Part shown: one piece after another, positions 1 to 64,000 of the stretch | How positions within the stretch are numbered: position 1 is the first letter of the stretch | How the letters are laid out: each line of letters begins with the position of its first letter | Assembly (NCBI GenBank): GCA_963772555.1 | Contig: CAVYXQ010000028.1 | Coordinates: forward strand, 27,369 to 91,368 | From: an uncultured Alphaproteobacteria bacterium | GTDB taxonomy: Bacteria > Pseudomonadota > Alphaproteobacteria > Rhizobiales > Beijerinckiaceae | Direction: 5' to 3' | DNA length: 64,000 bases | Notes under the pieces: generated by a model | Database searches by the model: none | What the model was told of the DNA's origin: nothing | What the model saw: only the letters and a program-made list of their open reading frames with translations | Program-made: the position numbers and the translations under genes

Positions 1-2
1 TC

Positions 3-725
3 GTCGTTCCCGCCGCCAACTTCGGCTTCGGCTTCGAGTGGCCAAGCGCCGCCGGAATCCTCGTGGTGCTGCTCGTCGGAGCGCTGATCGGCTTCATCAA
101 CGGCTTCATGGTGGTTCATCTGCGCCTCAGCGCTTTCATCGTGACGCTCGCCATGCTGATCATTCTGCGGGGCATGCTGGTCGGCGCGACGAGCGGGCGG
201 ACCCTGTTCGATCTGCCGCAGGCGTTCTATGGGCTGATGATCATCACCTTCCTGGGCCTGCCGCTGGCGGTCTGGCTGGCGGCGTTGGCGTTCCTGGTCG
301 CAGGGCTCATGCTGCGCTACCACCGTCTGGGCCGGGCGCTTTACGCCATCGGCGGCAATCCCGAGGCGGCGCGCGCCGCCGGCATCCGCGTCGAGCGGAT
401 CACCTGGGGCGTCTACGTTCTGGCAGGCGTTCTGGCGGCGGTCGGCGGCCTGGCGATCACCGGCTATGTCGGGGCGATCAGCGCCAATCAGGGGAACGGC
501 CTCATCTTCACCGTCTTCGCCGCCGCGGTCATCGGCGGCATCTCGCTCGACGGCGGCAAGGGCACGATGTTCGGCGCCCTCACCGGCGTCCTGCTCCTCG
601 GCGTCGTGCAAAACCTGTTGACCCTGGCGCAGGTCCCCTCGTTCTGGATCCAGGCGATCTACGGCGCGATCATCCTCGGCTCCCTGATGGTGGCGCGATT
701 CGCCGGCGGCCAGTCGCAGGAATAG
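3..725 (+). CDS. Sugar ABC transporter permease (RbsC/BPD_transp_2 type), 5' end outside window
   Basis: Hydrophobic ORF with the EAA-like loop GRALYAIGGNPEAARAAGI and IAAAVIGG-like motif; frame is open from base 3 with no stop. Confidence 0.9.
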   Translation, partial: VVPAANFGFGFEWPSAAGILVVLLVGALIGFINGFMVVHLRLSAFIVTLAMLIILRGMLVGATSGRTLFDLPQAFYGLMIITFLGLPLAVWLAALAFLVAGLMLRYHRLGRALYAIGGNPEAARAAGIRVERITWGVYVLAGVLAAVGGLAITGYVGAISANQGNGLIFTVFAAAVIGGISLDGGKGTMFGALTGVLLLGVVQNLLTLAQVPSFWIQAIYGAIILGSLMVARFAGGQSQE

Positions 726-817
726 CCGGGTCGGGTTGCGCAAAGCCCGCGACGGAGCGCGGCGCCCGGAAGAGACCCGCGTGTCCGCGCCGCTGTTCCA
801 GGCCGGCGCCAAGGCTC

Positions 818-849
818 TTGACTCCGGACCATGGTACGGACGCTAACCC
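818..849 (+). promoter_or_regulatory. MerR-type promoter/operator
   Basis: TTGACT (818-823), dyad TCCGGACCATGGTACGGA (823-840), candidate -10 TAACCC (844-849); the extended 19-20 bp spacer is typical of MerR-family promoters. Confidence 0.8.
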
Positions 850-868
850 CCATGGCCGGAGGCGAGAG

Positions 869-1315
869 ATGGGCGCGCGCAGAACGATCGGCAAACTGGC
901 GAAGGAGGCCGGCGTCGGGGTCGAGACGGTGCGCTTCTACGAGCGCAAGGGCCTGATCGACCAGCCGCTGTCGGGCGAAGGCTATCGCGACTACGGCGAC
1001 GAGACGCTGGCGGCGGTCCGCTACATCAAGATCGCGCAGAAGATGGGCTTCAGCCTCGCCGATGTCGCCAGGCTCCGCGGCAAGCTCAAGGAGGGCCCGG
1101 GATTCTGCGAGGCGGTGAGGGCGACGGCGCGGCGGCGGCTCGAGACGATCGAGGGCGAGATCGCCGAACTCCGCCGGTTGCAGACCGAGCTGACCGCCTT
1201 TCTCGACCGCTGCGGGCGTCGCTCGCCCGATGCCCCCTGTTCCATTCTCACCGAACTTGCCGCGCTCGACAAAGCCGCGCGGCCGAGACAACGCCAAGGA
1301 GGCCATCGAGCATGA
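869..1315 (+). CDS. MerR-family metal-responsive regulator (Hg(II)-MerR-like)
   Basis: TIGKLAKEAGVGVETVRFYERKGLI HTH; Cys at FCEAVR plus a C-x8-C loop (CGRRSPDAPC); ATG 869 after a GGAGG RBS. Confidence 0.9.
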   Translation: MGARRTIGKLAKEAGVGVETVRFYERKGLIDQPLSGEGYRDYGDETLAAVRYIKIAQKMGFSLADVARLRGKLKEGPGFCEAVRATARRRLETIEGEIAELRRLQTELTAFLDRCGRRSPDAPCSILTELAALDKAARPRQRQGGHRA

Positions 1316-1857
1316 GCATGAATTCCGCGCCGCCGGCCGACGGCGCCCTGATGCTCATCGATTTCCAGGCCGATTTTCTGAACGACGACGGACGGATGCC
1401 GGTCGCCCGCGCCCAGGTTGCGCCCTCGATCGCCGCGGCCGCCGGGGCGCTCGACCTGTTCCGGCGACACGGGCGGCCGGTCATCGCCGTCGGCAACGAG
1501 TTTCGCCGCGGCGACATCGTGATGAACCTGCTGCGCCGCTACGCCAGCATCGAAGGCTCGCCGGGCGCGCGCTGGGACGATCGCCTGCCGCTCGAGGGCG
1601 TCAGATATTTTCCCAAATGGGGCGGCAGCGCCTTCGGCAACCGCGAGCTCGAGCCGTGGCTCAAGCGCCAGGGGATCGGCACGCTCGTCATCGGCGGCCT
1701 GATGGCGCGCGCCTGCGTCAGTGCGACGACCAAGGACGCGATCGCGCGCGGCTTCCGCGTCATGCTGATCGAGCCGGCGATCGCCTGCGCGAGCGACCGT
1801 TCCCGAGCCCGCGCGTTGGCGCGGCTGGAGCGCCGCGGCGCGGCGGCCTTCGCCTGA
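1312..1857 (+). CDS. Cysteine hydrolase (isochorismatase/nicotinamidase family)
   Basis: LIDFQADF (Asp), FPKWGGSAF (Lys), GLMARACVSAT (Cys) catalytic triad motifs; ATGA overlap with the merR stop. Confidence 0.88.
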   Translation: MSMNSAPPADGALMLIDFQADFLNDDGRMPVARAQVAPSIAAAAGALDLFRRHGRPVIAVGNEFRRGDIVMNLLRRYASIEGSPGARWDDRLPLEGVRYFPKWGGSAFGNRELEPWLKRQGIGTLVIGGLMARACVSATTKDAIARGFRVMLIEPAIACASDRSRARALARLERRGAAAFA

Positions 1858-1948
1858 GCTGTTGACGCAATCCCCGATGCGCCGGCGCCGTTTTGGATAC
1901 GGTCGCTGACCGCGTCCGCCGCGATCGGCGCTCGCGGCGGCAAGGCGC

Positions 1949-3400
1949 TCAGCGCTTCATCCGGATCATGAAGTCGACCACCCGGCGCGAAAATCCGCCA
2001 TAGGGCGGCTGCAACAGCATCTGCACCGCCGACAGGCGTCCCTGCTGGAACACCGGGCGCAGCTTCGAGAACGTGTTGAAGCCTTCGCGGCCGTGATAAT
2101 GGCCCATGCCGCTCGCGCCCACCCCGCCAAAGGGCAGGTCGTGCTGGGCGATGTGCAGGATCGCCTCGTTGACCGAGACGCCGCCCGAACGGGTCTGCGC
2201 GATATAGAAGTCGCGCGTCGCGGGATTGTTGGTGAAGGGATAGAGGGCGAGCGGCCGGTCGGCGGCATTGATCGCGTCGACGACCTCCTGCGGCCGATCG
2301 TAAAGCTCGACCGGCAGGATCGGGCCGAAGATCTCGCGCCGCATGATCTCCATGTCGGCGGTCGGCTCGAGAACGAGGTGCGGCGGGAACTTGCGCTTCG
2401 CCGCGTCGGGCGTCTGCCCCTCGGCGAGATCGATCAGGGTCGCCCCCTTGGCGCGCGCGTCGGCGAGCGCCGCGGTCAGCCGGTCATAGGACCGCTGATC
2501 GATGATCGAGGTGAAGTCCGGCCCGTTGATGTCTGGATAACGCTTGGCGAACAGCGCGCGGCAGTGGGCGATGAATTCGCTCTCCGAGCCGCGCGGCAGG
2601 AAGACGTGATCGACCGCGAGGCAGACCTGGCCAGCGTTGAAGGTCTTGGCCCACAGGATGCGCTCGGCGGCGGTCTTGATCGGGAAGTCCGGCGCGACGA
2701 TCGCCGGCGATTTGCCGCCGAGCTCGAGCGTCACCGGCGTCAGGTTGCGCGCCGCGCTGGCCATCACCGCCCTGCCGGTCTGGCCCGAGCCGGTGAAGAT
2801 CAGATGGTCGAACGGCAGCGACGAGAAGGCCGGGCCGCGGCCGCCGCCGTCGGCGAAAAACGCGAGCTTGTCGGCAGGGAAATATTTCGGCGCCGTCTCG
2901 ATCATGAGTTCGGCGAGACGCTGCGAGTTCTCCGACATCTTGACCATCGCCCGGTTGCCGGCGGCGAAAATGCCGACGAGCGGCGCGAAGCTCAGCTGCA
3001 GCGGAAAATTCCACGGCACGATGACGCCGACGACGCCGAGCGGCTGCGGGATGACGCGGTTCTTGGCGCCGGTGAAGACCAGCTGATCGACTTTGCGGCG
3101 GCGCGGCTTCATCCAGCCGCCGACACGCTTGACCGCGTCGTGGACGCCATCGAGCACGGAAAAGATTTCGCCGAACGTCGTCTCGAACGCGCTGCGATTG
3201 CCGTAGTCGGCGTTGATTGCCGTGACGATCGCCGCCTGATTGTCCTTCACCAGCCGGCCGAGCGTCTTGAGATCGGCGACCCGCGCGGCGTGCGAGGGCT
3301 CCGGCGCTTTCAGAAAAGCGGCGCGCTGCGCCGCAAGGCAGGCCTGGAATTCGGCCGGAATGGCGATGTCGGGAAAGGCGAATGCGGGCGCGTTCATCAA
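1949..3400 (-). CDS. Aldehyde dehydrogenase (coniferyl-aldehyde dehydrogenase-like)
   Basis: IVPWNFP, FTGSGQTG, LELGGKSP, NAGQVC, EIFGPILP, PFGGVGASGMG motifs. Confidence 0.92.
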   Translation of the reverse strand: MMNAPAFAFPDIAIPAEFQACLAAQRAAFLKAPEPSHAARVADLKTLGRLVKDNQAAIVTAINADYGNRSAFETTFGEIFSVLDGVHDAVKRVGGWMKPRRRKVDQLVFTGAKNRVIPQPLGVVGVIVPWNFPLQLSFAPLVGIFAAGNRAMVKMSENSQRLAELMIETAPKYFPADKLAFFADGGGRGPAFSSLPFDHLIFTGSGQTGRAVMASAARNLTPVTLELGGKSPAIVAPDFPIKTAAERILWAKTFNAGQVCLAVDHVFLPRGSESEFIAHCRALFAKRYPDINGPDFTSIIDQRSYDRLTAALADARAKGATLIDLAEGQTPDAAKRKFPPHLVLEPTADMEIMRREIFGPILPVELYDRPQEVVDAINAADRPLALYPFTNNPATRDFYIAQTRSGGVSVNEAILHIAQHDLPFGGVGASGMGHYHGREGFNTFSKLRPVFQQGRLSAVQMLLQPPYGGFSRRVVDFMIRMKR

Positions 3401-3548
3401 TTCCTCCCGGCTTTGGCGGTCATAAGCCGCTTGGTTCCTTGGTCAGGTCAGGACTCGTACGACATTCCATGTTCGCGTAAAGGCGATGTTGACCCGGCGC
3501 CGATCAACATAAAGCCGGGCTTGGCGTGAAACGCAAAAGGAAGTCGAA

Positions 3549-3881
3549 ATGTCGCTCTACATGTACCAGTTCGCCTATACGCCCAATTCCTGGGCCGCGC
3601 AGATCAAGCACCCGGAAAATCGCATCGAAAGCGTCGGTCACAAGAGCTGCGAGGCCGCCGGCGGAAAGTTCATCGGCGGGTGGCTGTGCTTTGGCGAATA
3701 CGACGCCGTGCTGATCGCAGACATGCCGAACGAGGAGAGCATGGCCGCGATGGCGCTGGCGATCGCCGCCGGAGGGGCGCTCAAGGCCAGCAAAACGACA
3801 CAGCTTATCTCCGGCGCCCAGGGCGTCGAGGCTCTGAAGAAAGCGGCGCATGTCGCAAAGACCTATAAGCCGGCGCATTAG
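3549..3881 (+). CDS. GYD-domain protein
   Basis: 110 aa with the family pattern (GGKFIGGWLCFGEYDAVLIADMP...TTQL); GGAAG RBS. Confidence 0.8.
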   Translation: MSLYMYQFAYTPNSWAAQIKHPENRIESVGHKSCEAAGGKFIGGWLCFGEYDAVLIADMPNEESMAAMALAIAAGGALKASKTTQLISGAQGVEALKKAAHVAKTYKPAH

Positions 3882-4086
3882 GCGCTCGCCAATAGGCTGG
3901 GATGAGCGGCATTCTCGAGGCCGCTCATCGTCAGAGGGCCGGCCTGGCGGCTCGTCTGGCGGCGCCCGATGAAGCGTCGTTGGTTTCGTCGCACAAGCGC
4001 GAACCGCGCTTGGCGCTGGCCAGGATGGCGGAGGGCGCTTCCCTGCGAACTGGGCGGCGCTGGATGCTGGACGATGACGGACCGGG

Positions 4087-4932
4087 CTAACCACCTGCCA
4101 GTCCCGTCCGCTGCTCGGCCACGGCGACCGCGAGCGTCATCGCGAGGCAAAAGGTCGCCGCGAGCGAGCGGAACTTGCCGAAGTCGCTCTCGACGATCTC
4201 GAAGCGGACGTCGGCGAGGCCGGCGAGCGGCGACAGCGCGCTGTCGGTGACGACGACGGTCGGCACGCCGCTTCGCCGGGCGCGCCTGGCGAAGTCGAGA
4301 GTGAACGGCGAATAGGGCGCGAAGCTGATGGCGATCAGCGCGTCGCCCGCGCCGGCGCCGGCGAACTGTTCCGGGCCGAGGCCGCCGACGTTGTCGATGA
4401 GGCGCGCCTGGACGCCGAGCTGCGCCAGCGCATAGGTCAGGTAGTGGGCGACGCTGAACGAGCGCCGTTGGCCGAGGCAATAGATCGTCTCTGCCCGGGC
4501 AAGGAGCCCGATCGCCCGGTCGAGGTCGCGCCGCTGCACGCCTTCGCGCAGGCGGGCGATCGAGGCGGCTGCCGAATCGGCGAAGCCGTTGAGCAGGCTC
4601 GTCGGGTCGCCGCTGTCGCGCGCCTTCTCGTGCAGCGCCTTGAGGCGTTCGGAATAATCGGGCCAGCGGTTGCGCAGATGCGAGCGAAACACTTCCTGCA
4701 GGTCGGAGAAGCCGGCGAATCCGAGGGTCTGGGCGAAACGCACCAGGGTCGAGGCTTGCACGTCGGCGCTGCGCGCGATGGCCGAGGCGGTGCCCAGAGC
4801 GAATTCGTCCGGATGTTCGAGCGCATAGGTCGCCGCCTGCCGGAGCCGCTTGGGCAGATGCGGCTCGATCTCGATCAGACGGCCCTTCAGCGCCTCGAAA
4901 CTGTCCGGCGGCTCCGTGAGGTCGCTATCCAT
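4087..4932 (-). CDS. MurR/RpiR-family regulator (IolR-like)
   Basis: N-terminal HTH (VQASTLVRFAQTLGFAGFSDLQ) and SIS domain (CLGQRRSF, ISFAPYS, VVVTDSALSPL). Confidence 0.9.
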   Translation of the reverse strand: MDSDLTEPPDSFEALKGRLIEIEPHLPKRLRQAATYALEHPDEFALGTASAIARSADVQASTLVRFAQTLGFAGFSDLQEVFRSHLRNRWPDYSERLKALHEKARDSGDPTSLLNGFADSAAASIARLREGVQRRDLDRAIGLLARAETIYCLGQRRSFSVAHYLTYALAQLGVQARLIDNVGGLGPEQFAGAGAGDALIAISFAPYSPFTLDFARRARRSGVPTVVVTDSALSPLAGLADVRFEIVESDFGKFRSLAATFCLAMTLAVAVAEQRTGLAGG

Positions 4933-4982
4933 TGCATCCCCTTGTCCCCGGACGCCGGCGCTTGCCGCGTTCTCCGGAAATA

Positions 4983-5001
4983 GGAATAGAACGAATATTC
5001 C
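4983..5001. promoter_or_regulatory. Candidate IolR-type operator GGAA-N11-TTCC
   Basis: GGAATAGAACGAATATTCC in the AT-rich gap between the divergent RpiR and oxidoreductase genes; fits the GGAA-N5-11-TTCC motif described for rhizobial IolR. Confidence 0.5.
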
Positions 5002-5051
5002 AAATTGTGTAGAGAGCGAAATATTTGTTTTGGCGGCGGGAGGCGAGGCTC

Positions 5052-6182
5052 ATGGAAACCATCGGCGTCGGATTGATCGGCTCGGGTTTTATGGGCAAGT
5101 GCCATGCGCTCGCCTGGACCAGCGTCCGCGCCGTCTTCGGCGATACCCCGCCCATCCGGCGGGTCGCGCTCTGCGAGGCCGAGGAGAGCCTCGCCCGCCA
5201 GCGGGCGGACGAGTTCGGCTTCGAGGCCGCGACCACCGACTGGAAGGCGCTGATCGCGAACCCGCAGGTCGATGTCGTTTCGATCACGACGCCGAACGCC
5301 TGGCACGCGCCCATGGCGATCGCGGCGCTGGAGGCAGGCAAACACGTCTGGTGCGAAAAGCCGATGGCGCCGTCGCTGGCCGAAGCCGAGCGCATGGCGG
5401 CGGCGGCGCGGGCGAGCGGCCGCGTCGCCATTCTCGGCTACAACTACATCCAGAGCCCGGCGGTCCGTTACATCGGCAGATTGATCGACGAGGGGGCGAT
5501 CGGACGGGTGACGCATTTTCGGATCGAGATGGATGAAGACTACATGGCCGACGCCGAGGCGCCCTATTCCTGGCGCAGCGACGCGAGCTCCGGCCTCGGC
5601 GCGCCCGATGATTTCGCCGTCCATCCGATGAGCCTGGTTGCGACCCTGATCGGCATGCCGCGCGAGGTCTTCGGCGAACTGGCCAAGCCTTTCGCCGACC
5701 GCCCGGATGGAGCGGGGCGTCGCGCCGTCGAAACGTTCGACATTGCGACGGCGCTCCTGCGCATGGGCGACGGAACGTCGGGAACGATCCAGGTCAGCCG
5801 CTCGGCCTGGGGCCGCAAAGGCCGCATCCAGCTGCAGATTTTCGGCGCGCGCGGGGCGATCTTTTTTGATCAGGAGCGGTTGAACGAGGTCGGCGTCTAT
5901 CTCGCCGACGGACCGGCGGACGACCAGGGCGTCAAGACGGTGCTGATGGGCCCCGCCCATCCGCCCTACGAGCGATTCATCCCGGCGCCCGGCCACCAGT
6001 TGGGCTTCAACGACCTCAAGATCATCGAGGCTCACGAGCTCCTGAACCGCATCGCCGGCAAGGACTCTCTAGCCATCAATTTCGACCAGGGCCTCGCCAT
6101 CGAGCGTGTCATCCTGGCGATTGCGCGCTCGCATCGCGAAGGACGGTGGCAGGATGCGACAGGCGACAAGCCATTCCTCTGA
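5052..6182 (+). CDS. Gfo/Idh/MocA oxidoreductase (inositol dehydrogenase-like)
   Basis: GLIGSGFMG, GKHVWCEKPM, ILGYNY motifs; divergent from the RpiR regulator. Confidence 0.88.
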   Translation: METIGVGLIGSGFMGKCHALAWTSVRAVFGDTPPIRRVALCEAEESLARQRADEFGFEAATTDWKALIANPQVDVVSITTPNAWHAPMAIAALEAGKHVWCEKPMAPSLAEAERMAAAARASGRVAILGYNYIQSPAVRYIGRLIDEGAIGRVTHFRIEMDEDYMADAEAPYSWRSDASSGLGAPDDFAVHPMSLVATLIGMPREVFGELAKPFADRPDGAGRRAVETFDIATALLRMGDGTSGTIQVSRSAWGRKGRIQLQIFGARGAIFFDQERLNEVGVYLADGPADDQGVKTVLMGPAHPPYERFIPAPGHQLGFNDLKIIEAHELLNRIAGKDSLAINFDQGLAIERVILAIARSHREGRWQDATGDKPFL

Positions 6183-6330
6183 TCGCGCCCCATTCCTGGC
6201 TGTTTACGGCGCCAGACCATTGCGCGGCGGGGATCCCCGCGGGCGTTCAGCGCGTCATCGATTCCCCGGGCTCACGGCCGCTGCCGGAGCTGGCGCGCGG
6301 TGGTGCACCGCGCGGAACGCTGGAGTGACC

Positions 6331-7929
6331 ATGAAACGGAACCCATGGTGGCAGAAGGCAGTAATCTACCAAGTGTATCCACGGTCGTTTCAGGACTCGA
6401 ATGGGGACGGCGTCGGCGATCTCAAGGGGATTTCGCAACGACTTGAGCACCTGGTGCGTCTCGGAATCGACGCGGTTTGGATCTCTCCCATTTTTCCCTC
6501 GCCGATGCAGGACTTTGGGTACGACGTCAGCGACTATTGCGCCATCCACCCGCTTTTCGGTTCGCTGGCCGACTTCGACGCGCTCCTCAAGTCCGCGCAT
6601 GCGCGCGGCCTCAAGATCATCCTTGATTTTGTGCCGAACCACACCTCGGACCAACATCACTGGTTTCGAGAGAGCCGCTCCTCGAAGTTCAATCGAAAGC
6701 GGGACTGGTATGTCTGGCGAGACGCTAAGCCTGACGGTTCCCCGCCAAACAACTGGGAGAGCGAGTTTGGCGGCCCGGCTTGGACTTTCGACGAAGCGAC
6801 CGGTCAATACTACTACCACGCGTACCTGAAGGACCAGCCTGACCTCAATTGGCGCAATCCCGAAGTGGAGCAAGCAATGTGCGATGTGCTCCGGTTCTGG
6901 TTCGACCGCGGGGTCGACGGGTTCCGGGTGGATGCAATCCACCATCTCCACGAGGATGAGGAGGACCGGGACAACCCTCCCAACCCCGATTGGCGGCCAG
7001 GGATGGCGCCGAACACGCGCTGGCTGCAAATCAGAACGATCGATCAACCGGGCGTGCAGGCTTCAATCAAGGCGATGCGACGGGTAGCTGACGCCTATCC
7101 GGATCGGCTCATGGTTGGAGAGGCTTATCTGCCCATCGACCGTCTGATGGCCTATTATGGGGCGGACCTGACCGGCTTCCACTTGCCTTTCAACTTCCAC
7201 CTGATTTCGACCGAGTGGAAGCCGAAGCCCATCGCCTGCCTCATCGAAGCCTACGAAGCGGCGTTGCCGCCGGGGGGATGGCCGAATTGGGTGCTCGGCA
7301 ACCACGACAGATCTCGCGTCGCGAGCCGGGTTGGACGGCCGCAGGCCCGGGTCGCGGCCATGCTGCTGCTTACGCTGAGGGGAACGCCGACGATTTACCA
7401 GGGCGAGGAGATTGGCATGGTGGACACTCCGATTCCGCCCTACCTGGTGCAGGACCCGTTCGAGCGGAACGTCCCGGGTTTCGGCCTCGGGCGCGACCCC
7501 GTGCGCACGCCCATGCCGTGGAGCTCCGAACCGCATGGCGGCTTTACTAAAGGGCGACCCTGGCTCCCTCTCAGTGCGGACGCGGACGTGCTGAACGTCT
7601 CAAACCAGGCTGACGATCCGCGTTCGGTGTTGTCGCTCTACCGAGCGCTCATCCGTCTCCGTCGCGACAGCGACGTGCTGTCGGTCGGCGACTTGAGGCT
7701 TTTGGAAGCCACTCAGCACGTGCTCGCCTACGAACGTCGGCTCGGAGGCCAGCGGATGGTGGTCGCGCTCAACATGACGGGACAAGCGCGGGCCTTGCGG
7801 GTCGGAAAACCGACTTACGAAATGCTGCTTTCGACATATCTCGACGATGCCCGCCCCATGAAGGACGAGGAGATCTGCCTGCGCGCCGACGAAGGTCTCC
7901 TCCTGCGCGCGCAGGAGGATGTCAGTTAG
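6331..7929 (+). CDS. GH13 alpha-glucosidase / oligo-1,6-glucosidase
   Basis: WWQKAVIYQVYPRSFQDSNGDGVGD, DFVPNHTSD, GVDGFRVDA, MVGEAY, LGNHD catalytic regions. Confidence 0.93.
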   Translation: MKRNPWWQKAVIYQVYPRSFQDSNGDGVGDLKGISQRLEHLVRLGIDAVWISPIFPSPMQDFGYDVSDYCAIHPLFGSLADFDALLKSAHARGLKIILDFVPNHTSDQHHWFRESRSSKFNRKRDWYVWRDAKPDGSPPNNWESEFGGPAWTFDEATGQYYYHAYLKDQPDLNWRNPEVEQAMCDVLRFWFDRGVDGFRVDAIHHLHEDEEDRDNPPNPDWRPGMAPNTRWLQIRTIDQPGVQASIKAMRRVADAYPDRLMVGEAYLPIDRLMAYYGADLTGFHLPFNFHLISTEWKPKPIACLIEAYEAALPPGGWPNWVLGNHDRSRVASRVGRPQARVAAMLLLTLRGTPTIYQGEEIGMVDTPIPPYLVQDPFERNVPGFGLGRDPVRTPMPWSSEPHGGFTKGRPWLPLSADADVLNVSNQADDPRSVLSLYRALIRLRRDSDVLSVGDLRLLEATQHVLAYERRLGGQRMVVALNMTGQARALRVGKPTYEMLLSTYLDDARPMKDEEICLRADEGLLLRAQEDVS

Positions 7930-8302
7930 CGGGGCTTTGGCCGGCGATCCTTGCGCTCGGGCATTGGAGTTTGACGTGACGAGCCCCGTCAGTCCCCCTC
8001 CGGTTCAGGGCGGCGCTGGAAACGAGCTTCCTGCCTATGTCGCAAACCGGGTTGTCGGCCTCCGCGTTCGCGCGATACCGCTCGCTGCCGGGCTGACTCT
8101 CCTGAGCGGGTACTCGGGGAGCATCCGCAGCGTCTGATCGAAGCGATCGCGGTCGCGCCGTGCCCGGTCGCCGGCGACATCCAGCTCGCAGGCGTGTGGC
8201 TGTCGGACGCGCCCCACGCCGCCACGGCGATCGATCAGGCTTACGATTTCGCGACCGGGGAATTGATGAGCCGTGGCGTCCGTAACTTTCCCTGAAAAGG
8301 CC

Positions 8303-10190
<1,888 letters not shown>

Positions 10191-10329
10191 CGCTGGGTCC
10201 CGGATCGTCCCCCGGCGCTTTTTTTCGCCGTGGCTCTTGTGGCCGGCGAAGGTTTGCGTCTATACCGCCGCCCGCCTAACTTTCGGCGCTTCTCCCCAAA
10301 CGAAGACGCCGGCGTAAATTTCGGAAAAT

Positions 10330-10405
<76 letters not shown>

Positions 10406-10409
10406 GCTA

Positions 10410-10422
10410 AATCAATGACTTA
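10410..10422 (+). promoter_or_regulatory. IHF-binding consensus next to the tRNA 3' end
   Basis: AATCAATGACTTA is an exact WATCAANNNNTTR match, starting 5 bp after the CCA. Confidence 0.55.
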
Positions 10423-10435
10423 ATGAGGGCGTTGT

Positions 10436-12179
10436 GTAACCGGGGCAAATTGCCGGGCGGGCTTGGGCTGGTTCAAGCAGGGGCTGGACTGACGAGGGTT
10501 GCGAGGTCTGGAATTTTTGGGCCTGGAAGTCCCAGTCGGTCGCCGATGAAGGCGTAGAACGACACTTTCAATTTCATGCAGGTTTTGGCCAGCCCGAGCA
10601 TGACGTCGCGGGCGTCGCGGCCTTTGTCGGAGACGGTTCCGCCAGAGATTTTTCTCTTGGTGACGAAGGCGCGGATGTCGTTTTCCGAGGCATTGGTGTT
10701 GAGCGGGATTTCTGGCCGCTCGAGCACGCGCAGCAACTCGTCCTTGTGGCGATGAAGGCGTTTGAGCAGGCTGTCGAGCGTGGCGTAGCCGGTTCGCGCG
10801 CGCTTGAAGATGCGGTCGAAGCGGGAGCGCAAGAACTCGGCCTGTTCGGGGTCCGGCGCGAGCTTGTAGTCTTTCAAGCAACGATAGAACCACCAGATCA
10901 TCCGCTTGGCGACCTCGACGGCGTTGCGCTGCTTGTCGTTGGCGGGAATGAGCTTGTGAACAAGCCGCTCGGCGTGAACCCAGCACAGCGCGTGCACGCC
11001 GACGCGGAACTGGCCGGCGTCGTCGGAGACGATCACCGTGCCCTGCAGCAAGCCCTGATGATGGACTGCGCCCCACAGCGCCGCCTCGCTGGCGATCAAG
11101 ACGGGATCCGGCAGGACCTTGATCGCGCCCAAAGCCAGCGCCTGCAAATGGCGCTCCCACTCGCCCGAGGAGGCGAAGATGCGCGCCTCATGCGCGATGA
11201 ACTTGTCGATCACGATCTGCGACAGATCGCGCCCTTTCATATAGTCGAGCGCGGCCTGGTTGATCACCCAGAGCGACGTTCCGCCGCAAAGCCGCGACAG
11301 AAACGCCAGACGCGATTTGGAGGGCCCCGTGCGAAACGCGGTGAAGTTGGAAGAGCCGATCTGCGTGGTGTAGCCGCTCTTGCCGGCGTGGCGCGCCCCC
11401 GTATCGTCGACCGTGACATAGGCGCCGCTCAGGCCGGCTTTCAGCACCGCCGCATCCTCGGCGCGAAACGTCTCCAGCTTGACTGTCAGCAGGCGAACCA
11501 CCTGCCGCTTCGAAATCACCACGCCCATCCCATTGAGCAGCGCAACGATCCGCTCGCAGGTCATTTGTCCGGCAAAGTGCAGCGTCAAGACCAGGCGATT
11601 CAGGTTGGGGCCATAACCCCCGACAATGCCGGAACCGAGATGGGCGACGACCGTCTCGCCGTCCGGCGTTTCCCACCGCTCACGCCGGTAGCGCGTCACC
11701 GTCGGCGTCAGGCTCAAGTCCTGAACCACCACCTCTTCGTAGCCCTTGCGGCGCGAGCCCGCCGGCGCATTTGCCCTCACCACCACCGTCGCGCCAATCG
11801 TCAGCTTGTCGAGTTGGCTGCCGCGCCGCTGCGTCGAGCGCCCGCCTTTCTCGCCGCCCCCGGCCTGCGGCCCTTTCGCGTCCGTCGCCCTGTCAATGCC
11901 CGACGGCTTGACCGGCGGACGCGGCGGCAAATGCTTCAGCCGCGCAAGCTCGTCCTTGACCGCCTGATGCTCGACTTTCAGCTTGGCCAACGCGCCGACC
12001 AGCTTCTCGTTCTCCGCCCCAAGCCGCTTCACCTCATGGATTAGATCGCGCACCACGCCGAGCAGGTCGTCATGCGAAAGCCGATCAAGCGAATCAGGGA
12101 TGCGCGCCGCCATCCCAAGCTTGAATCACACTTTGTCGCCGCTGACTCCCCCCTCCGCCCGAGAATTTGCCCCGGTTAC
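10436..12179 (-). mobile_element. IS66-family single-ORF insertion sequence (ISBst12-group-like), copy 1
   Basis: 1744 bp; ends GTAACCGGGGCAAATT with 23/25 inverted-repeat match; 9-bp direct repeat GGGCGTTGT at 10427-10435 and 12180-12188. Confidence 0.95.
10473..12113 (-). CDS. IS66-family transposase, 546 aa
   Basis: N-terminal coiled coil; VTVDDTG, IVSDDAGQF, ALCWVHAER, IPLNTNASENDIR DDE motifs. Confidence 0.93.
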   Translation of the reverse strand: MAARIPDSLDRLSHDDLLGVVRDLIHEVKRLGAENEKLVGALAKLKVEHQAVKDELARLKHLPPRPPVKPSGIDRATDAKGPQAGGGEKGGRSTQRRGSQLDKLTIGATVVVRANAPAGSRRKGYEEVVVQDLSLTPTVTRYRRERWETPDGETVVAHLGSGIVGGYGPNLNRLVLTLHFAGQMTCERIVALLNGMGVVISKRQVVRLLTVKLETFRAEDAAVLKAGLSGAYVTVDDTGARHAGKSGYTTQIGSSNFTAFRTGPSKSRLAFLSRLCGGTSLWVINQAALDYMKGRDLSQIVIDKFIAHEARIFASSGEWERHLQALALGAIKVLPDPVLIASEAALWGAVHHQGLLQGTVIVSDDAGQFRVGVHALCWVHAERLVHKLIPANDKQRNAVEVAKRMIWWFYRCLKDYKLAPDPEQAEFLRSRFDRIFKRARTGYATLDSLLKRLHRHKDELLRVLERPEIPLNTNASENDIRAFVTKRKISGGTVSDKGRDARDVMLGLAKTCMKLKVSFYAFIGDRLGLPGPKIPDLATLVSPAPA

Positions 12180-12271
12180 GGGCGTTGTGGGCGTTGTCCA
12201 CAACAGAGCCTTCGTTTCGGTATCAAATCGCCACCCCGTCGCCGCGGCGAAGAAAAGCTCCCGCGCCGCGC

Positions 12272-12530
12272 CATAAGAGCCCGGTCGAGAGCGCCGCATT
12301 CTCGCCGGACGGCGCGCGCGTCGTCGCGGCGTCGTGGGAAACCGACGCGGCTTTGGGACGTCGGCAGGATTCCGAAAAGGGAATCTGTTCCAGATCCGCC
12401 TGCGCCTGGTTGCCCAACCACGACCTTGACCGGCGCCGCCAAGGACTACGGCCTATCCGATCTGCGAGGCGACCGGCCTCTGCCCGATCCTCCGCCGCAT
12501 TCCCGCTTCGGCCGGGGAGGTCGCGGCTGA
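12272..12530 (+). pseudogene. C-terminal remnant of a WD40-repeat protein
   Basis: HKSPVESAAFSPDGARVVAASW, frameshift, then TRLWDV and an IPK(G)NLFQ.ACAWLP-like tail; no start codon. Confidence 0.7.
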
Positions 12531-12945
12531 CGGGCTCGATAGCGCCGCCGTGCCTCTCGACAATGTCGCGGGCGATCGCAGTGCCTCCGAAGCCACTCGG
12601 GACGGCCGGAGTGTGCAAATACCGGTCGTTCGCGGACGGCTTGGCGAAGAAGTCAAGCCGAGCTTGAGCCGGCTTTCAAGATCAACCGGGCGGGAAGCGA
12701 GAGGGCGAGCTTAGACTGAACGCGGATATTGCGCCATCGCCGACGACGTGGCGAACGAGTAAAAATCCAAACCAAGCCGCGATCCGCCTTGCTGGCGCGG
12801 CAACCCGTTCCTCACGTTTCGGTGTCGACTGAATTGTGCGATCGGGGTACGCACAATTCGATCCAGCTTGATTTGAGAATTGACATTGCCACCGGCCTGT
12901 TGGAGCCTTTTAGGATTGTGTCCCAAATCGCCCGGCGAAGGATGC

Positions 12946-13160
12946 GTGACGGTGGCGTGCGCCATCCAGGTCGACTTCGGCCGGCTTCTCGGCGACATCC
13001 GCCTTCTCGTCGAGCGCGTCGGACAGCTCGCCAAGCATCTCCGTCAGGCGGAGGACGATCTCGCGCCTCTCGGCGCGTCGAGCGCCCGTATCCACTACCG
13101 CTCTGCGCGCATCTTGATCATGGAGCTCGACGAGGTCGAGCCCGAGGAGGCGCCCGACCT
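12946..13160 (+). pseudogene. Fragment resembling the RmuC C-terminus
   Basis: IQVDFGRLLGDIRLLVERVGQLAKHLRQAEDDL resembles the rhizobial RmuC C-terminal coiled coil as I recall it; the rest of the gene is absent. Confidence 0.4.
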
Positions 13161-13348
13161 GCTGCGGCTTGCGCGACGCGGGGCTCAGCAGAATCGGCAG
13201 GCTTCCGCTGAGGAGAATGGGCCCTTTCAACATGCGCAGGGCGGCGCCAGGGGCGGCGGAAGGCCGCCCCATGAACGCGCCAAGCCCCGGTGCGGACAAC
13301 CGCGCGCCCGACGCCCGGGCGGGCACGGGCGCAGCCAGCCTCCAACGC

Positions 13349-14864
13349 ATGACCTCGAATGTCGCCGCACAGCTGTTCTCCCTCGCGGCCTCCGCAATCG
13401 ATCGCTTGGTTCTGGTCGGAATCCTGGTCCGAACCTGGGGGCCGGAACTGTTCTCCGACTATGTCGTCATTCAGTCGATGGCCGCGATGCTCACCATCGT
13501 CGAGGCGGGCCTCCAGATCTATTTCGTGAACGTCGAGAAGGCGGCCTTCGTCGCCGACGACGTCCAGGCGTTCCGCCGCTTCGCGGCGATCCACCTCGCC
13601 CTGATTCTGGCGATTGTCGCGGCGACAGCGGCGGGTTTCGTGGTCTTCATAGTCGCCGGCGGATCGGCTCATCTGTTTCATCTGTCGAGGCTCGAGGCGA
13701 GCGCCGCCCGCGACGTTTTCGTCGTTTACGCGCTGGGCAGCCTGTTGACCGTGCTGCGCTCCGCGACCACAACGATCTACACCGCCGCCGGGGACTTCGC
13801 CTTCGTCGTGACGCTGACCGCGATCTTCCTCGCCACCAATACCCTGGCGGCGATCGTCGCGGTGCTGGCCGGCGCCGGGCCATTGACGTTGGCGGCGATC
13901 TACCTCGCGGTCACCGGGATCGGCTCGGTCGCCTATTTCGCCTGGGATGCCCGCCGACGATATGCCGATTTGGTTGCCTTACCGGCGAGGCCGACGCGTG
14001 CCGAACTGAGGGAGCTCGGGGTCCACCTCAAATGGTTCAGCCTGCAGTCGATCGCGCCGACGATCTGGCTGCAGACACCCGTTCTTGTGTTCAACGCCTG
14101 GCGGGCCTCGGGCGAGGACATAGCTGCCTTTCTCGTGGTCCGCACCATGGTTAACCTGATCCGGCAGTCCTTCCAGTTCGCGGCGATCGGCGCCGGGCTC
14201 GAGATCGCGACGCTCTCGCATCGCGGAGATTTCGCACGGCGCTTGGCGGCTGTCGGCTGCGGTCGGGCGCTTGACGACGACGGTCAGCGCGGTCTGCGTC
14301 GCCGGCATGCTGAGCTTCGGGGCCGGGATCACGCTGCTTTGGACCGGACGCGAAAGCCTGTTTTCACCCTCGATCGCCGCCTGGCTGCTTTTGCCGCTGA
14401 TGCTTGTCGCGCCGCTTCAGCAACCGTTGGCGCTTCTCCAATATGCGAATCTGTCGACCGCCCCGGGCCTGCAGCGGCTGGCGCTGATCCTCCTGACGCC
14501 GCTATGCTGCGCGCTCGGCGCGCTCTCCTGCGGAACGCTCGGCGCCGTTATCGGCCTCGCCGTCGCGGAGGTCGCAGCATCATGGGCGCTGCTGCCTCTG
14601 CTTGCGTCGGCGCTCGCCGGCTTCCGACGATATTGCCTCGGCATGCTTGGCGCCGCGACGGCGACGCTCACCCTGTGCGGGATTGTCGGCCTTGGCTTGA
14701 CCATAGCTTTCCCGTCGGTCTCGCTTGCGGCGATGGCCAGCAAGATCGGCGTCTGGGCGCTGACGGCGGCCGGGCCGACGATCTTTCTCGCGTTGCCAGG
14801 GACGCTGCGCGCCGCGCTGGTGGGCCGCGTCCATCGGCTCGCGGGCGTCCGTTCCGGTCCGTGA
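13349..14864 (+). CDS. Polysaccharide flippase / Wzx-like membrane protein (+1 frameshift at 14228-14233)
   Basis: Many TM segments over two frames; deleting one T from GATTTC gives a continuous GDSHGAWRLSAAVGRLTTTVSA. Confidence 0.7.
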
Positions 14865-14960
14865 AACGAAAGCGCCGGAGATTTTCTCCGCACGGTGGGT
14901 CCTGCTACTACAGGCGCGGCGCGCACGGACGGGCGACGCCTTCGGACTGAGCTTCGCCGT

Positions 14961-15725
14961 ATGCTTTATTGGATATCCAAGGCCATCTGGCGTCTCGTAG
15001 AGCCCGACAACCTGCTGTTGCTCATCGCGCTGTTCGGATTGACGAGCGCATTTGCAGGGCGACGGCGTCTTGGCTTCAGCGTACTGACAGCCGCCCTCGT
15101 CGCGATGCTCTGCATCGCGACACTGCCGATCGGCGCGGTCATGCTGGGCAGTCTTGAGGCGCAATTTCCGGAGCCGCGCATCGAAGGTCCGATCGACGGC
15201 GTCATCGTGCTCGGCGGCGCTCTGAATCCTGAGGCCTATTTCGCCCACCCTGGCTCGGGCCTCAACAGCGCCGTGGCGCGGATCATCGAGGCGGCTCGTC
15301 TGGCGCGAGCTTACCCGACGGCCCGCATCGTCTACTCGGGCGGACCGAGACCGAGCGAAGCGCCCAACGCCAATGAGGGCGAGGCCGCGCGCGATCTCCT
15401 CGTCGCGCTCGGGGTCGATCCTGCGCGCATCACGCTCGATCTCGAATCTCGCAACACCTATGAAAACGCCCGGGAAGCCGCACGATTGATTGAGCCGCGC
15501 CCGGGCGCGCGATGGCTCCTAGTCACCTCCGCTTTCCACATGCCGCGCGCCGTGGCCTGCTTCAGAGCGGTTGGCTTTCCCGTCACGGCGTTTCCCGTCG
15601 ACTTCAAATATCGTCAGCGGGAAAGGGTCGGCTTCGACTTCGCCTCCGGCCTCGCTGATCTCGATCTCGCGGCGCACGAATGGGTCGGGCTCATCGCCTA
15701 TCGGATGCTCGGCCGGACCCTTTGA
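14961..15725 (+). CDS. YdcF/DUF218 (ElyC-like) membrane protein
   Basis: Two N-terminal TM helices, GVIVLGG, IVYSGG, ESRNTYENA, LLVTSAFHMPRA, HEWVGL. Confidence 0.9.
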   Translation: MLYWISKAIWRLVEPDNLLLLIALFGLTSAFAGRRRLGFSVLTAALVAMLCIATLPIGAVMLGSLEAQFPEPRIEGPIDGVIVLGGALNPEAYFAHPGSGLNSAVARIIEAARLARAYPTARIVYSGGPRPSEAPNANEGEAARDLLVALGVDPARITLDLESRNTYENAREAARLIEPRPGARWLLVTSAFHMPRAVACFRAVGFPVTAFPVDFKYRQRERVGFDFASGLADLDLAAHEWVGLIAYRMLGRTL

Positions 15726-15772
15726 ATAGGCGCCCGGCCCATAAAATCTTTCCATGGAACCGCGGCTGAGGC

Positions 15773-16837
15773 TCAAGAGGTGAGGAAATCCGCCATCGCG
15801 GCCTGGAGCCGCGCGTCGAAACGCGAAAAGCAATATTCTTCTCTCCAGCGCCGGAGGCCTTGCGCGCCGAGGCGCGCACAGAGATCTCGGTCCCGCAGCA
15901 GTCCGATGAGCGTATCGGCCAAGGCGTCCGGGCGGTCGCGCGGGACGTTGAAGCCCGTCACACCGTCGACATTAACTTCCTGTCCCGCATCCTCGGTCGA
16001 GGCCAGGACCGGGACGCCGTGGCGCATCGCCTCGACATAAACGAGGCCGAATCCCTCCTTGCGGCTCGGCATCGCCATAACCGTGGCCTCGCGCCAAAGC
16101 GCTTCGATTTCGCCGCCAGGCACGAAGCCCTTGAACGCGATCGAGGCGGTCGCAAGCGAACACGCAGCGAGCGCTCGCGCGCTGTCGAGCCCGCCACCGC
16201 CGCCGGCGATGAGCAAGCGGGCCTCTGGAACCGCCTTGACCACACGCGGCCAGACGGCAATCAAGAGATCATGCCCCTTGGGCAGTCCCGGATCGATGCG
16301 GCCGAAGACGAGAACCGTCGGAGGGCTTTGTGAGGGGCCGACGAAGGCGGGCGCCTCGTCGCTCGCCGTGCCCAGCGGGCATATGCGGACGCGCGCGGCG
16401 TCTCGAAGCGCTCGCGACGCGCGCTCGCGCGTGTAATCGCTGTTGACGAGAACGAGAGCGGCGCGATGCAAAGCCCGAAGTCTCGAGGACCTCGGCTCGT
16501 CCCAGACCTCGATGCCATGCGCCCAGACCGCGCTCGGGCGCGGGCGCCCGAGCGAAAAGCGCCCTGCGCGCGCCGTGCCTGCGAAGTCGTAGACGACGTG
16601 GGTCGCATTGCGCGCCGCAAAGGCGGCGCGGGCGACGAAAGCGAAGCGGCCGCCGCGAAAGGCTTCGATCGGAACCCCTTCGTAGAAGAAGCTTTCGGGA
16701 TCGAGGCAGGCAAGCGAGCGCGTCGCATGCCGTCGCCCAAGCGATTTAGCGGTCAGCCGCGCGACCTCCGCAATGCCACCCGCGCCCTCGCTCATGTGTT
16801 GCGCGCAGATCAAGATCGAGAGTTCGCGGGTGCTCAC
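15773..16837 (-). CDS. GT4-family glycosyltransferase
   Basis: VFGRID..KGHDLLI, MPSRKEGFGLVYVEAMRHGVPV; GTG start approximate. Confidence 0.88.
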   Translation of the reverse strand: MSTRELSILICAQHMSEGAGGIAEVARLTAKSLGRRHATRSLACLDPESFFYEGVPIEAFRGGRFAFVARAAFAARNATHVVYDFAGTARAGRFSLGRPRPSAVWAHGIEVWDEPRSSRLRALHRAALVLVNSDYTRERASRALRDAARVRICPLGTASDEAPAFVGPSQSPPTVLVFGRIDPGLPKGHDLLIAVWPRVVKAVPEARLLIAGGGGGLDSARALAACSLATASIAFKGFVPGGEIEALWREATVMAMPSRKEGFGLVYVEAMRHGVPVLASTEDAGQEVNVDGVTGFNVPRDRPDALADTLIGLLRDRDLCARLGAQGLRRWREEYCFSRFDARLQAAMADFLTS

Positions 16838-16949
16838 GATGGGTGTATCGACCTTGCTGACGGACCTCGATCCGGGGTCGCCCGGCCCCCTTCGCACGTC
16901 GCCCACCGGCGCCGGATCAACCCAGCCAATGGAATCGACGGCGCTCGGA

Positions 16950-17538
16950 GGGGGTCGCGATTGAAGTGATCCATGGCGGCCATGATGCGGTCCTTGAGTT
17001 CCCGTTTGGATGCGACGCAGATATAGCGCAGACCGAGCGGGCGAGCGTGGTCTCCTTGGAGATGTGCGGCGGATGATTGTCGAGGATGGGATTGATCGCT
17101 ATTTGGGCCGGATAGGCGGCATCCAGCAAGCTGACCGTTCCGTGGCGCTTGTACTGGTGATCGCGGGCCAAGGCCACATATCTGCGGGGCACAGGCGGCG
17201 GGTCCGGGGCGGTCGTGGCGATCGCTTGAATGCCAGGCTTCTCATCGTAGGAGACCATCGCCACCGCATCGCTCGGCTTTTGTTTCGAGGCGTTTTCCCG
17301 GTAGCAAAGCAGCGTCCGCGCTCGCCCGACCCGGCTCGCCGATTCCGTTCGCGGGCAGGCGACCGCGCGCAAAGCCGCCAGATCCTCCTCGTTCATCGCC
17401 AATTCGATCGCTTGCGCCGTCCCGCCACGACCTCGAACCTCGCTTCCCAATCAAAGCACAAGAACTACAAGCCATGCCGAGAAAAGTGAATCCTCGGCAC
17501 GGGATTGGTTTCGTGAAACCAATGAACCAGTCCCTGTA
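16950..17538 (-). mobile_element. IS630-family transposase remnant (internally deleted)
   Basis: Pieces VSYDEKPGIQAIATTAPD, DHQYKRHGTVSLL, ILDNH..HISKET and KRELKDRIMAAMDHFNRDP; ends approximate. Confidence 0.8.
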
Positions 17539-17582
17539 AGTTAAAGTCGACCTGCTATCACGATGCTGTGAAAATAGTTCTG

Positions 17583-17679
17583 TTGACGGTCAATATTCGC
17601 GCTAGCGGGAAAAAATGCTTCGTGGTTTGGTCGGCGGGGGTCGGACGCAGCGGCAGAGCACCGCTTGACAGTCAATAGT
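17583..17679. promoter_or_regulatory. Two palindromic TTGAC-N-GTCAA boxes upstream of the UDP-sugar dehydrogenase
   Basis: TTGACGGTCAATATT (17583) and TTGACAGTCAATAGT (17665): 13/15 identical, 82 bp apart. Confidence 0.5.
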
Positions 17680-17827
17680 CGCGCGCATAGCGGATGAAGC
17701 CCACAAGGATGCTTCGTGCTCGGGTCAGCGGCCTTTGGCGCAGCAGCGGTGCGCCGCCGCTCTCCAGGGTTAGCTGCGGCGTCTCACCTTGGAAGGCGCT
17801 TCCGCCGGACTCGAGTTCACGATCCTC

Positions 17828-19106
17828 ATGAAAAACTTGTCCGATCTGAAACTCGCGGTGATCGGCCTCGGATACGTCGGCCTGCCGCTCGCGGTCGAAT
17901 TCTCGAAGCGGTTTCCGGTCGTCGGCTTCGACATCAATCTGACGCGCATCGAGGCGCTGCGCGCCTGGCGCGACGAGACGCTCGAATTGAGCGAGGTGGA
18001 GCTGCGGTCGGCGAAGGATCTGACCTATTCGCTCGACATTCGCGATCTCGCAGATTGCAACTTCTATATCGTCACCGTCCCGACCCCGATCAACGAACAC
18101 AAGCAGCCCGACCTCGGTCACCTGATCAATGCCTCGCGCTCAATCGGATCTGTGCTGAAGCGCGGCGATATCGTCGTCTATGAGTTCGACCGTCTACCCC
18201 GGCGCTACCGAGGAAATCTGCGTTCCGACCTTGGAGAGGGTCTCCAAGCTCTCCTTCAATGTGGACTTCTTTGCGGGCTACAGCCCGGAGCGCATCAATC
18301 CGGGCGACAAGACGCGGCGGCTGACGAACATCAAGAAGATCACCTCGGGTTCGACGCCAGAAGTAGCCGAGTGCGTCGACGCGGTCTATCGCGAGATCGT
18401 CGTGGCCGGAACGCACAAGGCGCCGAGCATCAAGGTGGCCGAGGCCGCCAAAGTGATCGAAAACACCCAGCGCGACGTCAACATCGCCATCGTCAACGAA
18501 TTCACGATGATCTTCAATCGATTGGGGATCGACACCGAGGCCGTTCTCGTCGCCGCCGGCACAAAATGGAACTTCCTGCCGTTCCGACCCGGCCTCGTTG
18601 GCGGGCACTGCACGGGGGTCGATCCCTACTATCTTAGCCAGAAAGCGATGGCGGTCGGCTACCATCCCGAGATCATCCTGGCGGCTCGACGACTCAACGA
18701 CAGCATGGGTCGTTATGTCGCCTCCCAGTTGATCAAGGCGATGGTGAAGAGTGATATCCATGTCGTGAGCGCGCGAGTCCTCGTGATGGGCCTCGCATTC
18801 AAGGAAAACTGTCCCGATGTGCGAAACACCCGCGTCGTCGATTTTGTTCACGAGCTGACCGAATTCAGTGTGGCGGTCGATGTGTGGGACCCTTGGGTCG
18901 TCGCAGAGGAGGCGAAGCGCGAGTACGACCTCGATCTCGTCGCCGGCCCCGAGGCCGGCGCGTACGATGCGATCATAATCGCGGTCGCTCACGACGAATT
19001 TCGCGGCATGGGCGCCGCTCGTATTCGCGCCCTCGGCAAGGAACGGCATGTGCTCTACGATTTGAAATATGTCCTTGCCGAGACGGAGGCCGACCTGCGT
19101 CTGTAG
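17828..19106 (+). CDS. UDP-N-acetylhexosamine dehydrogenase (TviB/WbpO type), +1 frameshift at 18182-18187
   Basis: [53 protein letters not shown]; removing one T restores YESTVYPG. Confidence 0.92.
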
Positions 19107-19169
19107 GCTCCCCTTCACTCTTGGGGTTTTCCTAATCAAAAAAATGCGATTAGATGACCTATCGGAAAC

Positions 19170-20558
19170 ATGCGATGCTGTGTGAACCGTGCGCATCACG
19201 ACGCGCCGCCACATTCTTTTTTGCCGAGACCTGACGCGGTGCTCTACGACAAGGACTCGATTTCGACTGGCGCTTTGCGGAAGTCGCGGGGCGTCGCGGC
19301 AGTCGTCGCTGACGCGCCCGCGAGCGCGATCTTGATCCCATGTCTGACGTTGCTTGGTGCGGTCTTCCTTGCGATCGGACAGCACCTGGTGGCGACGTGG
19401 GCGATCGCCTCCGACGAGGCCCCGGAGGGGGTGCTGAATACCTCGCTCGGCCTCTTTCTCGCTATCTTGAGCGGTTACTATGTCCTGAAGCGGATTTCGG
19501 AATTTCAGAGCATACCAACTGTCGGCGCGGTGCTGACGATTTTCACTGTCTCGTTCCTGACGGTGGTGTGCGGCCTTCTGCTGGCCGGAATCGCGCATCG
19601 GCCGCTGTCTCTCTTCACCGGCTATGTCGTCACCGTGATCTGGTTCGCCGCCGCCTTCAGACTCGGCGCGCGGCGGCGAACGCCGCGGTTCGCTTTGGCG
19701 CCCGTCGGCGAGGCGGCTTGCGTGCGCTCTCTCGCGGGCGCACGGTGGAAGCACGTCGACCCGTGGACGCCGCCTGAGGCATGCGACGGCGTCGTCATCG
19801 ATCTGGCCATCGATCTCGACGCCGAATGGCGAGCCTACCTCACCGCGTGCGTGCTCGCGGGCATTCCCATCTATCACTTCAGAACCGTCACCGAGGCGCT
19901 GACCGGACGGCTAGAGATCGACCATCTCTCCGAGAGCATGTTCGTCGATGTCAGCACGCACCGCTATTATAGCGTCGTTAAGCGCGTCGTCGACTGGGTC
20001 GCCGCCGTCATCGCCATAGTCGCGCTCGGTCCGTTTCTGCTGCTTGTCGCCATGCTGATTCGACTCGACTCCAGGGGTCCAGCGCTTTTTCGTCAGACTC
20101 GACGTACGAAGGATGGGCGGCTGTTCACGATGTACAAGTTTCGCACCATGAAGGTGGGTGCGACTGAGCCGGGCTCGCTGCAGGACGCGATGACCCGCGA
20201 ACGCGACGCGCGGATCACGCGTTTGGGCGCTTCCTTGCGCAGAACCCGGATCGACGAGTTGCCGCAGATCCTGAACATCATACGAGGCGAGATGAGTTGG
20301 ATCGGGCCGCGACCCGAAGCGGCGCTGCTCGCCGAATGGTACGAGGGCCAGTTGCCGTACTACGGATATCGATATTTGGTCCGACCCGGCATCACGGGCT
20401 GGGCGCAGGTCAACCAGGGGCACGTCACCGAGCCGGACGCCGTGCGCTCCAAGCTGCATTACGACTTCTACTACATCAAATACTTGTCCATCTGGCTTGA
20501 CGTCCTGATCGTCCTGAAGACTATCCGCACGATTTTAACAGGGTTCGGCGCGCGCTGA
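19170..20558 (+). CDS. Initiating polyprenyl-phosphate sugar phosphotransferase (WcaJ/ExoY family)
   Basis: N-terminal TM helices; KRVVDW, MYKFRTM, RTRIDELPQILNIIRGEMSWIGPRPE, PGITGWAQV; start uncertain. Confidence 0.92.
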   Translation: MRCCVNRAHHDAPPHSFLPRPDAVLYDKDSISTGALRKSRGVAAVVADAPASAILIPCLTLLGAVFLAIGQHLVATWAIASDEAPEGVLNTSLGLFLAILSGYYVLKRISEFQSIPTVGAVLTIFTVSFLTVVCGLLLAGIAHRPLSLFTGYVVTVIWFAAAFRLGARRRTPRFALAPVGEAACVRSLAGARWKHVDPWTPPEACDGVVIDLAIDLDAEWRAYLTACVLAGIPIYHFRTVTEALTGRLEIDHLSESMFVDVSTHRYYSVVKRVVDWVAAVIAIVALGPFLLLVAMLIRLDSRGPALFRQTRRTKDGRLFTMYKFRTMKVGATEPGSLQDAMTRERDARITRLGASLRRTRIDELPQILNIIRGEMSWIGPRPEAALLAEWYEGQLPYYGYRYLVRPGITGWAQVNQGHVTEPDAVRSKLHYDFYYIKYLSIWLDVLIVLKTIRTILTGFGAR

Positions 20559-20562
20559 AGTC

Positions 20563-21285
20563 ATGCCGGAATCGACACGTCCGTCCGACGCCGCGTCGCG
20601 ACCCAATCCGGCGATCGCCTATTATGACCACCTCGCAAAGGGCTGGAGCAGCCGCTACGCCTCCGGCGGCTTCAGGAAGCGTGCGGACTTTTTTTGTCGA
20701 GAGGTTTTCCCGCTCCTCGCGCCACGCGGTCGGTGGATCGATGTAGGTTGCGGGAGCGGGGTGTTTAGTCGCATTTTGGCCGATCACGGCGCCGACGTGC
20801 TCGGCGTCGATGGCTCGATCGCGATGATCGAAGCCGCGCGCGCCGGCGGGGGCGAGCCAGCGCCCCGTTACGAAGTCCGCTTGATCGAATCGCTCGAACG
20901 CGAACCCGGCGGATACGATGGCGTTCTGTGTCTCAGCGTGATTGAATATCTCGATGATCCCATCGCGGGACTCGCGATCCTGAGACGTCTGTTGCGGCCT
21001 GGCGGCGCGCTCGTCCTTTCGGCCCCAAACCGGCATTCCGCCCTTCGTCGCGCGCAGACGGCGCTGCGGGCGTTGGCCTCGAGCGTCGGCGCAAAGGCTT
21101 TCGATTACCTCGAAAATTCCCGTAATGCATGGTCCAAGCGCGAACTGGTCGCCTTCGCCGACGCTGACGGCCTCGACGTCGAGGCGATTCTCGGTTTCGA
21201 CCCAAAACTGCCCAGCTCGCTGGCGCGCCTCGCCTCACCGAGCCTGTGGTTCCTTGTCGCCCGTAGCCGTGCACCGAAATGCTGA
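20563..21285 (+). CDS. Class I SAM-dependent methyltransferase
   Basis: IDVGCGSG motif I, LGVDGS, YDGVLCLSVIEY, LRPGGALV. Confidence 0.85.
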   Translation: MPESTRPSDAASRPNPAIAYYDHLAKGWSSRYASGGFRKRADFFCREVFPLLAPRGRWIDVGCGSGVFSRILADHGADVLGVDGSIAMIEAARAGGGEPAPRYEVRLIESLEREPGGYDGVLCLSVIEYLDDPIAGLAILRRLLRPGGALVLSAPNRHSALRRAQTALRALASSVGAKAFDYLENSRNAWSKRELVAFADADGLDVEAILGFDPKLPSSLARLASPSLWFLVARSRAPKC

Positions 21286-21304
21286 GACGGCCGACTGGTC
21301 GTCC

Positions 21305-22465
21305 TCACTGTGCGGCGCCGCCGCGGCGTGCGTCGAGGAAGGCGATGGTCTCCTCGGCGATCCGCTCCGCTGCCCGTCCGTCCCAGAGCCTTGGCACGCG
21401 GCCGCGCTTGCCGCCGGTGCGTAGAATGTCCGCGACGGCGGCCTCCAATGCGGCGGGATCGGCGCCGACGAGCGTGTTGGTCCCCTCTTCGATCGTCGCT
21501 GGTCGCTCGGTATTTTCGCGCACAGTGATGCACGGCACGCCGAGCGCGGTCGTCTCTTCCTGAACGCCGCCGCTGTCGGTGATGACGACGCGCGCCTCGC
21601 GCATCAGGCCTAGCGAACGTAGATAGCTCAACGGATCAGTCACGAGCATCAGCGGCGACGTGAGCCGCGCCGCCAGTCCGAACTTGACGAGATTGGCGCG
21701 CGTGCGCGGATGGATGGCGAAGACGATCGGCAGATCGCCGGATAGACGGACCAGAGCGTCGACGAGGCCTGCGAGGCTGGCGGCATCGTCGACGTTGGAG
21801 GGTCTATGCAAGGTCGCGAAACCGAAGCCTTTCGTGGCTCGCGCGGAGCTAAACGTTGGCGAGGCGCCGATCTCGCGCAGGCAATCCGCCGCCGGTATCG
21901 CCCGGTCCAGGCAAGTGTAGAGCGTATCGATCATCACATTGCCGACCAGCTTGATGCGCTCCGGCGCGATCCGTTCGGCGATCAGGTTGGCGACACCGTC
22001 GCGCTCGGTTACGAAATGCAGGTCCGACATCTGATCGACGACGAGTCGATTGATCTCCTCGGGCATGCCGCGATCGAAGCTGCGCAGGCCAGCCTCGACA
22101 TGAGCGACGGGAATCTTGAGGTAGCTTGCCGTGAGAGCAGCGGCGACGGTCGAATTGACGTCGCCGACCACTATCATCAGATCCGGCTGCGTCTCGACAA
22201 GGAGCGGTTGCAGGGCGAGCATCACCCGCGCCACGACCTCACCGCCGGTCCCGGAGCCCACCTTGAGGTTGACGTCCGGCTCAGGAATGCGCAACTCCTC
22301 GAAGAACACGCGGTCCATCGAAAAATCGTAATGCTGCCCAGTGTGGATGAGATGCGAGTCGCACTCGGTTCGCGCCTGCAGCGCCTTGACGATAGGTGCA
22401 ATTTTAACGAAATTCGGCCTAGTCCCGACGACGCAGTGGATATGGTGAGGCTTGCGGTCGGTCAT
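21305..22465 (-). CDS. wecB: UDP-N-acetylglucosamine 2-epimerase (non-hydrolysing)
   Basis: VVGTRPNFVKIAP, HTGQHYD, VGDVNST, AHVEAGLRS, MPEEINR, TDSGGVQEET, TERP. Confidence 0.93.
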   Translation of the reverse strand: MTDRKPHHIHCVVGTRPNFVKIAPIVKALQARTECDSHLIHTGQHYDFSMDRVFFEELRIPEPDVNLKVGSGTGGEVVARVMLALQPLLVETQPDLMIVVGDVNSTVAAALTASYLKIPVAHVEAGLRSFDRGMPEEINRLVVDQMSDLHFVTERDGVANLIAERIAPERIKLVGNVMIDTLYTCLDRAIPAADCLREIGASPTFSSARATKGFGFATLHRPSNVDDAASLAGLVDALVRLSGDLPIVFAIHPRTRANLVKFGLAARLTSPLMLVTDPLSYLRSLGLMREARVVITDSGGVQEETTALGVPCITVRENTERPATIEEGTNTLVGADPAALEAAVADILRTGGKRGRVPRLWDGRAAERIAEETIAFLDARRGGAAQ

Positions 22466-22554
22466 CGTGCGTTCACGTGCTCTTCTTCAAGGGAGGAAGG
22501 GGTCGCCGATGCGCAGAGCTTTTCGTGCGACGGCCGTCTCGCGAGAGTGCATAG

Positions 22555-23826
22555 ATGCGTATCCTGTTTTTCTCGCACTACTACGAGCCGGAGGTCAACG
22601 CGCCGGCCTCGCGCACCGCCGAGCATTGTCGCGCTTGGGTCGCGGCCGGCCATGACGTGACGGTGGTGACCTCTGCGCCGAACCATCCCCAGGGTCGAGT
22701 CTACACTGGCTATCGCAACCGCTGGTTCCAGACCGAGACGATTGACGGGGTTCGGGTCGTGCGCATCTGGACGCTGCTCGCCGCCAACGAAGGATTTGCG
22801 CGGCGGATCCTAAGCTATCTCTCCTATCTCATTTCGGCGATCCTCGCGCTGCCGCGGCTGCCCAAGGCGAATGTCATCGTCTCGACCTCGCCGCAGTTCT
22901 TCTGCGGGCTCGTCGGACTGTATGCGGGGCCACTCAAGCGCGCGCCTTGGGTGCTCGAAGTCCGCGATCTCTGGCCGGAGAGCATCGTCGCGGTCGGTGC
23001 GATGCGCAAGGGTCGTGCGATCCGCTTCCTCGAATGGTTGGAGGCTTTCGCCTACCGACGCGCGGACGCGGTCGTCTCGCTCACGCGCTCCTTCGTACCC
23101 CACATCGCAGAACGCCGCGGGACCGCAAAAGGCATTGTCGTCTTTTCGAATGCCACGGACCTCGGCGCGTTCGTCAGGAGCGACGGTTGCGCGGTGCGGC
23201 GGGCGCTCGGCCTCGGGGGCAAGTTCATCGGCGCCTATGTCGGCACGCATGGCATGGCGCATGGTCTGACAACGATCCTCGACGCCGCGGAGATTCTGAA
23301 AAACGATCCGCGGTTCGCGTTCCTGATGGTCGGCGACGGCGCAGAACGGATGCGGCTCGAAGAAGCACGCGCGGAACGCGGGCTCGACAATGTGCTCATC
23401 CTCGGCCAGCGTCCCAAGTCCGAGATGCCCGACTTCTGGAGCGCGACCGATGCGAGCCTCATCCTGCTCAAGCGATCGGACGCGTTCAAGAAGGTTCTGC
23501 CGTCTAAAATGATGGAGGCGATGGCGATGCGTTGCCCGATCATCCTTGGCGTCGATGGCGAGGCGCGCGAGGTGCTCGAGGAGGCAAACGCCGGCGTCGC
23601 AATTCCGCCCGAGGATGCAGGCGCGCTCGCCGCCGCGATGCGCTCTCTCGCCGACGATCCCGAGCGCGCCGCGCGGTACGGCAGCTCCGGGCGCGCCTAC
23701 GCCGTCGCGCATTTCGATCGCGCCGAAGTCGCGACTCGATATCTGCGCTTCCTGGAGGACGTTGCCGCGCGGCGACCGATTCGCGAAACGAGGCGCGACG
23801 CCGCCGTGCGGCCGGCGGCCGAATGA
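22555..23826 (+). CDS. GT4-family glycosyltransferase (WbuB-like)
   Basis: HYYEPEVNAPASRT, APNHPQG, EVRDLWPES, YVGTHGMAHGL, LPSKMMEAMA. Confidence 0.9.
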   Translation: MRILFFSHYYEPEVNAPASRTAEHCRAWVAAGHDVTVVTSAPNHPQGRVYTGYRNRWFQTETIDGVRVVRIWTLLAANEGFARRILSYLSYLISAILALPRLPKANVIVSTSPQFFCGLVGLYAGPLKRAPWVLEVRDLWPESIVAVGAMRKGRAIRFLEWLEAFAYRRADAVVSLTRSFVPHIAERRGTAKGIVVFSNATDLGAFVRSDGCAVRRALGLGGKFIGAYVGTHGMAHGLTTILDAAEILKNDPRFAFLMVGDGAERMRLEEARAERGLDNVLILGQRPKSEMPDFWSATDASLILLKRSDAFKKVLPSKMMEAMAMRCPIILGVDGEAREVLEEANAGVAIPPEDAGALAAAMRSLADDPERAARYGSSGRAYAVAHFDRAEVATRYLRFLEDVAARRPIRETRRDAAVRPAAE

Positions 23827-25547
23827 GGAATCCGATCGGACACTTGCGGCGTTCAGTCGCCTTTGCGCGCCATGTCCCGCCGCGACAGGCGCTACGCCGC
23901 ATCGTGCTATCCGCGCGCCGGGCGTGGCGCAACCAGTTCGGAGCTCAGACCGCGCCCGTCGATGCCGCGCCGGCGCCGGATCCTCCAACGCCGATCTTCG
24001 GGCCCCGCTCGGGAATGATCGAACACACGCCGCGAGGTCTCGTCTTCACGTTTCTGGGGCGCGCGGTCACGATGGCGCCCTCGGCAATCGACTGGGACGC
24101 GCCGAGCCGCGACCCCGAGCATCAGCTGTGGCGGATGCATCTGCACTACATGGAATATCTCGAGGAGGTCGGCGACACTCTGCTCGCTGCGCTGATTGAT
24201 GATTGGATTCGTGCTAATCCTTCCGGGCGCGCCGGCGCCTGGAAGGACAGCTGGAATGCTTACGCGCTGTCGATCCGGACCGTAGTCTGGATGCAACAGC
24301 TCGCCCTGCGCGGCGGCCGGATCGCCCAGTCAACGCGCGCGCTGGCCGTCGCGAGTTCTCGCGGCGCAACTCGCAAACCTTGAAAGCGAGCTTGAGACCG
24401 ACATCGGCGGCAACCATCTCATCAAGAACCTCAAGGCGCTGCTGTGGGGCTCGGCGTTCTTCCGCGGAACCGACGCGCGGCGCTGGCGGCGCGCCGGATT
24501 GCGGCTGCTCTCCGTCGCGCTCGACGGTCAGATCCTTTCCGACGGCGTCCATTTCGAGCGCTCGCCCTCGTACCATGCCCAAGTCTTCGCTGATCTCCTC
24601 GAATGCCGCCACGTTCTTGGACCCGACAACACTCCTCCTGAGCTCGATGCCCGGCTTCGCGCTATTGCGCAGGCGGCCGCTGACCTCGCCCATCCCGACG
24701 GGCTGGTCGCCCAGTTCAACGACGCGGGGCTGCACATGGCCTATGCGCCGGGGTCCTGCCTCGACGCCTTCAGTCTCCTGTTGGGCGAGCGTCCGGCGCC
24801 GCGCACCTTCTTTGCGTTCCCGGAGGCCGGATATTTTGGTCTGCGGTCGGGCAACACATTCTTCATCGCGGATTGCGGCCGGATCGGTCCGGATGCGCTG
24901 CCCGCGCATGCCCACGGCGACGCTCTGTCCTTCGAATGGTCGGTCGCGGGCGAGCGACTGATCGTCGATCCCGGCGTCTTCGAATATATCGCCGGCCCGC
25001 GGCGCGCCGCGGCGCGATCCGCAGCCACGCACAACACGCTGTGCTACGATGGCCTCGATCAGGCGGAGTTTTTCGGCGCGTTTCGCTGCGGACGGCGGCC
25101 GAAGGTCACAGTGCTTGCCTTTGACGCCGACGACTTTCATCTGGTGCTGAAGGGTACACACAATGGATTCGGCGCCGCCGCGCGCCATGAGCGACAATTT
25201 GAGGTCGGGCCTGGCCGATTGCGGATCGTCGACGTCTTCGACACCCCGTCCGGCCATCCGGCCCGCCTCGGCTTTCTTCTGCACCCGGAGGCGGAGGTCG
25301 GCCGCGCCGGTGATGGGCTCCTGATCGTGCGCGGACGCGTGCGCGTCGAGATGCGCTGCGACGCCCCGATTGCGGTCGAGGGTGCGGTCTGGTGGCCGGA
25401 CATGGGCGTGGAACGGCCGACGCGGCGTGTCAGCGTCGCGCCGGACGGCGCGCGTCGCCGCGTCGTTACAATTTTCGCGTTGCGAACGGAAGAGGAGTAC
25501 GGAAAACCGGAGCACCCCCCCCTGTGCGCTCCCTGGCGTCGCCGTGA
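23823..25547 (+). CDS. Heparinase II/III-like protein (+1 frameshift at 24353-24358; probable -1 in C8 run at 25515-25522)
   Basis: LWRMHLHYMEYL, LETDIGGNHLIKN, DGVHFERSPSYH, PAHAHGDALSFE, RSAATHNT; a C9 run would end the gene at a TGA overlapping the next GTG. Confidence 0.85.
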
Positions 25548-27644
25548 AGCAGGTCCAGCAGAACTACCGCAGCGGCGAATTGAAGCTCGTCGAGGTTCCG
25601 GCCCCTGGGGTCCGCGACGGAGAGATCCTCGTCGCGACGCGCGTGTCGCTCATCAGCGCGGGTACCGAGCGACAATTGGTCGAGCTGGCGAAATCCTCGC
25701 TCGTCGGCAAGGCGGCGGCGCGGCCGGATCTCGTTCGCCGCGTCTTCGCCAACGTGCGGCGCGAGGGGCTGAGGCCGACGCTCGACAAGGTGTTCGCCAA
25801 GCTTGATACGCCGATCCCGCTCGGCTACAGCCTCGTGGGCGAGGTAATTGGGATCGGGTGCGGTGTCGATGGGTATTCGCTCGGCGACCGCGTCGCTTGT
25901 GCAGGCGCCGGCCTCGCCAATCACGCCGAGATCAATGCGACGCCGAAAAACCTGACAGTGCCGGTCCCGCCGGGCGTCGACGACGAGGACGCGAGTTTCG
26001 TGACGCTCGGCGCCATTGCGCTCCAGGGCGTGCGCCTCGCCGCGCCGACCCTCGGCGAAACGGTGGTGGTGATAGGCCTCGGCCTCATCGGTCTCCTGAC
26101 GACGCAGATCCTCAAGGCCAACGGCTGCCGGGTGATCGGTTTCGATCCCAAGCCTGAACGCGTCGCGCTCGCCAAAGACCTTGGCGCCGACGTCGCGCTG
26201 AGCGACTCGCTCCCCGGGGTGGTGGCGAGCCGGACACGCGGCTTCGGCGCCGACGCAGTGATCGTCACCGCGTCGTCGAAGTCGAGCGAGCCCGTCAACA
26301 CGGCGGCGCAGATCAGTCGGATGAAGGGACGCGTCATCGTCGTCGGTCTCGTCGGCCTATCCATCGATCGCGACGCCTTCTACAAGCGCGAGCTTGAGCT
26401 GAAGTTGTCGATGTCCTATGGGCCCGGCCGCGGCGACCCGGCTTACGAGGTGGCCGGCCGTGACTATCCGCTGCCTTATGTGCGTTGGACCGAGCAGCGC
26501 AACATGTCGGCCTTCCTCGACCTGATCGAAGACGGAAAGATCACGCCGAAGAAATACGTCACGCACCGTTTCGCCATAGCCGACGCCGAGAAGGCCTATG
26601 CGTTGATGCAGAGCAGTGCGCCATATCTGGCGATTCTGCTCACCTATCCCGGCGACTTCTTGCGCGCGACTCGATCGCCAGAGGCGCAGGCGCCGCGCGC
26701 GGCGAAAGGCGAGCTCGGCGTCTCGTTCATCGGCATGGGCAATTACGCGCGCTCCGTACTGCTCCCAAAAGTGCGCGACTCCGAGGGTGTGCGGCTCGAG
26801 AGCGTCGTCACCAAGACCGGCATCAGCGCCGGCCATGCGAAGGAGAAGTTCGGCTTCGCTCGCGCGGCCACCGATCCGGCCGCGGCGATCGAGAATCCGG
26901 CGACCGACGCTATTTTCATTGCCACCCGCCACGACACCCACGCCAGGCTCGCGGCGCGCGCCTTGCGCGCAGGCAAGCACGTGTTCTGTGAAAAGCCGCT
27001 CGCGATCGAAAGCGCTGGGCTCGACGATTGCATCGAGTTCCGCGCGGCACGCGACGGGCGTCCTGACGGTCGGCTTCAACCGGCGTTTTGCGCCGCTGCT
27101 CGTCGCGGCGCGCCACGCGCTCGAGCGACGATCCGGCCCGTTGATGATGCTTTATCGCGTCAACGCAGGCGTCATTGCGCCGGAGAGCTGGATCCAACGC
27201 GAAGAAGGCGGCGGCCGTATTCTCGGCGAGGTCTGCCATTTCGTCGATGCGCTGACCTATCTGTGCGGCGCGCTGCCGGTCGAGGTCCAAGCAGTCTCGG
27301 CGGGCGGACGTCCGGACGCAGTTTCGGCGATCGTAAAATTCGCCGACGGTTCGGTCGGCACAATCCTGTATACGTCCCTTGGCGATCCGGGCGCGCCGAA
27401 GGAATATGTAGAGGCCTTCGAGGACGGACGCGTGATTCGGCTTGACGATTACGTCCGGCTGACTGTCGACGCGGGCGGCCGGCGTAAGGCGACGAAGGGC
27501 GCGCAGGACAAGGGCCAGGCGCAGCTCATCGCAGCGTTTCTCGCTGCCGCGCGCGGCCGCGCGCCGACCCCGATCCCGCTCGCCGAGATCGAGGCGGTGA
27601 GTTTCGCGACGCTCGCAATCGAAGAGGCGCTGCGCACGCCTTGA
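25544..27644 (+). CDS. Bi-domain oxidoreductase (Zn-ADH-like plus Gfo/Idh/MocA), +1 frameshift at 27035-27040
   Basis: ISAGTE, PLGYS, GLGLIG, SMSYGPGR, RWTEQRN; then IGMGNYA, HVFCEKP, VGFNRRFAP, GGGRILGEVCHFVD. Confidence 0.88.
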
Positions 27645-28564
27645 ATACCATCCCGACCAAGCTGCCGATCACTGCGATCATCCTCGCCTTCAACGAGGAG
27701 GTTCACATGGCCCGCTGCCTGACGCGTCTCTCCGGCTGGGTCGAGCGTGTCGTCGTGATCGACAGCTTCTCGCGCGACCGGACCGTCGAGATCGCACGGG
27801 AGCTGGGCGCCGAAGTGTTGCAGCACCCCTTCAAGAGCCACTCCAACCAGTTTCGCTGGGGACTCGCAGCCGCGGCGCCGAGGACACCTTGGGTGATGCG
27901 GATCGACTGCGATGAATATTTCGAAGAGACCGCGCCGGCTGCGCTCGCCGCCCTGCTGCCCGGCTTGCCTGATGAGGTCTCGGGCGTGACCGTCAAGCGC
28001 AAGTTCATCTTCCGCGACCGCTGGATTCGCCATGGCCGCTACTATCCGACCTTCCTGCTGCGGATCTGGCGAAACGGCGCTGGCGAGGTCGAACAGCGTT
28101 GGATGGATGAGCACATCATTCTCAATCGTGGAAGCGCGAGGTTGCTTGAGGGTGCCGACCTCGTCGACCACAATCTCAATGACCTCAATTCCTGGACCGC
28201 CAAGCACAATCGCTACGCAACGTTGGCGATGGTCGATTATCTCAACCGCGAATACTCGCTCTTCGCCGAGGATGTGCGTATCGATGGCTCGGCCCGCCCC
28301 GCGCGCCGCGACCGTTTCTTGAAAGAGTCCGTCTATGGTCGCGCGCCGCTCTATTTGAGGGCGGTTGCGTTGTTCGTCTATCGCTATGTGTTTCGGCTTG
28401 GCTTTCTCGATGGGAAAGTTGGCTTTGTGTTCCACTTCCTGCACGGCTTCTGGCTCTTCATGCTGATCGACGCCAAGCTCGACGAAGCGCGCAACGCCAT
28501 CTCTGCTCACGGCCTCGAAGCGTTCAAACAGCACCTTGCCGAAACGCAGCGGATCGAGCTGTGA
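27641..28564 (+). CDS. GT2-family glycosyltransferase
   Basis: IILAFNEE, VIDSFSRDRT, RIDCDE (DxD), WTAKHNRYA; TTGA overlap with the upstream gene. Confidence 0.88.
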   Translation: MNTIPTKLPITAIILAFNEEVHMARCLTRLSGWVERVVVIDSFSRDRTVEIARELGAEVLQHPFKSHSNQFRWGLAAAAPRTPWVMRIDCDEYFEETAPAALAALLPGLPDEVSGVTVKRKFIFRDRWIRHGRYYPTFLLRIWRNGAGEVEQRWMDEHIILNRGSARLLEGADLVDHNLNDLNSWTAKHNRYATLAMVDYLNREYSLFAEDVRIDGSARPARRDRFLKESVYGRAPLYLRAVALFVYRYVFRLGFLDGKVGFVFHFLHGFWLFMLIDAKLDEARNAISAHGLEAFKQHLAETQRIEL

Positions 28565-29736
28565 TCGAAACGGCGCGGCGCCCCGTCGTGCTGATCTTGC
28601 TCGGCTGTTTCTGGCCCGGCAACGATTCCAGCGGTCCAAATCAGAGTTTCATTTCCCTCGCTCGCGCGCTTGGCGACACATTCGAATTCCGCGTCGTCGC
28701 GCGCGATGGCGCGACCGGGCGCCGCCGGGCACAGGAGCCGATGTCGACCGTTGGATCGATCTCGGCTTCGCCAAGGCGCGCTATCGGCGAGTCGGCCGTT
28801 TTGGCGCGATCGGCCTCGGACGGTTGATCGCGCAGACGCCCCACGATGTGCTCTGGCTCAACAGCATGTTCGATCGCGAGTTCTCGCTGCCAGCGCTTGT
28901 GCTGCGGCGGCTCGGCCTCATCGCCCGCAAGCCCACGCTGCTGTCGCCGCGCGGCGAATTGGGCTTCGGCGCGCTCAATCTCAAATCCAGGCGCAAGTTG
29001 TTCTTTCTCGAGGCCGCGCGCAGGCTCGACCTTTGGCGCGGCGTCACCTTGCATGCGACCAGCGAGGCGGAGGCCGCCGACATCGAGCGTGGACTGGCGG
29101 CGAGACGCCCGATCGTCATAGCCCGCAACATCCGCCTTGTCGCCGAGACGCCCACCTACGCACCGAGCGCGAACGGCGTGCTGCGGGTCGCGTTCGTCGG
29201 CCGCATCGCGCCGGTAAAGCAGTTGGATTTCGCGCTGGACTCGCTTGGAAAAGTGGGATCGCGCGTCGATTTCGACATCTACGGTCCGGCCGAAGATGAG
29301 GCATATTGGCGACGCTGCCGCAAGCTAATCTCGGCCCTGCCTGAAAACGTCCGCGCGACCTGGCGAGGGGAGACCGCGAATGCGGAGATTCTCAGGCGGA
29401 TGGCGGCAGACAGATCTCTTCTTCCTGCCGACCGCCGGCGAGAATTTCGGCCATGCGATTTTCGAGGCTCTCGCCTGCGGCGTTCCGGTCCTCGTCAGCG
29501 ACCAGACGCCGTGGCGCGGCCTTGCCGCTCGGCGCGCCGGCTGGGATCTTCCACTTGCCGCGCCGGAAACATTCGTTGAAACGATCGAGGCGTTGGCAGC
29601 CATGCCTGAGGACCAGCGGACGGCGTTACGGCAGGGCGCGCGAGCCGTTGCGCAGGCCTATGTCGAGTGCGGCGGCGCGGTCGAGCGCAACCGCGAGATG
29701 CTGCACGCGCTCTTGCGCGAGGGTGCGGGGCGATGA
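28561..29736 (+). CDS. GT4-family glycosyltransferase with two frameshifts (~28710 -1, ~29410 +1)
   Basis: Three frames give FWPGNDSSGP, LWLNSMF/SPRGEL/FVGRIAPVK and DLFFLPTAGENFGHAIFEALACG. Confidence 0.8.
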
Positions 29737-30917
29737 GCGAAAGGAAGCGCTTGGCGGTCGTCGTCTCGCATCCGATCCAGTATTTCGTGCCGCTCTATCG
29801 GGCGCTGGCTGCGGAGCTTTCTCTCGATCTCCATGTGCTGTTCGCCTCGCGCATCGGTCTCGATAAGACATTCGATCCGGTGATGGGCGCGCCGGTCGCT
29901 TGGACGACCGACCTCACCGGCGGCTATCCGCATGAATTCCTGCCGGAGGCGGGGCGGATCGAACAGGTCGGATTCCGCCGGATCGACAATCCGAGCGTGT
30001 CCGCCGCGCTGCGGCGTTTCGCGCCGGATGCCGTCATTCTGCACGGCTATGCGATGTTGACGATGCTACGTGCGCTTGCCTGGTGCCGCGCCCACGGCGC
30101 CAAGGCGATCCTCATCTCGGACAGTTCCTCGCACGGCGCGCCTGCGGGCCCGCGCCGGTGGGCGAAGAAGTTGATCGCGCCGCTGCTGCTGCGACAATAC
30201 AGCGCGGCGCTCACGATGAGCGAGAGGGGCGAGCGGCATCTGGCGAGTCTCGGCTATCCGCCCGACCGCATGTTCCGCACGCCCATGATGATCGATGCAG
30301 GCTTCTGGAGTGCGCGGCGCGAACGCGCGCGGCGGCGCGCTGAGGAGCGGATGCGGCTTGGCCTCGCCGAGGACGCATTTGCCCTGCTCTATGTGGGCAA
30401 GCTCTATCCAGGCAAACGCGTGTTCGACGCGCTGCAGGCGCTCGAAGCGCTCGAGGACGAACGGTTTGGCGCCGGGACGGTCACGCTGCTCGTCGCCGGT
30501 GACGGCGTTGAGCGTGAGGCGCTGCGGCGATTCGCAACGCAACGTGGGCTCGACGTCCGCCTGCTCGGATTCGTCAACATCGATGCGCTGCCGCAGCTCT
30601 ACGCCGCGGCGGACGCGCTGGTCCATCCGGCAGACAGCGAACAGTACGGGATGGTCGTGCTGGAGGCGGCGGTGGTCGGCCTTCCATTGATCCTCAGCAA
30701 CCAGATCGGCGCTGTCGGCGCGAGTTCGATCGCACGGCCCGATGTCAATGCGCTTGTCTACCCTTGCGCCGATATTCGCGCCCTCTCCCGAGCGATGGCG
30801 TCTATGCGAAACGACGTCGGGCTTCGCCGCCGCATGGGCGCCGCCTCGCTGACGATCTCGGCAGATCACTCCGGCCCTGAAAGCGTCCGCGCGGTCCTAA
30901 GGGCGGTTGCACGTTGA
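29733..30917 (+). CDS. GT4-family glycosyltransferase
   Basis: VVSHPIQYFVPLY, LLYVGKL..KRV, HPADSEQYGMVVLEAAVVGLP. Confidence 0.88.
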   Translation: MSERKRLAVVVSHPIQYFVPLYRALAAELSLDLHVLFASRIGLDKTFDPVMGAPVAWTTDLTGGYPHEFLPEAGRIEQVGFRRIDNPSVSAALRRFAPDAVILHGYAMLTMLRALAWCRAHGAKAILISDSSSHGAPAGPRRWAKKLIAPLLLRQYSAALTMSERGERHLASLGYPPDRMFRTPMMIDAGFWSARRERARRRAEERMRLGLAEDAFALLYVGKLYPGKRVFDALQALEALEDERFGAGTVTLLVAGDGVEREALRRFATQRGLDVRLLGFVNIDALPQLYAAADALVHPADSEQYGMVVLEAAVVGLPLILSNQIGAVGASSIARPDVNALVYPCADIRALSRAMASMRNDVGLRRRMGAASLTISADHSGPESVRAVLRAVAR

Positions 30918-30922
30918 ACCGT

Positions 30923-31270
30923 GGCATTGCCAGAATAATTGATGGGATGGACCTTGCTCTAGGTTCAGGTCACGGGCAATCCCTTCCGATATTTCAACAG
31001 TTCAGGAGAGCCAATCCGTCTTCCGATGATGATGTATGTGAAGTACCGGCTGGCGCCGCGCAACGTTGAGGACCTTCTGTTTGGAGCCGGACGGTATCCA
31101 ACTTACCGCGACTTCGTGCCTTGGCCTGTTTGGACGCCGGCTCGCTGAGCGCACGGAGTGTCCGGTTATGAAGGCACTTTGGAAACCTTGAGCCAGGAGC
31201 GTTCATCGGACCCGAACGCCAAGGTTGATCCGGTCTCGCCTCGCTTTGACGCAAATTAATGCGATAACGC
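30923..31270 (+). mobile_element. IS6-family remnant
   Basis: 30978-31083 reads NPFRYFNSSGEPIRLPMMMYVKYRLAPRNVEDLLF, the IS6 transposase N-terminus; ends are poorly defined. Confidence 0.65.
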
Positions 31271-31499
31271 GACACGGGAGTATGAGGGGCCGCACTCGCA
31301 AGCGCGGAGGCCTCCACTGGCGAGTCTGTGCGCTATGACGAAGCGGTCTGACCGGTGCACCTGCTTGCCTTGGCCCTCGGCGTCCTCTTCACCTTACTGC
31401 GGCCCACTCCCCCTCCTCCCCGCCCTCCGGTGGTCGTATTCGTGCTGCCGGCCCGCAGCCGGCCTAGCGACGCTCGCAGCTGCGCTGGCTTGATTTTTT

Positions 31500-32262
31500 T
31501 CCGCCGCACTCGCGCGCGCTGACCCGGCCGCGTGCCCAGCTGAATCGGCGCTCGAGCCCGGAGCGAAGCTCGCCGCATTGGGCACCGGCGCCAACGCACG
31601 CTCGAGGTGCTCGCGATCGGCTCGTCCTCCACCGAGGGAATCGGCGCGACCTCGCCCGCCAACACCTATCCGGCGCGCCTCGAAGACGAGCTTTCCCAAG
31701 GGAACGGCATCGCTGTCGACGTCCGCAACGCCGGCATCGGCGGGGAGCTTGCCGCCAAGAACTCTGCAGCGTCTGAAAGTCGCGCTGAAAACCGGCTGGG
31801 CGAAGCTCGTCATCTGGCAGGTCGGCGGCAATGACGCGCTCGTGGGCGTTGACGAGACGCTGTTTCCACGGTGGAAAGCGGCGTCGGGGCAGCGCGCGCC
31901 GCGCGTGTGCCGCTCATGCTGATCTACCCGCAATTCATGCTCAAGGCGCCGGACGAGGCGCGCTACGAACGGTTCGTCAAGATCGTCAACGACGTCGGGG
32001 TCCGCGACCATGTCCCGGTCTTGGCGCGCTACGCGATGATGAAACGGCGGGGAACGAAGGAGGTGCAGTCGCTTCTCTCCCGCGATGGCCTGCACATGAA
32101 CGATCTCGGCTATCGCTGCCTAGTCTAGCGCATGCAATTGCTCAGGAGATCGAGAAAGGGGCCGAAGCTGCCGCCGTCGCCCCACTCGCGAGAGCGGCGT
32201 CTGCCCTGGCGCCAACAACTTTTCGAGAGGCCGGCTCTGCTCCGCAAGAGTCGCCTCGATGA
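31500..32262 (+). pseudogene. SGNH/GDSL hydrolase, multiply frameshifted
   Basis: VLAIGSSSTEG (block I), NAGIGGE (II), WQVGGNDA (III), DGLHMND (V) spread over at least four frame changes (~31600, 31759, ~31868, ~32125). Confidence 0.82.
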
Positions 32263-32530
32263 TACGTGCATTCCTCCGCACGGCGGGTCGTAGAAGCCGT
32301 CCGCGAAGGCAAGTCCGGCGCCTCGCTGAGCCTTTGCGGCTCAAGGTCAACAAGGCGAAGAGCGCGGTGGCGCGACCGGAAGAGCGCAAGTTTCTTTTCT
32401 AGGGTTCAGCACCGCGAATGACGGGAAGCGAGCGGCGCATCGCGCCGCCGAGCCCATGAACGCGGCCCACGATTCCCTCGCCGGTACGGTGAATATATGA
32501 CGATGTCCTTTATCCGATATTGAGGATGGT

Positions 32531-32766
32531 ATGGATTGGACGTCGCTCATCGGCCCGGCCGTAGTCGCAGCCGTCGTCTCAGGTGTTGCATCGGTTGCCG
32601 GATTTTTTGTCTCGGCGCGAACGGCCCGATCAATTCATTCCGAACGCCTCACATTCGACAACTGTTCGGGGCGGAGGCGGCCAAGTCCTACGACGAGCTT
32701 TTCAAAATCCGAGCCGACATGATCGTCGTCGTCCGCATGCTCGTCATGATTTTCGGCTTTTTTTGA
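32531..32766 (+). pseudogene. Fragment of a membrane-anchored hypothetical protein
   Basis: GAGGA RBS and ATG, TM helix MDWTSLIGPAVVAAVVSG, then a frame break into LFGAEAAKSYDELFKIRADM. Confidence 0.4.
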
Positions 32767-32817
32767 ACGTCATCCCCATATCCGAGATGGGCGGCGTCAT
32801 CCCGCGAAGCAAACGCC

Positions 32818-33363
32818 TCAGACGACCAGCGCCATCTGGCGGTCCCGCAAGGCCGCCCCGATGCTCCTGAGCCCGGACTGGATCTCCGCCGATTTCTCGA
32901 TCATCCAGGCGCCGTCCTTTTGGTCAAGCATCGCCCGCAGCATCTCCGCACGGCCGGCCAGTCCCATATCGCAGCTGAGGAGACGCTGGAGCGTCGCCGC
33001 CTCGTGGCGGTAGCGCTCGGTCATCCTGTCGTTCTCGGGAACGGGCTGCGCGCGAATTTGCCCTTCGAGCGCTCCGATCTCTTTCGATAGCCGCTCCAGC
33101 ATCAGCGCGCCGGCGACGGCGTCGGGGTCGGGGCGCGGTTTCTCCCGCGTCGGCGCCGGAAGACGCTCCCGACGGTAGGCGCTTTCCGCCGTCTCGACCG
33201 AAGCTCGCGCCAACCCGAGCAGCCACCCGACTTTGGCCCGAACCGTCAAGTCGTCGGCGCGCAGTTGATTTTCGAGCCGATAGAAATTGTAGCCCCAGCC
33301 GTAGAACAAATTGACGGCGATCTTCTCGAGTTCGTCGAGGTCGTAGAAGTCGGCGCCCGGCAT
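32818..33363 (-). CDS. Hypothetical helical protein, SPFH operon partner
   Basis: 181 aa with GAGGTG RBS, 4 bp downstream of the SPFH gene; NLFYGWGYNFYRLENQLRADD motif. Confidence 0.8.
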   Translation of the reverse strand: MPGADFYDLDELEKIAVNLFYGWGYNFYRLENQLRADDLTVRAKVGWLLGLARASVETAESAYRRERLPAPTREKPRPDPDAVAGALMLERLSKEIGALEGQIRAQPVPENDRMTERYRHEAATLQRLLSCDMGLAGRAEMLRAMLDQKDGAWMIEKSAEIQSGLRSIGAALRDRQMALVV

Positions 33364-33367
33364 GGCG

Positions 33368-34204
33368 TCACCTCGTCAATCCGGTTTCCTGGCCGACGGG
33401 ATAGAAGCCGACCGGCGGCTGTCCGCCGATCTGAAACGGCATTCCGACCGCCGCGTTGGGCGCAGAGACGAGACCCTTCTCGGCCATCTTCAACGCCAAA
33501 TAATAGCGAACCGCCTCGATCGGCGTAAGTCCCAGCGCCTGCAACGAGAGAAGCTCGCGCATGCGTTCGTCCTTGGGAAGGATCAGGACCTTGAGGTCGT
33601 TCAGCATAATGCCATAGACCTTGAGGAAATCGGTCAGATGGACTTTGACGCTCTCCCGCAGATCGTTGATGTGCGCGTTGATATTTTCGAGTTTGGTGAC
33701 CTGCACGACCTGATTGATCGCCTGCTCGATCGCCGGCCCCGCATAATCAGCGAGTTCCTGAGTGTCGATGATTTGGCCGGCGAACGGCATATGCGTTATC
33801 AGATCGAGCGCAGCTTCCTTGGTGTCGACATGGACGTAATAGTCGACCTGATAGGCCACTTCCGCCATCTCGGCGCTCGTGGCGATGCCTTTGTTGCTGA
33901 CGAGCAATTTCGAGCGGTTGATATAGATCACTTCGTAGACCCAAGGCGAGCTTCCGCCGAAAAAGCCCTGAACGATTGAGCCGACCAATGGCTTGTCGGG
34001 CGTGACCAGCGCATATTGGCCGGTTTCATAGACGTTCAGAACTGCGCCCCGCGATTTCAGAACGCAGAAGTGATTGCTTTCAACGGTCAAGAGCGAACCC
34101 GACACGATGCTTTCGTCGATGATCTTGACGGCGATATTCGTCATGCCGAGCATGTCGGCGCCGTCGCGCGACAGCGACGTGATGACTTGACGGGTGATGG
34201 CCAT
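33368..34204 (-). CDS. SPFH/Band-7-like protein without a TM anchor (YdjI-like)
   Basis: GSLLTVESNHFCV...VYETGQYAL...PWVYEVIYIN pattern of Band_7_1-type proteins; ATG 34204. Confidence 0.75.
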   Translation of the reverse strand: MAITRQVITSLSRDGADMLGMTNIAVKIIDESIVSGSLLTVESNHFCVLKSRGAVLNVYETGQYALVTPDKPLVGSIVQGFFGGSSPWVYEVIYINRSKLLVSNKGIATSAEMAEVAYQVDYYVHVDTKEAALDLITHMPFAGQIIDTQELADYAGPAIEQAINQVVQVTKLENINAHINDLRESVKVHLTDFLKVYGIMLNDLKVLILPKDERMRELLSLQALGLTPIEAVRYYLALKMAEKGLVSAPNAAVGMPFQIGGQPPVGFYPVGQETGLTR

Positions 34205-34373
34205 TGAGGTTCTCAATTCGTTGCGTGGGACGGACGTGAGAAGAGGGGTCAATCGTTACCGTGGAACTAAATTCTTTTCCTGGCCAAAGGAAGCGCCAAC
34301 CGGGCGGAATCAGGGTTAGTAATACGCAACGTCCGGCATTCGACAGCGACGCCTGGAAAGCCTTGGCGAAGCG

Positions 34374-35054
34374 TCAGGATCGAAACAGCCGCGAGTATTG
34401 CGTCTCATGGCGCATGGCGGCGATGTCGGAGCGGAAGGCGGCGGAGCCGAGGTCGGCCAGGCTCGAGCGGGAGGCTTCGCTGGCGAGCGCGCGCAGCCGC
34501 GACAGCAGCGCCGCCTGGACCTTCTGTCCGTCGGTCTGGCCGATCGGCCCGAGCCGCACGACCGCCGAAACGTCGTTGGCGACGAGGGCGAGACAAAAGG
34601 CCCCGAGGCTCGGTTCGAGCGGCAGGCCGTGGCCAGCAGCGGCGGCGGCGACCCCGGCCGGATAGGCGACGCGGTCCTCGTCCGCGAGCGCGCGTAAGGG
34701 TTCGCAATCCCAGGCGGCGCGGGCGGCGGCGACGAAGGCTGTCCCCTGCGCCGTCGTCTCAAGCCGCCGCTCGGCCGAGCCCGCGAGCGCGACCGCGAGC
34801 GCGTTCGTCTCGATCAGCGCAGACTTGTCGCCGGCCTCCGCCGCGCGGAAGGCCGCAGCGAACAGGACGGCGTCGGCGCGCGGCGCGCCGAAGGTCAGGA
34901 GATCGGCGAGCCAGGCTTCGAGCGAGCGCGCGTCATGGATGTCGCCTGCTTCGACCGCCCATTCGAGCCCGTGCGAATAGGCAAAGGCGCCGACCGGAAA
35001 GGCGGGCGACAGCCAGAGCATCAGCGGCAGGAGCGAGGCGTCCGCCTCAGCCAT
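34374..35054 (-). CDS. ureF: Urease accessory protein UreF
   Basis: [50 protein letters not shown]. Confidence 0.95.
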
Positions 35055-35637
35055 GTCGATGTTCGTGGCGGCCGTGCCCAGGGTCGTGATCGTGATCGTG
35101 GCGATCGCGGTGGTCGTCGCCGTGATGGGCGTGCTCGTGCGCGTGATCGTGGCCGGCATCGTCGTGGCGATGATGATCGTGGCCGTGGCCGTGCGCCTCG
35201 GCCGCAGCCTTCACATAAGCCCCGCCTTCCGGGTTGAACGCCGCTTCGAGGGCGATCGCCCGCGCGCCAAGGCCCTTCGCCATCTCCTCGATGACGGGAT
35301 CGCGGCGGATGCGGATCGCTTTCGGCAGGAGTTCGACGGGCAGATGGCGGTTGCCGAGGTGCCAGGCGACGCGCATCAACGCCAGCGCGTCGGCGGCGCG
35401 GATCTCGGTCAGCGGCTCGGGCGCGGCCAGCACTTCGACGATCCGCCCGTCCTCGAGCCTGAGGCCGTCGCCGCCGCGCAGCATCCTGGCTTCCGGCAGG
35501 TCGAGGAGGAAGGCGAGGCCGCGGACCCCAGTCATCGCGATCCGTCGGCGATAGCGCTCGTCGAACTCGAGCACGACGCTGTCGGCCGGCTCGCCACCCC
35601 AATCTCCCGCAGGAACAACCTCCCCCGCGCGCAGCAT
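35047..35637 (-). CDS. ureE: Urease accessory protein UreE with His-rich tail
   Basis: [37 protein letters not shown], then about 50 aa of His/Asp-rich tail. Confidence 0.95.
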
Positions 35638-35708
35638 GTCCGCCTTTCCGCGGCGAGCGCCGCTCTCTGCCGATGGCTCATCCAGCATGGACGAGGGGCG
35701 AAAGGAAC

Positions 35709-36115
35709 GCCAGCCGGCCTGTAAGCCGGGTTCTGTATGGCCGGGGTTTGTTGCCCCCGGCGTGACGGCCATTCCTCTGGGACGCCCGTCGCCGGGCGCC
35801 TCGAGCAACCAACCCGAGCGACAAGGCCAACGGATGAAGGCCCCGCCCACGCTTGAAAGGGCGCGAGCGCATCGCTCCTATTCGGTTTTGCTCCCGGCGG
35901 GGCTTGCCGTGCCGCCGACGTTGCCGCCGACGCGGTGCGCTCTTGCCGCACCCTTTCACCCTTACCCTGCGCCGGACCTCGCGGCCCGCCGCGGGGCGGT
36001 TTGCTTTCTGTGGCGCTTTCCCTGGGGTCGCCCCCGCCGGACGTTATCCGGCGCCGCATCCGTATGGAGCCCGGACTTTCCTCCGCTTTGAGGCGGCGGC
36101 CGTCCGGCCGACTGG
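35709..36115 (-). ncRNA. rnpB: RNase P RNA (type A)
   Basis: Minus strand has GAGGAAAGTCCGGGCTCC near the 5' end, GCAAACCCC-like and GCAAGCC elements, and ACAGAACCCGGCTTACAG near the 3' end. Confidence 0.96.
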
Positions 36116-36389
36116 CGGATGGGGCATATGGGCCGCGGGCGGCGGCGGTCAAGGAAAAACGGCCGGCCTCCGAACAGCCAGGCGCGTTTGCGTGAGGTTG
36201 GCGCCGATCGCTCGATCGCGACGCCGGCGAAGCCTATGAGGCGTCACGGGCGTTCATTGCAGCTTCACCCGGAATATGGGATTAGTGCCGCCGAAGCAGG
36301 CGGCTGGCCTGCGCGCGGGGCGCCCCGTCGCGTATATTCGGGGACGAATGCTGAAAAGCATCGGTAGAACGGACGGGAGTTGAATTGAA

Positions 36390-36683
36390 ATGAAAAGGAT
36401 GTTTGCTCTTTCGCTGGCGCTCGCCGCCGCCGTTTCGGTCTCCGCCTGCCAGACCCCCCAGCAGCAGAACGCGCTGGTCGGCGGTGCGCTCGGCGCCGGC
36501 GCCGGCGCGATTGTCGGCTCCGCCGTCTCCGGCGGCAGCGCGGGCGGCGCGCTCGCGGGCGCGGCGATCGGCGCCGGTTCGGGCGCGTTGATCGGCGCCG
36601 CGGCGACGCCGCGTCCGGTCGGCCGCTGCGCGCAATGGGGCTACGACTACAACGGCAATCGCGTCTGCGTCGCCTTCTACTGA
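36390..36683 (+). CDS. Small glycine-zipper lipoprotein
   Basis: Lipobox VSAC, GGALGAGAGAIVG/GAAIGAGSGALIG zipper, C-terminal CAQWGYDYNGNRVC. Confidence 0.8.
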   Translation: MKRMFALSLALAAAVSVSACQTPQQQNALVGGALGAGAGAIVGSAVSGGSAGGALAGAAIGAGSGALIGAAATPRPVGRCAQWGYDYNGNRVCVAFY

Positions 36684-36726
36684 GAGCGGCTGGGGCGAAC
36701 CGAAACCCCGACGGCCGCGACGGCGA

Positions 36727-37484
36727 ATGACGGTTGGCCGATCGCCCGATAGTCCGCTCGTCGCCCGGTTCGTCGCTTCGCCCAATCATGGGCCGCGACG
36801 CGGCCGGACCCGGGCGGACTGCCTGATCCTGCACTATACCGGCACGCCGACTGGCGAGGCGGCGCTCCGCCTCCTGACCGACCCGGCGGCGGAAGTGTCA
36901 GCGCATTATTTTGTCTGGGAGGACGGCCGGATCGATCAGCTCGTGCCGGAGAGCGAGCGCGCCTGGCATGCCGGCAAGGCCAGCTGGAAAGGCGAGAGCG
37001 ACCTCAACTCCGCCTCGATCGGCATCGAGATCGTCAATCCCGGCCACGACGGCGGCTCGCCGCCCTTTCCCGACTCCCAGATCGCCGCGACCATCGCGCT
37101 GGCCGGCGAGCTCTGCCAGCGCTGGAAGATTGCGCCCGCGCGCGTGCTCGCCCATTCCGACGTCGCGCCGTTGCGCAAGCGCGATCCGGGCGAGGCCTTC
37201 CCATGGGAAACGCTCTGGCGGGCCGACGTCGGCCTCTGGGTCCCGCCCGCGCCGCTCGACGGCGGGCCGGTGTTTGCGCACGAGGAAGAGGGGCGCCGGT
37301 GCGGGCGCTGCAGGCGATGCTGGCGCTCTACGGCTACGGCGTGGAGCTGACCGGCGTCTACGACCGCCTGACCCGGGCGGCGGTCGCCGCCTTCCAGCGC
37401 CATTTCCGGCCCGAGCGGGTCGACGGCGAGGCGGACGCCTCCACCATCGCGACGCTGAAGACGCTGATCCAAGGGCTCAAGTAG
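36727..37484 (+). CDS. N-acetylmuramoyl-L-alanine amidase (amidase_2 plus PG-binding), -1 frameshift at a G run near 37290
   Basis: LILHYTG, SAHYF, RAWHAG, SIGIEIVN, HSDVAPLRKRDPG; adding one G restores EGAPVRALQAMLALYGY...FQRHFRP. Confidence 0.9.
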
Positions 37485-37557
37485 CGATCCGCTGCCCCTT
37501 GCGGGCGCGATCGTTGTCCGCGCGCCGCGCTCGCCGATCGCGACTACAGAGCGCGCA

Positions 37558-40494
37558 TTAATCGGGTCTATCAGCGTTCACGATCGCCTCGAAGGCCTCG
37601 CGCACCCGCTTTCGCGCCTCGTCAAGCGCCGCGACGAAGGCCTCGAAGTCAGGGAAGCCGGCAGCCGCCGCGATGCGGCGCTTGACGCCCGCGGCGGCTT
37701 TGGCTGGATCGAACGGGCCCGCGAGGGAAAGGCGCATGAACTGCGTGGCGTCGGTATAGAGCCGATGCGCGCCGACCAGAGTCTCGACATGATCGGCCGA
37801 GAGGAGGCCGGCAGCTCCGGCCTTATCGATCGCCTTGCGGGTCGAGACGTCGAGGATGTCGGGCCTGCCGTGGGCGAAGGCGAGGGTCAGATACTGGGCG
37901 ACGAATTCGATGTCGATCAGCCCACCGGCGACGAGCTTTAGATCCCAAACGTTCTTGTCGCCCTTCTCGCTCCCGATCAGCGCGCGCATCGAGCGCACGT
38001 CGCGGGCGATGTCGCTGGTCTTGCGCCGGCGGAGGAGCGTACGACGCACCGCCGCCGCGACGTCGTCGGCTGAACTCGCCTCGCCGGCAATGACCCGGGC
38101 GCGCGTCAGCGCCATATGCTCCCAGGTCTCCGCCGCCTCCTCCTGGTAACGGACGAAAGCCGAGAACTGGGTGGCGAGGGGCCCCTGTCGGCCCGAAGGC
38201 CTGAGGCGCATGTCGACTTCGTAGAGGCGACCCGCCTTGGTCGGCGCCGTCAGCGCGGCAAGCAGCCTTTGCGTCAGGCGAGAGTAGTAGAGGCCGGGCG
38301 CCAACGGCCGGGGTCCGCTGGATTCACCGGCGCCATCGGGAAAGTCGTAGATCAGGATCAGGTCGAGGTCGGAGGCCGCCGTCATCTCGCGCGAGCCGAA
38401 CTTGCCGAGAGCGACGATGGCGATGCGGCCGCCGCGGACTTTGCCGTGCTCGACGGCAAACGCCTCCTCGACGCGCTGCAGCATCGCCGCGACCAGCGCC
38501 TCGGCGAGCGCGCTATAGGCCCGCCCGGCGCGATCCGGATCGAGACGGCCGGAAAGAAGATTGAGGCCGATGGCGAACATCTCCTCAGCGGCGAAGTCGC
38601 GGGCTCGGTTCAGCGCCTCCTCGTAGCCGCGCGCCTGGGCGATGAAGGCCTCGGCCCGCTCCCGCGTCCCCGTCTCGTTCAGGCTGGCCTCGAAATCGTC
38701 GACGCGGGCTGGATCGATCGCCGCGTCGAGCACATGCGGGCGGGTGGCGATGACCTGCGCCAGCCGCGGCGCGGAGCCCAGAACGTCGCCGAACAGCTCC
38801 CGAAGGCTCGCGTTCGAGCGCAGGATCGACAGGAGCTCGACCGAGGCGGGCATCCGCGCCAGCGCTTCGTCGAAGGCGGCCAGCGCCGCATCGGCGTCGC
38901 CTGAGCCGGCGAAAGCCTCGAGCAGCGCGGGCGTCAGTTCCGTCAGGACTTCGCGGGCGCGCTGACTGCGGACGGCGGCGCGGCGGCCGAAATGCCAGCC
39001 GCGCACAGTCTCCGCCGCGGCCTCCGGGCGCTGGAAGCCGAGGCTTCGCAAGGTCTCGATCGTTCCTGGGTCGTCAGAAACTCCGGTGAATACGAGATTG
39101 CCGGCCGAGGCCCCGAGCGTCGGCGCATCCTCGAAAAGCCGCGCGTAATGGCGCTCGACCCGCGTCAGCCAATGGACAAGCTCGCTGGCGAAGGCGTCGA
39201 GCCCGGCAAAGCCGCAGAACCTGGCGAAGCGGTCAAGCTCGGCCCGATCGAACGGCAGGCGCTGCGTCTGCTCGTCGGCCTGCATCTGCAGTCGGTGCTC
39301 GATGCGGCGCAGGAAGAGATAGGCGTCGGTGAGATCCCTCTCCGCCTCGGCGGTCACCCAATTGTCGACGCGGAGCTGCCGCAGCATGTCGAGCGTGCGC
39401 GAGCCGCGCATCTGCGGCCGCCGGCCGCCGAAGATCAGTTGCTGCGTCTGCACGAAGAACTCGACTTCGCGGATGCCGCCGCGGCCAAGCTTGACGTCGT
39501 GGCCGGGCACAACGATGCGATCGTGGCCGCGCACCGCGTGAATCTGGCGCTTCATCGCGTGAATGTCGGCGATCGTCGCGTAGTCGAAATACTTGCGCCA
39601 GATGAAGGGCGCGAGGTCGGCGAGGAAGCGCCTGCCGAGCGCAAGGTCGCCGGCGACGGGGCGCGCCTTGATCAGCGCGGCGCGTTCCCAGTTCTGTCCG
39701 ACCGTCTCGTAATAGGCGTAGGCGCTGGCGGTCGAAAGCGCAACCGGGGTCGAAGCCGGATCAGGCCGCAGCCTGAGGTCGACTCTCAGCACATAGCCGT
39801 CGCTTGTGCGCTCCTGCAGGAGGCGGGCGAGCCCCTTGGCGATGCGCACGAAAAGGGGCGCGGGCTCGATGCCCTCAGGGATCGAGGCGGCCGCCGCGTC
39901 GTAAAGCACGATGAGGTCCACGTCGCTCGAATAATTGAGTTCGCGCGCCCCGTGCTTGCCGAGCGCGAGCACCGCCATGCCGCAGCCGGCCTCCGGGTCC
40001 GGGGCCTCGGAATCGAGCGCCAGGCGGCCCATCTCGGCGTTGCGGCGGAGAAGAAAGGCGAGCGCAGCGCGGATCGCGGCGTCGGCAAAGCGGGTCAAGG
40101 CCTCGGTCGTCGCGGCGAGGTCCCAGACGCCGCCGATTTCAGCCAGCGCAATCAGGAGCGCCGACTCCCGCTTGGCCAGGCGCAGTGCGCGCATGAGCTC
40201 GGCCTCGTCCGCGTCGCGCCGGGCGAGGAGCGCCGCGGTCATAGCGTCGAGCGACATCTCCGGCGGCTGCGTCAACAGGCGGGCGGCACGCGTCGGGTCT
40301 TCGGTCACCAGCGTCCAGAGATAGGGCGAGTGATCGGCAAGGCCGAGCAGGAGTGAACGCGTCGCGCCCTTCATCTCGCGCGTAAGAGGAGCCGCATCCG
40401 GCCTCTGCAGCAGGGACGAGAGACGGCGGCGCGCCGCGGCAGGCGCCGCAAGACGCGGCGCCTCGTCGAGGCGCTCAGCCAGCGTGTCTTTCAA
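37558..40494 (-). CDS. glnE: Glutamine synthetase adenylyltransferase/deadenylase
   Basis: Two NT domains: LGKHGARELNYSSDVDL...RVDLRLRPDP and LGKFGSREMTAASDLDL...EVDMRLRPSG; TTG start inferred. Confidence 0.96.
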   Translation of the reverse strand: MKDTLAERLDEAPRLAAPAAARRRLSSLLQRPDAAPLTREMKGATRSLLLGLADHSPYLWTLVTEDPTRAARLLTQPPEMSLDAMTAALLARRDADEAELMRALRLAKRESALLIALAEIGGVWDLAATTEALTRFADAAIRAALAFLLRRNAEMGRLALDSEAPDPEAGCGMAVLALGKHGARELNYSSDVDLIVLYDAAAASIPEGIEPAPLFVRIAKGLARLLQERTSDGYVLRVDLRLRPDPASTPVALSTASAYAYYETVGQNWERAALIKARPVAGDLALGRRFLADLAPFIWRKYFDYATIADIHAMKRQIHAVRGHDRIVVPGHDVKLGRGGIREVEFFVQTQQLIFGGRRPQMRGSRTLDMLRQLRVDNWVTAEAERDLTDAYLFLRRIEHRLQMQADEQTQRLPFDRAELDRFARFCGFAGLDAFASELVHWLTRVERHYARLFEDAPTLGASAGNLVFTGVSDDPGTIETLRSLGFQRPEAAAETVRGWHFGRRAAVRSQRAREVLTELTPALLEAFAGSGDADAALAAFDEALARMPASVELLSILRSNASLRELFGDVLGSAPRLAQVIATRPHVLDAAIDPARVDDFEASLNETGTRERAEAFIAQARGYEEALNRARDFAAEEMFAIGLNLLSGRLDPDRAGRAYSALAEALVAAMLQRVEEAFAVEHGKVRGGRIAIVALGKFGSREMTAASDLDLILIYDFPDGAGESSGPRPLAPGLYYSRLTQRLLAALTAPTKAGRLYEVDMRLRPSGRQGPLATQFSAFVRYQEEAAETWEHMALTRARVIAGEASSADDVAAAVRRTLLRRRKTSDIARDVRSMRALIGSEKGDKNVWDLKLVAGGLIDIEFVAQYLTLAFAHGRPDILDVSTRKAIDKAGAAGLLSADHVETLVGAHRLYTDATQFMRLSLAGPFDPAKAAAGVKRRIAAAAGFPDFEAFVAALDEARKRVREAFEAIVNADRPD

Positions 40495-41920
40495 AAAGCC
40501 CCCCGTTGGAGAGCGCCGGCAGCCGCGCCGGCTCCTCGTCGGCGGGCAGGATGACACGGACACGAAGTCCCGGCTCGTTGTCCTCGAGTTCGACGGAGCC
40601 GCCGTGAAGCCGGGCGACAGCGGCCGCGAGCGAAAGCCCGAGGCCCGAGCCGGGTCGCGACCGCGAGCCTTCCAGGCGGACGAAACGGCCGAGCACGCGC
40701 GCCCGGTCGGCAAGCGCTATTCCCGAGCCGTGGTCGGCGACCGTAAGCACGATCGATCCGCTGGCGCGATAGGCCGAGATCACGACCTCCGGTTTGATCT
40801 TCGCACCGTCTTTCGGCGCGCCATATTTCAGCGCATTGTCGACCAGATTGGCGATGGTCTGGCCGATCAGTTCGCGGTTGCCGCGAACGTTCAGCGGACC
40901 CCTGGTGTCAACCTTGAGCGTGAGGCCTTCCTCCTCGGCGGCCGGCTCGTAGAGCTCGGCGACGCTGCGGGCGGCCTCGCCGAGATCGAAGGTGTGCAGA
41001 TCCTCGAGATCGCCGCCGGCTTCGGCGCGGGCGATCAAAAGAAGCGCGTTGAACACCTTTATCAGGGAGTCCGACTCCTCGATCGTCTTCTCGAGCGCCG
41101 CGCGATACGCGGCCGCGTCGCCGCCGTAGGCGAGCGCGGCCTCCGCATGGTTGCGCAGGCGGGTGAGCGGCGTGCGCAGATCGTGCGCAATGTTGTCCGA
41201 GACTTCGCGCAAGCCCTGCATCAATTCGCTGATCCGGCCCAGCATCTCATTGAGGCCGACCGCCAGCCGGTCGAGCTCGTCGCCGGAGCCGGACACCGGC
41301 AGACGACGCGTCAAATCGCCCGCCATAATGCCCTTGGCCGAGGTGTTGATCGCGTCGATGCGGCTCAGCACGCGCCGGGCGACGAACAGCGCGCCGATCG
41401 CCGCGAGCGCGGCGAAGAACACCAGCGACATCGCCAGCCCTCGCACCATCACCGAACCGATGCGCGCACGATCGCCGAGATCATGGCCGATGAGGAGTCG
41501 AAATCCGCCGGGGAGCACATAAATACGCGCCAGCGCCCGGCGATAACGGTCGCCGCCGCCAATCGTGTGATAGGGCGTATCGACAAATCCCGGATGATCG
41601 AGCACGCCAGGGGGAATCTGCGCGACGTTGCCAGCGAGCGGCTCGCCGGCGGGATCGGTCAGCAGGTAGAGCGAAGAGCCGGGCTGGCGTGCGCGCGCTT
41701 CGATCACCGCGCCGAGCCTTCTCACGCCGCCCTGCGCATATTGGTCGGCGAGGCCCTTGGCCTCGGCCTCGATCGTCTGTCCCATCTCGTTGTCGACGAC
41801 GGTGATGACCTGCCAGGCTATCACTGTGAGAACGATGCCGGCGCCGACGGAGCTCAGCGCCAGGATCGCCAGGGCGAGGCGGAAGGCCGTGGCGCGGAAG
41901 AGCTTACCGAGCGCCGTCAC
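40475..41920 (-). CDS. Sensor histidine kinase (TM-HAMP-HisKA-HATPase)
   Basis: Two TM helices, HAMP, NIAHDLRTPL, NLVDNALKY, GSGLGLSL. Confidence 0.93.
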   Translation of the reverse strand: MTALGKLFRATAFRLALAILALSSVGAGIVLTVIAWQVITVVDNEMGQTIEAEAKGLADQYAQGGVRRLGAVIEARARQPGSSLYLLTDPAGEPLAGNVAQIPPGVLDHPGFVDTPYHTIGGGDRYRRALARIYVLPGGFRLLIGHDLGDRARIGSVMVRGLAMSLVFFAALAAIGALFVARRVLSRIDAINTSAKGIMAGDLTRRLPVSGSGDELDRLAVGLNEMLGRISELMQGLREVSDNIAHDLRTPLTRLRNHAEAALAYGGDAAAYRAALEKTIEESDSLIKVFNALLLIARAEAGGDLEDLHTFDLGEAARSVAELYEPAAEEEGLTLKVDTRGPLNVRGNRELIGQTIANLVDNALKYGAPKDGAKIKPEVVISAYRASGSIVLTVADHGSGIALADRARVLGRFVRLEGSRSRPGSGLGLSLAAAVARLHGGSVELEDNEPGLRVRVILPADEEPARLPALSNGGLFERHAG

Positions 41921-42587
41921 GAATCATGTATCCCGCGCCGCGTACGGTGCTGAGCAGCGGCGCGTCAAAATCGCGGTCGATCTTGGCGCGCAGACGCGAT
42001 ACATGCACATCGATCACGTTGGTCTGCGGATCGAAATGGTAATCCCAGACATGCTCCAGCAGCATGGTCCGAGTGACGACCTTGCCCGCATTCTGCATCA
42101 GATACTCGAGCAGGCGGAACTCGCGCGGCTGCAGGACGATTTCCTCGCCCCTCCTGGTGACCTTGTGGGACAGCCGGTCGAGCGTGAGGTCGGCGACCTT
42201 GAAAACCGTCTCTTCCGGAGCTCCTTTCGGTCGGCGCCTCGCCAGCGTCTCGACGCGCGCCAGAAGCTCGGAAAAAGCGTACGGCTTCGACAGATAGTCG
42301 TCGCCGCCAGCCCGGAGCCCCTTGACGCGATCGTCGACCTGCCCGAGCGCGGAGAGGATGAGGACCGGGGTCTCGTTTTTCTGGTTGCGCAGCGCGCCGA
42401 CCAGCGTCAGCCCGTCCATCTTCGGCAGCATGCGATCGACCACGGCGACGTCGTAGCCGCCGTCGACCGCCATGTCGTAACCCGTCACGCCGTCCGCGGC
42501 ATGGTCGACAACATGGCCCGCCTCGCGAAAGGCCTTGAGGAGATAGGCCGCGCCGTCCCTGTCGTCTTCAATAATCAGGATGCGCAT
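41904..42587 (-). CDS. OmpR-family response regulator
   Basis: RILIIEDD, VVDRMLP, GDDYLSKPY, VIDVHVSRLRAKID, TVRGAGY. Confidence 0.95.
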   Translation of the reverse strand: MRILIIEDDRDGAAYLLKAFREAGHVVDHAADGVTGYDMAVDGGYDVAVVDRMLPKMDGLTLVGALRNQKNETPVLILSALGQVDDRVKGLRAGGDDYLSKPYAFSELLARVETLARRRPKGAPEETVFKVADLTLDRLSHKVTRRGEEIVLQPREFRLLEYLMQNAGKVVTRTMLLEHVWDYHFDPQTNVIDVHVSRLRAKIDRDFDAPLLSTVRGAGYMIRDGAR

Positions 42588-42629
42588 GGGCGATATATAG
42601 TGTTTCCCGGCCTATTTGGCCAAAGGAAT

Positions 42630-42706
42630 GGCGGCAGGTCCTCGGGGGGCTTGATAAGGACCTGCCGCCACCTTGCCGGGGTCGCGCGGGCGGGGAATGT
42701 GCGACC
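42630..42706 (-). other. Tandem hairpins with C-rich loops
   Basis: Perfect 13-bp stem (42630-42642/42657-42669) and 8-bp stem with one mismatch (42680-42687/42699-42706); minus-strand loops UAUCAAGCCCCCCG and AUUCCCCGCCC. Confidence 0.55.
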
Positions 42707-42807
42707 GCCGACTGGACGAAAAGGCGCGCTATGCGCTGGGCCGGGGACAAGCCCAATAATCCCTTCCGTCCATTTGTTTTCGGCGTCCCCCAGGGGCGCC
42801 GACTTCG

Positions 42808-44361
42808 TCAGGATGCGCTGGTCGGCAGGGCGACGAAGTGCTCTCCTTCGCCCGACTTGACGCGCATCAATACGCTCTTCTTGCCGTCGGTCTTCGCCGA
42901 GGCAATGGCCTGGGCGACATCCGACGGGCGATTTACCGATTTGCCCGACACCTCGAGGATGACATCGCCCTCCTTCAGGCCCTTGTCAGCCGCCGCGCCG
43001 TCCGGATCGACGTCCGAGACGACAACGCCGTCCTGGCTCCGCCGCAGCTTCATGCCGAGATTGGCCAAAGCCGAGGAACTGTTCTCCGCATTGCCGGGGC
43101 TGCCGCCGGTTTCGGCGCTCGCCGTCTTGTCGGCGGGCATCGTGCCGAGCGTCACTTCGAACGTCATCGACTTGCCATCGCGGATAACATCGAGCTTCGC
43201 CGTCTTCTTCGGCCCGAGCGCGGCGATCTTGCGGGCGAGATCGTGCGGGTCGGAGACGGTCTCGCCGTCCACGGCCGTGATGACATCGCCGCTCTTGATG
43301 CCAGCGTCGGCGGCGGGCGAGTTCTTCTGAGCCTGCGCCACCAGCGCGCCGGAATCGCTCTTGAGACCCAGATCGTCGGCGATATCCGGCGTCACCTTCT
43401 GGATTTCGACACCGATCCAGCCGCGGGTGACCGAGCCATTCTCCTTCAGCTGCTGGACGACGTTCTTAACCACGTCGCTTGCGATGGCGAAGCCAATCCC
43501 TACACTGCCGCCCGACGGCGAGAAGATGGCGGTGTTGACACCGACCACTTGGCCTTCTTCATTGAAGGTCGGGCCACCCGAATTGCCGTGATTGACCGGC
43601 GCGTCGATCTGCAGGAAGTCGTCGTAGGGTCCGGAGCCGATGTCGCGGCCGCGGGCCGACACGATCCCGGCAGTGACGGTGCCGCCGAGCCCGAACGGAT
43701 TGCCGACGGCGATCACCCAGTCGCCAACGCGCGGCGACTTCCCGGCGAAGGTCACGAAGGGGAAGTTGGACCCGTCCGCCTTGAGCAGGGCGAGATCCGT
43801 CTTGCTGTCGGTGCCGATCACCTTCGCCGGCATCGTCCTGCCGTCGGAAGTGATGATCGTCACGTCAGTCGCATGATCGACCACGTGGTTGTTGGTGACG
43901 ATGTAGCCGTCGGAGCTGATGAAGAAGCCCGAGCCCTGGGCCATAGCCGTATGGCGATGCGGCGTCATCTCGTTGTCATTGCCGCCGCCCGGGAGGCCAA
44001 AATGGCGGAAAAAGTGATAGAAGGGACTGTTCTGCGGAAAGTCCGGCAGGCCGTCGGATCCCTCGTCCTCCGAGTTGCCGACGGTCGCCATTTTAACCTT
44101 GACCGACACAACCGCGGGCTTCACCCGGTCCACGATGTCGGCAAACGACGCCGGCCCGGCTGCGGGCTGCGGCGAGATCGCCGAAGGCGCTGAAGGATTA
44201 GCGTTTGGAACCGGCGGGGGGGCGCTTTCCGGCACGGACGTGGACATGGCCGCATCCGCATGGATGGGCGCAAGCGTCCTCTCGAAAGCCGCTCCGCCGA
44301 GCGCCGCGGCCGCCACGGCTCCGAGCAACGCAACACGAAGGGAACGAGAACGACGAATCAT
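42808..44361 (-). CDS. Do/DegP/HtrA-family periplasmic serine protease
   Basis: Signal peptide, GSGFFIS, VTNNHVV, DLALLK, QIDAPVNHGNSGGP, two PDZ domains. Confidence 0.95.
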   Translation of the reverse strand: MIRRSRSLRVALLGAVAAAALGGAAFERTLAPIHADAAMSTSVPESAPPPVPNANPSAPSAISPQPAAGPASFADIVDRVKPAVVSVKVKMATVGNSEDEGSDGLPDFPQNSPFYHFFRHFGLPGGGNDNEMTPHRHTAMAQGSGFFISSDGYIVTNNHVVDHATDVTIITSDGRTMPAKVIGTDSKTDLALLKADGSNFPFVTFAGKSPRVGDWVIAVGNPFGLGGTVTAGIVSARGRDIGSGPYDDFLQIDAPVNHGNSGGPTFNEEGQVVGVNTAIFSPSGGSVGIGFAIASDVVKNVVQQLKENGSVTRGWIGVEIQKVTPDIADDLGLKSDSGALVAQAQKNSPAADAGIKSGDVITAVDGETVSDPHDLARKIAALGPKKTAKLDVIRDGKSMTFEVTLGTMPADKTASAETGGSPGNAENSSSALANLGMKLRRSQDGVVVSDVDPDGAAADKGLKEGDVILEVSGKSVNRPSDVAQAIASAKTDGKKSVLMRVKSGEGEHFVALPTSAS

Positions 44362-44708
44362 TATTGGACCCCGAAATCAATAGCCAGCTTCCGCCGACTT
44401 TGTTCCACGCAGGATGGGCCGCTCGGCCTAACGTCACGATGGCCCGAACATGAAAGCTTGGTAATGATGGCCGTCGCGCCGAGGTACGCATCACCGACGC
44501 GGTTGGCGCTCTGAAACCTTTCGTTTCCACGGCTGAGAAACTCCCCTGGAGCGAAATTCGCCCGGACCGACGGATCCAAGGAGTTCGCCATTTTTTTTCA
44601 TTGATGGCGAGTCCGCCGGCGCTGCCGTTTGTGAACCAAGAGTAAGACGTCCGTGCACTGCCTTGGACGTGCGTACGAGCGCCCTTCGGGGCGAAATCAT
44701 CCGGACAC

Positions 44709-44732
44709 AAAAAAGCCGGCTCGATCGCCGGC
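44709..44732 (-). terminator. Rho-independent terminator after rpmF
   Basis: Minus strand GCCGGC-GATCGA-GCCGGC-TTTTTT. Confidence 0.75.
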
Positions 44733-44757
44733 CCTCGTCCGTGACCGGTGGCGGCCT

Positions 44758-44952
44758 TCAGCTTTCCGCAGAGGTCGACTTCGGCCTCAGCACCTGACGG
44801 CCGCGGTACATGCCGGTCTTCAGATCAATGTGGTGCGGGCGCCTGAGTTCGCCCGAATCCTTGTCCTCAACATAGGTAGGGGCCTTGAGGGCGTCGGCGG
44901 AGCGGCGCATGCCGCGGCGCGACGGCGACGTCTTGCGTCTGGGAACAGCCAT
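44758..44952 (-). CDS. rpmF: 50S ribosomal protein L32
   Basis: [22 protein letters not shown]...[19 protein letters not shown]. Confidence 0.97.
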
Positions 44953-45078
44953 TGGCGCGACTCCGGTCGGGGCGGTCGGCGCCGCCCGTGCGAAATGAGA
45001 AGCGGCGCTCTTACACGCAATCGCTGGGCAGCGCCAGTCTTTCCTGTTCCGAATTGCCGCGGTCGCTCTCCGGACCGG

Positions 45079-45582
45079 TCAGGCGGAGCCGCGCGTCTCG
45101 AAGGCGGCAAAGGCGAGGGCTTCGCGCGGCGGACGATCCGCCCACAAAACGAACTGGAACGCCTGGTAGTAGGTCTCGCAGGCGCTGACCGCGGCGTTGA
45201 CGACGGCCCCGCACTGCAGGTCGCTGGCGGTTGCGCCGCCAGCCAGGCAAAGGGAGTGGCGGAACATCACGAGGTCCTGCCCGCTCCACAGGTCGAAATG
45301 GCCGAGCCACAGTTGCTCGTTGATCAGCTGCACCAGCTCGCGGACGGCCGCGTGCCGACGCGGCGGCGACTTCAGATCGAAGCAACAGCTGACGTGGAGC
45401 GATTCCATTTCCGGCAGCCAGGTGAAAGAGACGTCGTAGCTCGCCCAGCCGCCGGAAACCAGGATCGAGATCTCATCTTCGGCCGCGCGGTCGAAAACCC
45501 AGTGATTGAGCGCCGCCAGACGCTCCACGGCATCGACGGGATGTTCGACGCGATCGTCGACGACAGTCTCGATCAGGCTCAT
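45079..45582 (-). CDS. YbjN-domain protein
   Basis: HPVDAVE...INEQLWLGHFDLW...MFRHSL...YQAFQFVLWA; ATG 45582. Confidence 0.85.
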   Translation of the reverse strand: MSLIETVVDDRVEHPVDAVERLAALNHWVFDRAAEDEISILVSGGWASYDVSFTWLPEMESLHVSCCFDLKSPPRRHAAVRELVQLINEQLWLGHFDLWSGQDLVMFRHSLCLAGGATASDLQCGAVVNAAVSACETYYQAFQFVLWADRPPREALAFAAFETRGSA

Positions 45583-45796
45583 CAGGGGTCTTTCGGCTCG
45601 AGATGCGGAAGGCGAGAAATGACGCGTGCCGGGGCGACCCGCCTCCACATCAGAGCCGCCCGTCCGCTTTGCCGGCTCAGGCGAAGCGAACAGTCGCAAC
45701 CTCGATGATTCGCAACGAATCGTAAACCCTGACGATCTCATTCGTCCACAGAATCTGTGAAGGGAATCAAGACTCTGTCCAAAGATTCGAATCCTA

Positions 45797-46057
45797 TCAG
45801 GACTTTGGCTCGAGGAGCCTCGCCTCAAGCCCGGCCATGCGGGCGGCAAGCTTCTCGTTCTCCTCGCGGGCGCGCGCCGCCATCTCACGCACGGCCTCGA
45901 ACTCCTCGCGGGTGACAATGTCCATGCCCGCCAGCATGCGCTCGAGTTGGCTGCGGGCGAAGGTCTGCGCTTCGCGCCGCGCCCCGTCGGCCAGACCTGC
46001 TGCGTCGGTCATCAGGCGGGAGAGATCATCGAAGAATCGGCTGCTGGTCTGCGGCAT
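45797..46057 (-). CDS. UbiK/BMFP-family accessory factor
   Basis: FFDDLSRLMTDAAG...LVTREEFEAVREMA-type motif and C-terminal coiled coil. Confidence 0.88.
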   Translation of the reverse strand: MPQTSSRFFDDLSRLMTDAAGLADGARREAQTFARSQLERMLAGMDIVTREEFEAVREMAARAREENEKLAARMAGLEARLLEPKS

Positions 46058-46204
46058 GAAGGACTCCGGTCAGGCGCGCCGCGGCCGGGGTCGCGAGCGT
46101 CAGGGCGTATGTGGCGTGAACGATCGAGGGCCGCAAGGGCGATGACAATGCGGCCTCGGCCTTGCTACTATTGCCCAGCTCCTTTGCCTTCGAGGCGAAG
46201 TCCT

Positions 46205-47332
46205 ATGCGAGTCAAAGCCGCCGTCCTCGGCAAGACCGGTCTGCCGCCGCCCTACGCGACGTCGCGTCCGCTTGAGCTTCTCGATCTCGATCTCGCCCCG
46301 CCCGGACGCGGCGAGGTTCTGGTGCGGATCAAGGCGGCGGGGCTTTGCCATTCCGATCTTTCGGTCATCGACGGATCGCGGCCAAGGCCGACGCCGATGG
46401 CGCTAGGGCACGAGGCTGCCGGGATCGTCGAGGGGCTCGGCGTGGGAGTCGACGATCTCGCGGCAGGCGATCATGTCGTCCTCGTCTTCGTGCCGAGTTG
46501 CGGCCGATGCGGCCCTTGCGCCGCTGGACGTCCGGCGCTGTGCGAGCCTGGAGCCAGGGCCAATGGCGCTGGGACCCTGCTCAATGGCAAGCGGCGGCTG
46601 AGTTTTCGCGCCGAGCCGGTCCATCACCATCTCGGCGTCTCAGCCTTTGCAACGCATGCGGTGGCGGCGCGCGAATCCTGCGTCAGGATCGATTCCGGCC
46701 TGCCGCTCGATATTGCAGCGCTGTTCGGGTGCGCGGTGCTTACTGGGGTCGGGGCCGTCGTCAATACGGCAAAGGTCGCGCCTGGCGCATCGGTCGCTGT
46801 GGTTGGTCTCGGCGGCGTGGGCTTGAGCGCAGTGCTCGGGGCGAGGCTCGCCGGCGCGCGGCAGATCGTCGCCGTCGACCTCGCCGACGAGAAGCTCGCC
46901 TTCGCCCGCGCGTTGGGTGCGACGCACACGGTCAACGCCGCGGCAAAAGACGCCGTCCAGACGATCCGCGAGATATCCCGCGGTGGCGTCGAGTTCGCCT
47001 TCGACATGGCCGGCGCCGTGCCAGCGCTCGAACTCGCCTATGCCGCGACCGCGCGAGGCGGCACGACCGTCACCGCCGGGCTGCCGCACCCCGACAAGCG
47101 CATGGCCCTCTCCCCTGTCACCCTCGTCGCGGAAGAGCGCACGCTGAAGGGCTCCTACATCGGCTCCGCCGCGCCGTTGCGCGACGTGCCGCGCCTGATC
47201 GGGCTCTTTCAGGCCGGCAAGCTGCCGGTCGACGCGCTCCTGACCCACCGGCTCAAGCTCGAGGAGATCAACGAGGGCTTCGACCGGCTGCGCGAGGGGA
47301 TCGGGGTCAGGCAGGTGGTGGTGTTCGCCTGA
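46205..47332 (+). CDS. Zn-dependent alcohol dehydrogenase (MDR family)
   Basis: GLCHSDL, LGHEAAG, CGRCGPC..G..ALC, GLGGVG. Confidence 0.93.
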   Translation: MRVKAAVLGKTGLPPPYATSRPLELLDLDLAPPGRGEVLVRIKAAGLCHSDLSVIDGSRPRPTPMALGHEAAGIVEGLGVGVDDLAAGDHVVLVFVPSCGRCGPCAAGRPALCEPGARANGAGTLLNGKRRLSFRAEPVHHHLGVSAFATHAVAARESCVRIDSGLPLDIAALFGCAVLTGVGAVVNTAKVAPGASVAVVGLGGVGLSAVLGARLAGARQIVAVDLADEKLAFARALGATHTVNAAAKDAVQTIREISRGGVEFAFDMAGAVPALELAYAATARGGTTVTAGLPHPDKRMALSPVTLVAEERTLKGSYIGSAAPLRDVPRLIGLFQAGKLPVDALLTHRLKLEEINEGFDRLREGIGVRQVVVFA

Positions 47333-47548
47333 CAAGCGGTAGGTTGCGGCACGTGTCGCTCTTTCCGTTTGGCCCCGAAGCCCCGGCTCCCCGCGGCCCC
47401 GTTAATAATGATCGCCGATGATCGGAGCGGCAAACGCGCGACGCGTTTCCCTTCCCCGCCAATTTGGGCAGTATAGGCCGCACTTGGCGACGGTAACGCG
47501 GCCTTGGAGCCGCGAATGCGGTGGCAGCGAACGGGAAAAGGAGAAGCC

Positions 47549-48010
47549 ATGAACTGGTCAAACATTGCGAGAGGTGCGGCCGCCCTTGCGCTATTGACGT
47601 CCGCGCCCGCGCCGGCCGGCGCGATGGACTTAGCGGCCGGGACGCTTCCCGTCGTGCGGATGAACGACAGCTTCGTCCAGAAGGTGGTCATTGTCCACGG
47701 AGCGCATGGAGGCGCCTACGTTGGTCACCCGGGCTATCATCCCGGCTACCGCCCCGGCTACCATCCCGGCTACCACCCTGGCTATCGTCCGGGATATCGG
47801 CCGGGTTACGGCGGTTACCATTACGGGGGCTGGGCGCGTCCCGGCTGGTACCGCTGGGGGGCCGGAGGAGCGATCGCGGCCGGGGCGGCGATCGGCTTCC
47901 TCGGCGCGGGCGCAGTCGCCGCCTGGGCAGGCCCGCCGCCAGCGCCGGGCCTTTGCTGGTACTACACGGATCCGAGCCAGCGGCAGGGCTTCTGGGACGC
48001 CTGCCCGTAA
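47549..48010 (+). CDS. Secreted/membrane protein with (H/R)PGY tandem repeats
   Basis: Signal peptide; seven (H/R)PGY units (47726-47809); Gly/Ala hydrophobic stretch; CWYYTDPSQRQGFWDACP tail. Confidence 0.8.
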   Translation: MNWSNIARGAAALALLTSAPAPAGAMDLAAGTLPVVRMNDSFVQKVVIVHGAHGGAYVGHPGYHPGYRPGYHPGYHPGYRPGYRPGYGGYHYGGWARPGWYRWGAGGAIAAGAAIGFLGAGAVAAWAGPPPAPGLCWYYTDPSQRQGFWDACP

Positions 48011-48166
48011 GACGTAATAACCGCCACTGACCCTGACTTTCTTCCGCGCAAACCGCAGAAGGGAGGGTCAGAGCGTGCGGCCGGCCTCGAGCAGGCGCAG
48101 CACGACCCAGACCGGCGCGGCCGCCATCGGGCCGGTCAGGCGTGAGAGGTGGCCCGGCGGCCTCCC

Positions 48167-50812
<2,646 letters not shown>

Positions 50813-50979
50813 GGCTCAATTCCTCTCGGCGACGCTCCCTGCCCCGCAGCGGCATCGGGCGGCCCGCGTGACCTGACCGCTCAAAACGGCGGCTCGAGGT
50901 GGATGTAGGTTCGCCTCCGCGCCGGCGGAAGGGTTCGTCTCCCTATTAATGCAGCTGCGACTGATGCAGCTGTATTTGC

Positions 50980-51207
50980 CTAGGAGGAGGTCGATCGTTT
51001 CAAGAACTCCTGGAGCCACTCGGCGTTCATTCCGGCGATCGGCAACCAGGCGCGGAACAGGGCTTCGGGCGAAAAGCGCTCGAGCTCGACCATCATGCGC
51101 CTCTCGATCTCCGCCATGGCGGCCTTTTGCATCGGCTCCACGTCCGGCAGCCCCATGAACTGGCGCGCCTCGAGCGGCGTGCAGTCGACGTTGATGGTTA
51201 TCTTCAT
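50980..51207 (-). CDS. Small conserved protein (DUF6489-like)
   Basis: MKITINVDCTPLEARQFMGLPDVEPMQ, a family pattern I recognise. Confidence 0.7.
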   Translation of the reverse strand: MKITINVDCTPLEARQFMGLPDVEPMQKAAMAEIERRMMVELERFSPEALFRAWLPIAGMNAEWLQEFLKRSTSS

Positions 51208-51496
51208 CGGATGATTAGCTTTCCTGCCTCTTTTCGCCGGCGGCCCCGGATCCATAGCCTAACATCGTTACGCTTTCGATTTTTTGCAGGCCTCCCCATT
51301 TGAGCGACAGCGGTTTGCTAAATGTGATGGAACGCCGACGAACCCGGCGTCGTTTTCGTTCGACTGCAGGCCGACGGTGAATTCTCTTGTTGAACAATGC
51401 GATCTAACGCCTATCATGTTGACGTTACGCGGGGTACAGAATCACTGCTTGCCGGCCTCGGGGCGGCACCGGAAGCCTTGATGTGAGGGAAGAGTG

Positions 51497-52081
51497 ATGG
51501 ATACGCCCCGACGTCCTTACCGCCACGGCAACTTGCCGAACGCCATGCGCGCTGCGGCGCGCGCCATTCTCGACGAAGCCGGGCCGGATGCAGTCGGCCT
51601 CAGGGAGACGGCCCGCCGCGTCGGCGTGTCCGCCACGGCCGCCTATCGGCACTTTACCAGCAAGGAGGATCTTCTTGCTTCCGTCGCCGCGGAGGGCTTC
51701 CGCGAGCTTGCCGCGTCGCTGCAAGCGGCGGCGGGCGAGCCGGACCCGCTGATCGCCGTCGGGCTTGCCTATGTGGAATTCGCCCTGCAGAAGCGCGGTC
51801 TGTTCCGCCTGATGTTCGGACCGATTCTGGTGGAACGGGCAAAATATCCGTTGCTCAGCGAGGCCGCCGGCGCCGCCTTCGACGTCCTGCAGCGTGTCGC
51901 CGGACCCGACGAGCGGCCGCGCGAGGAAAATCCAGTGACAATGGCGGCCTGGGGTTTGGTCCATGGCCTGTCGGGCCTCCTGATCGATGGGCTGGTCCCC
52001 GAAGCGCGCGCGCGGGACCTGGCCCAAGAGATTCTCCTCTGGGCCGGGACGGCCAAGCCGGAACATCGACCCGCCGCCTGA
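51497..52081 (+). CDS. TetR/AcrR-family regulator (WHG-type C-domain)
   Basis: GLRETARRVGVSATAAYRHF HTH; WGLVHGLS. Confidence 0.92.
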   Translation: MDTPRRPYRHGNLPNAMRAAARAILDEAGPDAVGLRETARRVGVSATAAYRHFTSKEDLLASVAAEGFRELAASLQAAAGEPDPLIAVGLAYVEFALQKRGLFRLMFGPILVERAKYPLLSEAAGAAFDVLQRVAGPDERPREENPVTMAAWGLVHGLSGLLIDGLVPEARARDLAQEILLWAGTAKPEHRPAA

Positions 52082-52322
52082 AACCGGCGCAGAGTCCCAC
52101 GCTGGCAAAATGGCGGATACGAATCGGCGGCCTACGTCTGGCTTTCGGAGGTAGTCCGCCCGAATTTGAACTCCGCGGCGTCGGCGGTTCCCTGACTTTC
52201 AGAAGGTTTCCGAACGCTTCAATCGAGCTTCCGTCGGCTTCAAAGGCCCTTCAAATTTCTGCCAGAAATTTCAATTCCTTGCCTGAATTCGTGACTTGTC
52301 AGATGGTTACGGCCGAACGAAA

Positions 52323-52509
52323 GTAACCGGGGCAAATTGCCGGGCGGGCTTGGGCTGGTTCAAGCAGGGGCTGGACTGACGAGGGTTGCGAGGTCTGGAA
52401 TTTTTGGGCCTGGAAGTCCCAGTCGGTCGCCGATGAAGGCGTAGAACGACACTTTCAATTTCATGCAGGTTTTGGCCAGCCCGAGCATGACGTCGGGGGC
52501 GTCGCGGCC
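52323..52509 (-). mobile_element. 187-bp right-end fragment of the same IS66 element, inverted, abutting copy 2
   Basis: Matches 10436-10622 except one substitution (GTCGCGGG to GTCGGGGG); joined directly to the left IR at 52510. Confidence 0.95.
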
Positions 52510-54253
52510 GTAACCGGGGCAAATTCTCGGGCGGAGGGGGGAGTCAGCGGCGACAAAGTGTGATTCAAGCTTGGGATGGCGGCGCGCATCCCTGATTCGC
52601 TTGATCGGCTTTCGCATGACGACCTGCTCGGCGTGGTGCGCGATCTAATCCATGAGGTGAAGCGGCTTGGGGCGGAGAACGAGAAGCTGGTCGGCGCGTT
52701 GGCCAAGCTGAAAGTCGAGCATCAGGCGGTCAAGGACGAGCTTGCGCGGCTGAAGCATTTGCCGCCGCGTCCGCCGGTCAAGCCGTCGGGCATTGACAGG
52801 GCGACGGACGCGAAAGGGCCGCAGGCCGGGGGCGGCGAGAAAGGCGGGCGCTCGACGCAGCGGCGCGGCAGCCAACTCGACAAGCTGACGATTGGCGCGA
52901 CGGTGGTGGTGAGGGCAAATGCGCCGGCGGGCTCGCGCCGCAAGGGCTACGAAGAGGTGGTGGTTCAGGACTTGAGCCTGACGCCGACGGTGACGCGCTA
53001 CCGGCGTGAGCGGTGGGAAACGCCGGACGGCGAGACGGTCGTCGCCCATCTCGGTTCCGGCATTGTCGGGGGTTATGGCCCCAACCTGAATCGCCTGGTC
53101 TTGACGCTGCACTTTGCCGGACAAATGACCTGCGAGCGGATCGTTGCGCTGCTCAATGGGATGGGCGTGGTGATTTCGAAGCGGCAGGTGGTTCGCCTGC
53201 TGACAGTCAAGCTGGAGACGTTTCGCGCCGAGGATGCGGCGGTGCTGAAAGCCGGCCTGAGCGGCGCCTATGTCACGGTCGACGATACGGGGGCGCGCCA
53301 CGCCGGCAAGAGCGGCTACACCACGCAGATCGGCTCTTCCAACTTCACCGCGTTTCGCACGGGGCCCTCCAAATCGCGTCTGGCGTTTCTGTCGCGGCTT
53401 TGCGGCGGAACGTCGCTCTGGGTGATCAACCAGGCCGCGCTCGACTATATGAAAGGGCGCGATCTGTCGCAGATCGTGATCGACAAGTTCATCGCGCATG
53501 AGGCGCGCATCTTCGCCTCCTCGGGCGAGTGGGAGCGCCATTTGCAGGCGCTGGCTTTGGGCGCGATCAAGGTCCTGCCGGATCCCGTCTTGATCGCCAG
53601 CGAGGCGGCGCTGTGGGGCGCAGTCCATCATCAGGGCTTGCTGCAGGGCACGGTGATCGTCTCCGACGACGCCGGCCAGTTCCGCGTCGGCGTGCACGCG
53701 CTGTGCTGGGTTCACGCCGAGCGGCTTGTTCACAAGCTCATTCCCGCCAACGACAAGCAGCGCAACGCCGTCGAGGTCGCCAAGCGGATGATCTGGTGGT
53801 TCTATCGTTGCTTGAAAGACTACAAGCTCGCGCCGGACCCCGAACAGGCCGAGTTCTTGCGCTCCCGCTTCGACCGCATCTTCAAGCGCGCGCGAACCGG
53901 CTACGCCACGCTCGACAGCCTGCTCAAACGCCTTCATCGCCACAAGGACGAGTTGCTGCGCGTGCTCGAGCGGCCAGAAATCCCGCTCAACACCAATGCC
54001 TCGGAAAACGACATCCGCGCCTTCGTCACCAAGAGAAAAATCTCCGGCGGAACTGTCTCCGACAAAGGCCGCGACGCCCGCGACGTCATGCTCGGGCTGG
54101 CCAAAACCTGCATGAAATTGAAAGTGTCGTTCTACGCCTTCATCGGCGACCGACTGGGACTTCCAGGCCCAAAAATTCCAGACCTCGCAACCCTCGTCAG
54201 TCCAGCCCCTGCTTGAACCAGCCCAAGCCCGCCCGGCAATTTGCCCCGGTTAC
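52510..54253 (+). mobile_element. IS66-family single-ORF insertion sequence, copy 2
   Basis: 1744 bp with the same IRs and same 546-aa protein as copy 1; no 8/9-bp target duplication. Confidence 0.95.
52576..54216 (+). CDS. IS66-family transposase, 546 aa
   Basis: Protein identical to 10473-12113; two synonymous differences seen near the 3' end (TCT/TCC, ACC/ACT). Confidence 0.93.
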   Translation: MAARIPDSLDRLSHDDLLGVVRDLIHEVKRLGAENEKLVGALAKLKVEHQAVKDELARLKHLPPRPPVKPSGIDRATDAKGPQAGGGEKGGRSTQRRGSQLDKLTIGATVVVRANAPAGSRRKGYEEVVVQDLSLTPTVTRYRRERWETPDGETVVAHLGSGIVGGYGPNLNRLVLTLHFAGQMTCERIVALLNGMGVVISKRQVVRLLTVKLETFRAEDAAVLKAGLSGAYVTVDDTGARHAGKSGYTTQIGSSNFTAFRTGPSKSRLAFLSRLCGGTSLWVINQAALDYMKGRDLSQIVIDKFIAHEARIFASSGEWERHLQALALGAIKVLPDPVLIASEAALWGAVHHQGLLQGTVIVSDDAGQFRVGVHALCWVHAERLVHKLIPANDKQRNAVEVAKRMIWWFYRCLKDYKLAPDPEQAEFLRSRFDRIFKRARTGYATLDSLLKRLHRHKDELLRVLERPEIPLNTNASENDIRAFVTKRKISGGTVSDKGRDARDVMLGLAKTCMKLKVSFYAFIGDRLGLPGPKIPDLATLVSPAPA

Positions 54254-54441
54254 CGAAAACCTGTCACTTGCAGCCGGCTTTTGCACCTATATAATCTGTT
54301 AAACGAAGAACCCGACTGTATTTCGGTTGGGTTACCTTGGAAGCCACAGGCATTTGTACCATCTGTCGCCAATGCGCAATGTCATTCCAGTATAGCTGCC
54401 GCGTACGTAAAGAGCGGGCGCCTCAAGATCTTGAGTTCAAG

Positions 54442-54699
54442 TTACGCACGTCCTTCTGGAGCCGCGCGGTCCGGGCGGAAATTCTCAACTTCTTGCTCTG
54501 TGGACTCGAGAAGGCCGAAGTCGCGGGAGTGGATTCGGCCGGCGACCATGACGCCCTCCGCCGCCAAGCCTCGTTTCAGAAGCTCCCGGACGGCGGTGGC
54601 CCGGCTCGGCATGCGCTGGCGGAAGCGCCAGTCGTCGAGCGCAACCAGTTCCTCGTCCGTCAGCATGATCTGCAGGCGTTCGCCGCGCGATGTAGCCAC
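54442..54699 (-). CDS. Ribbon-helix-helix-type DNA-binding protein
   Basis: ERLQIMLTDEELVALDDWRFRQRMPSRATAVRELLKRGL: beta strand plus two helices. Confidence 0.75.
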   Translation of the reverse strand: MATSRGERLQIMLTDEELVALDDWRFRQRMPSRATAVRELLKRGLAAEGVMVAGRIHSRDFGLLESTEQEVENFRPDRAAPEGRA

Positions 54700-54953
54700 G
54701 ATCCGGCGCTCTCCTCTACGAACAAAACAAGTTAGTCACTTACGGAAAGGGCGTCAAGGCAGCTTTTGGCGCATTTTACTCATTTACGTCCAGGCGCTCA
54801 TTATTGAGCCTATTGTAAGAATATCTTAATCCAGCTCGTTGAACACCTGAAGCAGAAACCTCAATAGACCGCTCCAACTCATGATTTTACTTTGAGAAAT
54901 ACCTTGACAACCCTATCGTATTACTTCATTGTGGCGTCGACAGGCAGGAATTC

Positions 54954-55649
54954 ATGCAAGCCAGGACGCCCCTGAACACGTCTCGATCCTCTCCGCCCAC
55001 GGCAGCGGATCTGACGGCGGAAGCCAACCACCGGATCGCCAATCATCTCGCCATGCTGGCGGCGCTGATGCGGTTGCAGGGGAAGGGCCTCAGCCGGGAA
55101 AAACCGTCGCTGAGCGGAGAGGAGGTTCACCTTCTCCTGGACGAATTCGCCATCCGGCTGGAGACCGTCGGCGAAATCCACAGGTTGCTCGCCGGGTCCA
55201 GCGGAGCGCCGATCGATGTCGCCGCCTATCTGAGGACGATCGCGCACGGGCTCGTATCGTCGCTGACCCCGGACGACAAGACGACGATCCAGTGCCACTT
55301 TCCGCCGACCTGCGTTCTTCCGGCGGAACAGGCCGTGGCGCTCGGGCTCCTCGTCAGCGAGCTGATCACCAATGCGTTGAAATACGCCCATCCCACGGGC
55401 GTCGCGGGCGCGATCGCCATTCTGGCCTCGAGACCCGACGACGGCACGATCGCCATCGAAGTCGCCGACGACGGCATCGGCTTGCCCGACGGCCTCGACC
55501 CGCTTCGGAGCGACAGTCTGGGGCTCCGCACTGTCCGCCTGCTGGCGAAGCAGCTGGGCGCTTCGATTTCCTTCGACAATCACGGGCTCGGACTGAGCTG
55601 CCTCGTGCAAATCCCGTGCGCCGGCCGCGTGCTCAAAGCCGTCTCGTGA
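54954..55649 (+). CDS. Sensor-less HisKA_2-type histidine kinase
   Basis: EANHRIANHL H-box about 22 aa from the start, SELITNALKYA, VADDGIG, SLGLRTV; no input domain. Confidence 0.85.
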   Translation: MQARTPLNTSRSSPPTAADLTAEANHRIANHLAMLAALMRLQGKGLSREKPSLSGEEVHLLLDEFAIRLETVGEIHRLLAGSSGAPIDVAAYLRTIAHGLVSSLTPDDKTTIQCHFPPTCVLPAEQAVALGLLVSELITNALKYAHPTGVAGAIAILASRPDDGTIAIEVADDGIGLPDGLDPLRSDSLGLRTVRLLAKQLGASISFDNHGLGLSCLVQIPCAGRVLKAVS

Positions 55650-55695
55650 GCCTCGAGACTGGCAGCACGGGCGCGGGGAAGCGCCAGCCGCTGGT

Positions 55696-56637
55696 TCACG
55701 CCGAAAAGCGATCCCCTCCGCCGTACGCCACGCGCGATGATTCTTCCGATTCCGCCCCCCGCGCGGACGCGGCGCCTGAGGTCACGCGCACCGCCACCGA
55801 CATGCCCGCCAAAGCGTCGCTGCTTCCCGCATAGGCTCCGGACACCGGCGCCGCCTGACGAATGTCGCGCGCCACAGCGACTGGAATGAGGTTCGCGCCG
55901 CCGACGCTGCGGTTCGTCGGATCGAAGCTGATCCACCCGGCGCCCGAGACGAAAACCTCGCCCCAGGCGTGCGTCGACCCGGCGTCCGTCGATCCCAGAA
56001 GCATCTGCTCGGGGTTGAAAAGGTAGCCCGAGACCAACCTCGCGCCGAAGCCGAGACTGCGCGCGGCTTCGACGAACAGCACCGCGAAATCCCGGCAGGA
56101 GCCGACGCGCCGGTCCAACGTTTCGATCGGCGACTGTGTGCCCTCGTCGTCCCGGCTCTGGTAGCGGAGCCATCCCGATACGCCGAGACTGAGATCCTTG
56201 AGCAGCGCGAGCGTATCGGTCCGTTCGCCGCAGACGAACGCCCGCGCCCAATTCGCCAGGCGTCCGGCGGGATCCGGATATTGCAGCCTCGTCAGCGAGC
56301 CGAGATCCGTCCATTCGTCGTCCGAATAGCGAAAGGGATAGACGATCGCAGACGCTGCGATGTTGAAGATCGGCCACGCCGTTCCCTCGAGGCGAAGCTC
56401 CACCACGCTGTGGATGACGAGACTGTCGCTCGGCCCCTGAAACACCGCGGTCGCGACGGCGTTGCCGAAGACGTCATGCGCCCATGTGACCTGCGCCGTC
56501 GGCGAAACCGTCACCCCGCAGGAAATCACCTGCACGTCGCGGCTCTCGCGCGGGCAGAGCATGAGCCGATGCGGCCAGAGATCGACCGATCGCCGATATC
56601 GATAGGCGGTTCGATGATGGACTGTCAGGGGAATCAT
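55696..56637 (-). CDS. Transglutaminase-like protein (Bact_transglu_N plus core)
   Basis: VHHRTAYRY, DVFGN, GSCRDFA (Cys), STHAWGEVF (His), GWISFDPTN (Asp). Confidence 0.92.
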   Translation of the reverse strand: MIPLTVHHRTAYRYRRSVDLWPHRLMLCPRESRDVQVISCGVTVSPTAQVTWAHDVFGNAVATAVFQGPSDSLVIHSVVELRLEGTAWPIFNIAASAIVYPFRYSDDEWTDLGSLTRLQYPDPAGRLANWARAFVCGERTDTLALLKDLSLGVSGWLRYQSRDDEGTQSPIETLDRRVGSCRDFAVLFVEAARSLGFGARLVSGYLFNPEQMLLGSTDAGSTHAWGEVFVSGAGWISFDPTNRSVGGANLIPVAVARDIRQAAPVSGAYAGSSDALAGMSVAVRVTSGAASARGAESEESSRVAYGGGDRFSA

Positions 56638-57020
56638 CCGCCAATCCTTGCGTCAGGTGGGCCGGCGCAAAACGGCGCTTCAGGATCGAGGCCGACAGGA
56701 AAGCTCCACCAGAGGTTCGACTGTTGGCCAAACACCGCGCCGACTTTATCTGTATCACGTAATGCCAATTTCTGAAAATATCAGATTTCGACGTGCCTCA
56801 ATCTAGAGAACGACGTCACATATATCTTTGGTGTTACGACAACGACCGCATTTTGACTCTCATATCGCGGTTTTTCTACCTATATATCGGCGGCACATTG
56901 ACGTGCTTTCCCGCAGAGTAGCGGAGGGCGTCGGCAGTCGCTGCGCCGGCCTCGCCTTTCGGTCCAAAGGCTCTCGCTTCAGCGACCAGCACGCCAAAGC
57001 GCGAAGGCTGAGGCTAAGAG

Positions 57021-57284
57021 ATGACGACACGGAGCACGGAGACGACGCTGACATTTTCCAAAGCGTTCTCGTTGCCGGAGGTCGGTCGCCCCTTGCCGGC
57101 GGGAACCTATCGCGTCGTTGTCGACGAAGAAGACATACCCGGTCTTTCCTTTGTCGCCTACCGGCGAACCGCGACCCTGCTGCATGTTCCGGCGTTGTCG
57201 GCGCCAGGCGGGCTCGAGGAGATGTTTCTCGTCAATCCGGACGAACTCGCCGCGGCCTTCGAAGCCGATCATGCTGCGGCATGA
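57021..57284 (+). CDS. Small conserved hypothetical protein
   Basis: MTTRSTETTLTFSKAFSL...LPAGTYRVVVDEEDIPGLSFVAYRR; coding-like codon bias. Confidence 0.7.
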   Translation: MTTRSTETTLTFSKAFSLPEVGRPLPAGTYRVVVDEEDIPGLSFVAYRRTATLLHVPALSAPGGLEEMFLVNPDELAAAFEADHAAA

Positions 57285-57512
57285 GAGCGTGGAACATGGG
57301 CAAGGGAATGAACCGCCGCGCGCAAGCCGCAAAGCGCATCCGGCGACAACCGGCCAGCCTTGGCGAAGTCATGCGCGGATGCTCGGAACCCGCTCGCTTC
57401 GCCTCCAGGAGCGGCCCCGCGAGGGGCTGTTCGGAGCGCGAGGGATTTCCGAGAATCAGCCGATGCTTTTCAGCTTAGCGCGGGTTCCGATCAGGTTGAC
57501 CCATCCGCATCC

Positions 57513-57543
57513 ATGGACCCGCGGGTCAAGCCCGCGGGTGACG
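57513..57543. repeat. REP-like palindromic unit
   Basis: ATGG-ACCCGCGGG-TCAAG-CCCGCGGGT-GAC: perfect 9-bp stem with TCAAG loop, the GGTCAAGCCC intergenic repeat type common in rhizobia. Confidence 0.7.
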
Positions 57544-57577
57544 GAAGATGGTTCTGCCTGATCGAGACCAACTCTCT

Positions 57578-57859
57578 CTAGGCCGAGAAGCGAACGACGT
57601 GCGAGCCGACGACGCCGGCCTTCTCCATCGCGCTCTTCAGATCCGTTCCGCCAAGCCAGGCGCGCGCCTTCGCCACGTCGGCTACATCCTGAAGGATCAG
57701 GACATCGTTGGGGTCTTCGGCGCTGCGAAATACCTTGCCATTGGTGAGGCCCGCCGAAATGCGGCTCTTCTCGTGCTCGTCGTAGCCCTTGCGCCACGAC
57801 GTGTAATCCTTGACCTTGTGGTGGATACTGAGGTTTTCGGTGTTGGAATTCGTATTCAT
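57578..57859 (-). CDS. Small ferredoxin-fold 'cyclase'/ABM-like protein
   Basis: IHHKVKDYTSWRKGYDEH...VFRSAEDPNDV...MEKAGV; GGAG RBS. Confidence 0.75.
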   Translation of the reverse strand: MNTNSNTENLSIHHKVKDYTSWRKGYDEHEKSRISAGLTNGKVFRSAEDPNDVLILQDVADVAKARAWLGGTDLKSAMEKAGVVGSHVVRFSA

Positions 57860-58269
57860 CGTTGGTGCTCCAAAAAAACAAAATATAAATTCGAATGATC
57901 GTCCATCCGAATTACGACCAGTATATATGATGTCTTTTTGTAATTACAAGGAGAATTGAACTTATACGCCTGATTTTCTCAGGGTGACCTTATACCTTTG
58001 CTCCCAGGCGTCACCAATTCGACGCCACTGCTTCGAATCTTTCGCAGTCGCGGCCCGCTCTCGAGCGGCAGGGGCGGCTCGCCGATAATGGTTATGCGAT
58101 GGTGCTGCATCAGGCGCTCGCTGTCGGCGGGCTGGGCTCCTATATGCGTCGATGAACGCGATTATGGCTCCAGAATGCCTATTGCGCCGATGCGACGAAA
58201 TGGCGGAACTCGGCCCGGCGCAAATTGCGACGGTTCGCTTGCGCGCGGCGCAGCATCCGGGGGTTGGAT

Positions 58270-58533
58270 ATGGATGTGATCATCAGACCGGCGGAAGGAG
58301 GCGCAGCCTGGCGGCTGACGGACCTGCTTGGCCGCTCGATGGGGAGCATCACGGAGAGCGGCTCGCATCAATTCACGATTTGCCCGGAGGGCCACGCCTT
58401 GGAAACGATGGCCGGCTTACGGCCAGGGCCGTACGCCTCGCTCGACGCCGCCCTGGCTGAGATCGAAAGGCACACAAGAGGCGTCTGCCGGCGCGATTTT
58501 GGCGAAGATCGATCACGCCTAGGCGGCGGCTGA
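58270..58533 (+). CDS. Small hypothetical protein
   Basis: AWRLTDLLGRSMGSI...GPYASLDAALAEIERHTRGVCRR, resembling short rhizobial hypotheticals. Confidence 0.6.
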   Translation: MDVIIRPAEGGAAWRLTDLLGRSMGSITESGSHQFTICPEGHALETMAGLRPGPYASLDAALAEIERHTRGVCRRDFGEDRSRLGGG

Positions 58534-58976
58534 CCGAACGCCGCCCCGATCGTAGCGCTTTATGTCGAATGTCAAGCTGCGGCGGAAATCGGTAGTCGGT
58601 CAGTTTGAACTTCAGGTTTGGCGGACACCGCCCGCACGGCCGTCGCCAGCGGAATGCGCGCAATCGACGGATTGTGTTGAAAACTCGAATTTCCGCGTCG
58701 ATCACAATTCAGGAGACCGCTGGCGGCCTCGATGAAAAATTCCTTAGGGGCTCGGCCGACCGATCGGTTTTGCCGCGTGCGACGCTCCTATATGCCCTGC
58801 CGTGACGACTATCGGCCGGGATCACGCGACGTGGGCGAAAACGAGATTTTTCGCGGTGGCTCAAATTTCCGAGTTTTTCAACACTATCGACGTATTGCGG
58901 GCATCGCGGCTCGCGACCGCGAACGTCGCAGGTGCGACGGCAAGCGGACCTTTATGCACCTGATTTCTGCAGCGCG

Positions 58977-58989
58977 TAACTTATTGATT
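58977..58989 (-). promoter_or_regulatory. IHF-binding consensus
   Basis: Minus strand AATCAATAAGTTA is WATCAANNNNTTR, in an AT-rich tract about 180 bp upstream of the DUF1254 gene. Confidence 0.45.
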
Positions 58990-59165
58990 TAATTGATATC
59001 GATTTGAGGTGCAAAATGCACAATCGCTTGGGCGGAGAGCTGTCGAGCTAACGCAAGCCGATTGCTCGGCCTTCTTATCGACGTCACGATCACTTTCTAT
59101 TCCGTTGGTCTCGTTGCTAGACACTGACCCCGGCCCGTGCGGGCCGCACAAGGAGAACGCACAAC

Positions 59166-60611
59166 ATGGCTGGGATATGGACTCTGATCGCTCGCTTCGC
59201 TCTGCCCGCACTGCTCAGCGCGGCGCTCGCCTGCGGCGCGCCCAGTGCGGCGCGCGCAGCCGACTCGATCAGCGAACAGGATGCGCATGCCATCGGCGTG
59301 CAGGCTTACCTATATTTCTACCCGCTCGTCACAACGGACCTGACGCGGAAGCAGCTCACCAACGTCGTGAAATCTGAAGGCATTCATGCGCCGGCGAACA
59401 CGTTCGCCAACATCTTGGAATACCCCCCTGCTGACATGAAGGTGGTGGTCCGGCCGAACTTCGATACTCTCTATTCCAGCGCCTGGCTCGACCTGAGCAA
59501 GGAGCCGATGATCGTATCGGTTCCGGATACGCATGGGCGTTATTACCTGCTGCCGATGCTCGACATGTGGACCGACGTTTTCGCGTCCCCTGGCTGGCGC
59601 ACGACCGGAACCCAGGCCGGCGACTATGGCGTGACGCCGCCGGGCTGGAGCGGCTCGCTGCCGGCAGGCGTCGTTCGCATAGACGCGCCCACGCCCTATG
59701 TCTGGATCATCGGTCGCACCAAGACCGACGGACCGGCCGACTACGCCGCCGTGAATAAGATCCAGGCCGGGTTTAAGATCACGCCGCTGTCGAGCTGGGG
59801 CAAGGCCGCCGAGCCGGGGGCGGGCTCCGTCGATCCCGGCATCGACATGAAGACGCCGCCGAAGATCACGGTCGATACCATGCCGGCCGCCAAGTTCTTC
59901 GCCACCGCCGCCGAAATCCTCAAGTTGCAGCCGCCACACATTACCGATCAACCGATCCTGGCGCTCATTCAGCGGATCGGAATCGAGCGTGGCAAGAGCT
60001 TCGATATCGACAAGGTCGATCCGGCGATCAAGGCCGGACTGGAAACGGCGCCCGAGGACGCCTTGAAGTTGATGGCGTGGAAGGTGGCCACCGTGGCACG
60101 CGTCGTGAACGGCTGGTCGATGAACACCGACACGGTGGGGGTCTATGGCAACTATTACCTGAAGCGCGCGATCTTCACCCGGTTGGGTCTCGGCGCGAAC
60201 CTTCCGGAGGACGCGATCTACCCGATCAACCTCGCAGACGAGACAGGAAAGCCGCTGGATGGCGGCAGCGCCTATGTCCTCCATTTCGACAAGGGGGCGA
60301 CGCCGCCAGTCAATGCCTTCTGGTCGATCACGCTCTATGACGCTCAGGGCTACCAGGTGGCGAACAGCCTGAACCGTTTCGCCGCCAGCAACTGGATGCC
60401 ATTCAAATACAATTCGGACGGCTCGCTGGACCTCTACTTCCAGAACGCCAGCCCCGGCGCGGACAAGGAGGCGAACTGGCTGCCCGCGCCGAAGGGCGGG
60501 TTCAACCTTACCATGCGGCTCTACGCGCCGAAGAGCGACGCTCTGACCGGGAAGTGGAACCCGCCGCCGGTGATGAAAGAAGCCCAGCCGACGCTATTGC
60601 CGGCGCAATAG
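59166..60611 (+). CDS. DUF1254/DUF1214 exported protein
   Basis: Signal peptide; VVRPNFDTLYSSAWLDL, GLGANLPEDAIYP, PPVNAFWSITLYD, DGSLDLYFQ, NWLPAP, MRLYAP. Confidence 0.92.
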   Translation: MAGIWTLIARFALPALLSAALACGAPSAARAADSISEQDAHAIGVQAYLYFYPLVTTDLTRKQLTNVVKSEGIHAPANTFANILEYPPADMKVVVRPNFDTLYSSAWLDLSKEPMIVSVPDTHGRYYLLPMLDMWTDVFASPGWRTTGTQAGDYGVTPPGWSGSLPAGVVRIDAPTPYVWIIGRTKTDGPADYAAVNKIQAGFKITPLSSWGKAAEPGAGSVDPGIDMKTPPKITVDTMPAAKFFATAAEILKLQPPHITDQPILALIQRIGIERGKSFDIDKVDPAIKAGLETAPEDALKLMAWKVATVARVVNGWSMNTDTVGVYGNYYLKRAIFTRLGLGANLPEDAIYPINLADETGKPLDGGSAYVLHFDKGATPPVNAFWSITLYDAQGYQVANSLNRFAASNWMPFKYNSDGSLDLYFQNASPGADKEANWLPAPKGGFNLTMRLYAPKSDALTGKWNPPPVMKEAQPTLLPAQ

Positions 60612-61004
60612 CCTTCGCTGCACAGCCAAGCCGCACGCAGCCGGGTTCGCAGGGGTTCAGGGAACCCCTGCGGTCGCCGCACTCCATCACGTCAAATCAC
60701 GTGCATCTCGGCGATGTGCGGAGCCCGTGATTTCTGTGCGATCGCGAAAGTCCGGTCAGGACCCGATTTGACCCGTTCGCCGCGTCCTCGGCGAATGACC
60801 GGAATTTGCGCATCTTGCCCGTTCATAGGACCGATCCTGAAGGGCGAGACGGGGGTCGGAAGCCGAAGCTCAAACTGACCTAGGACCCGGAAATCCGATA
60901 GCATCTCAGTCCGCGACAGTATGGGCTGGCCTGCTCATCGGCGGATCCTCGTCGCAATGCGCATAGATTTACGGCGTTGCCGATCACGGCGGCGCTTATC
61001 GCCT

Positions 61005-61193
61005 TCAGGTCGGGTCGGCGTTCCTGTCCTCCAGGCGCGCGGATCGGATCAGGGCGGTCAACTGGCGGATCAACGCCGGCCCCTGGACTTGATCGGTGGA
61101 GTATCCGTCGCGTTTGAGCGACCGGACGATTTCCGTGATGCCCGACATTTTGCCGGACTTCGCCAATTGGAAAGCGCGTTCCAAGGCGGTCAT
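61005..61193 (-). CDS. Small hypothetical protein
   Basis: MTALERAFQLAKSGK...LKRDGYSTDQVQGPALIRQL, resembling short rhizobial hypotheticals. Confidence 0.55.
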   Translation of the reverse strand: MTALERAFQLAKSGKMSGITEIVRSLKRDGYSTDQVQGPALIRQLTALIRSARLEDRNADPT

Positions 61194-61345
61194 TCTGTAA
61201 TGCATGGCGGCAACCATAGCACGGAATCCGGGGCGACATGCCCGGATTCGCCGATCAGAGCTTCAGAGCCGCGCCGTTCGCGATCAACTCATCGCGATCT
61301 TACAGGGTCGCGTCGCCGCGACCCCGTCTTCGTCTTGTCGGGAGA

Positions 61346-62989
<1,644 letters not shown>

Positions 62990-63015
62990 TTATGTTGAAG
63001 GGGGTCAAAGCGGAA

Positions 63016-63333
63016 TCAGGCGGCTCTCTTCGTCGCGGCGACAGCGCCTTCGATCACGCCCATGACGTCGGATTCCTTCATGATCAACAGGTCCTCGCCG
63101 TCGATCTTGACTTCCGTGCCCGACCATTTGCCGAACAGCACCCGGTCGCCTGCTTTCAGTTCCAGAGGCTCAAGCTTGCCGCTTTCGTCGCGGGCGCCCG
63201 GCCCGACGGCAATGACTTCGCCCTCCTGGGGCTTCTCCTTGACGCTGTCGGGAATAAATATTCCGCCCTTCGTCTTGTTCTCGCCCTCGATACGGCGGAT
63301 GACGATGCGGTCGTGTAGCGGTCGGAATTTCAT
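63016..63333 (-). CDS. groES: Co-chaperonin GroES
   Basis: [35 protein letters not shown]. Confidence 0.99.
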
Positions 63334-63425
63334 GGATCACGCTTTCCGTCGGATCGCGTAGCCCGGCTCACGAGCAATTGCCCCGGCTTCTCGGCAGCAG
63401 TCCGACGTGGCTAACATGGCGATGA

Positions 63426-63452
63426 TTGGCACTCGTTACAAGGGAGTGCTAA
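63426..63452 (-). promoter_or_regulatory. CIRCE (HrcA operator)
   Basis: Minus strand TTAGCACTC-CCTTGTAAC-GAGTGCCAA: one mismatch to TTAGCACTC-N9-GAGTGCTAA, 93 bp upstream of groES. Confidence 0.92.
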
Positions 63453-63572
63453 CAATTCGGGGCTTTGAACCTCCTAATCATTCCGATTGGCTGTCGCTGC
63501 GCATCGGTCTGATCCCGGCCTGTCGGCTTCGTTGAAACCTGCGTGATGGGCGGCGCCAGGGCTTCCTGGGCA

Positions 63573-63598
63573 GGAACAAGCCCCAAGGGGCCACGTTG
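63573..63598 (+). promoter_or_regulatory. EcfG/sigmaT-type general-stress promoter
   Basis: GGAAC-N17-CGTT, ending 57 bp before ATG 63655. Confidence 0.65.
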
Positions 63599-63654
63599 AG
63601 CCGCCACGCAAGAATGTCCGTAAGCGTCATTCGGCGAAATTCGGGAGACTTTGC

Positions 63655-64000
63655 ATGAAAGCCAAACTGTTTGGAGCCTTAGCCATCGTGATTCTTCCCT
63701 CCATCGCGCTGGCGGCGTCAGGGGCCGGCGCTGCAGGCGGCGCAGGAACGGGGGCGGCCGGGTCGGGGGCTGCCTGAACCGGCGCCGCTGCTGGTCCTGG
63801 CGCGACCGGCGGGAACGGCGCCGGGGCGACGGGAAGCGGGGGCGCTTCGCCGGCGGGCAGCCCGACCGCCAACACGGGCAGCAATCTGCCCGAAACCGGA
63901 GCCGTCAACCGCCCCACGACGGGCGCGACAGGAACGGGCGGCGCGATGACCAGTCCTGACATGACCAACCCTGCGGTCGGGGCCGGCGGCGCTGGCAATC
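63655..64000 (+). pseudogene. Secreted Gly/Ala/Thr-rich protein with an in-frame TGA at 63775-63777, running off the window
   Basis: GGGAG RBS, MKAKLFGALAIVILPSIALA signal peptide; the same low-complexity frame continues past the TGA to the window end. Confidence 0.6.

Follow-up and report, generated by a model that had tools for sequence, protein, structure and literature searches.

A MerR-like regulator gene overlaps a cysteine hydrolase gene behind a mer-type promoter

The window, by which we mean the whole 64,000-nucleotide stretch of DNA that was analysed (contig CAVYXQ010000028.1, positions 27,369 to 91,368 of the forward strand, assembly GCA_963772555.1), derives from an uncultured alphaproteobacterium of the Beijerinckiaceae. 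Close to its start it carries a gene for a MerR-like regulator of 148 amino acids (869-1315, plus strand), followed by a gene for an isochorismatase-family cysteine hydrolase of 181 amino acids (1312-1857, plus strand). An earlier examination of the letters alone, referred to below as the sequence-only reading, had described an ATGA overlap between merR and a gene for an amidohydrolase with a cysteine nucleophile. The overlap is real and lies at 1312-1315 on the plus strand, where the stop of the first gene and the start of the second coincide, and translational coupling of the two genes is predicted. A Shine-Dalgarno sequence for the hydrolase gene, AAGGAGG (1296-1302, plus strand), is located within the 3' end of merR, and gene calls give the same 4-bp overlap in three related loci (L049, L050 and L138). 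Upstream of the promoter, a sugar-type ABC permease gene ends at position 725. An aldehyde dehydrogenase gene on the minus strand (1949-3400) converges on the pair from downstream and thus limits the unit to two genes. The gap between the two converging genes contains a GC-rich inverted repeat lacking a T-run (1916-1940), which could possibly act as a terminator hairpin shared by both. In a compositional island test, the GC content of the pair (0.68-0.72) equals that of its flanks.

The promoter region in front of merR contains a -35 hexamer, TTGACT (cTTGAC; 818-823, plus strand), that is identical in Tn21 and near-invariant across 11 aligned relatives. The over-long spacer of 19 nt (824-842) contains the dyad TCCGGAC-CATG-GTACGGA (823-840), a predicted MerR operator of 7-4-7 organization that is 91% complementary and kept in all loci of the regulator clade described below. 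The -10 element CTAACC (843-848, plus strand), downstream of which transcription is predicted to start, aligns with TAAGGT of Tn21, and its T and A are invariant among the 11 aligned upstream regions; the alternative -10 element TAACCC (844-849, plus strand) would give a spacer of 20 nt. A Shine-Dalgarno sequence for merR, GGAGG, is present at 858-862 on the plus strand, with a GGAG-type block found in 10 of the 11 relatives. The only conserved blocks upstream of the gene in these relatives are TTGACTCCGTACC-N-TGGTACGG-N3-nTA, the ribosome-binding site and the ATG. Apart from the over-long spacer, the -35 and -10 elements of the window fit the alphaproteobacterial sigma-70 consensus CTTGAC-N17-CTATAT (PMC2873474). 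A generic scan for promoters and terminators returned no hit and no canonical terminator in this region; as its promoter part allows spacers of 16-18 bp only, the scan is uninformative on a 19-bp MerR promoter.

The promoter points into merR itself, as the sequence-only reading had stated. Its additional view that this arrangement, instead of a divergent one, is an oddity does not stand, since many genuine mer operons are merR-first and co-directional, making the layout of the window ordinary. In three loci of the Alteromonas/Pseudoalteromonas type (L164, L171 and L184), merR-merT-merP-(merC)-merA all lie on one strand, and in these merR-first operons as well as in that of Bacillus megaterium (4UA1) the promoter-operator also reads into merR. 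Transport and reductase genes follow downstream in those operons, whereas a single isochorismatase-family gene follows in the window. Because the promoter reads into merR, autoregulation would be positive when inducer is present.

The operator is of the canonical mer type and has no strong counterpart elsewhere in the genome

The sequence-only reading had compared the operator with the Tn501/Tn21 merT promoter and arrived at about 19 matches in 25 positions. When the window was set against an actual Tn21-type merT promoter, TTGACTCCGTACATGAGTACGGAAGTAAGGT, read from plasmid NZ_CP053738, and the initial 25 bases were compared one by one, 19 again matched, and the Tn21 promoter has its dyad at the same offset and the same 19-bp spacer as the window. 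The signal described for proteobacterial MerR proteins consists of a promoter with a 19-bp spacer and the 7-4-7 palindrome TCCGTAC-(4)-GTACGGA (PMC1526738), from which the dyad of the window differs by one base.

To locate further targets of the regulator, a weight matrix was built from the operators of 10 relatives, leaving out the window and its near-copy L001, and both strands of the whole genome (6.25 Mb, 98.9% complete) were scanned. The operator of the window is the top match with 40.2 bits. The best of the remaining independent sites, with 17.8 bits, falls within a large repetitive open reading frame (C7:178818) and was rejected as a second operator. Two other matches to a loose dyad pattern were rejected as operators on account of their 3- or 5-bp centres. 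With one strong site in the genome, the regulator apparently acts on its own operon and on no other target.

No gene for mercury transport or reduction had been seen in the window, and the absence extends to the whole genome, where MerT, MerP, MerC and any MerA above cut-off are lacking; MerB also returned no match, in a search run without a positive control. Neither a stronger operator nor a mer operon thus occurs elsewhere in this genome; the sequence-only reading had named stronger operators at a true metal-resistance operon as a finding that would refute it, and this objection falls away. MerA above cut-off and MerT are likewise absent from each of the six pair-carrying genomes checked (that of the window and five others). 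Elsewhere in its genome, the window organism encodes a true CueR (164 bits), a CueR/CadR-like protein and a SoxR-like protein.

The regulator retains the three mercury ligands and the loop length of MerR

The regulator matches the Pfam families MerR_1 (PF13411, 60 bits), MerR (PF00376) and MerR-DNA-bind (PF09278), and its best sequence matches in the PDB are the Hg-bound MerR of Tn501 (5CRL, 80 bits) and the MerR of Bacillus megaterium (4UA1, 67 bits). The best NCBIfam model is TIGR02051 MerR with 102.5 bits, below the equivalog cut-off of 150.85; the same model gives 183.7 bits for Tn21 MerR and 111-118 bits for the clade relatives of the regulator. The models for ZntR (83-84 bits), CueR (74 bits) and CadR/PbrR (TIGR02047, 63.2 bits against a cut-off of 151.45) all remain below their cut-offs, and the NmlR model reaches only 34 bits.

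Three cysteines, Cys80, Cys115 and Cys124, are spaced by 35 and then 9 residues. That this spacing resembles C82/C117/C126 of the mercury-sensing MerR had been noticed from the letters, and a HMMER alignment places all three residues on the three Hg ligands of 5CRL. Cys80 aligns with C82 of Tn501 MerR and C79 of the Bacillus protein at the N-terminal end of the dimerization helix. All 68 of the closest homologues have the first and the second of these cysteines, and 67 of them have the third. An AlphaFold model of the regulator (pLDDT 88.8) contains helices at residues 7-14 and 18-26, a long helix at 77-117 and a last helix at 125-137. The long helix contains Cys80 close to its N terminus and Cys115 towards its C terminus, and Cys124 immediately precedes the last helix. 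The top fold match of the model is 5CRL, while PbrR691, CadR and CueR yield similar TM-scores. This topology agrees with that described for MerR (PMC4551924).

The putative metal loop, C115-GRRSPDAP-C124, is of the Cys-X8-Cys type. An 8-residue loop accommodates tridentate Hg, which the 7-residue loop of CueR does not (PMC4551924). MerR proteins further possess a specific conserved loop lysine at position +4, Lys118 in B. megaterium MerR (PMC4551924); the window regulator has Ser119 at this position. At loop position +3 it carries Arg, as do 39 of its 68 closest homologues, with Lys in another 16 (Arg/Lys in 55/68). The residue after the last cysteine is Ser, found in 18 of these 68 homologues, with Pro in 45.

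Set against MerR of Tn21/Tn501 (5CRL, TIGR02051), the regulator thus shares the winged-helix domain, an identical recognition-helix motif VET(I/V)RFY-RKGL, the three aligned ligand cysteines and the 8-residue loop. It is about 38% identical to that protein, falls below the equivalog cut-off and, unlike it, lacks Lys at loop +4 and has Ser in place of Pro after the last Cys. The units also differ, the window having merR first and co-directional, a hydrolase as cargo and no merT, merP or merA in its genome. The Pb(II) sensor PbrR/PbrR691 (5GPE) and CadR share the short metal-sensing MerR fold with the regulator (TM ca. 0.7-0.8). Against the regulator, PbrR 5GPE scores 45 bits compared with 80 bits for 5CRL, and PbrR and CadR, unlike the window regulator, control efflux ATPases. 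The operator of PbrR/CadR differs from the mer-type operator. PbrR has three cysteines with the same 35/9 spacing, so that the triad alone is no proof of Hg specificity.

The cargo gene encodes a distinct isochorismatase-family hydrolase

The assignment of the second gene is supported by a match of 90 bits to Isochorismatase (PF00857; gathering score 27), in line with the cysteine-nucleophile amidohydrolase of the sequence-only reading. All 30 homologues compared share its catalytic triad, Asp17-Lys102-Cys135, and Cys159 is almost invariant among them. An invariant family-specific motif, GNEF-x3-D-x3-N-x2-R...G-x2-G-x2-W, spans residues 61-88 (G61, N62, E63, F64, D68, N72, R75, G82, G85 and W88). 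The segment is modelled at low confidence and probably represents a substrate lid. The overall AlphaFold model (pLDDT 88.7) superimposes on 3O93, 3KL2, 3EEF and 3S2S with TM-scores of 0.77-0.84.

Fold relatives at a TM-score of ca. 0.8 comprise nicotinamidases, a carbamoylsarcosine-amidase relative, biuret and triuret hydrolases and NicF. The hydrolase has the same fold and Asp-Lys-Cys triad as nicotinamidase PncA, N-carbamoylsarcosine amidase, biuret hydrolase BiuH, maleamate amidohydrolase NicF and YcaC, from which it is set apart by 21-29% identity, its own lid motif and the lack of the nicotinamidase His ligands. None of the NCBIfam equivalogs applies, with BiuH, PncA, YcaC and RutB far below their cut-offs. 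An identity as PncA was rejected on a score of 37.9 bits against a cut-off of 174 and on the missing His ligands: in place of the Asp/His/His metal site, the segment dwHpenH of 1ILW aligns with EFRRGDIVMN, which contains no His. RutB, BiuH and YcaC were rejected on their scores. An enzyme with a cysteine nucleophile would be an odd response to a thiol poison, which counts against the metal switch proposed below.

The pair is conserved and its two genes co-diverge

The search of other genomes suggested by the sequence-only reading, for merR and an isochorismatase gene behind the same dyad, recovered at least 13 loci in which the pair and operator occur together, with a tight or overlapping junction and with different flanks each time. 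These comprise L001/L053 (94% identical MerR), L046-48, L049/L055/L144, L050, L056 (Roseiarcus), L058, L059, L061, L063 (Bradyrhizobium manausense SZCCT0118) and L134, L138 and L146 (Sphingomonadales). Carriers are found in Bradyrhizobium, Roseiarcus, Sphingomonadales and metagenome-assembled genomes (MAGs), and identity among the loci falls to ca. 47-50% for MerR and ca. 55% for the hydrolase.

In a tree of the hydrolase, a single clade (support 95/93) takes in every MerR-paired copy and additionally includes two copies adjoining decayed merR remnants (L057 and L064), one TetR-coupled copy and three unpaired ones. The two subclades of this hydrolase clade mirror the two subclades of MerR. A single hydrolase clade with mirrored subclades suggests that the capture took place once, that the two genes were inherited together thereafter and that the regulator was lost now and then. 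More distant homologues from Actinomycetota, Acidobacteriota and Nitrospirota are not accompanied by a MerR, and the neighbours of hydrolase homologues without MerR show no recurrent partner, in a scan at the level of open reading frames that is too noisy in these high-GC loci to be informative. One such homologue, the TetR-coupled one, adjoins ars-like genes, and some of the pair loci adjoin genes for AhpC/AhpF or glutathione peroxidase. The clade is rare, being present in one of 301 sampled genomes of the order, that of the window itself, which renders phyletic profiling powerless.

As the pair and its operator recur amid different flanks and the two genes co-diverge, the coupling of merR and hydrolase is, on comparative sequence evidence, functional. 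The earlier proposal is supported in so far as the pair forms a self-contained and self-regulated MerR-type unit with the cysteine hydrolase as its only co-transcribed output, co-transcription being predicted. Recurrence and co-divergence also decide the case of a decayed mer operon with an unrelated hydrolase gene as its neighbour. Such a relic could be imagined because merR-first mer operons exist and regulator decay does occur in the family, as seen from the remnants in L057 and L064. It is contradicted by the recurrence of the overlapping pair, amid varying flanks, in 13 or more loci at MerR identities down to ca. 47-50%, by the joint divergence of the genes, by the lack of mer linkage throughout the clade and by a GC content equal to that of the flanks, and was rejected as very improbable on the conservation and co-divergence of the pair.

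The regulator belongs to a MerR branch with non-mer cargo

In a maximum-likelihood tree of MerR proteins, the hydrolase-linked regulators share a clade with the MerR proteins of Terriglobia and of a Caulobacteraceae MAG (support 100/99, stem length 0.73), apart from Tn21 MerR and from the MerRs adjacent to merT, merP or merA. The window regulator therefore sits in a well-supported clade separate from that of Tn21 MerR. The sister MerRs have the same operator, for example TTGACTCCGTACTTTACTACGGAGTTTAGAAT, and their loci encode a secreted SnoaL_4/DUF4440 protein, the gene for which may follow merR, precede it in the same operon or be transcribed divergently from it. In L002, the mature form of this protein contains no Cys. 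The SnoaL_4/DUF4440 protein as alternative cargo is without obvious link to metals, an observation that does not favour a metal-responsive clade.

A Phe before the first ligand cysteine, in the motif F-C-x-x-[VLA]-[RK], marks the clade. A cargo census was taken on a sample of 80 further MerR loci among the matches listed, eight of which carry the marker. The cargo is the hydrolase in L144 and L146 and the SnoaL protein in L145, L147, L148 (Gemmatimonadaceae) and L149; L151 and L179 have neither and look atypical. Mer genes adjoin none of the eight marker-bearing MerRs, while many marker-less loci of the same 80-locus sample are mer-linked. An efflux pump or metal chaperone linked to the clade was not found in the loci examined. 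As judged from tree and gene neighbourhood, the clade is a distinct and conserved branch of MerR with non-mer cargo consisting of one of two small enzymes. A search of the accessible literature on MerR with isochorismatase or DUF4440 and on orphan merR found no description of the module.

The operon likely functions as a metal switch with a non-mer output

We favour, with a probability of roughly 0.55, a two-gene and self-activating metal-switch operon whose inducer is most likely Hg(II) and whose output is an enzyme unrelated to mer functions. A MerR-like dimer would occupy the mer-type 7-4-7 dyad, with a good -35 element on one side and a weak -10 element on the other, 19-20 bp apart, and would keep the promoter off. 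Cys80 of one subunit and Cys115 and Cys124 of the other would together clamp a thiophilic ion, in all likelihood Hg(II). By analogy with the MerR proteins of Tn501 and Bacillus, the metal-bound protein may then distort the DNA and untwist the spacer, allowing RNA polymerase to transcribe merR and, by translational coupling, to bring about expression of the isochorismatase-family cysteine amidohydrolase. The operon would be the only target of its regulator in the genome, and we infer an output in the form of an intracellular enzyme acting on a small amide instead of metal transport or reduction. The DNA distortion, the inducer, the substrate and the physiological role are the parts of this model that we infer, while the anatomy, the conservation of pair, operator and cysteine triad, the one strong operator site and the lack of mer genes are observed. 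The roles that the sequence-only reading had suggested for the hydrolase, a thiol sink or a substitute for a metal-poisoned amidase, are conjectural.

Strict retention of the Hg-ligand positions, together with the loop length and the mer operator, makes a soft metal, and Hg(II) in particular, the likeliest inducer. The long branch of 0.73, the score below cut-off, the missing Lys at loop +4 and the Ser in place of Pro count against this assignment. Given the sub-threshold profile score, the altered loop and the long branch, a different thiophilic metal or metalloid is a real alternative, and sensing of electrophiles a lesser one. The regulator may also have been captured for a new ligand, as the sequence-only reading had suggested; near-complete retention of the triad weighs against this, the score below the equivalog cut-off and the replaced Lys at loop +4 in its favour. 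An operon of the same architecture could thus respond to Cd, Pb, Zn, Au, Cu/Ag or As(III), with the mer operator kept and the metal preference changed, an alternative that we regard as serious if clearly less probable. Besides the sub-threshold equivalog score and the distance from mer-linked MerRs, it could account for a loop that differs from the canonical one (P-D in the middle, Arg at +3, no Lys at +4; PMC4551924), for the TM-scores of PbrR691, CadR and CueR being similar, and for the one TetR-coupled hydrolase homologue beside ars-like genes. Retention of all three cysteines and the 8-residue loop is harder to accommodate, at least for copper, the sensors of which have two Cys and a 7-residue loop (PMC4551924), and the MerR profile exceeds those of ZntR, CueR and CadR/PbrR by 18-39 bits. 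In the loci examined, the clade is moreover not linked to efflux pumps or metal chaperones, and the genome already possesses a true CueR.

The cysteine triad might instead sense thiol-reactive electrophiles or oxidants such as quinones, aldehydes or disulfide stress, with the hydrolase or the SnoaL-like enzyme detoxifying a compound of this kind. This would explain why the cargo proteins are small-molecule enzymes and not metal-handling proteins, and AhpC/AhpF or glutathione peroxidase genes do lie beside some of the pair loci; with neighbours differing in every locus, however, these adjacencies may be due to chance. The known MerR sensors of thiols or electrophiles (NmlR/AdhR type) rely on a single, different Cys and have no metal loop, and the NmlR model reaches only its low score on the window regulator. 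A metal site would be expected to conserve just what is strictly conserved here, the three Hg-ligand positions and the length of the loop, and we therefore consider sensing of electrophiles improbable.

Returning to the metal switch, the recurrence of the two-gene module in soil Alphaproteobacteria without mercury-resistance genes suggests an unstudied response to mercury-like metals. A bolder extension, which we put forward only as a speculative proposal, is that the whole clade constitutes a mer-independent response of soil bacteria to mercury, organomercury or another soft metal, both types of cargo being previously unrecognised metal-stress enzymes. Such enzymes might supply the cell with a metabolite that binds metal, by synthesis or by release, or might attack a metal-organic compound directly by way of the invariant Cys135 and the near-invariant Cys159.

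MerR is the paradigm of a metal switch and its gene is usually read as a marker of a mer resistance operon. In the clade described here, the ligand set of Hg sensors and the canonical mer operator are retained in genomes without genes for mercury transport or reduction. If the clade responds to Hg(II), bacteria of uncontaminated soils would possess a so far unknown branch of the mercury response, and matches to 'merR' in metagenomes would overcount mer operons. If the inducer is another one, the clade would provide a natural change of ligand on an unchanged DNA site, useful for the design of biosensors. In addition, the module offers a regulatory handle on the function of an uncharacterised isochorismatase subfamily. 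One carrier, Bradyrhizobium manausense SZCCT0118, is cultured, which makes the question of the inducer directly testable.

Regulators and cargo at related loci

Decayed merR remnants stand 5' of homologues of the isochorismatase-family hydrolase at two loci from other genomes, L064 (1930-3037) and L057 (2218-3028). At both, nothing of merR survives except the stretch encoding the N-terminal HTH, which is fused or out of frame, indicating that the regulator was lost after the pair had formed. In one close hydrolase homologue, the MerR is replaced by a TetR regulator to which the hydrolase is translationally coupled (L136:3331-6519). This TetR-hydrolase unit adjoins an ars-like cluster consisting of a low-molecular-weight phosphatase/ArsC-type gene, a MIP channel, a methyltransferase and an ArsR-type HTH.

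The cargo varies as well. Among sister MerRs, members of the same clade as the window's regulator, a secreted SnoaL_4/DUF4440 (NTF2-like) protein replaces the hydrolase under the same mer-type operator (L002:3947-4918, L003, L004:3250-4438, L140, L142, L145, L148 and L149). Its gene is located downstream of the sister merR, upstream of it within the operon (L004) or divergently (L140), and the mature form of the L002 protein is devoid of Cys. An Acidobacteriota MerR variant (L179:2880-3974) possesses a perfect mer dyad (TTGACTCCGTACTATAGTACGGAGGTTAGGCT), yet its loop is shortened to C-X5-C; a 188-amino acid Cys-rich ORF with the motifs GGCGDFCRRLGCGH and ECCPFF is found 3' of it.

Alteromonas, Pseudoalteromonas, Paraglaciecola and Glaciecola carry genuine mer operons (L164, L171, L184, L187-L189 and L213) in which merR is the first gene and precedes merT-merP-(merC)-merA co-directionally.

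Operator matches and MerR-family genes in the same genome

The second-best match to the clade operator matrix in the window's own genome lies outside the window on the minus strand of contig C7 (178818-178848; TTGACTGCGGACCGTGGGACGGATC, 17.8 bits). It sits within a large repetitive ORF and is probably a chance match. Other metal/redox MerR-family genes outside the window are present at C22:114189-114560, C23:42365-42736 and C34:20858-21166, and the proteins encoded there are a true CueR (164 bits, exceeding the cut-off), a CueR/CadR-like protein under every cut-off and a SoxR-like protein bearing CIGCGCLSIDKC.

Within the window, a 110-amino acid ORF (3549-3881; starting MSLYMYQFAYTPNSW) is located shortly downstream of the aldehyde dehydrogenase gene. 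A 281-amino acid ORF on the opposite strand (4087-4932) encodes what we take to be a putative RpiR/SIS-type regulator.

Follow-up and report, generated by a model that had tools for sequence, protein, structure and literature searches.

Extra bases at GAGTTC/GAACTC in a surface-polysaccharide locus of an uncultured alphaproteobacterium are very probably long-read consensus errors

Modification-mediated errors in general have been described for bacterial nanopore assemblies (PMC10687267), and errors associated with GANTC have been reported for agrobacteria (PMC12710330) and Brucella (PMC12392509). They were tied to methylation and became fewer with methylation-aware models (PMC12710330). The frameshifts described here resemble these published motif errors in that the genome encodes a methyltransferase targeting the affected short word, the errors survive consensus and they lie mostly in coding sequence; for Alphaproteobacteria, GANTC has been named explicitly. 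The motif errors described in these papers are, however, mostly substitutions or mismatches, whereas here a +1 insertion beside the putatively methylated adenine, biased towards the GACTC context, affects about 2% of sites. Homopolymer errors of long reads are likewise single-base indels that produce false frameshifts, and they fit one event beside a C8 run (25513-25522) as well as deletion junctions at A5 and C6 runs; unlike them, each motif event doubles a lone T or A within a hexamer of constant sequence.

Loci for polysaccharides are textbook cases of contingency loci. Several frameshifted genes lie together in one surface-polysaccharide locus, as they do where slipped-strand phase variation acts on capsule, LPS or O-antigen genes. 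Unlike in those systems, there is no repeat tract at the motif events, only the 25513 event touches the C8 run, and the same change occurs genome-wide, essential genes included. A slipped-strand contingency locus was therefore rejected, the indels lying in a fixed hexamer rather than a repeat and not being confined to surface genes.

The window, a stretch of 64,000 nucleotides, belongs to a metagenome-assembled genome (MAG) of 6.25 Mb in 36 contigs with an estimated contamination of 4.7%. As reference for the locus we used G035, a same-genus assembly that is collinear with it at 87-89% identity and in which the five locus genes with orthologs are single open frames. A second assembly of the same strain was not found by exact-protein look-ups. 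An IS66 transposase gene adjoins the polysaccharide locus.

Nine frame-breaking indels were located in 19 kb of the locus. Four of them fall on GAGTTC/GAACTC (extra base in brackets):

18182..18187, + strand: GAGT[T]C, extra T at 18185/18186; splits the UDP-glucose/GDP-mannose dehydrogenase gene (17789-19106)
24353..24358, + strand: GAGT[T]C, extra T at 24356/24357; splits the heparinase II/III-like gene (23823 to about 25545)
27035..27040, + strand: GAGT[T]C, extra T at 27038/27039; splits the ADH_zinc_N + GFO/IDH/MocA oxidoreductase gene (25541-27644)
31759..31764, + strand: GA[A]CTC (GAGT[T]C on the opposite strand), extra A at 31760/31761; in the SGNH/GDSL hydrolase gene (31544-32128)

In the dehydrogenase gene, the PF03721 match covered HMM positions 2-120 in frame 2 and 120-181 in frame 0, the two pieces joining at nt 18183-18185. 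At this site G035 reads TATGAGT-CGAC, the relatives L002, L004 and L006 have GAGTC or GAATC, and an exact 32-mer with GAGTC is common to three distant contigs. The gap against G035 lay exactly at the hexamer also in the heparinase-like gene (GAGT[T]CTC in the window vs GAGC-CTC), which in G035 is one open frame of 679 aa, and in the oxidoreductase gene (ATCGAGT[T]CCGC vs ATCGAGG-CCGC). When the latter was broken, its GFO_IDH_MocA match ended at HMM position 107 (nt 27037), and when it was read through the match covered 3-120. The SGNH gene is spread over three frame pieces whose NonGDSL HMM coordinates follow on from one another; read through it scores 104.7 bits, and its best piece alone scores 33 bits. 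Compared with the homolog L025, the gap falls at the first junction (GA[A]CTC vs GA-CGC).

The duplicated base of GAGTTC/GAACTC accounts for 0.13% of genome positions, and the probability that at least four of six indels fall on it is p = 5e-11, so that chance is no explanation of the pattern. Between 13000 and 32200, 22 GAGTC/GACTC and 32 GAATC/GATTC sites are intact, in line with the earlier remark that neighbouring GANTC sites are unaffected. The share of expanded GAGTC sites in the locus was 4/26 (about 15%), compared with about 2% genome-wide.

The remaining five indels are off GANTC:

14228..14241, + strand: extra C at 14237 (GCA[C]GG) in the gene of a 550-aa multi-pass membrane protein (13169-14864), earlier called a flippase
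25513..25522, + strand: one base missing relative to G035 next to a C8 run, with the gap at 25513, at the 3' terminus of the heparinase-like gene
28719..28720, + strand: a two-base surplus (GC) close to the 5' end of the gene for a GT1-family glycosyltransferase (about 28564-29736)
29403..29406, + strand: extra G at 29405, GGC[G]GC, splitting the same glycosyltransferase gene
31862..31870, + strand: second SGNH shift (31866), net -1, which restores the frame; 4 nt shorter than the homolog L025

All five hexamers on which the original prediction rested are present where it had placed them, and its assignment of +1 shifts to GANTC stood at 18186, 24357, 27039 and 31761. At the flippase gene it did not, since GATTTC (14228-14233) is genuine sequence that is kept in G035, G002 and G011, and the alignment to G035 (GATTTCGCA-GGCGCTTGG) places the extra C at 14237. 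One 550-aa open reading frame of G035 matches two window frames that join at 14217-14257; no Pfam match was obtained for this protein even at E = 10. The shift near 29410, which had been set apart as not lying at GANTC, is indeed the extra G at 29405 (GGATGGC[G]GCAGAC vs GGATGGC-GCAGAC in G035, where the downstream GATCTC is kept). With this break the Glycos_transf_1 match covered 91-170 only, and 18-170 when read through.

Three more frame-breaking indels, at 25513, 28719 and 31866, had been missed. At 28719 the window has GACCGG[GC]GCCGCC vs GACCGG--AGCGCC in G035, and the frame model of the glycosyltransferase gene switches at 28742. When one base is added at 25513, the heparinase-like gene ends in ...PPPVRSLASP, and its stop codon (TGA) and the oxidoreductase start codon (GTG) overlap in GTGA. 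At the second SGNH shift, CTGTTTC----CACGG in the window aligns with TTGTTCCGCGCCACCG in L025, and the third SGNH Pfam piece begins at nt 31865.

After repair, the five proteins with G035 orthologs aligned gaplessly in one frame at 85-90% identity. The UDP-sugar dehydrogenase reached 89% in a single frame, the two-domain oxidoreductase 90% over 699 aa and the glycosyltransferase, minus both of its indels, 88% over 389 aa; the heparinase-like protein was gapless over 568 aa, with Hepar_II_III_N 82-314 uninterrupted. The repaired SGNH protein aligned with one gap to L025, which is 71% identical. No in-frame stops were found in the repaired proteins of the polysaccharide locus, hence no sign of the decay expected of a pseudogenised cluster.

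Likely frame junctions were located throughout the genome by a codon-usage frame model, which gave 324 junctions of the +1 type and 1729 control junctions. GAGTTC/GAACTC occurred within 20 nt of 94/324 +1 junctions but only 48/1729 controls (odds 14, p = 5e-46), and GAATTC (7x), GATTTC (3x) and GACTTC (2x) were also enriched at +1 junctions; the genome-wide tabulation of frameshift contexts that had been proposed thus returned GANTC-derived hexamers. The one-letter-different hexamers CAGTTC, GAGTTG and GTGTTC were not enriched at +1 junctions. Enrichment of the four GANTC hexamers and not of the outer-letter variants fits GANTC specificity rather than a single k-mer. When k-mers were ranked de novo with no prior, GAGTTC came out on top together with the overlapping CGAGTT, AGAGTT and AGTTCG.

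The motif-linked excess amounted to about 125 events, spread over nearly all large contigs with a density of about 5 per 100 kb; housekeeping genes are among those hit. By strand context the excess was 85 events for GA[A]CTC vs 11 for GA[A]GTC, and the estimated share of expanded sites was about 2% for GAGTC and about 0.5% for GAATC/GATTC. Events in other parts of the genome were drawn at random, and in 12/13 informative segments of 200 nt around them the sole gap against G035 lay inside the motif; G035 had GANTC in 7 of these 12. Among junctions with a stop more than 100 nt away, the insertion type outnumbered the deletion type (222 vs 49). A5 and C6 homopolymers were enriched at deletion-type junctions, and homopolymers of at least five showed no enrichment at insertion-type junctions.

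The same insertion breaks essential genes. Minus one base at the motif, ileS matched TIGR00392 (equivalog) over 2-858 of 861, secA matched NF009538 (equivalog) over 1-813 of 814 and acnA matched NF006757 (subfamily) over 3-885 of 888, each in one stretch across the junction. No second copy of ileS or acnA was found in the genome, and the only paralog of secA is 38% identical. With these three genes broken by the same insertion, a real mutation is ruled out.

An intact gene for a CcrM ortholog of 393 aa is present in the genome (C11:331-332 kb). Residues 37-387 of the protein align to 14-364 of chain A of PDB 6PBD, the C-terminal domain included (E = 9e-147, 492 bits, 351 residues). Its match to the equivalog model NF050803 covers 3-347 of 350 and scores 591 bits, below the cut-off of 830 bits. 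As judged by sequence similarity, the enzyme is best named a CcrM-family ortholog rather than a certified equivalog; its GANTC specificity we infer from homology.

Altogether, the four GAGTTC/GAACTC frameshifts are very probably consensus errors of a long-read assembly, which would most probably derive from native-DNA Oxford Nanopore reads. Genome-wide recurrence, the breaks in essential genes, the gaps inside the motif and the encoded CcrM all speak for the artefact at CcrM sites that the original prediction had favoured. The adenine of GANTC would be methylated on both strands by the CcrM-type enzyme of the organism, and the modified base may distort the signal so that the basecaller or polisher sometimes adds a base beside it. 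This would happen most often in GACTC, giving GAACTC (GAGTTC on the opposite strand), and a few percent of sites would be flipped in the final consensus. Methylation as the cause and the nanopore platform are both steps that we infer. The hints at the platform are indirect: 36 contigs for 6.25 Mb, an insertion excess and homopolymer deletions, the latter two of which look like the error profile of long reads. The GANTC error as first proposed holds for the family of hexamers but not as an equal effect over GANTC, given the strong GACTC bias. Since CcrM methylates all four GANTC words, the very uneven error among them counts against our explanation. In place of CcrM, another GAGTC methylase or a weakness of the basecaller in the GACTC context could be the trigger.

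Consensus quality appears to be locally worse in the locus, because about 15% rather than about 2% of GAGTC sites are expanded and five unrelated indels accompany them. These five are probably ordinary long-read consensus errors, for which the motif cannot account. That the locus is poorly resolved in the metagenome, by low coverage or strain mixture, and all nine indels are unpolished consensus noise has in our estimate an even chance of being correct, considering that five of the nine lie off GANTC, that some contamination is estimated for the MAG and that junctions cluster in several 20-kb stretches. Such poor resolution explains the local density only and is no rival to the motif effect; the four motif indels lie exactly on the hexamer regardless.

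An error independent of methylation, in which the length of GACTC/GAGTC, and less often of GAWTC, is misjudged by basecaller or polisher and the overlap with the CcrM word is partly coincidental, seems improbable. The dominance of one strand context and the small affected share of sites would suit it, but the enrichment of all four GANTC-derived hexamers without the outer G/C variants, the CcrM gene in the genome and the published link of GANTC errors to methylation (PMC12710330) argue against it.

We regard it as highly unlikely that the frameshifts are real and that +1 insertions, favouring methylated GANTC, inactivate the polysaccharide locus or vary it in phase. The nine indels in 19 kb lie well above the roughly 1.65 candidate junctions per 20 kb that the genome has on average, a transposase gene is adjacent, and loci of this type commonly serve contingency. 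However, other 20-kb stretches carry as many junctions or more, the same insertion is found in ileS, secA, acnA and some 120 further genes across nearly all large contigs, TT and AA dinucleotides are no slippage-prone repeats, and the repaired proteins show no sign of decay. The methylation-linked phase variation of a surface polysaccharide, raised earlier as the biological alternative, is abandoned, as the events are not confined to the locus and affect essential genes. Scarcely any weight is given to a variant in which the extra base is real in part of the population, N6-methyladenine in GACTC being a hotspot of +1 replication slippage, the 4/26 cluster a surface-polysaccharide off-switch and the essential-gene cases minority alleles in a noisy consensus.

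If the frameshifts are consensus errors, the genes are intact in the cell. The polysaccharide locus should be given the annotation 'probably intact'; that it is functional, as had been suggested, is probable, with five non-motif indels remaining in it.

The meaning of these results is practical rather than biological. About 125 genes of this MAG, besides a further number of non-coding sites, would have one spurious base at GANTC, and gene calls, pseudogene counts and readings such as 'genome erosion' or 'phase variation' would be wrong unless corrected, here and in similar long-read alphaproteobacterial MAGs. The GACTC bias offers a simple screen, in which a +1 frameshift at GAACTC/GAGTTC flags this artefact in other assemblies. 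For the uncultured lineage itself, the error pattern may serve as indirect evidence for GANTC methylation.

Reading frames were interrupted repeatedly within the surface-polysaccharide locus (window 13-32 kb) of the source MAG (the window being C28:27369-91368), an assembly of 6.25 Mb in 36 contigs with 65% G+C, an estimated completeness of 98.9% and a contamination of 4.7%. The locus and its surroundings contain the following features:

10476-12125, minus strand: IS66-family transposase ORF directly upstream of the locus, with a match to the C-terminal portion of the DDE domain only
13169-14864: multi-pass membrane protein without Pfam match, the 'flippase' of the original prediction
Within 13-32 kb: DUF218
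Within 13-32 kb: several GT1/GT4 and GT2 glycosyltransferases
Within 13-32 kb: UDP-glucose/GDP-mannose dehydrogenase
Within 13-32 kb: Bac_transf initiating transferase
Within 13-32 kb: methyltransferase
Within 13-32 kb: UDP-GlcNAc 2-epimerase
Within 13-32 kb: heparinase II/III-like protein
Within 13-32 kb: ADH/GFO-IDH-MocA two-domain oxidoreductase
Within 13-32 kb: SGNH hydrolase
Downstream of the locus: urease accessory genes

The membrane protein (about 550 aa) is conserved in three related assemblies, G035, G002 and G011, and is encoded by a single 550-aa ORF in G035. Because no Pfam match was obtained even in a search up to E = 10, 'flippase' is a name taken from the original prediction only.

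A codon-usage Viterbi model placed same-strand frame changes that imply one surplus base at 14215, 18189, 24353, 27046, 29411 and 31762, and one that implies a missing base at 31866. Pfam break points agreed with these frame changes in the polysaccharide locus: the dehydrogenase N-domain was broken at HMM position 120 (nt 18183-18185), the GFO_IDH_MocA match terminated at nt 27037, the C-terminal half of the GT1 domain began at nt 29404 and the SGNH gene was split into three pieces. When each broken gene was read through, one continuous domain match with a higher score resulted, rising from 33 to 105 bits for SGNH. Outside the locus, same-strand frame changes at window 37291, 40505, 42612 and 62984 are candidates for either frameshifts or gene boundaries; stops follow 30-88 nt past the change point, none of the four is at GAGTTC, and the change at 40505 adjoins an A5/C6 run (caaaaagcccccc).

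Indels were placed by comparison with G035, a 920-contig assembly from the same genus that aligns collinearly to window 12947-16927, 17927-19400 and 19336-30939 (84-89% identity), with only eight gaps across 11.6 kb; its SGNH homolog is 71% identical. The original prediction had assigned five +1 shifts to GANTC, the m6A target of CcrM, and the five strings indeed stand at 14228, 18182, 24353, 27035 and 31759. Four of these assignments held, the surplus base coinciding exactly with the repeated letter of GAGT[T]C at 18186, 24357 and 27039 (against G035) and of GA[A]CTC at 31761 (against the homolog). The fifth, in the flippase-like gene, did not: GATTTC, proposed to be corrected to GATTC, is present in G035, G002 and G011 alike, and the surplus is a C at 14237 (GCA[C]GG), four bases downstream. 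The shift near 29410 had rightly been set apart from GANTC, the extra base being a G at 29405; its reading as GACTC plus T (GATCTC at 29413) was ruled out, since G035 keeps the adjacent GATCTC. Three non-motif frame-breaking differences were absent from the earlier list, namely -1 beside a C8 run (25513), +2 (28719) and net -1 (31866). Four of the six +1 shifts fell on a GANTC-derived hexamer, every one the word GAGTTC/GAACTC, whose doubled base makes up only 0.13% of genome positions (chance of at least four of six landing there, 5e-11). After correction of all nine indels, six proteins aligned in one frame to G035 DNA, the five with G035 orthologs gapless at 85-90% identity and the SGNH protein with one gap to its homolog.

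The one-base deficit beside the eight-C run (25515-25522) is probably a homopolymer deletion error. As assembled, the heparinase-like frame runs 260 nt into the oxidoreductase gene; with one base added near 25513, its TGA overlaps the oxidoreductase GTG start (GTGA). At window 13255, early in the membrane-protein gene, G035 (locus L027) is one base longer (GCGAGTTCGCGG vs GGGGCG-GCGG), and the GAGTTC at this position is in the relative, not in the source genome.

When metagenome and genome contigs were scanned by sequence pattern, only distant UGDH homologs came up, all with GAGTC, and exact-protein look-ups found no second assembly of the same strain. The 32-mer ATCGTCGTCTATGAGTCGACCGTCTACCCCGG (window 18170-18202, dehydrogenase YESTVYPG motif) had exact copies in four retrieved loci (L047-L050) whose taxon labels are unrelated: three MAGs, one alphaproteobacterial, one delta-proteobacterial and one of Muribaculaceae, and a metagenome contig from JGI. 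Three of them were alignable to the window, with just 67-70% identity across the remaining dehydrogenase gene, and no alignment extending further was obtained for the Muribaculaceae locus. Other G035 loci provided no usable background indel rate, as BLAST alignments at about 80% identity contained many paired compensating gaps.

For the whole genome, a first test on all open frame-overlap intervals gave no enrichment of the expanded form GANTTC (3.45 vs 3.36 per kb), and plain k-mer observed/expected ratios of about 1.0 were uninformative. Because true gene boundaries swamped the signal, the open-interval test was replaced by a Viterbi segmentation by coding frame with a distance-to-stop filter: junctions were retained if both frames lay on the same strand and the upstream frame's stop was more than 30 nt beyond the change point, which separates frameshifts from gene boundaries. 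This left 324 insertion-type and 192 deletion-type junctions (222 vs 49 when a distance of more than 100 nt to the stop was required). GAGTTC/GAACTC and the overlapping words CGAGTT, AGAGTT and AGTTCG headed the unsupervised k-mer ranking. Within 20 nt of the junction, GAGTTC/GAACTC occurred at 94 of 324 insertion-type junctions against 48 of 1729 controls (odds 14, p = 5e-46; slightly wider search interval). GAATTC (7x), GATTTC (3x) and GACTTC (2x) were enriched as well; CAGTTC, GAGTTG and GTGTTC, with one outer letter changed, were not, nor were homopolymers, and insertion-type junctions without GANTTC showed no convincing second motif. The motif-linked excess amounted to about 125 events on nearly all large contigs (about 5 per 100 kb), affecting about 2% of GAGTC sites and about 0.5% of GAWTC sites; C in front of the word and G or T behind it were mildly preferred. 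At deletion-type junctions, homopolymers (A5/C6), ATCGAT (11/192 vs 7/1184) and GATGCA/TGCATC were enriched; ATCGAT is a candidate for another methylated motif, one that would cause one-base losses.

The placement was replicated with 26 GAGTTC events drawn at random from other parts of the genome and searched in G035 as concatenated 200-nt segments. A match spanned the motif for 14 segments, and in 12 of the 13 informative alignments the sole gap lay within the hexamer, with the surplus in the source genome; at seven of these 12 sites G035 carries a GANTC word.

The polysaccharide locus has nine frame-breaking indels within 19 kb, and the expanded form stands at 4 of its 26 GAGTC sites vs about 2% genome-wide. 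Several other 20-kb stretches are equally dense or denser by junction count (mean 1.65), including C1:24663-44663 with 11 junctions (just one at GANTTC), C36:7112-27112 with nine and C7:159214-179214 with eight; almost none of the junctions in these three are at GANTTC. Low coverage or a mixture of strains may account for these stretches, or else long repetitive genes that lead the frame model astray. For the polysaccharide locus, the likeliest cause of the excess would be a locally poor consensus of a locus that varies between strains in the metagenome. We accordingly regard the five non-motif indels (14237, 25513, 28719, 29405, 31866) as probable errors.

Essential genes were affected, too. 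Removal of one base at the motif restored full-length single-stretch matches of ileS (isoleucine-tRNA ligase; site at C11:84501) to TIGR00392 (2-858 of 861, equivalog), of SecA (site at C16:146696) to NF009538 (1-813 of 814, equivalog) and of aconitase to NF006757 (3-885 of 888, subfamily model). The genome has no second copy of ileS or acnA and only one SecA paralog, at 38% identity. As a cell whose only ileS is frameshifted is not viable, the motif insertions must have arisen in sequencing or assembly and are not real mutations. Methylation-linked phase variation of the surface polysaccharide, the alternative in the original prediction, is effectively excluded, because the insertions are spread over the genome and break essential genes.

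An intact CcrM-family methyltransferase gene is present (393 aa; E = 9e-147 over 351 residues to Caulobacter CcrM, 6PBD), whose product covers the full NCBIfam CcrM model at 591 bits, below the 830-bit equivalog cut-off. Two further N6/N4 methyltransferase genes are located at C3:374.9-375.7 kb and C27:24.5-25.5 kb. What is doubled is the adenine that CcrM would methylate on the GACTC strand, or its T partner on the opposite strand, and the pattern of four affected GANTC words and spared one-letter variants matches the specificity of CcrM. GANTC is listed among the error motifs of nanopore assemblies of agrobacteria and Brucella, and methylation-aware models lower such errors (PMC12710330, PMC12392509). 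The errors emphasized in these papers and in PMC10687267 are mismatches, whereas the source genome shows +1 insertions, and we found no description of this exact +1 signature at GACTC in the literature, though the kind of artefact is known. The sequencing platform, most probably nanopore, and the per-read behaviour are inferred. Recurrence at GANTC-derived words across the genome, the affected ileS, secA and acnA and the CcrM-family gene support the interpretation as an assembly artefact; the motif frameshifts belong to a type of sequencing artefact that is already known and do not reflect biology.
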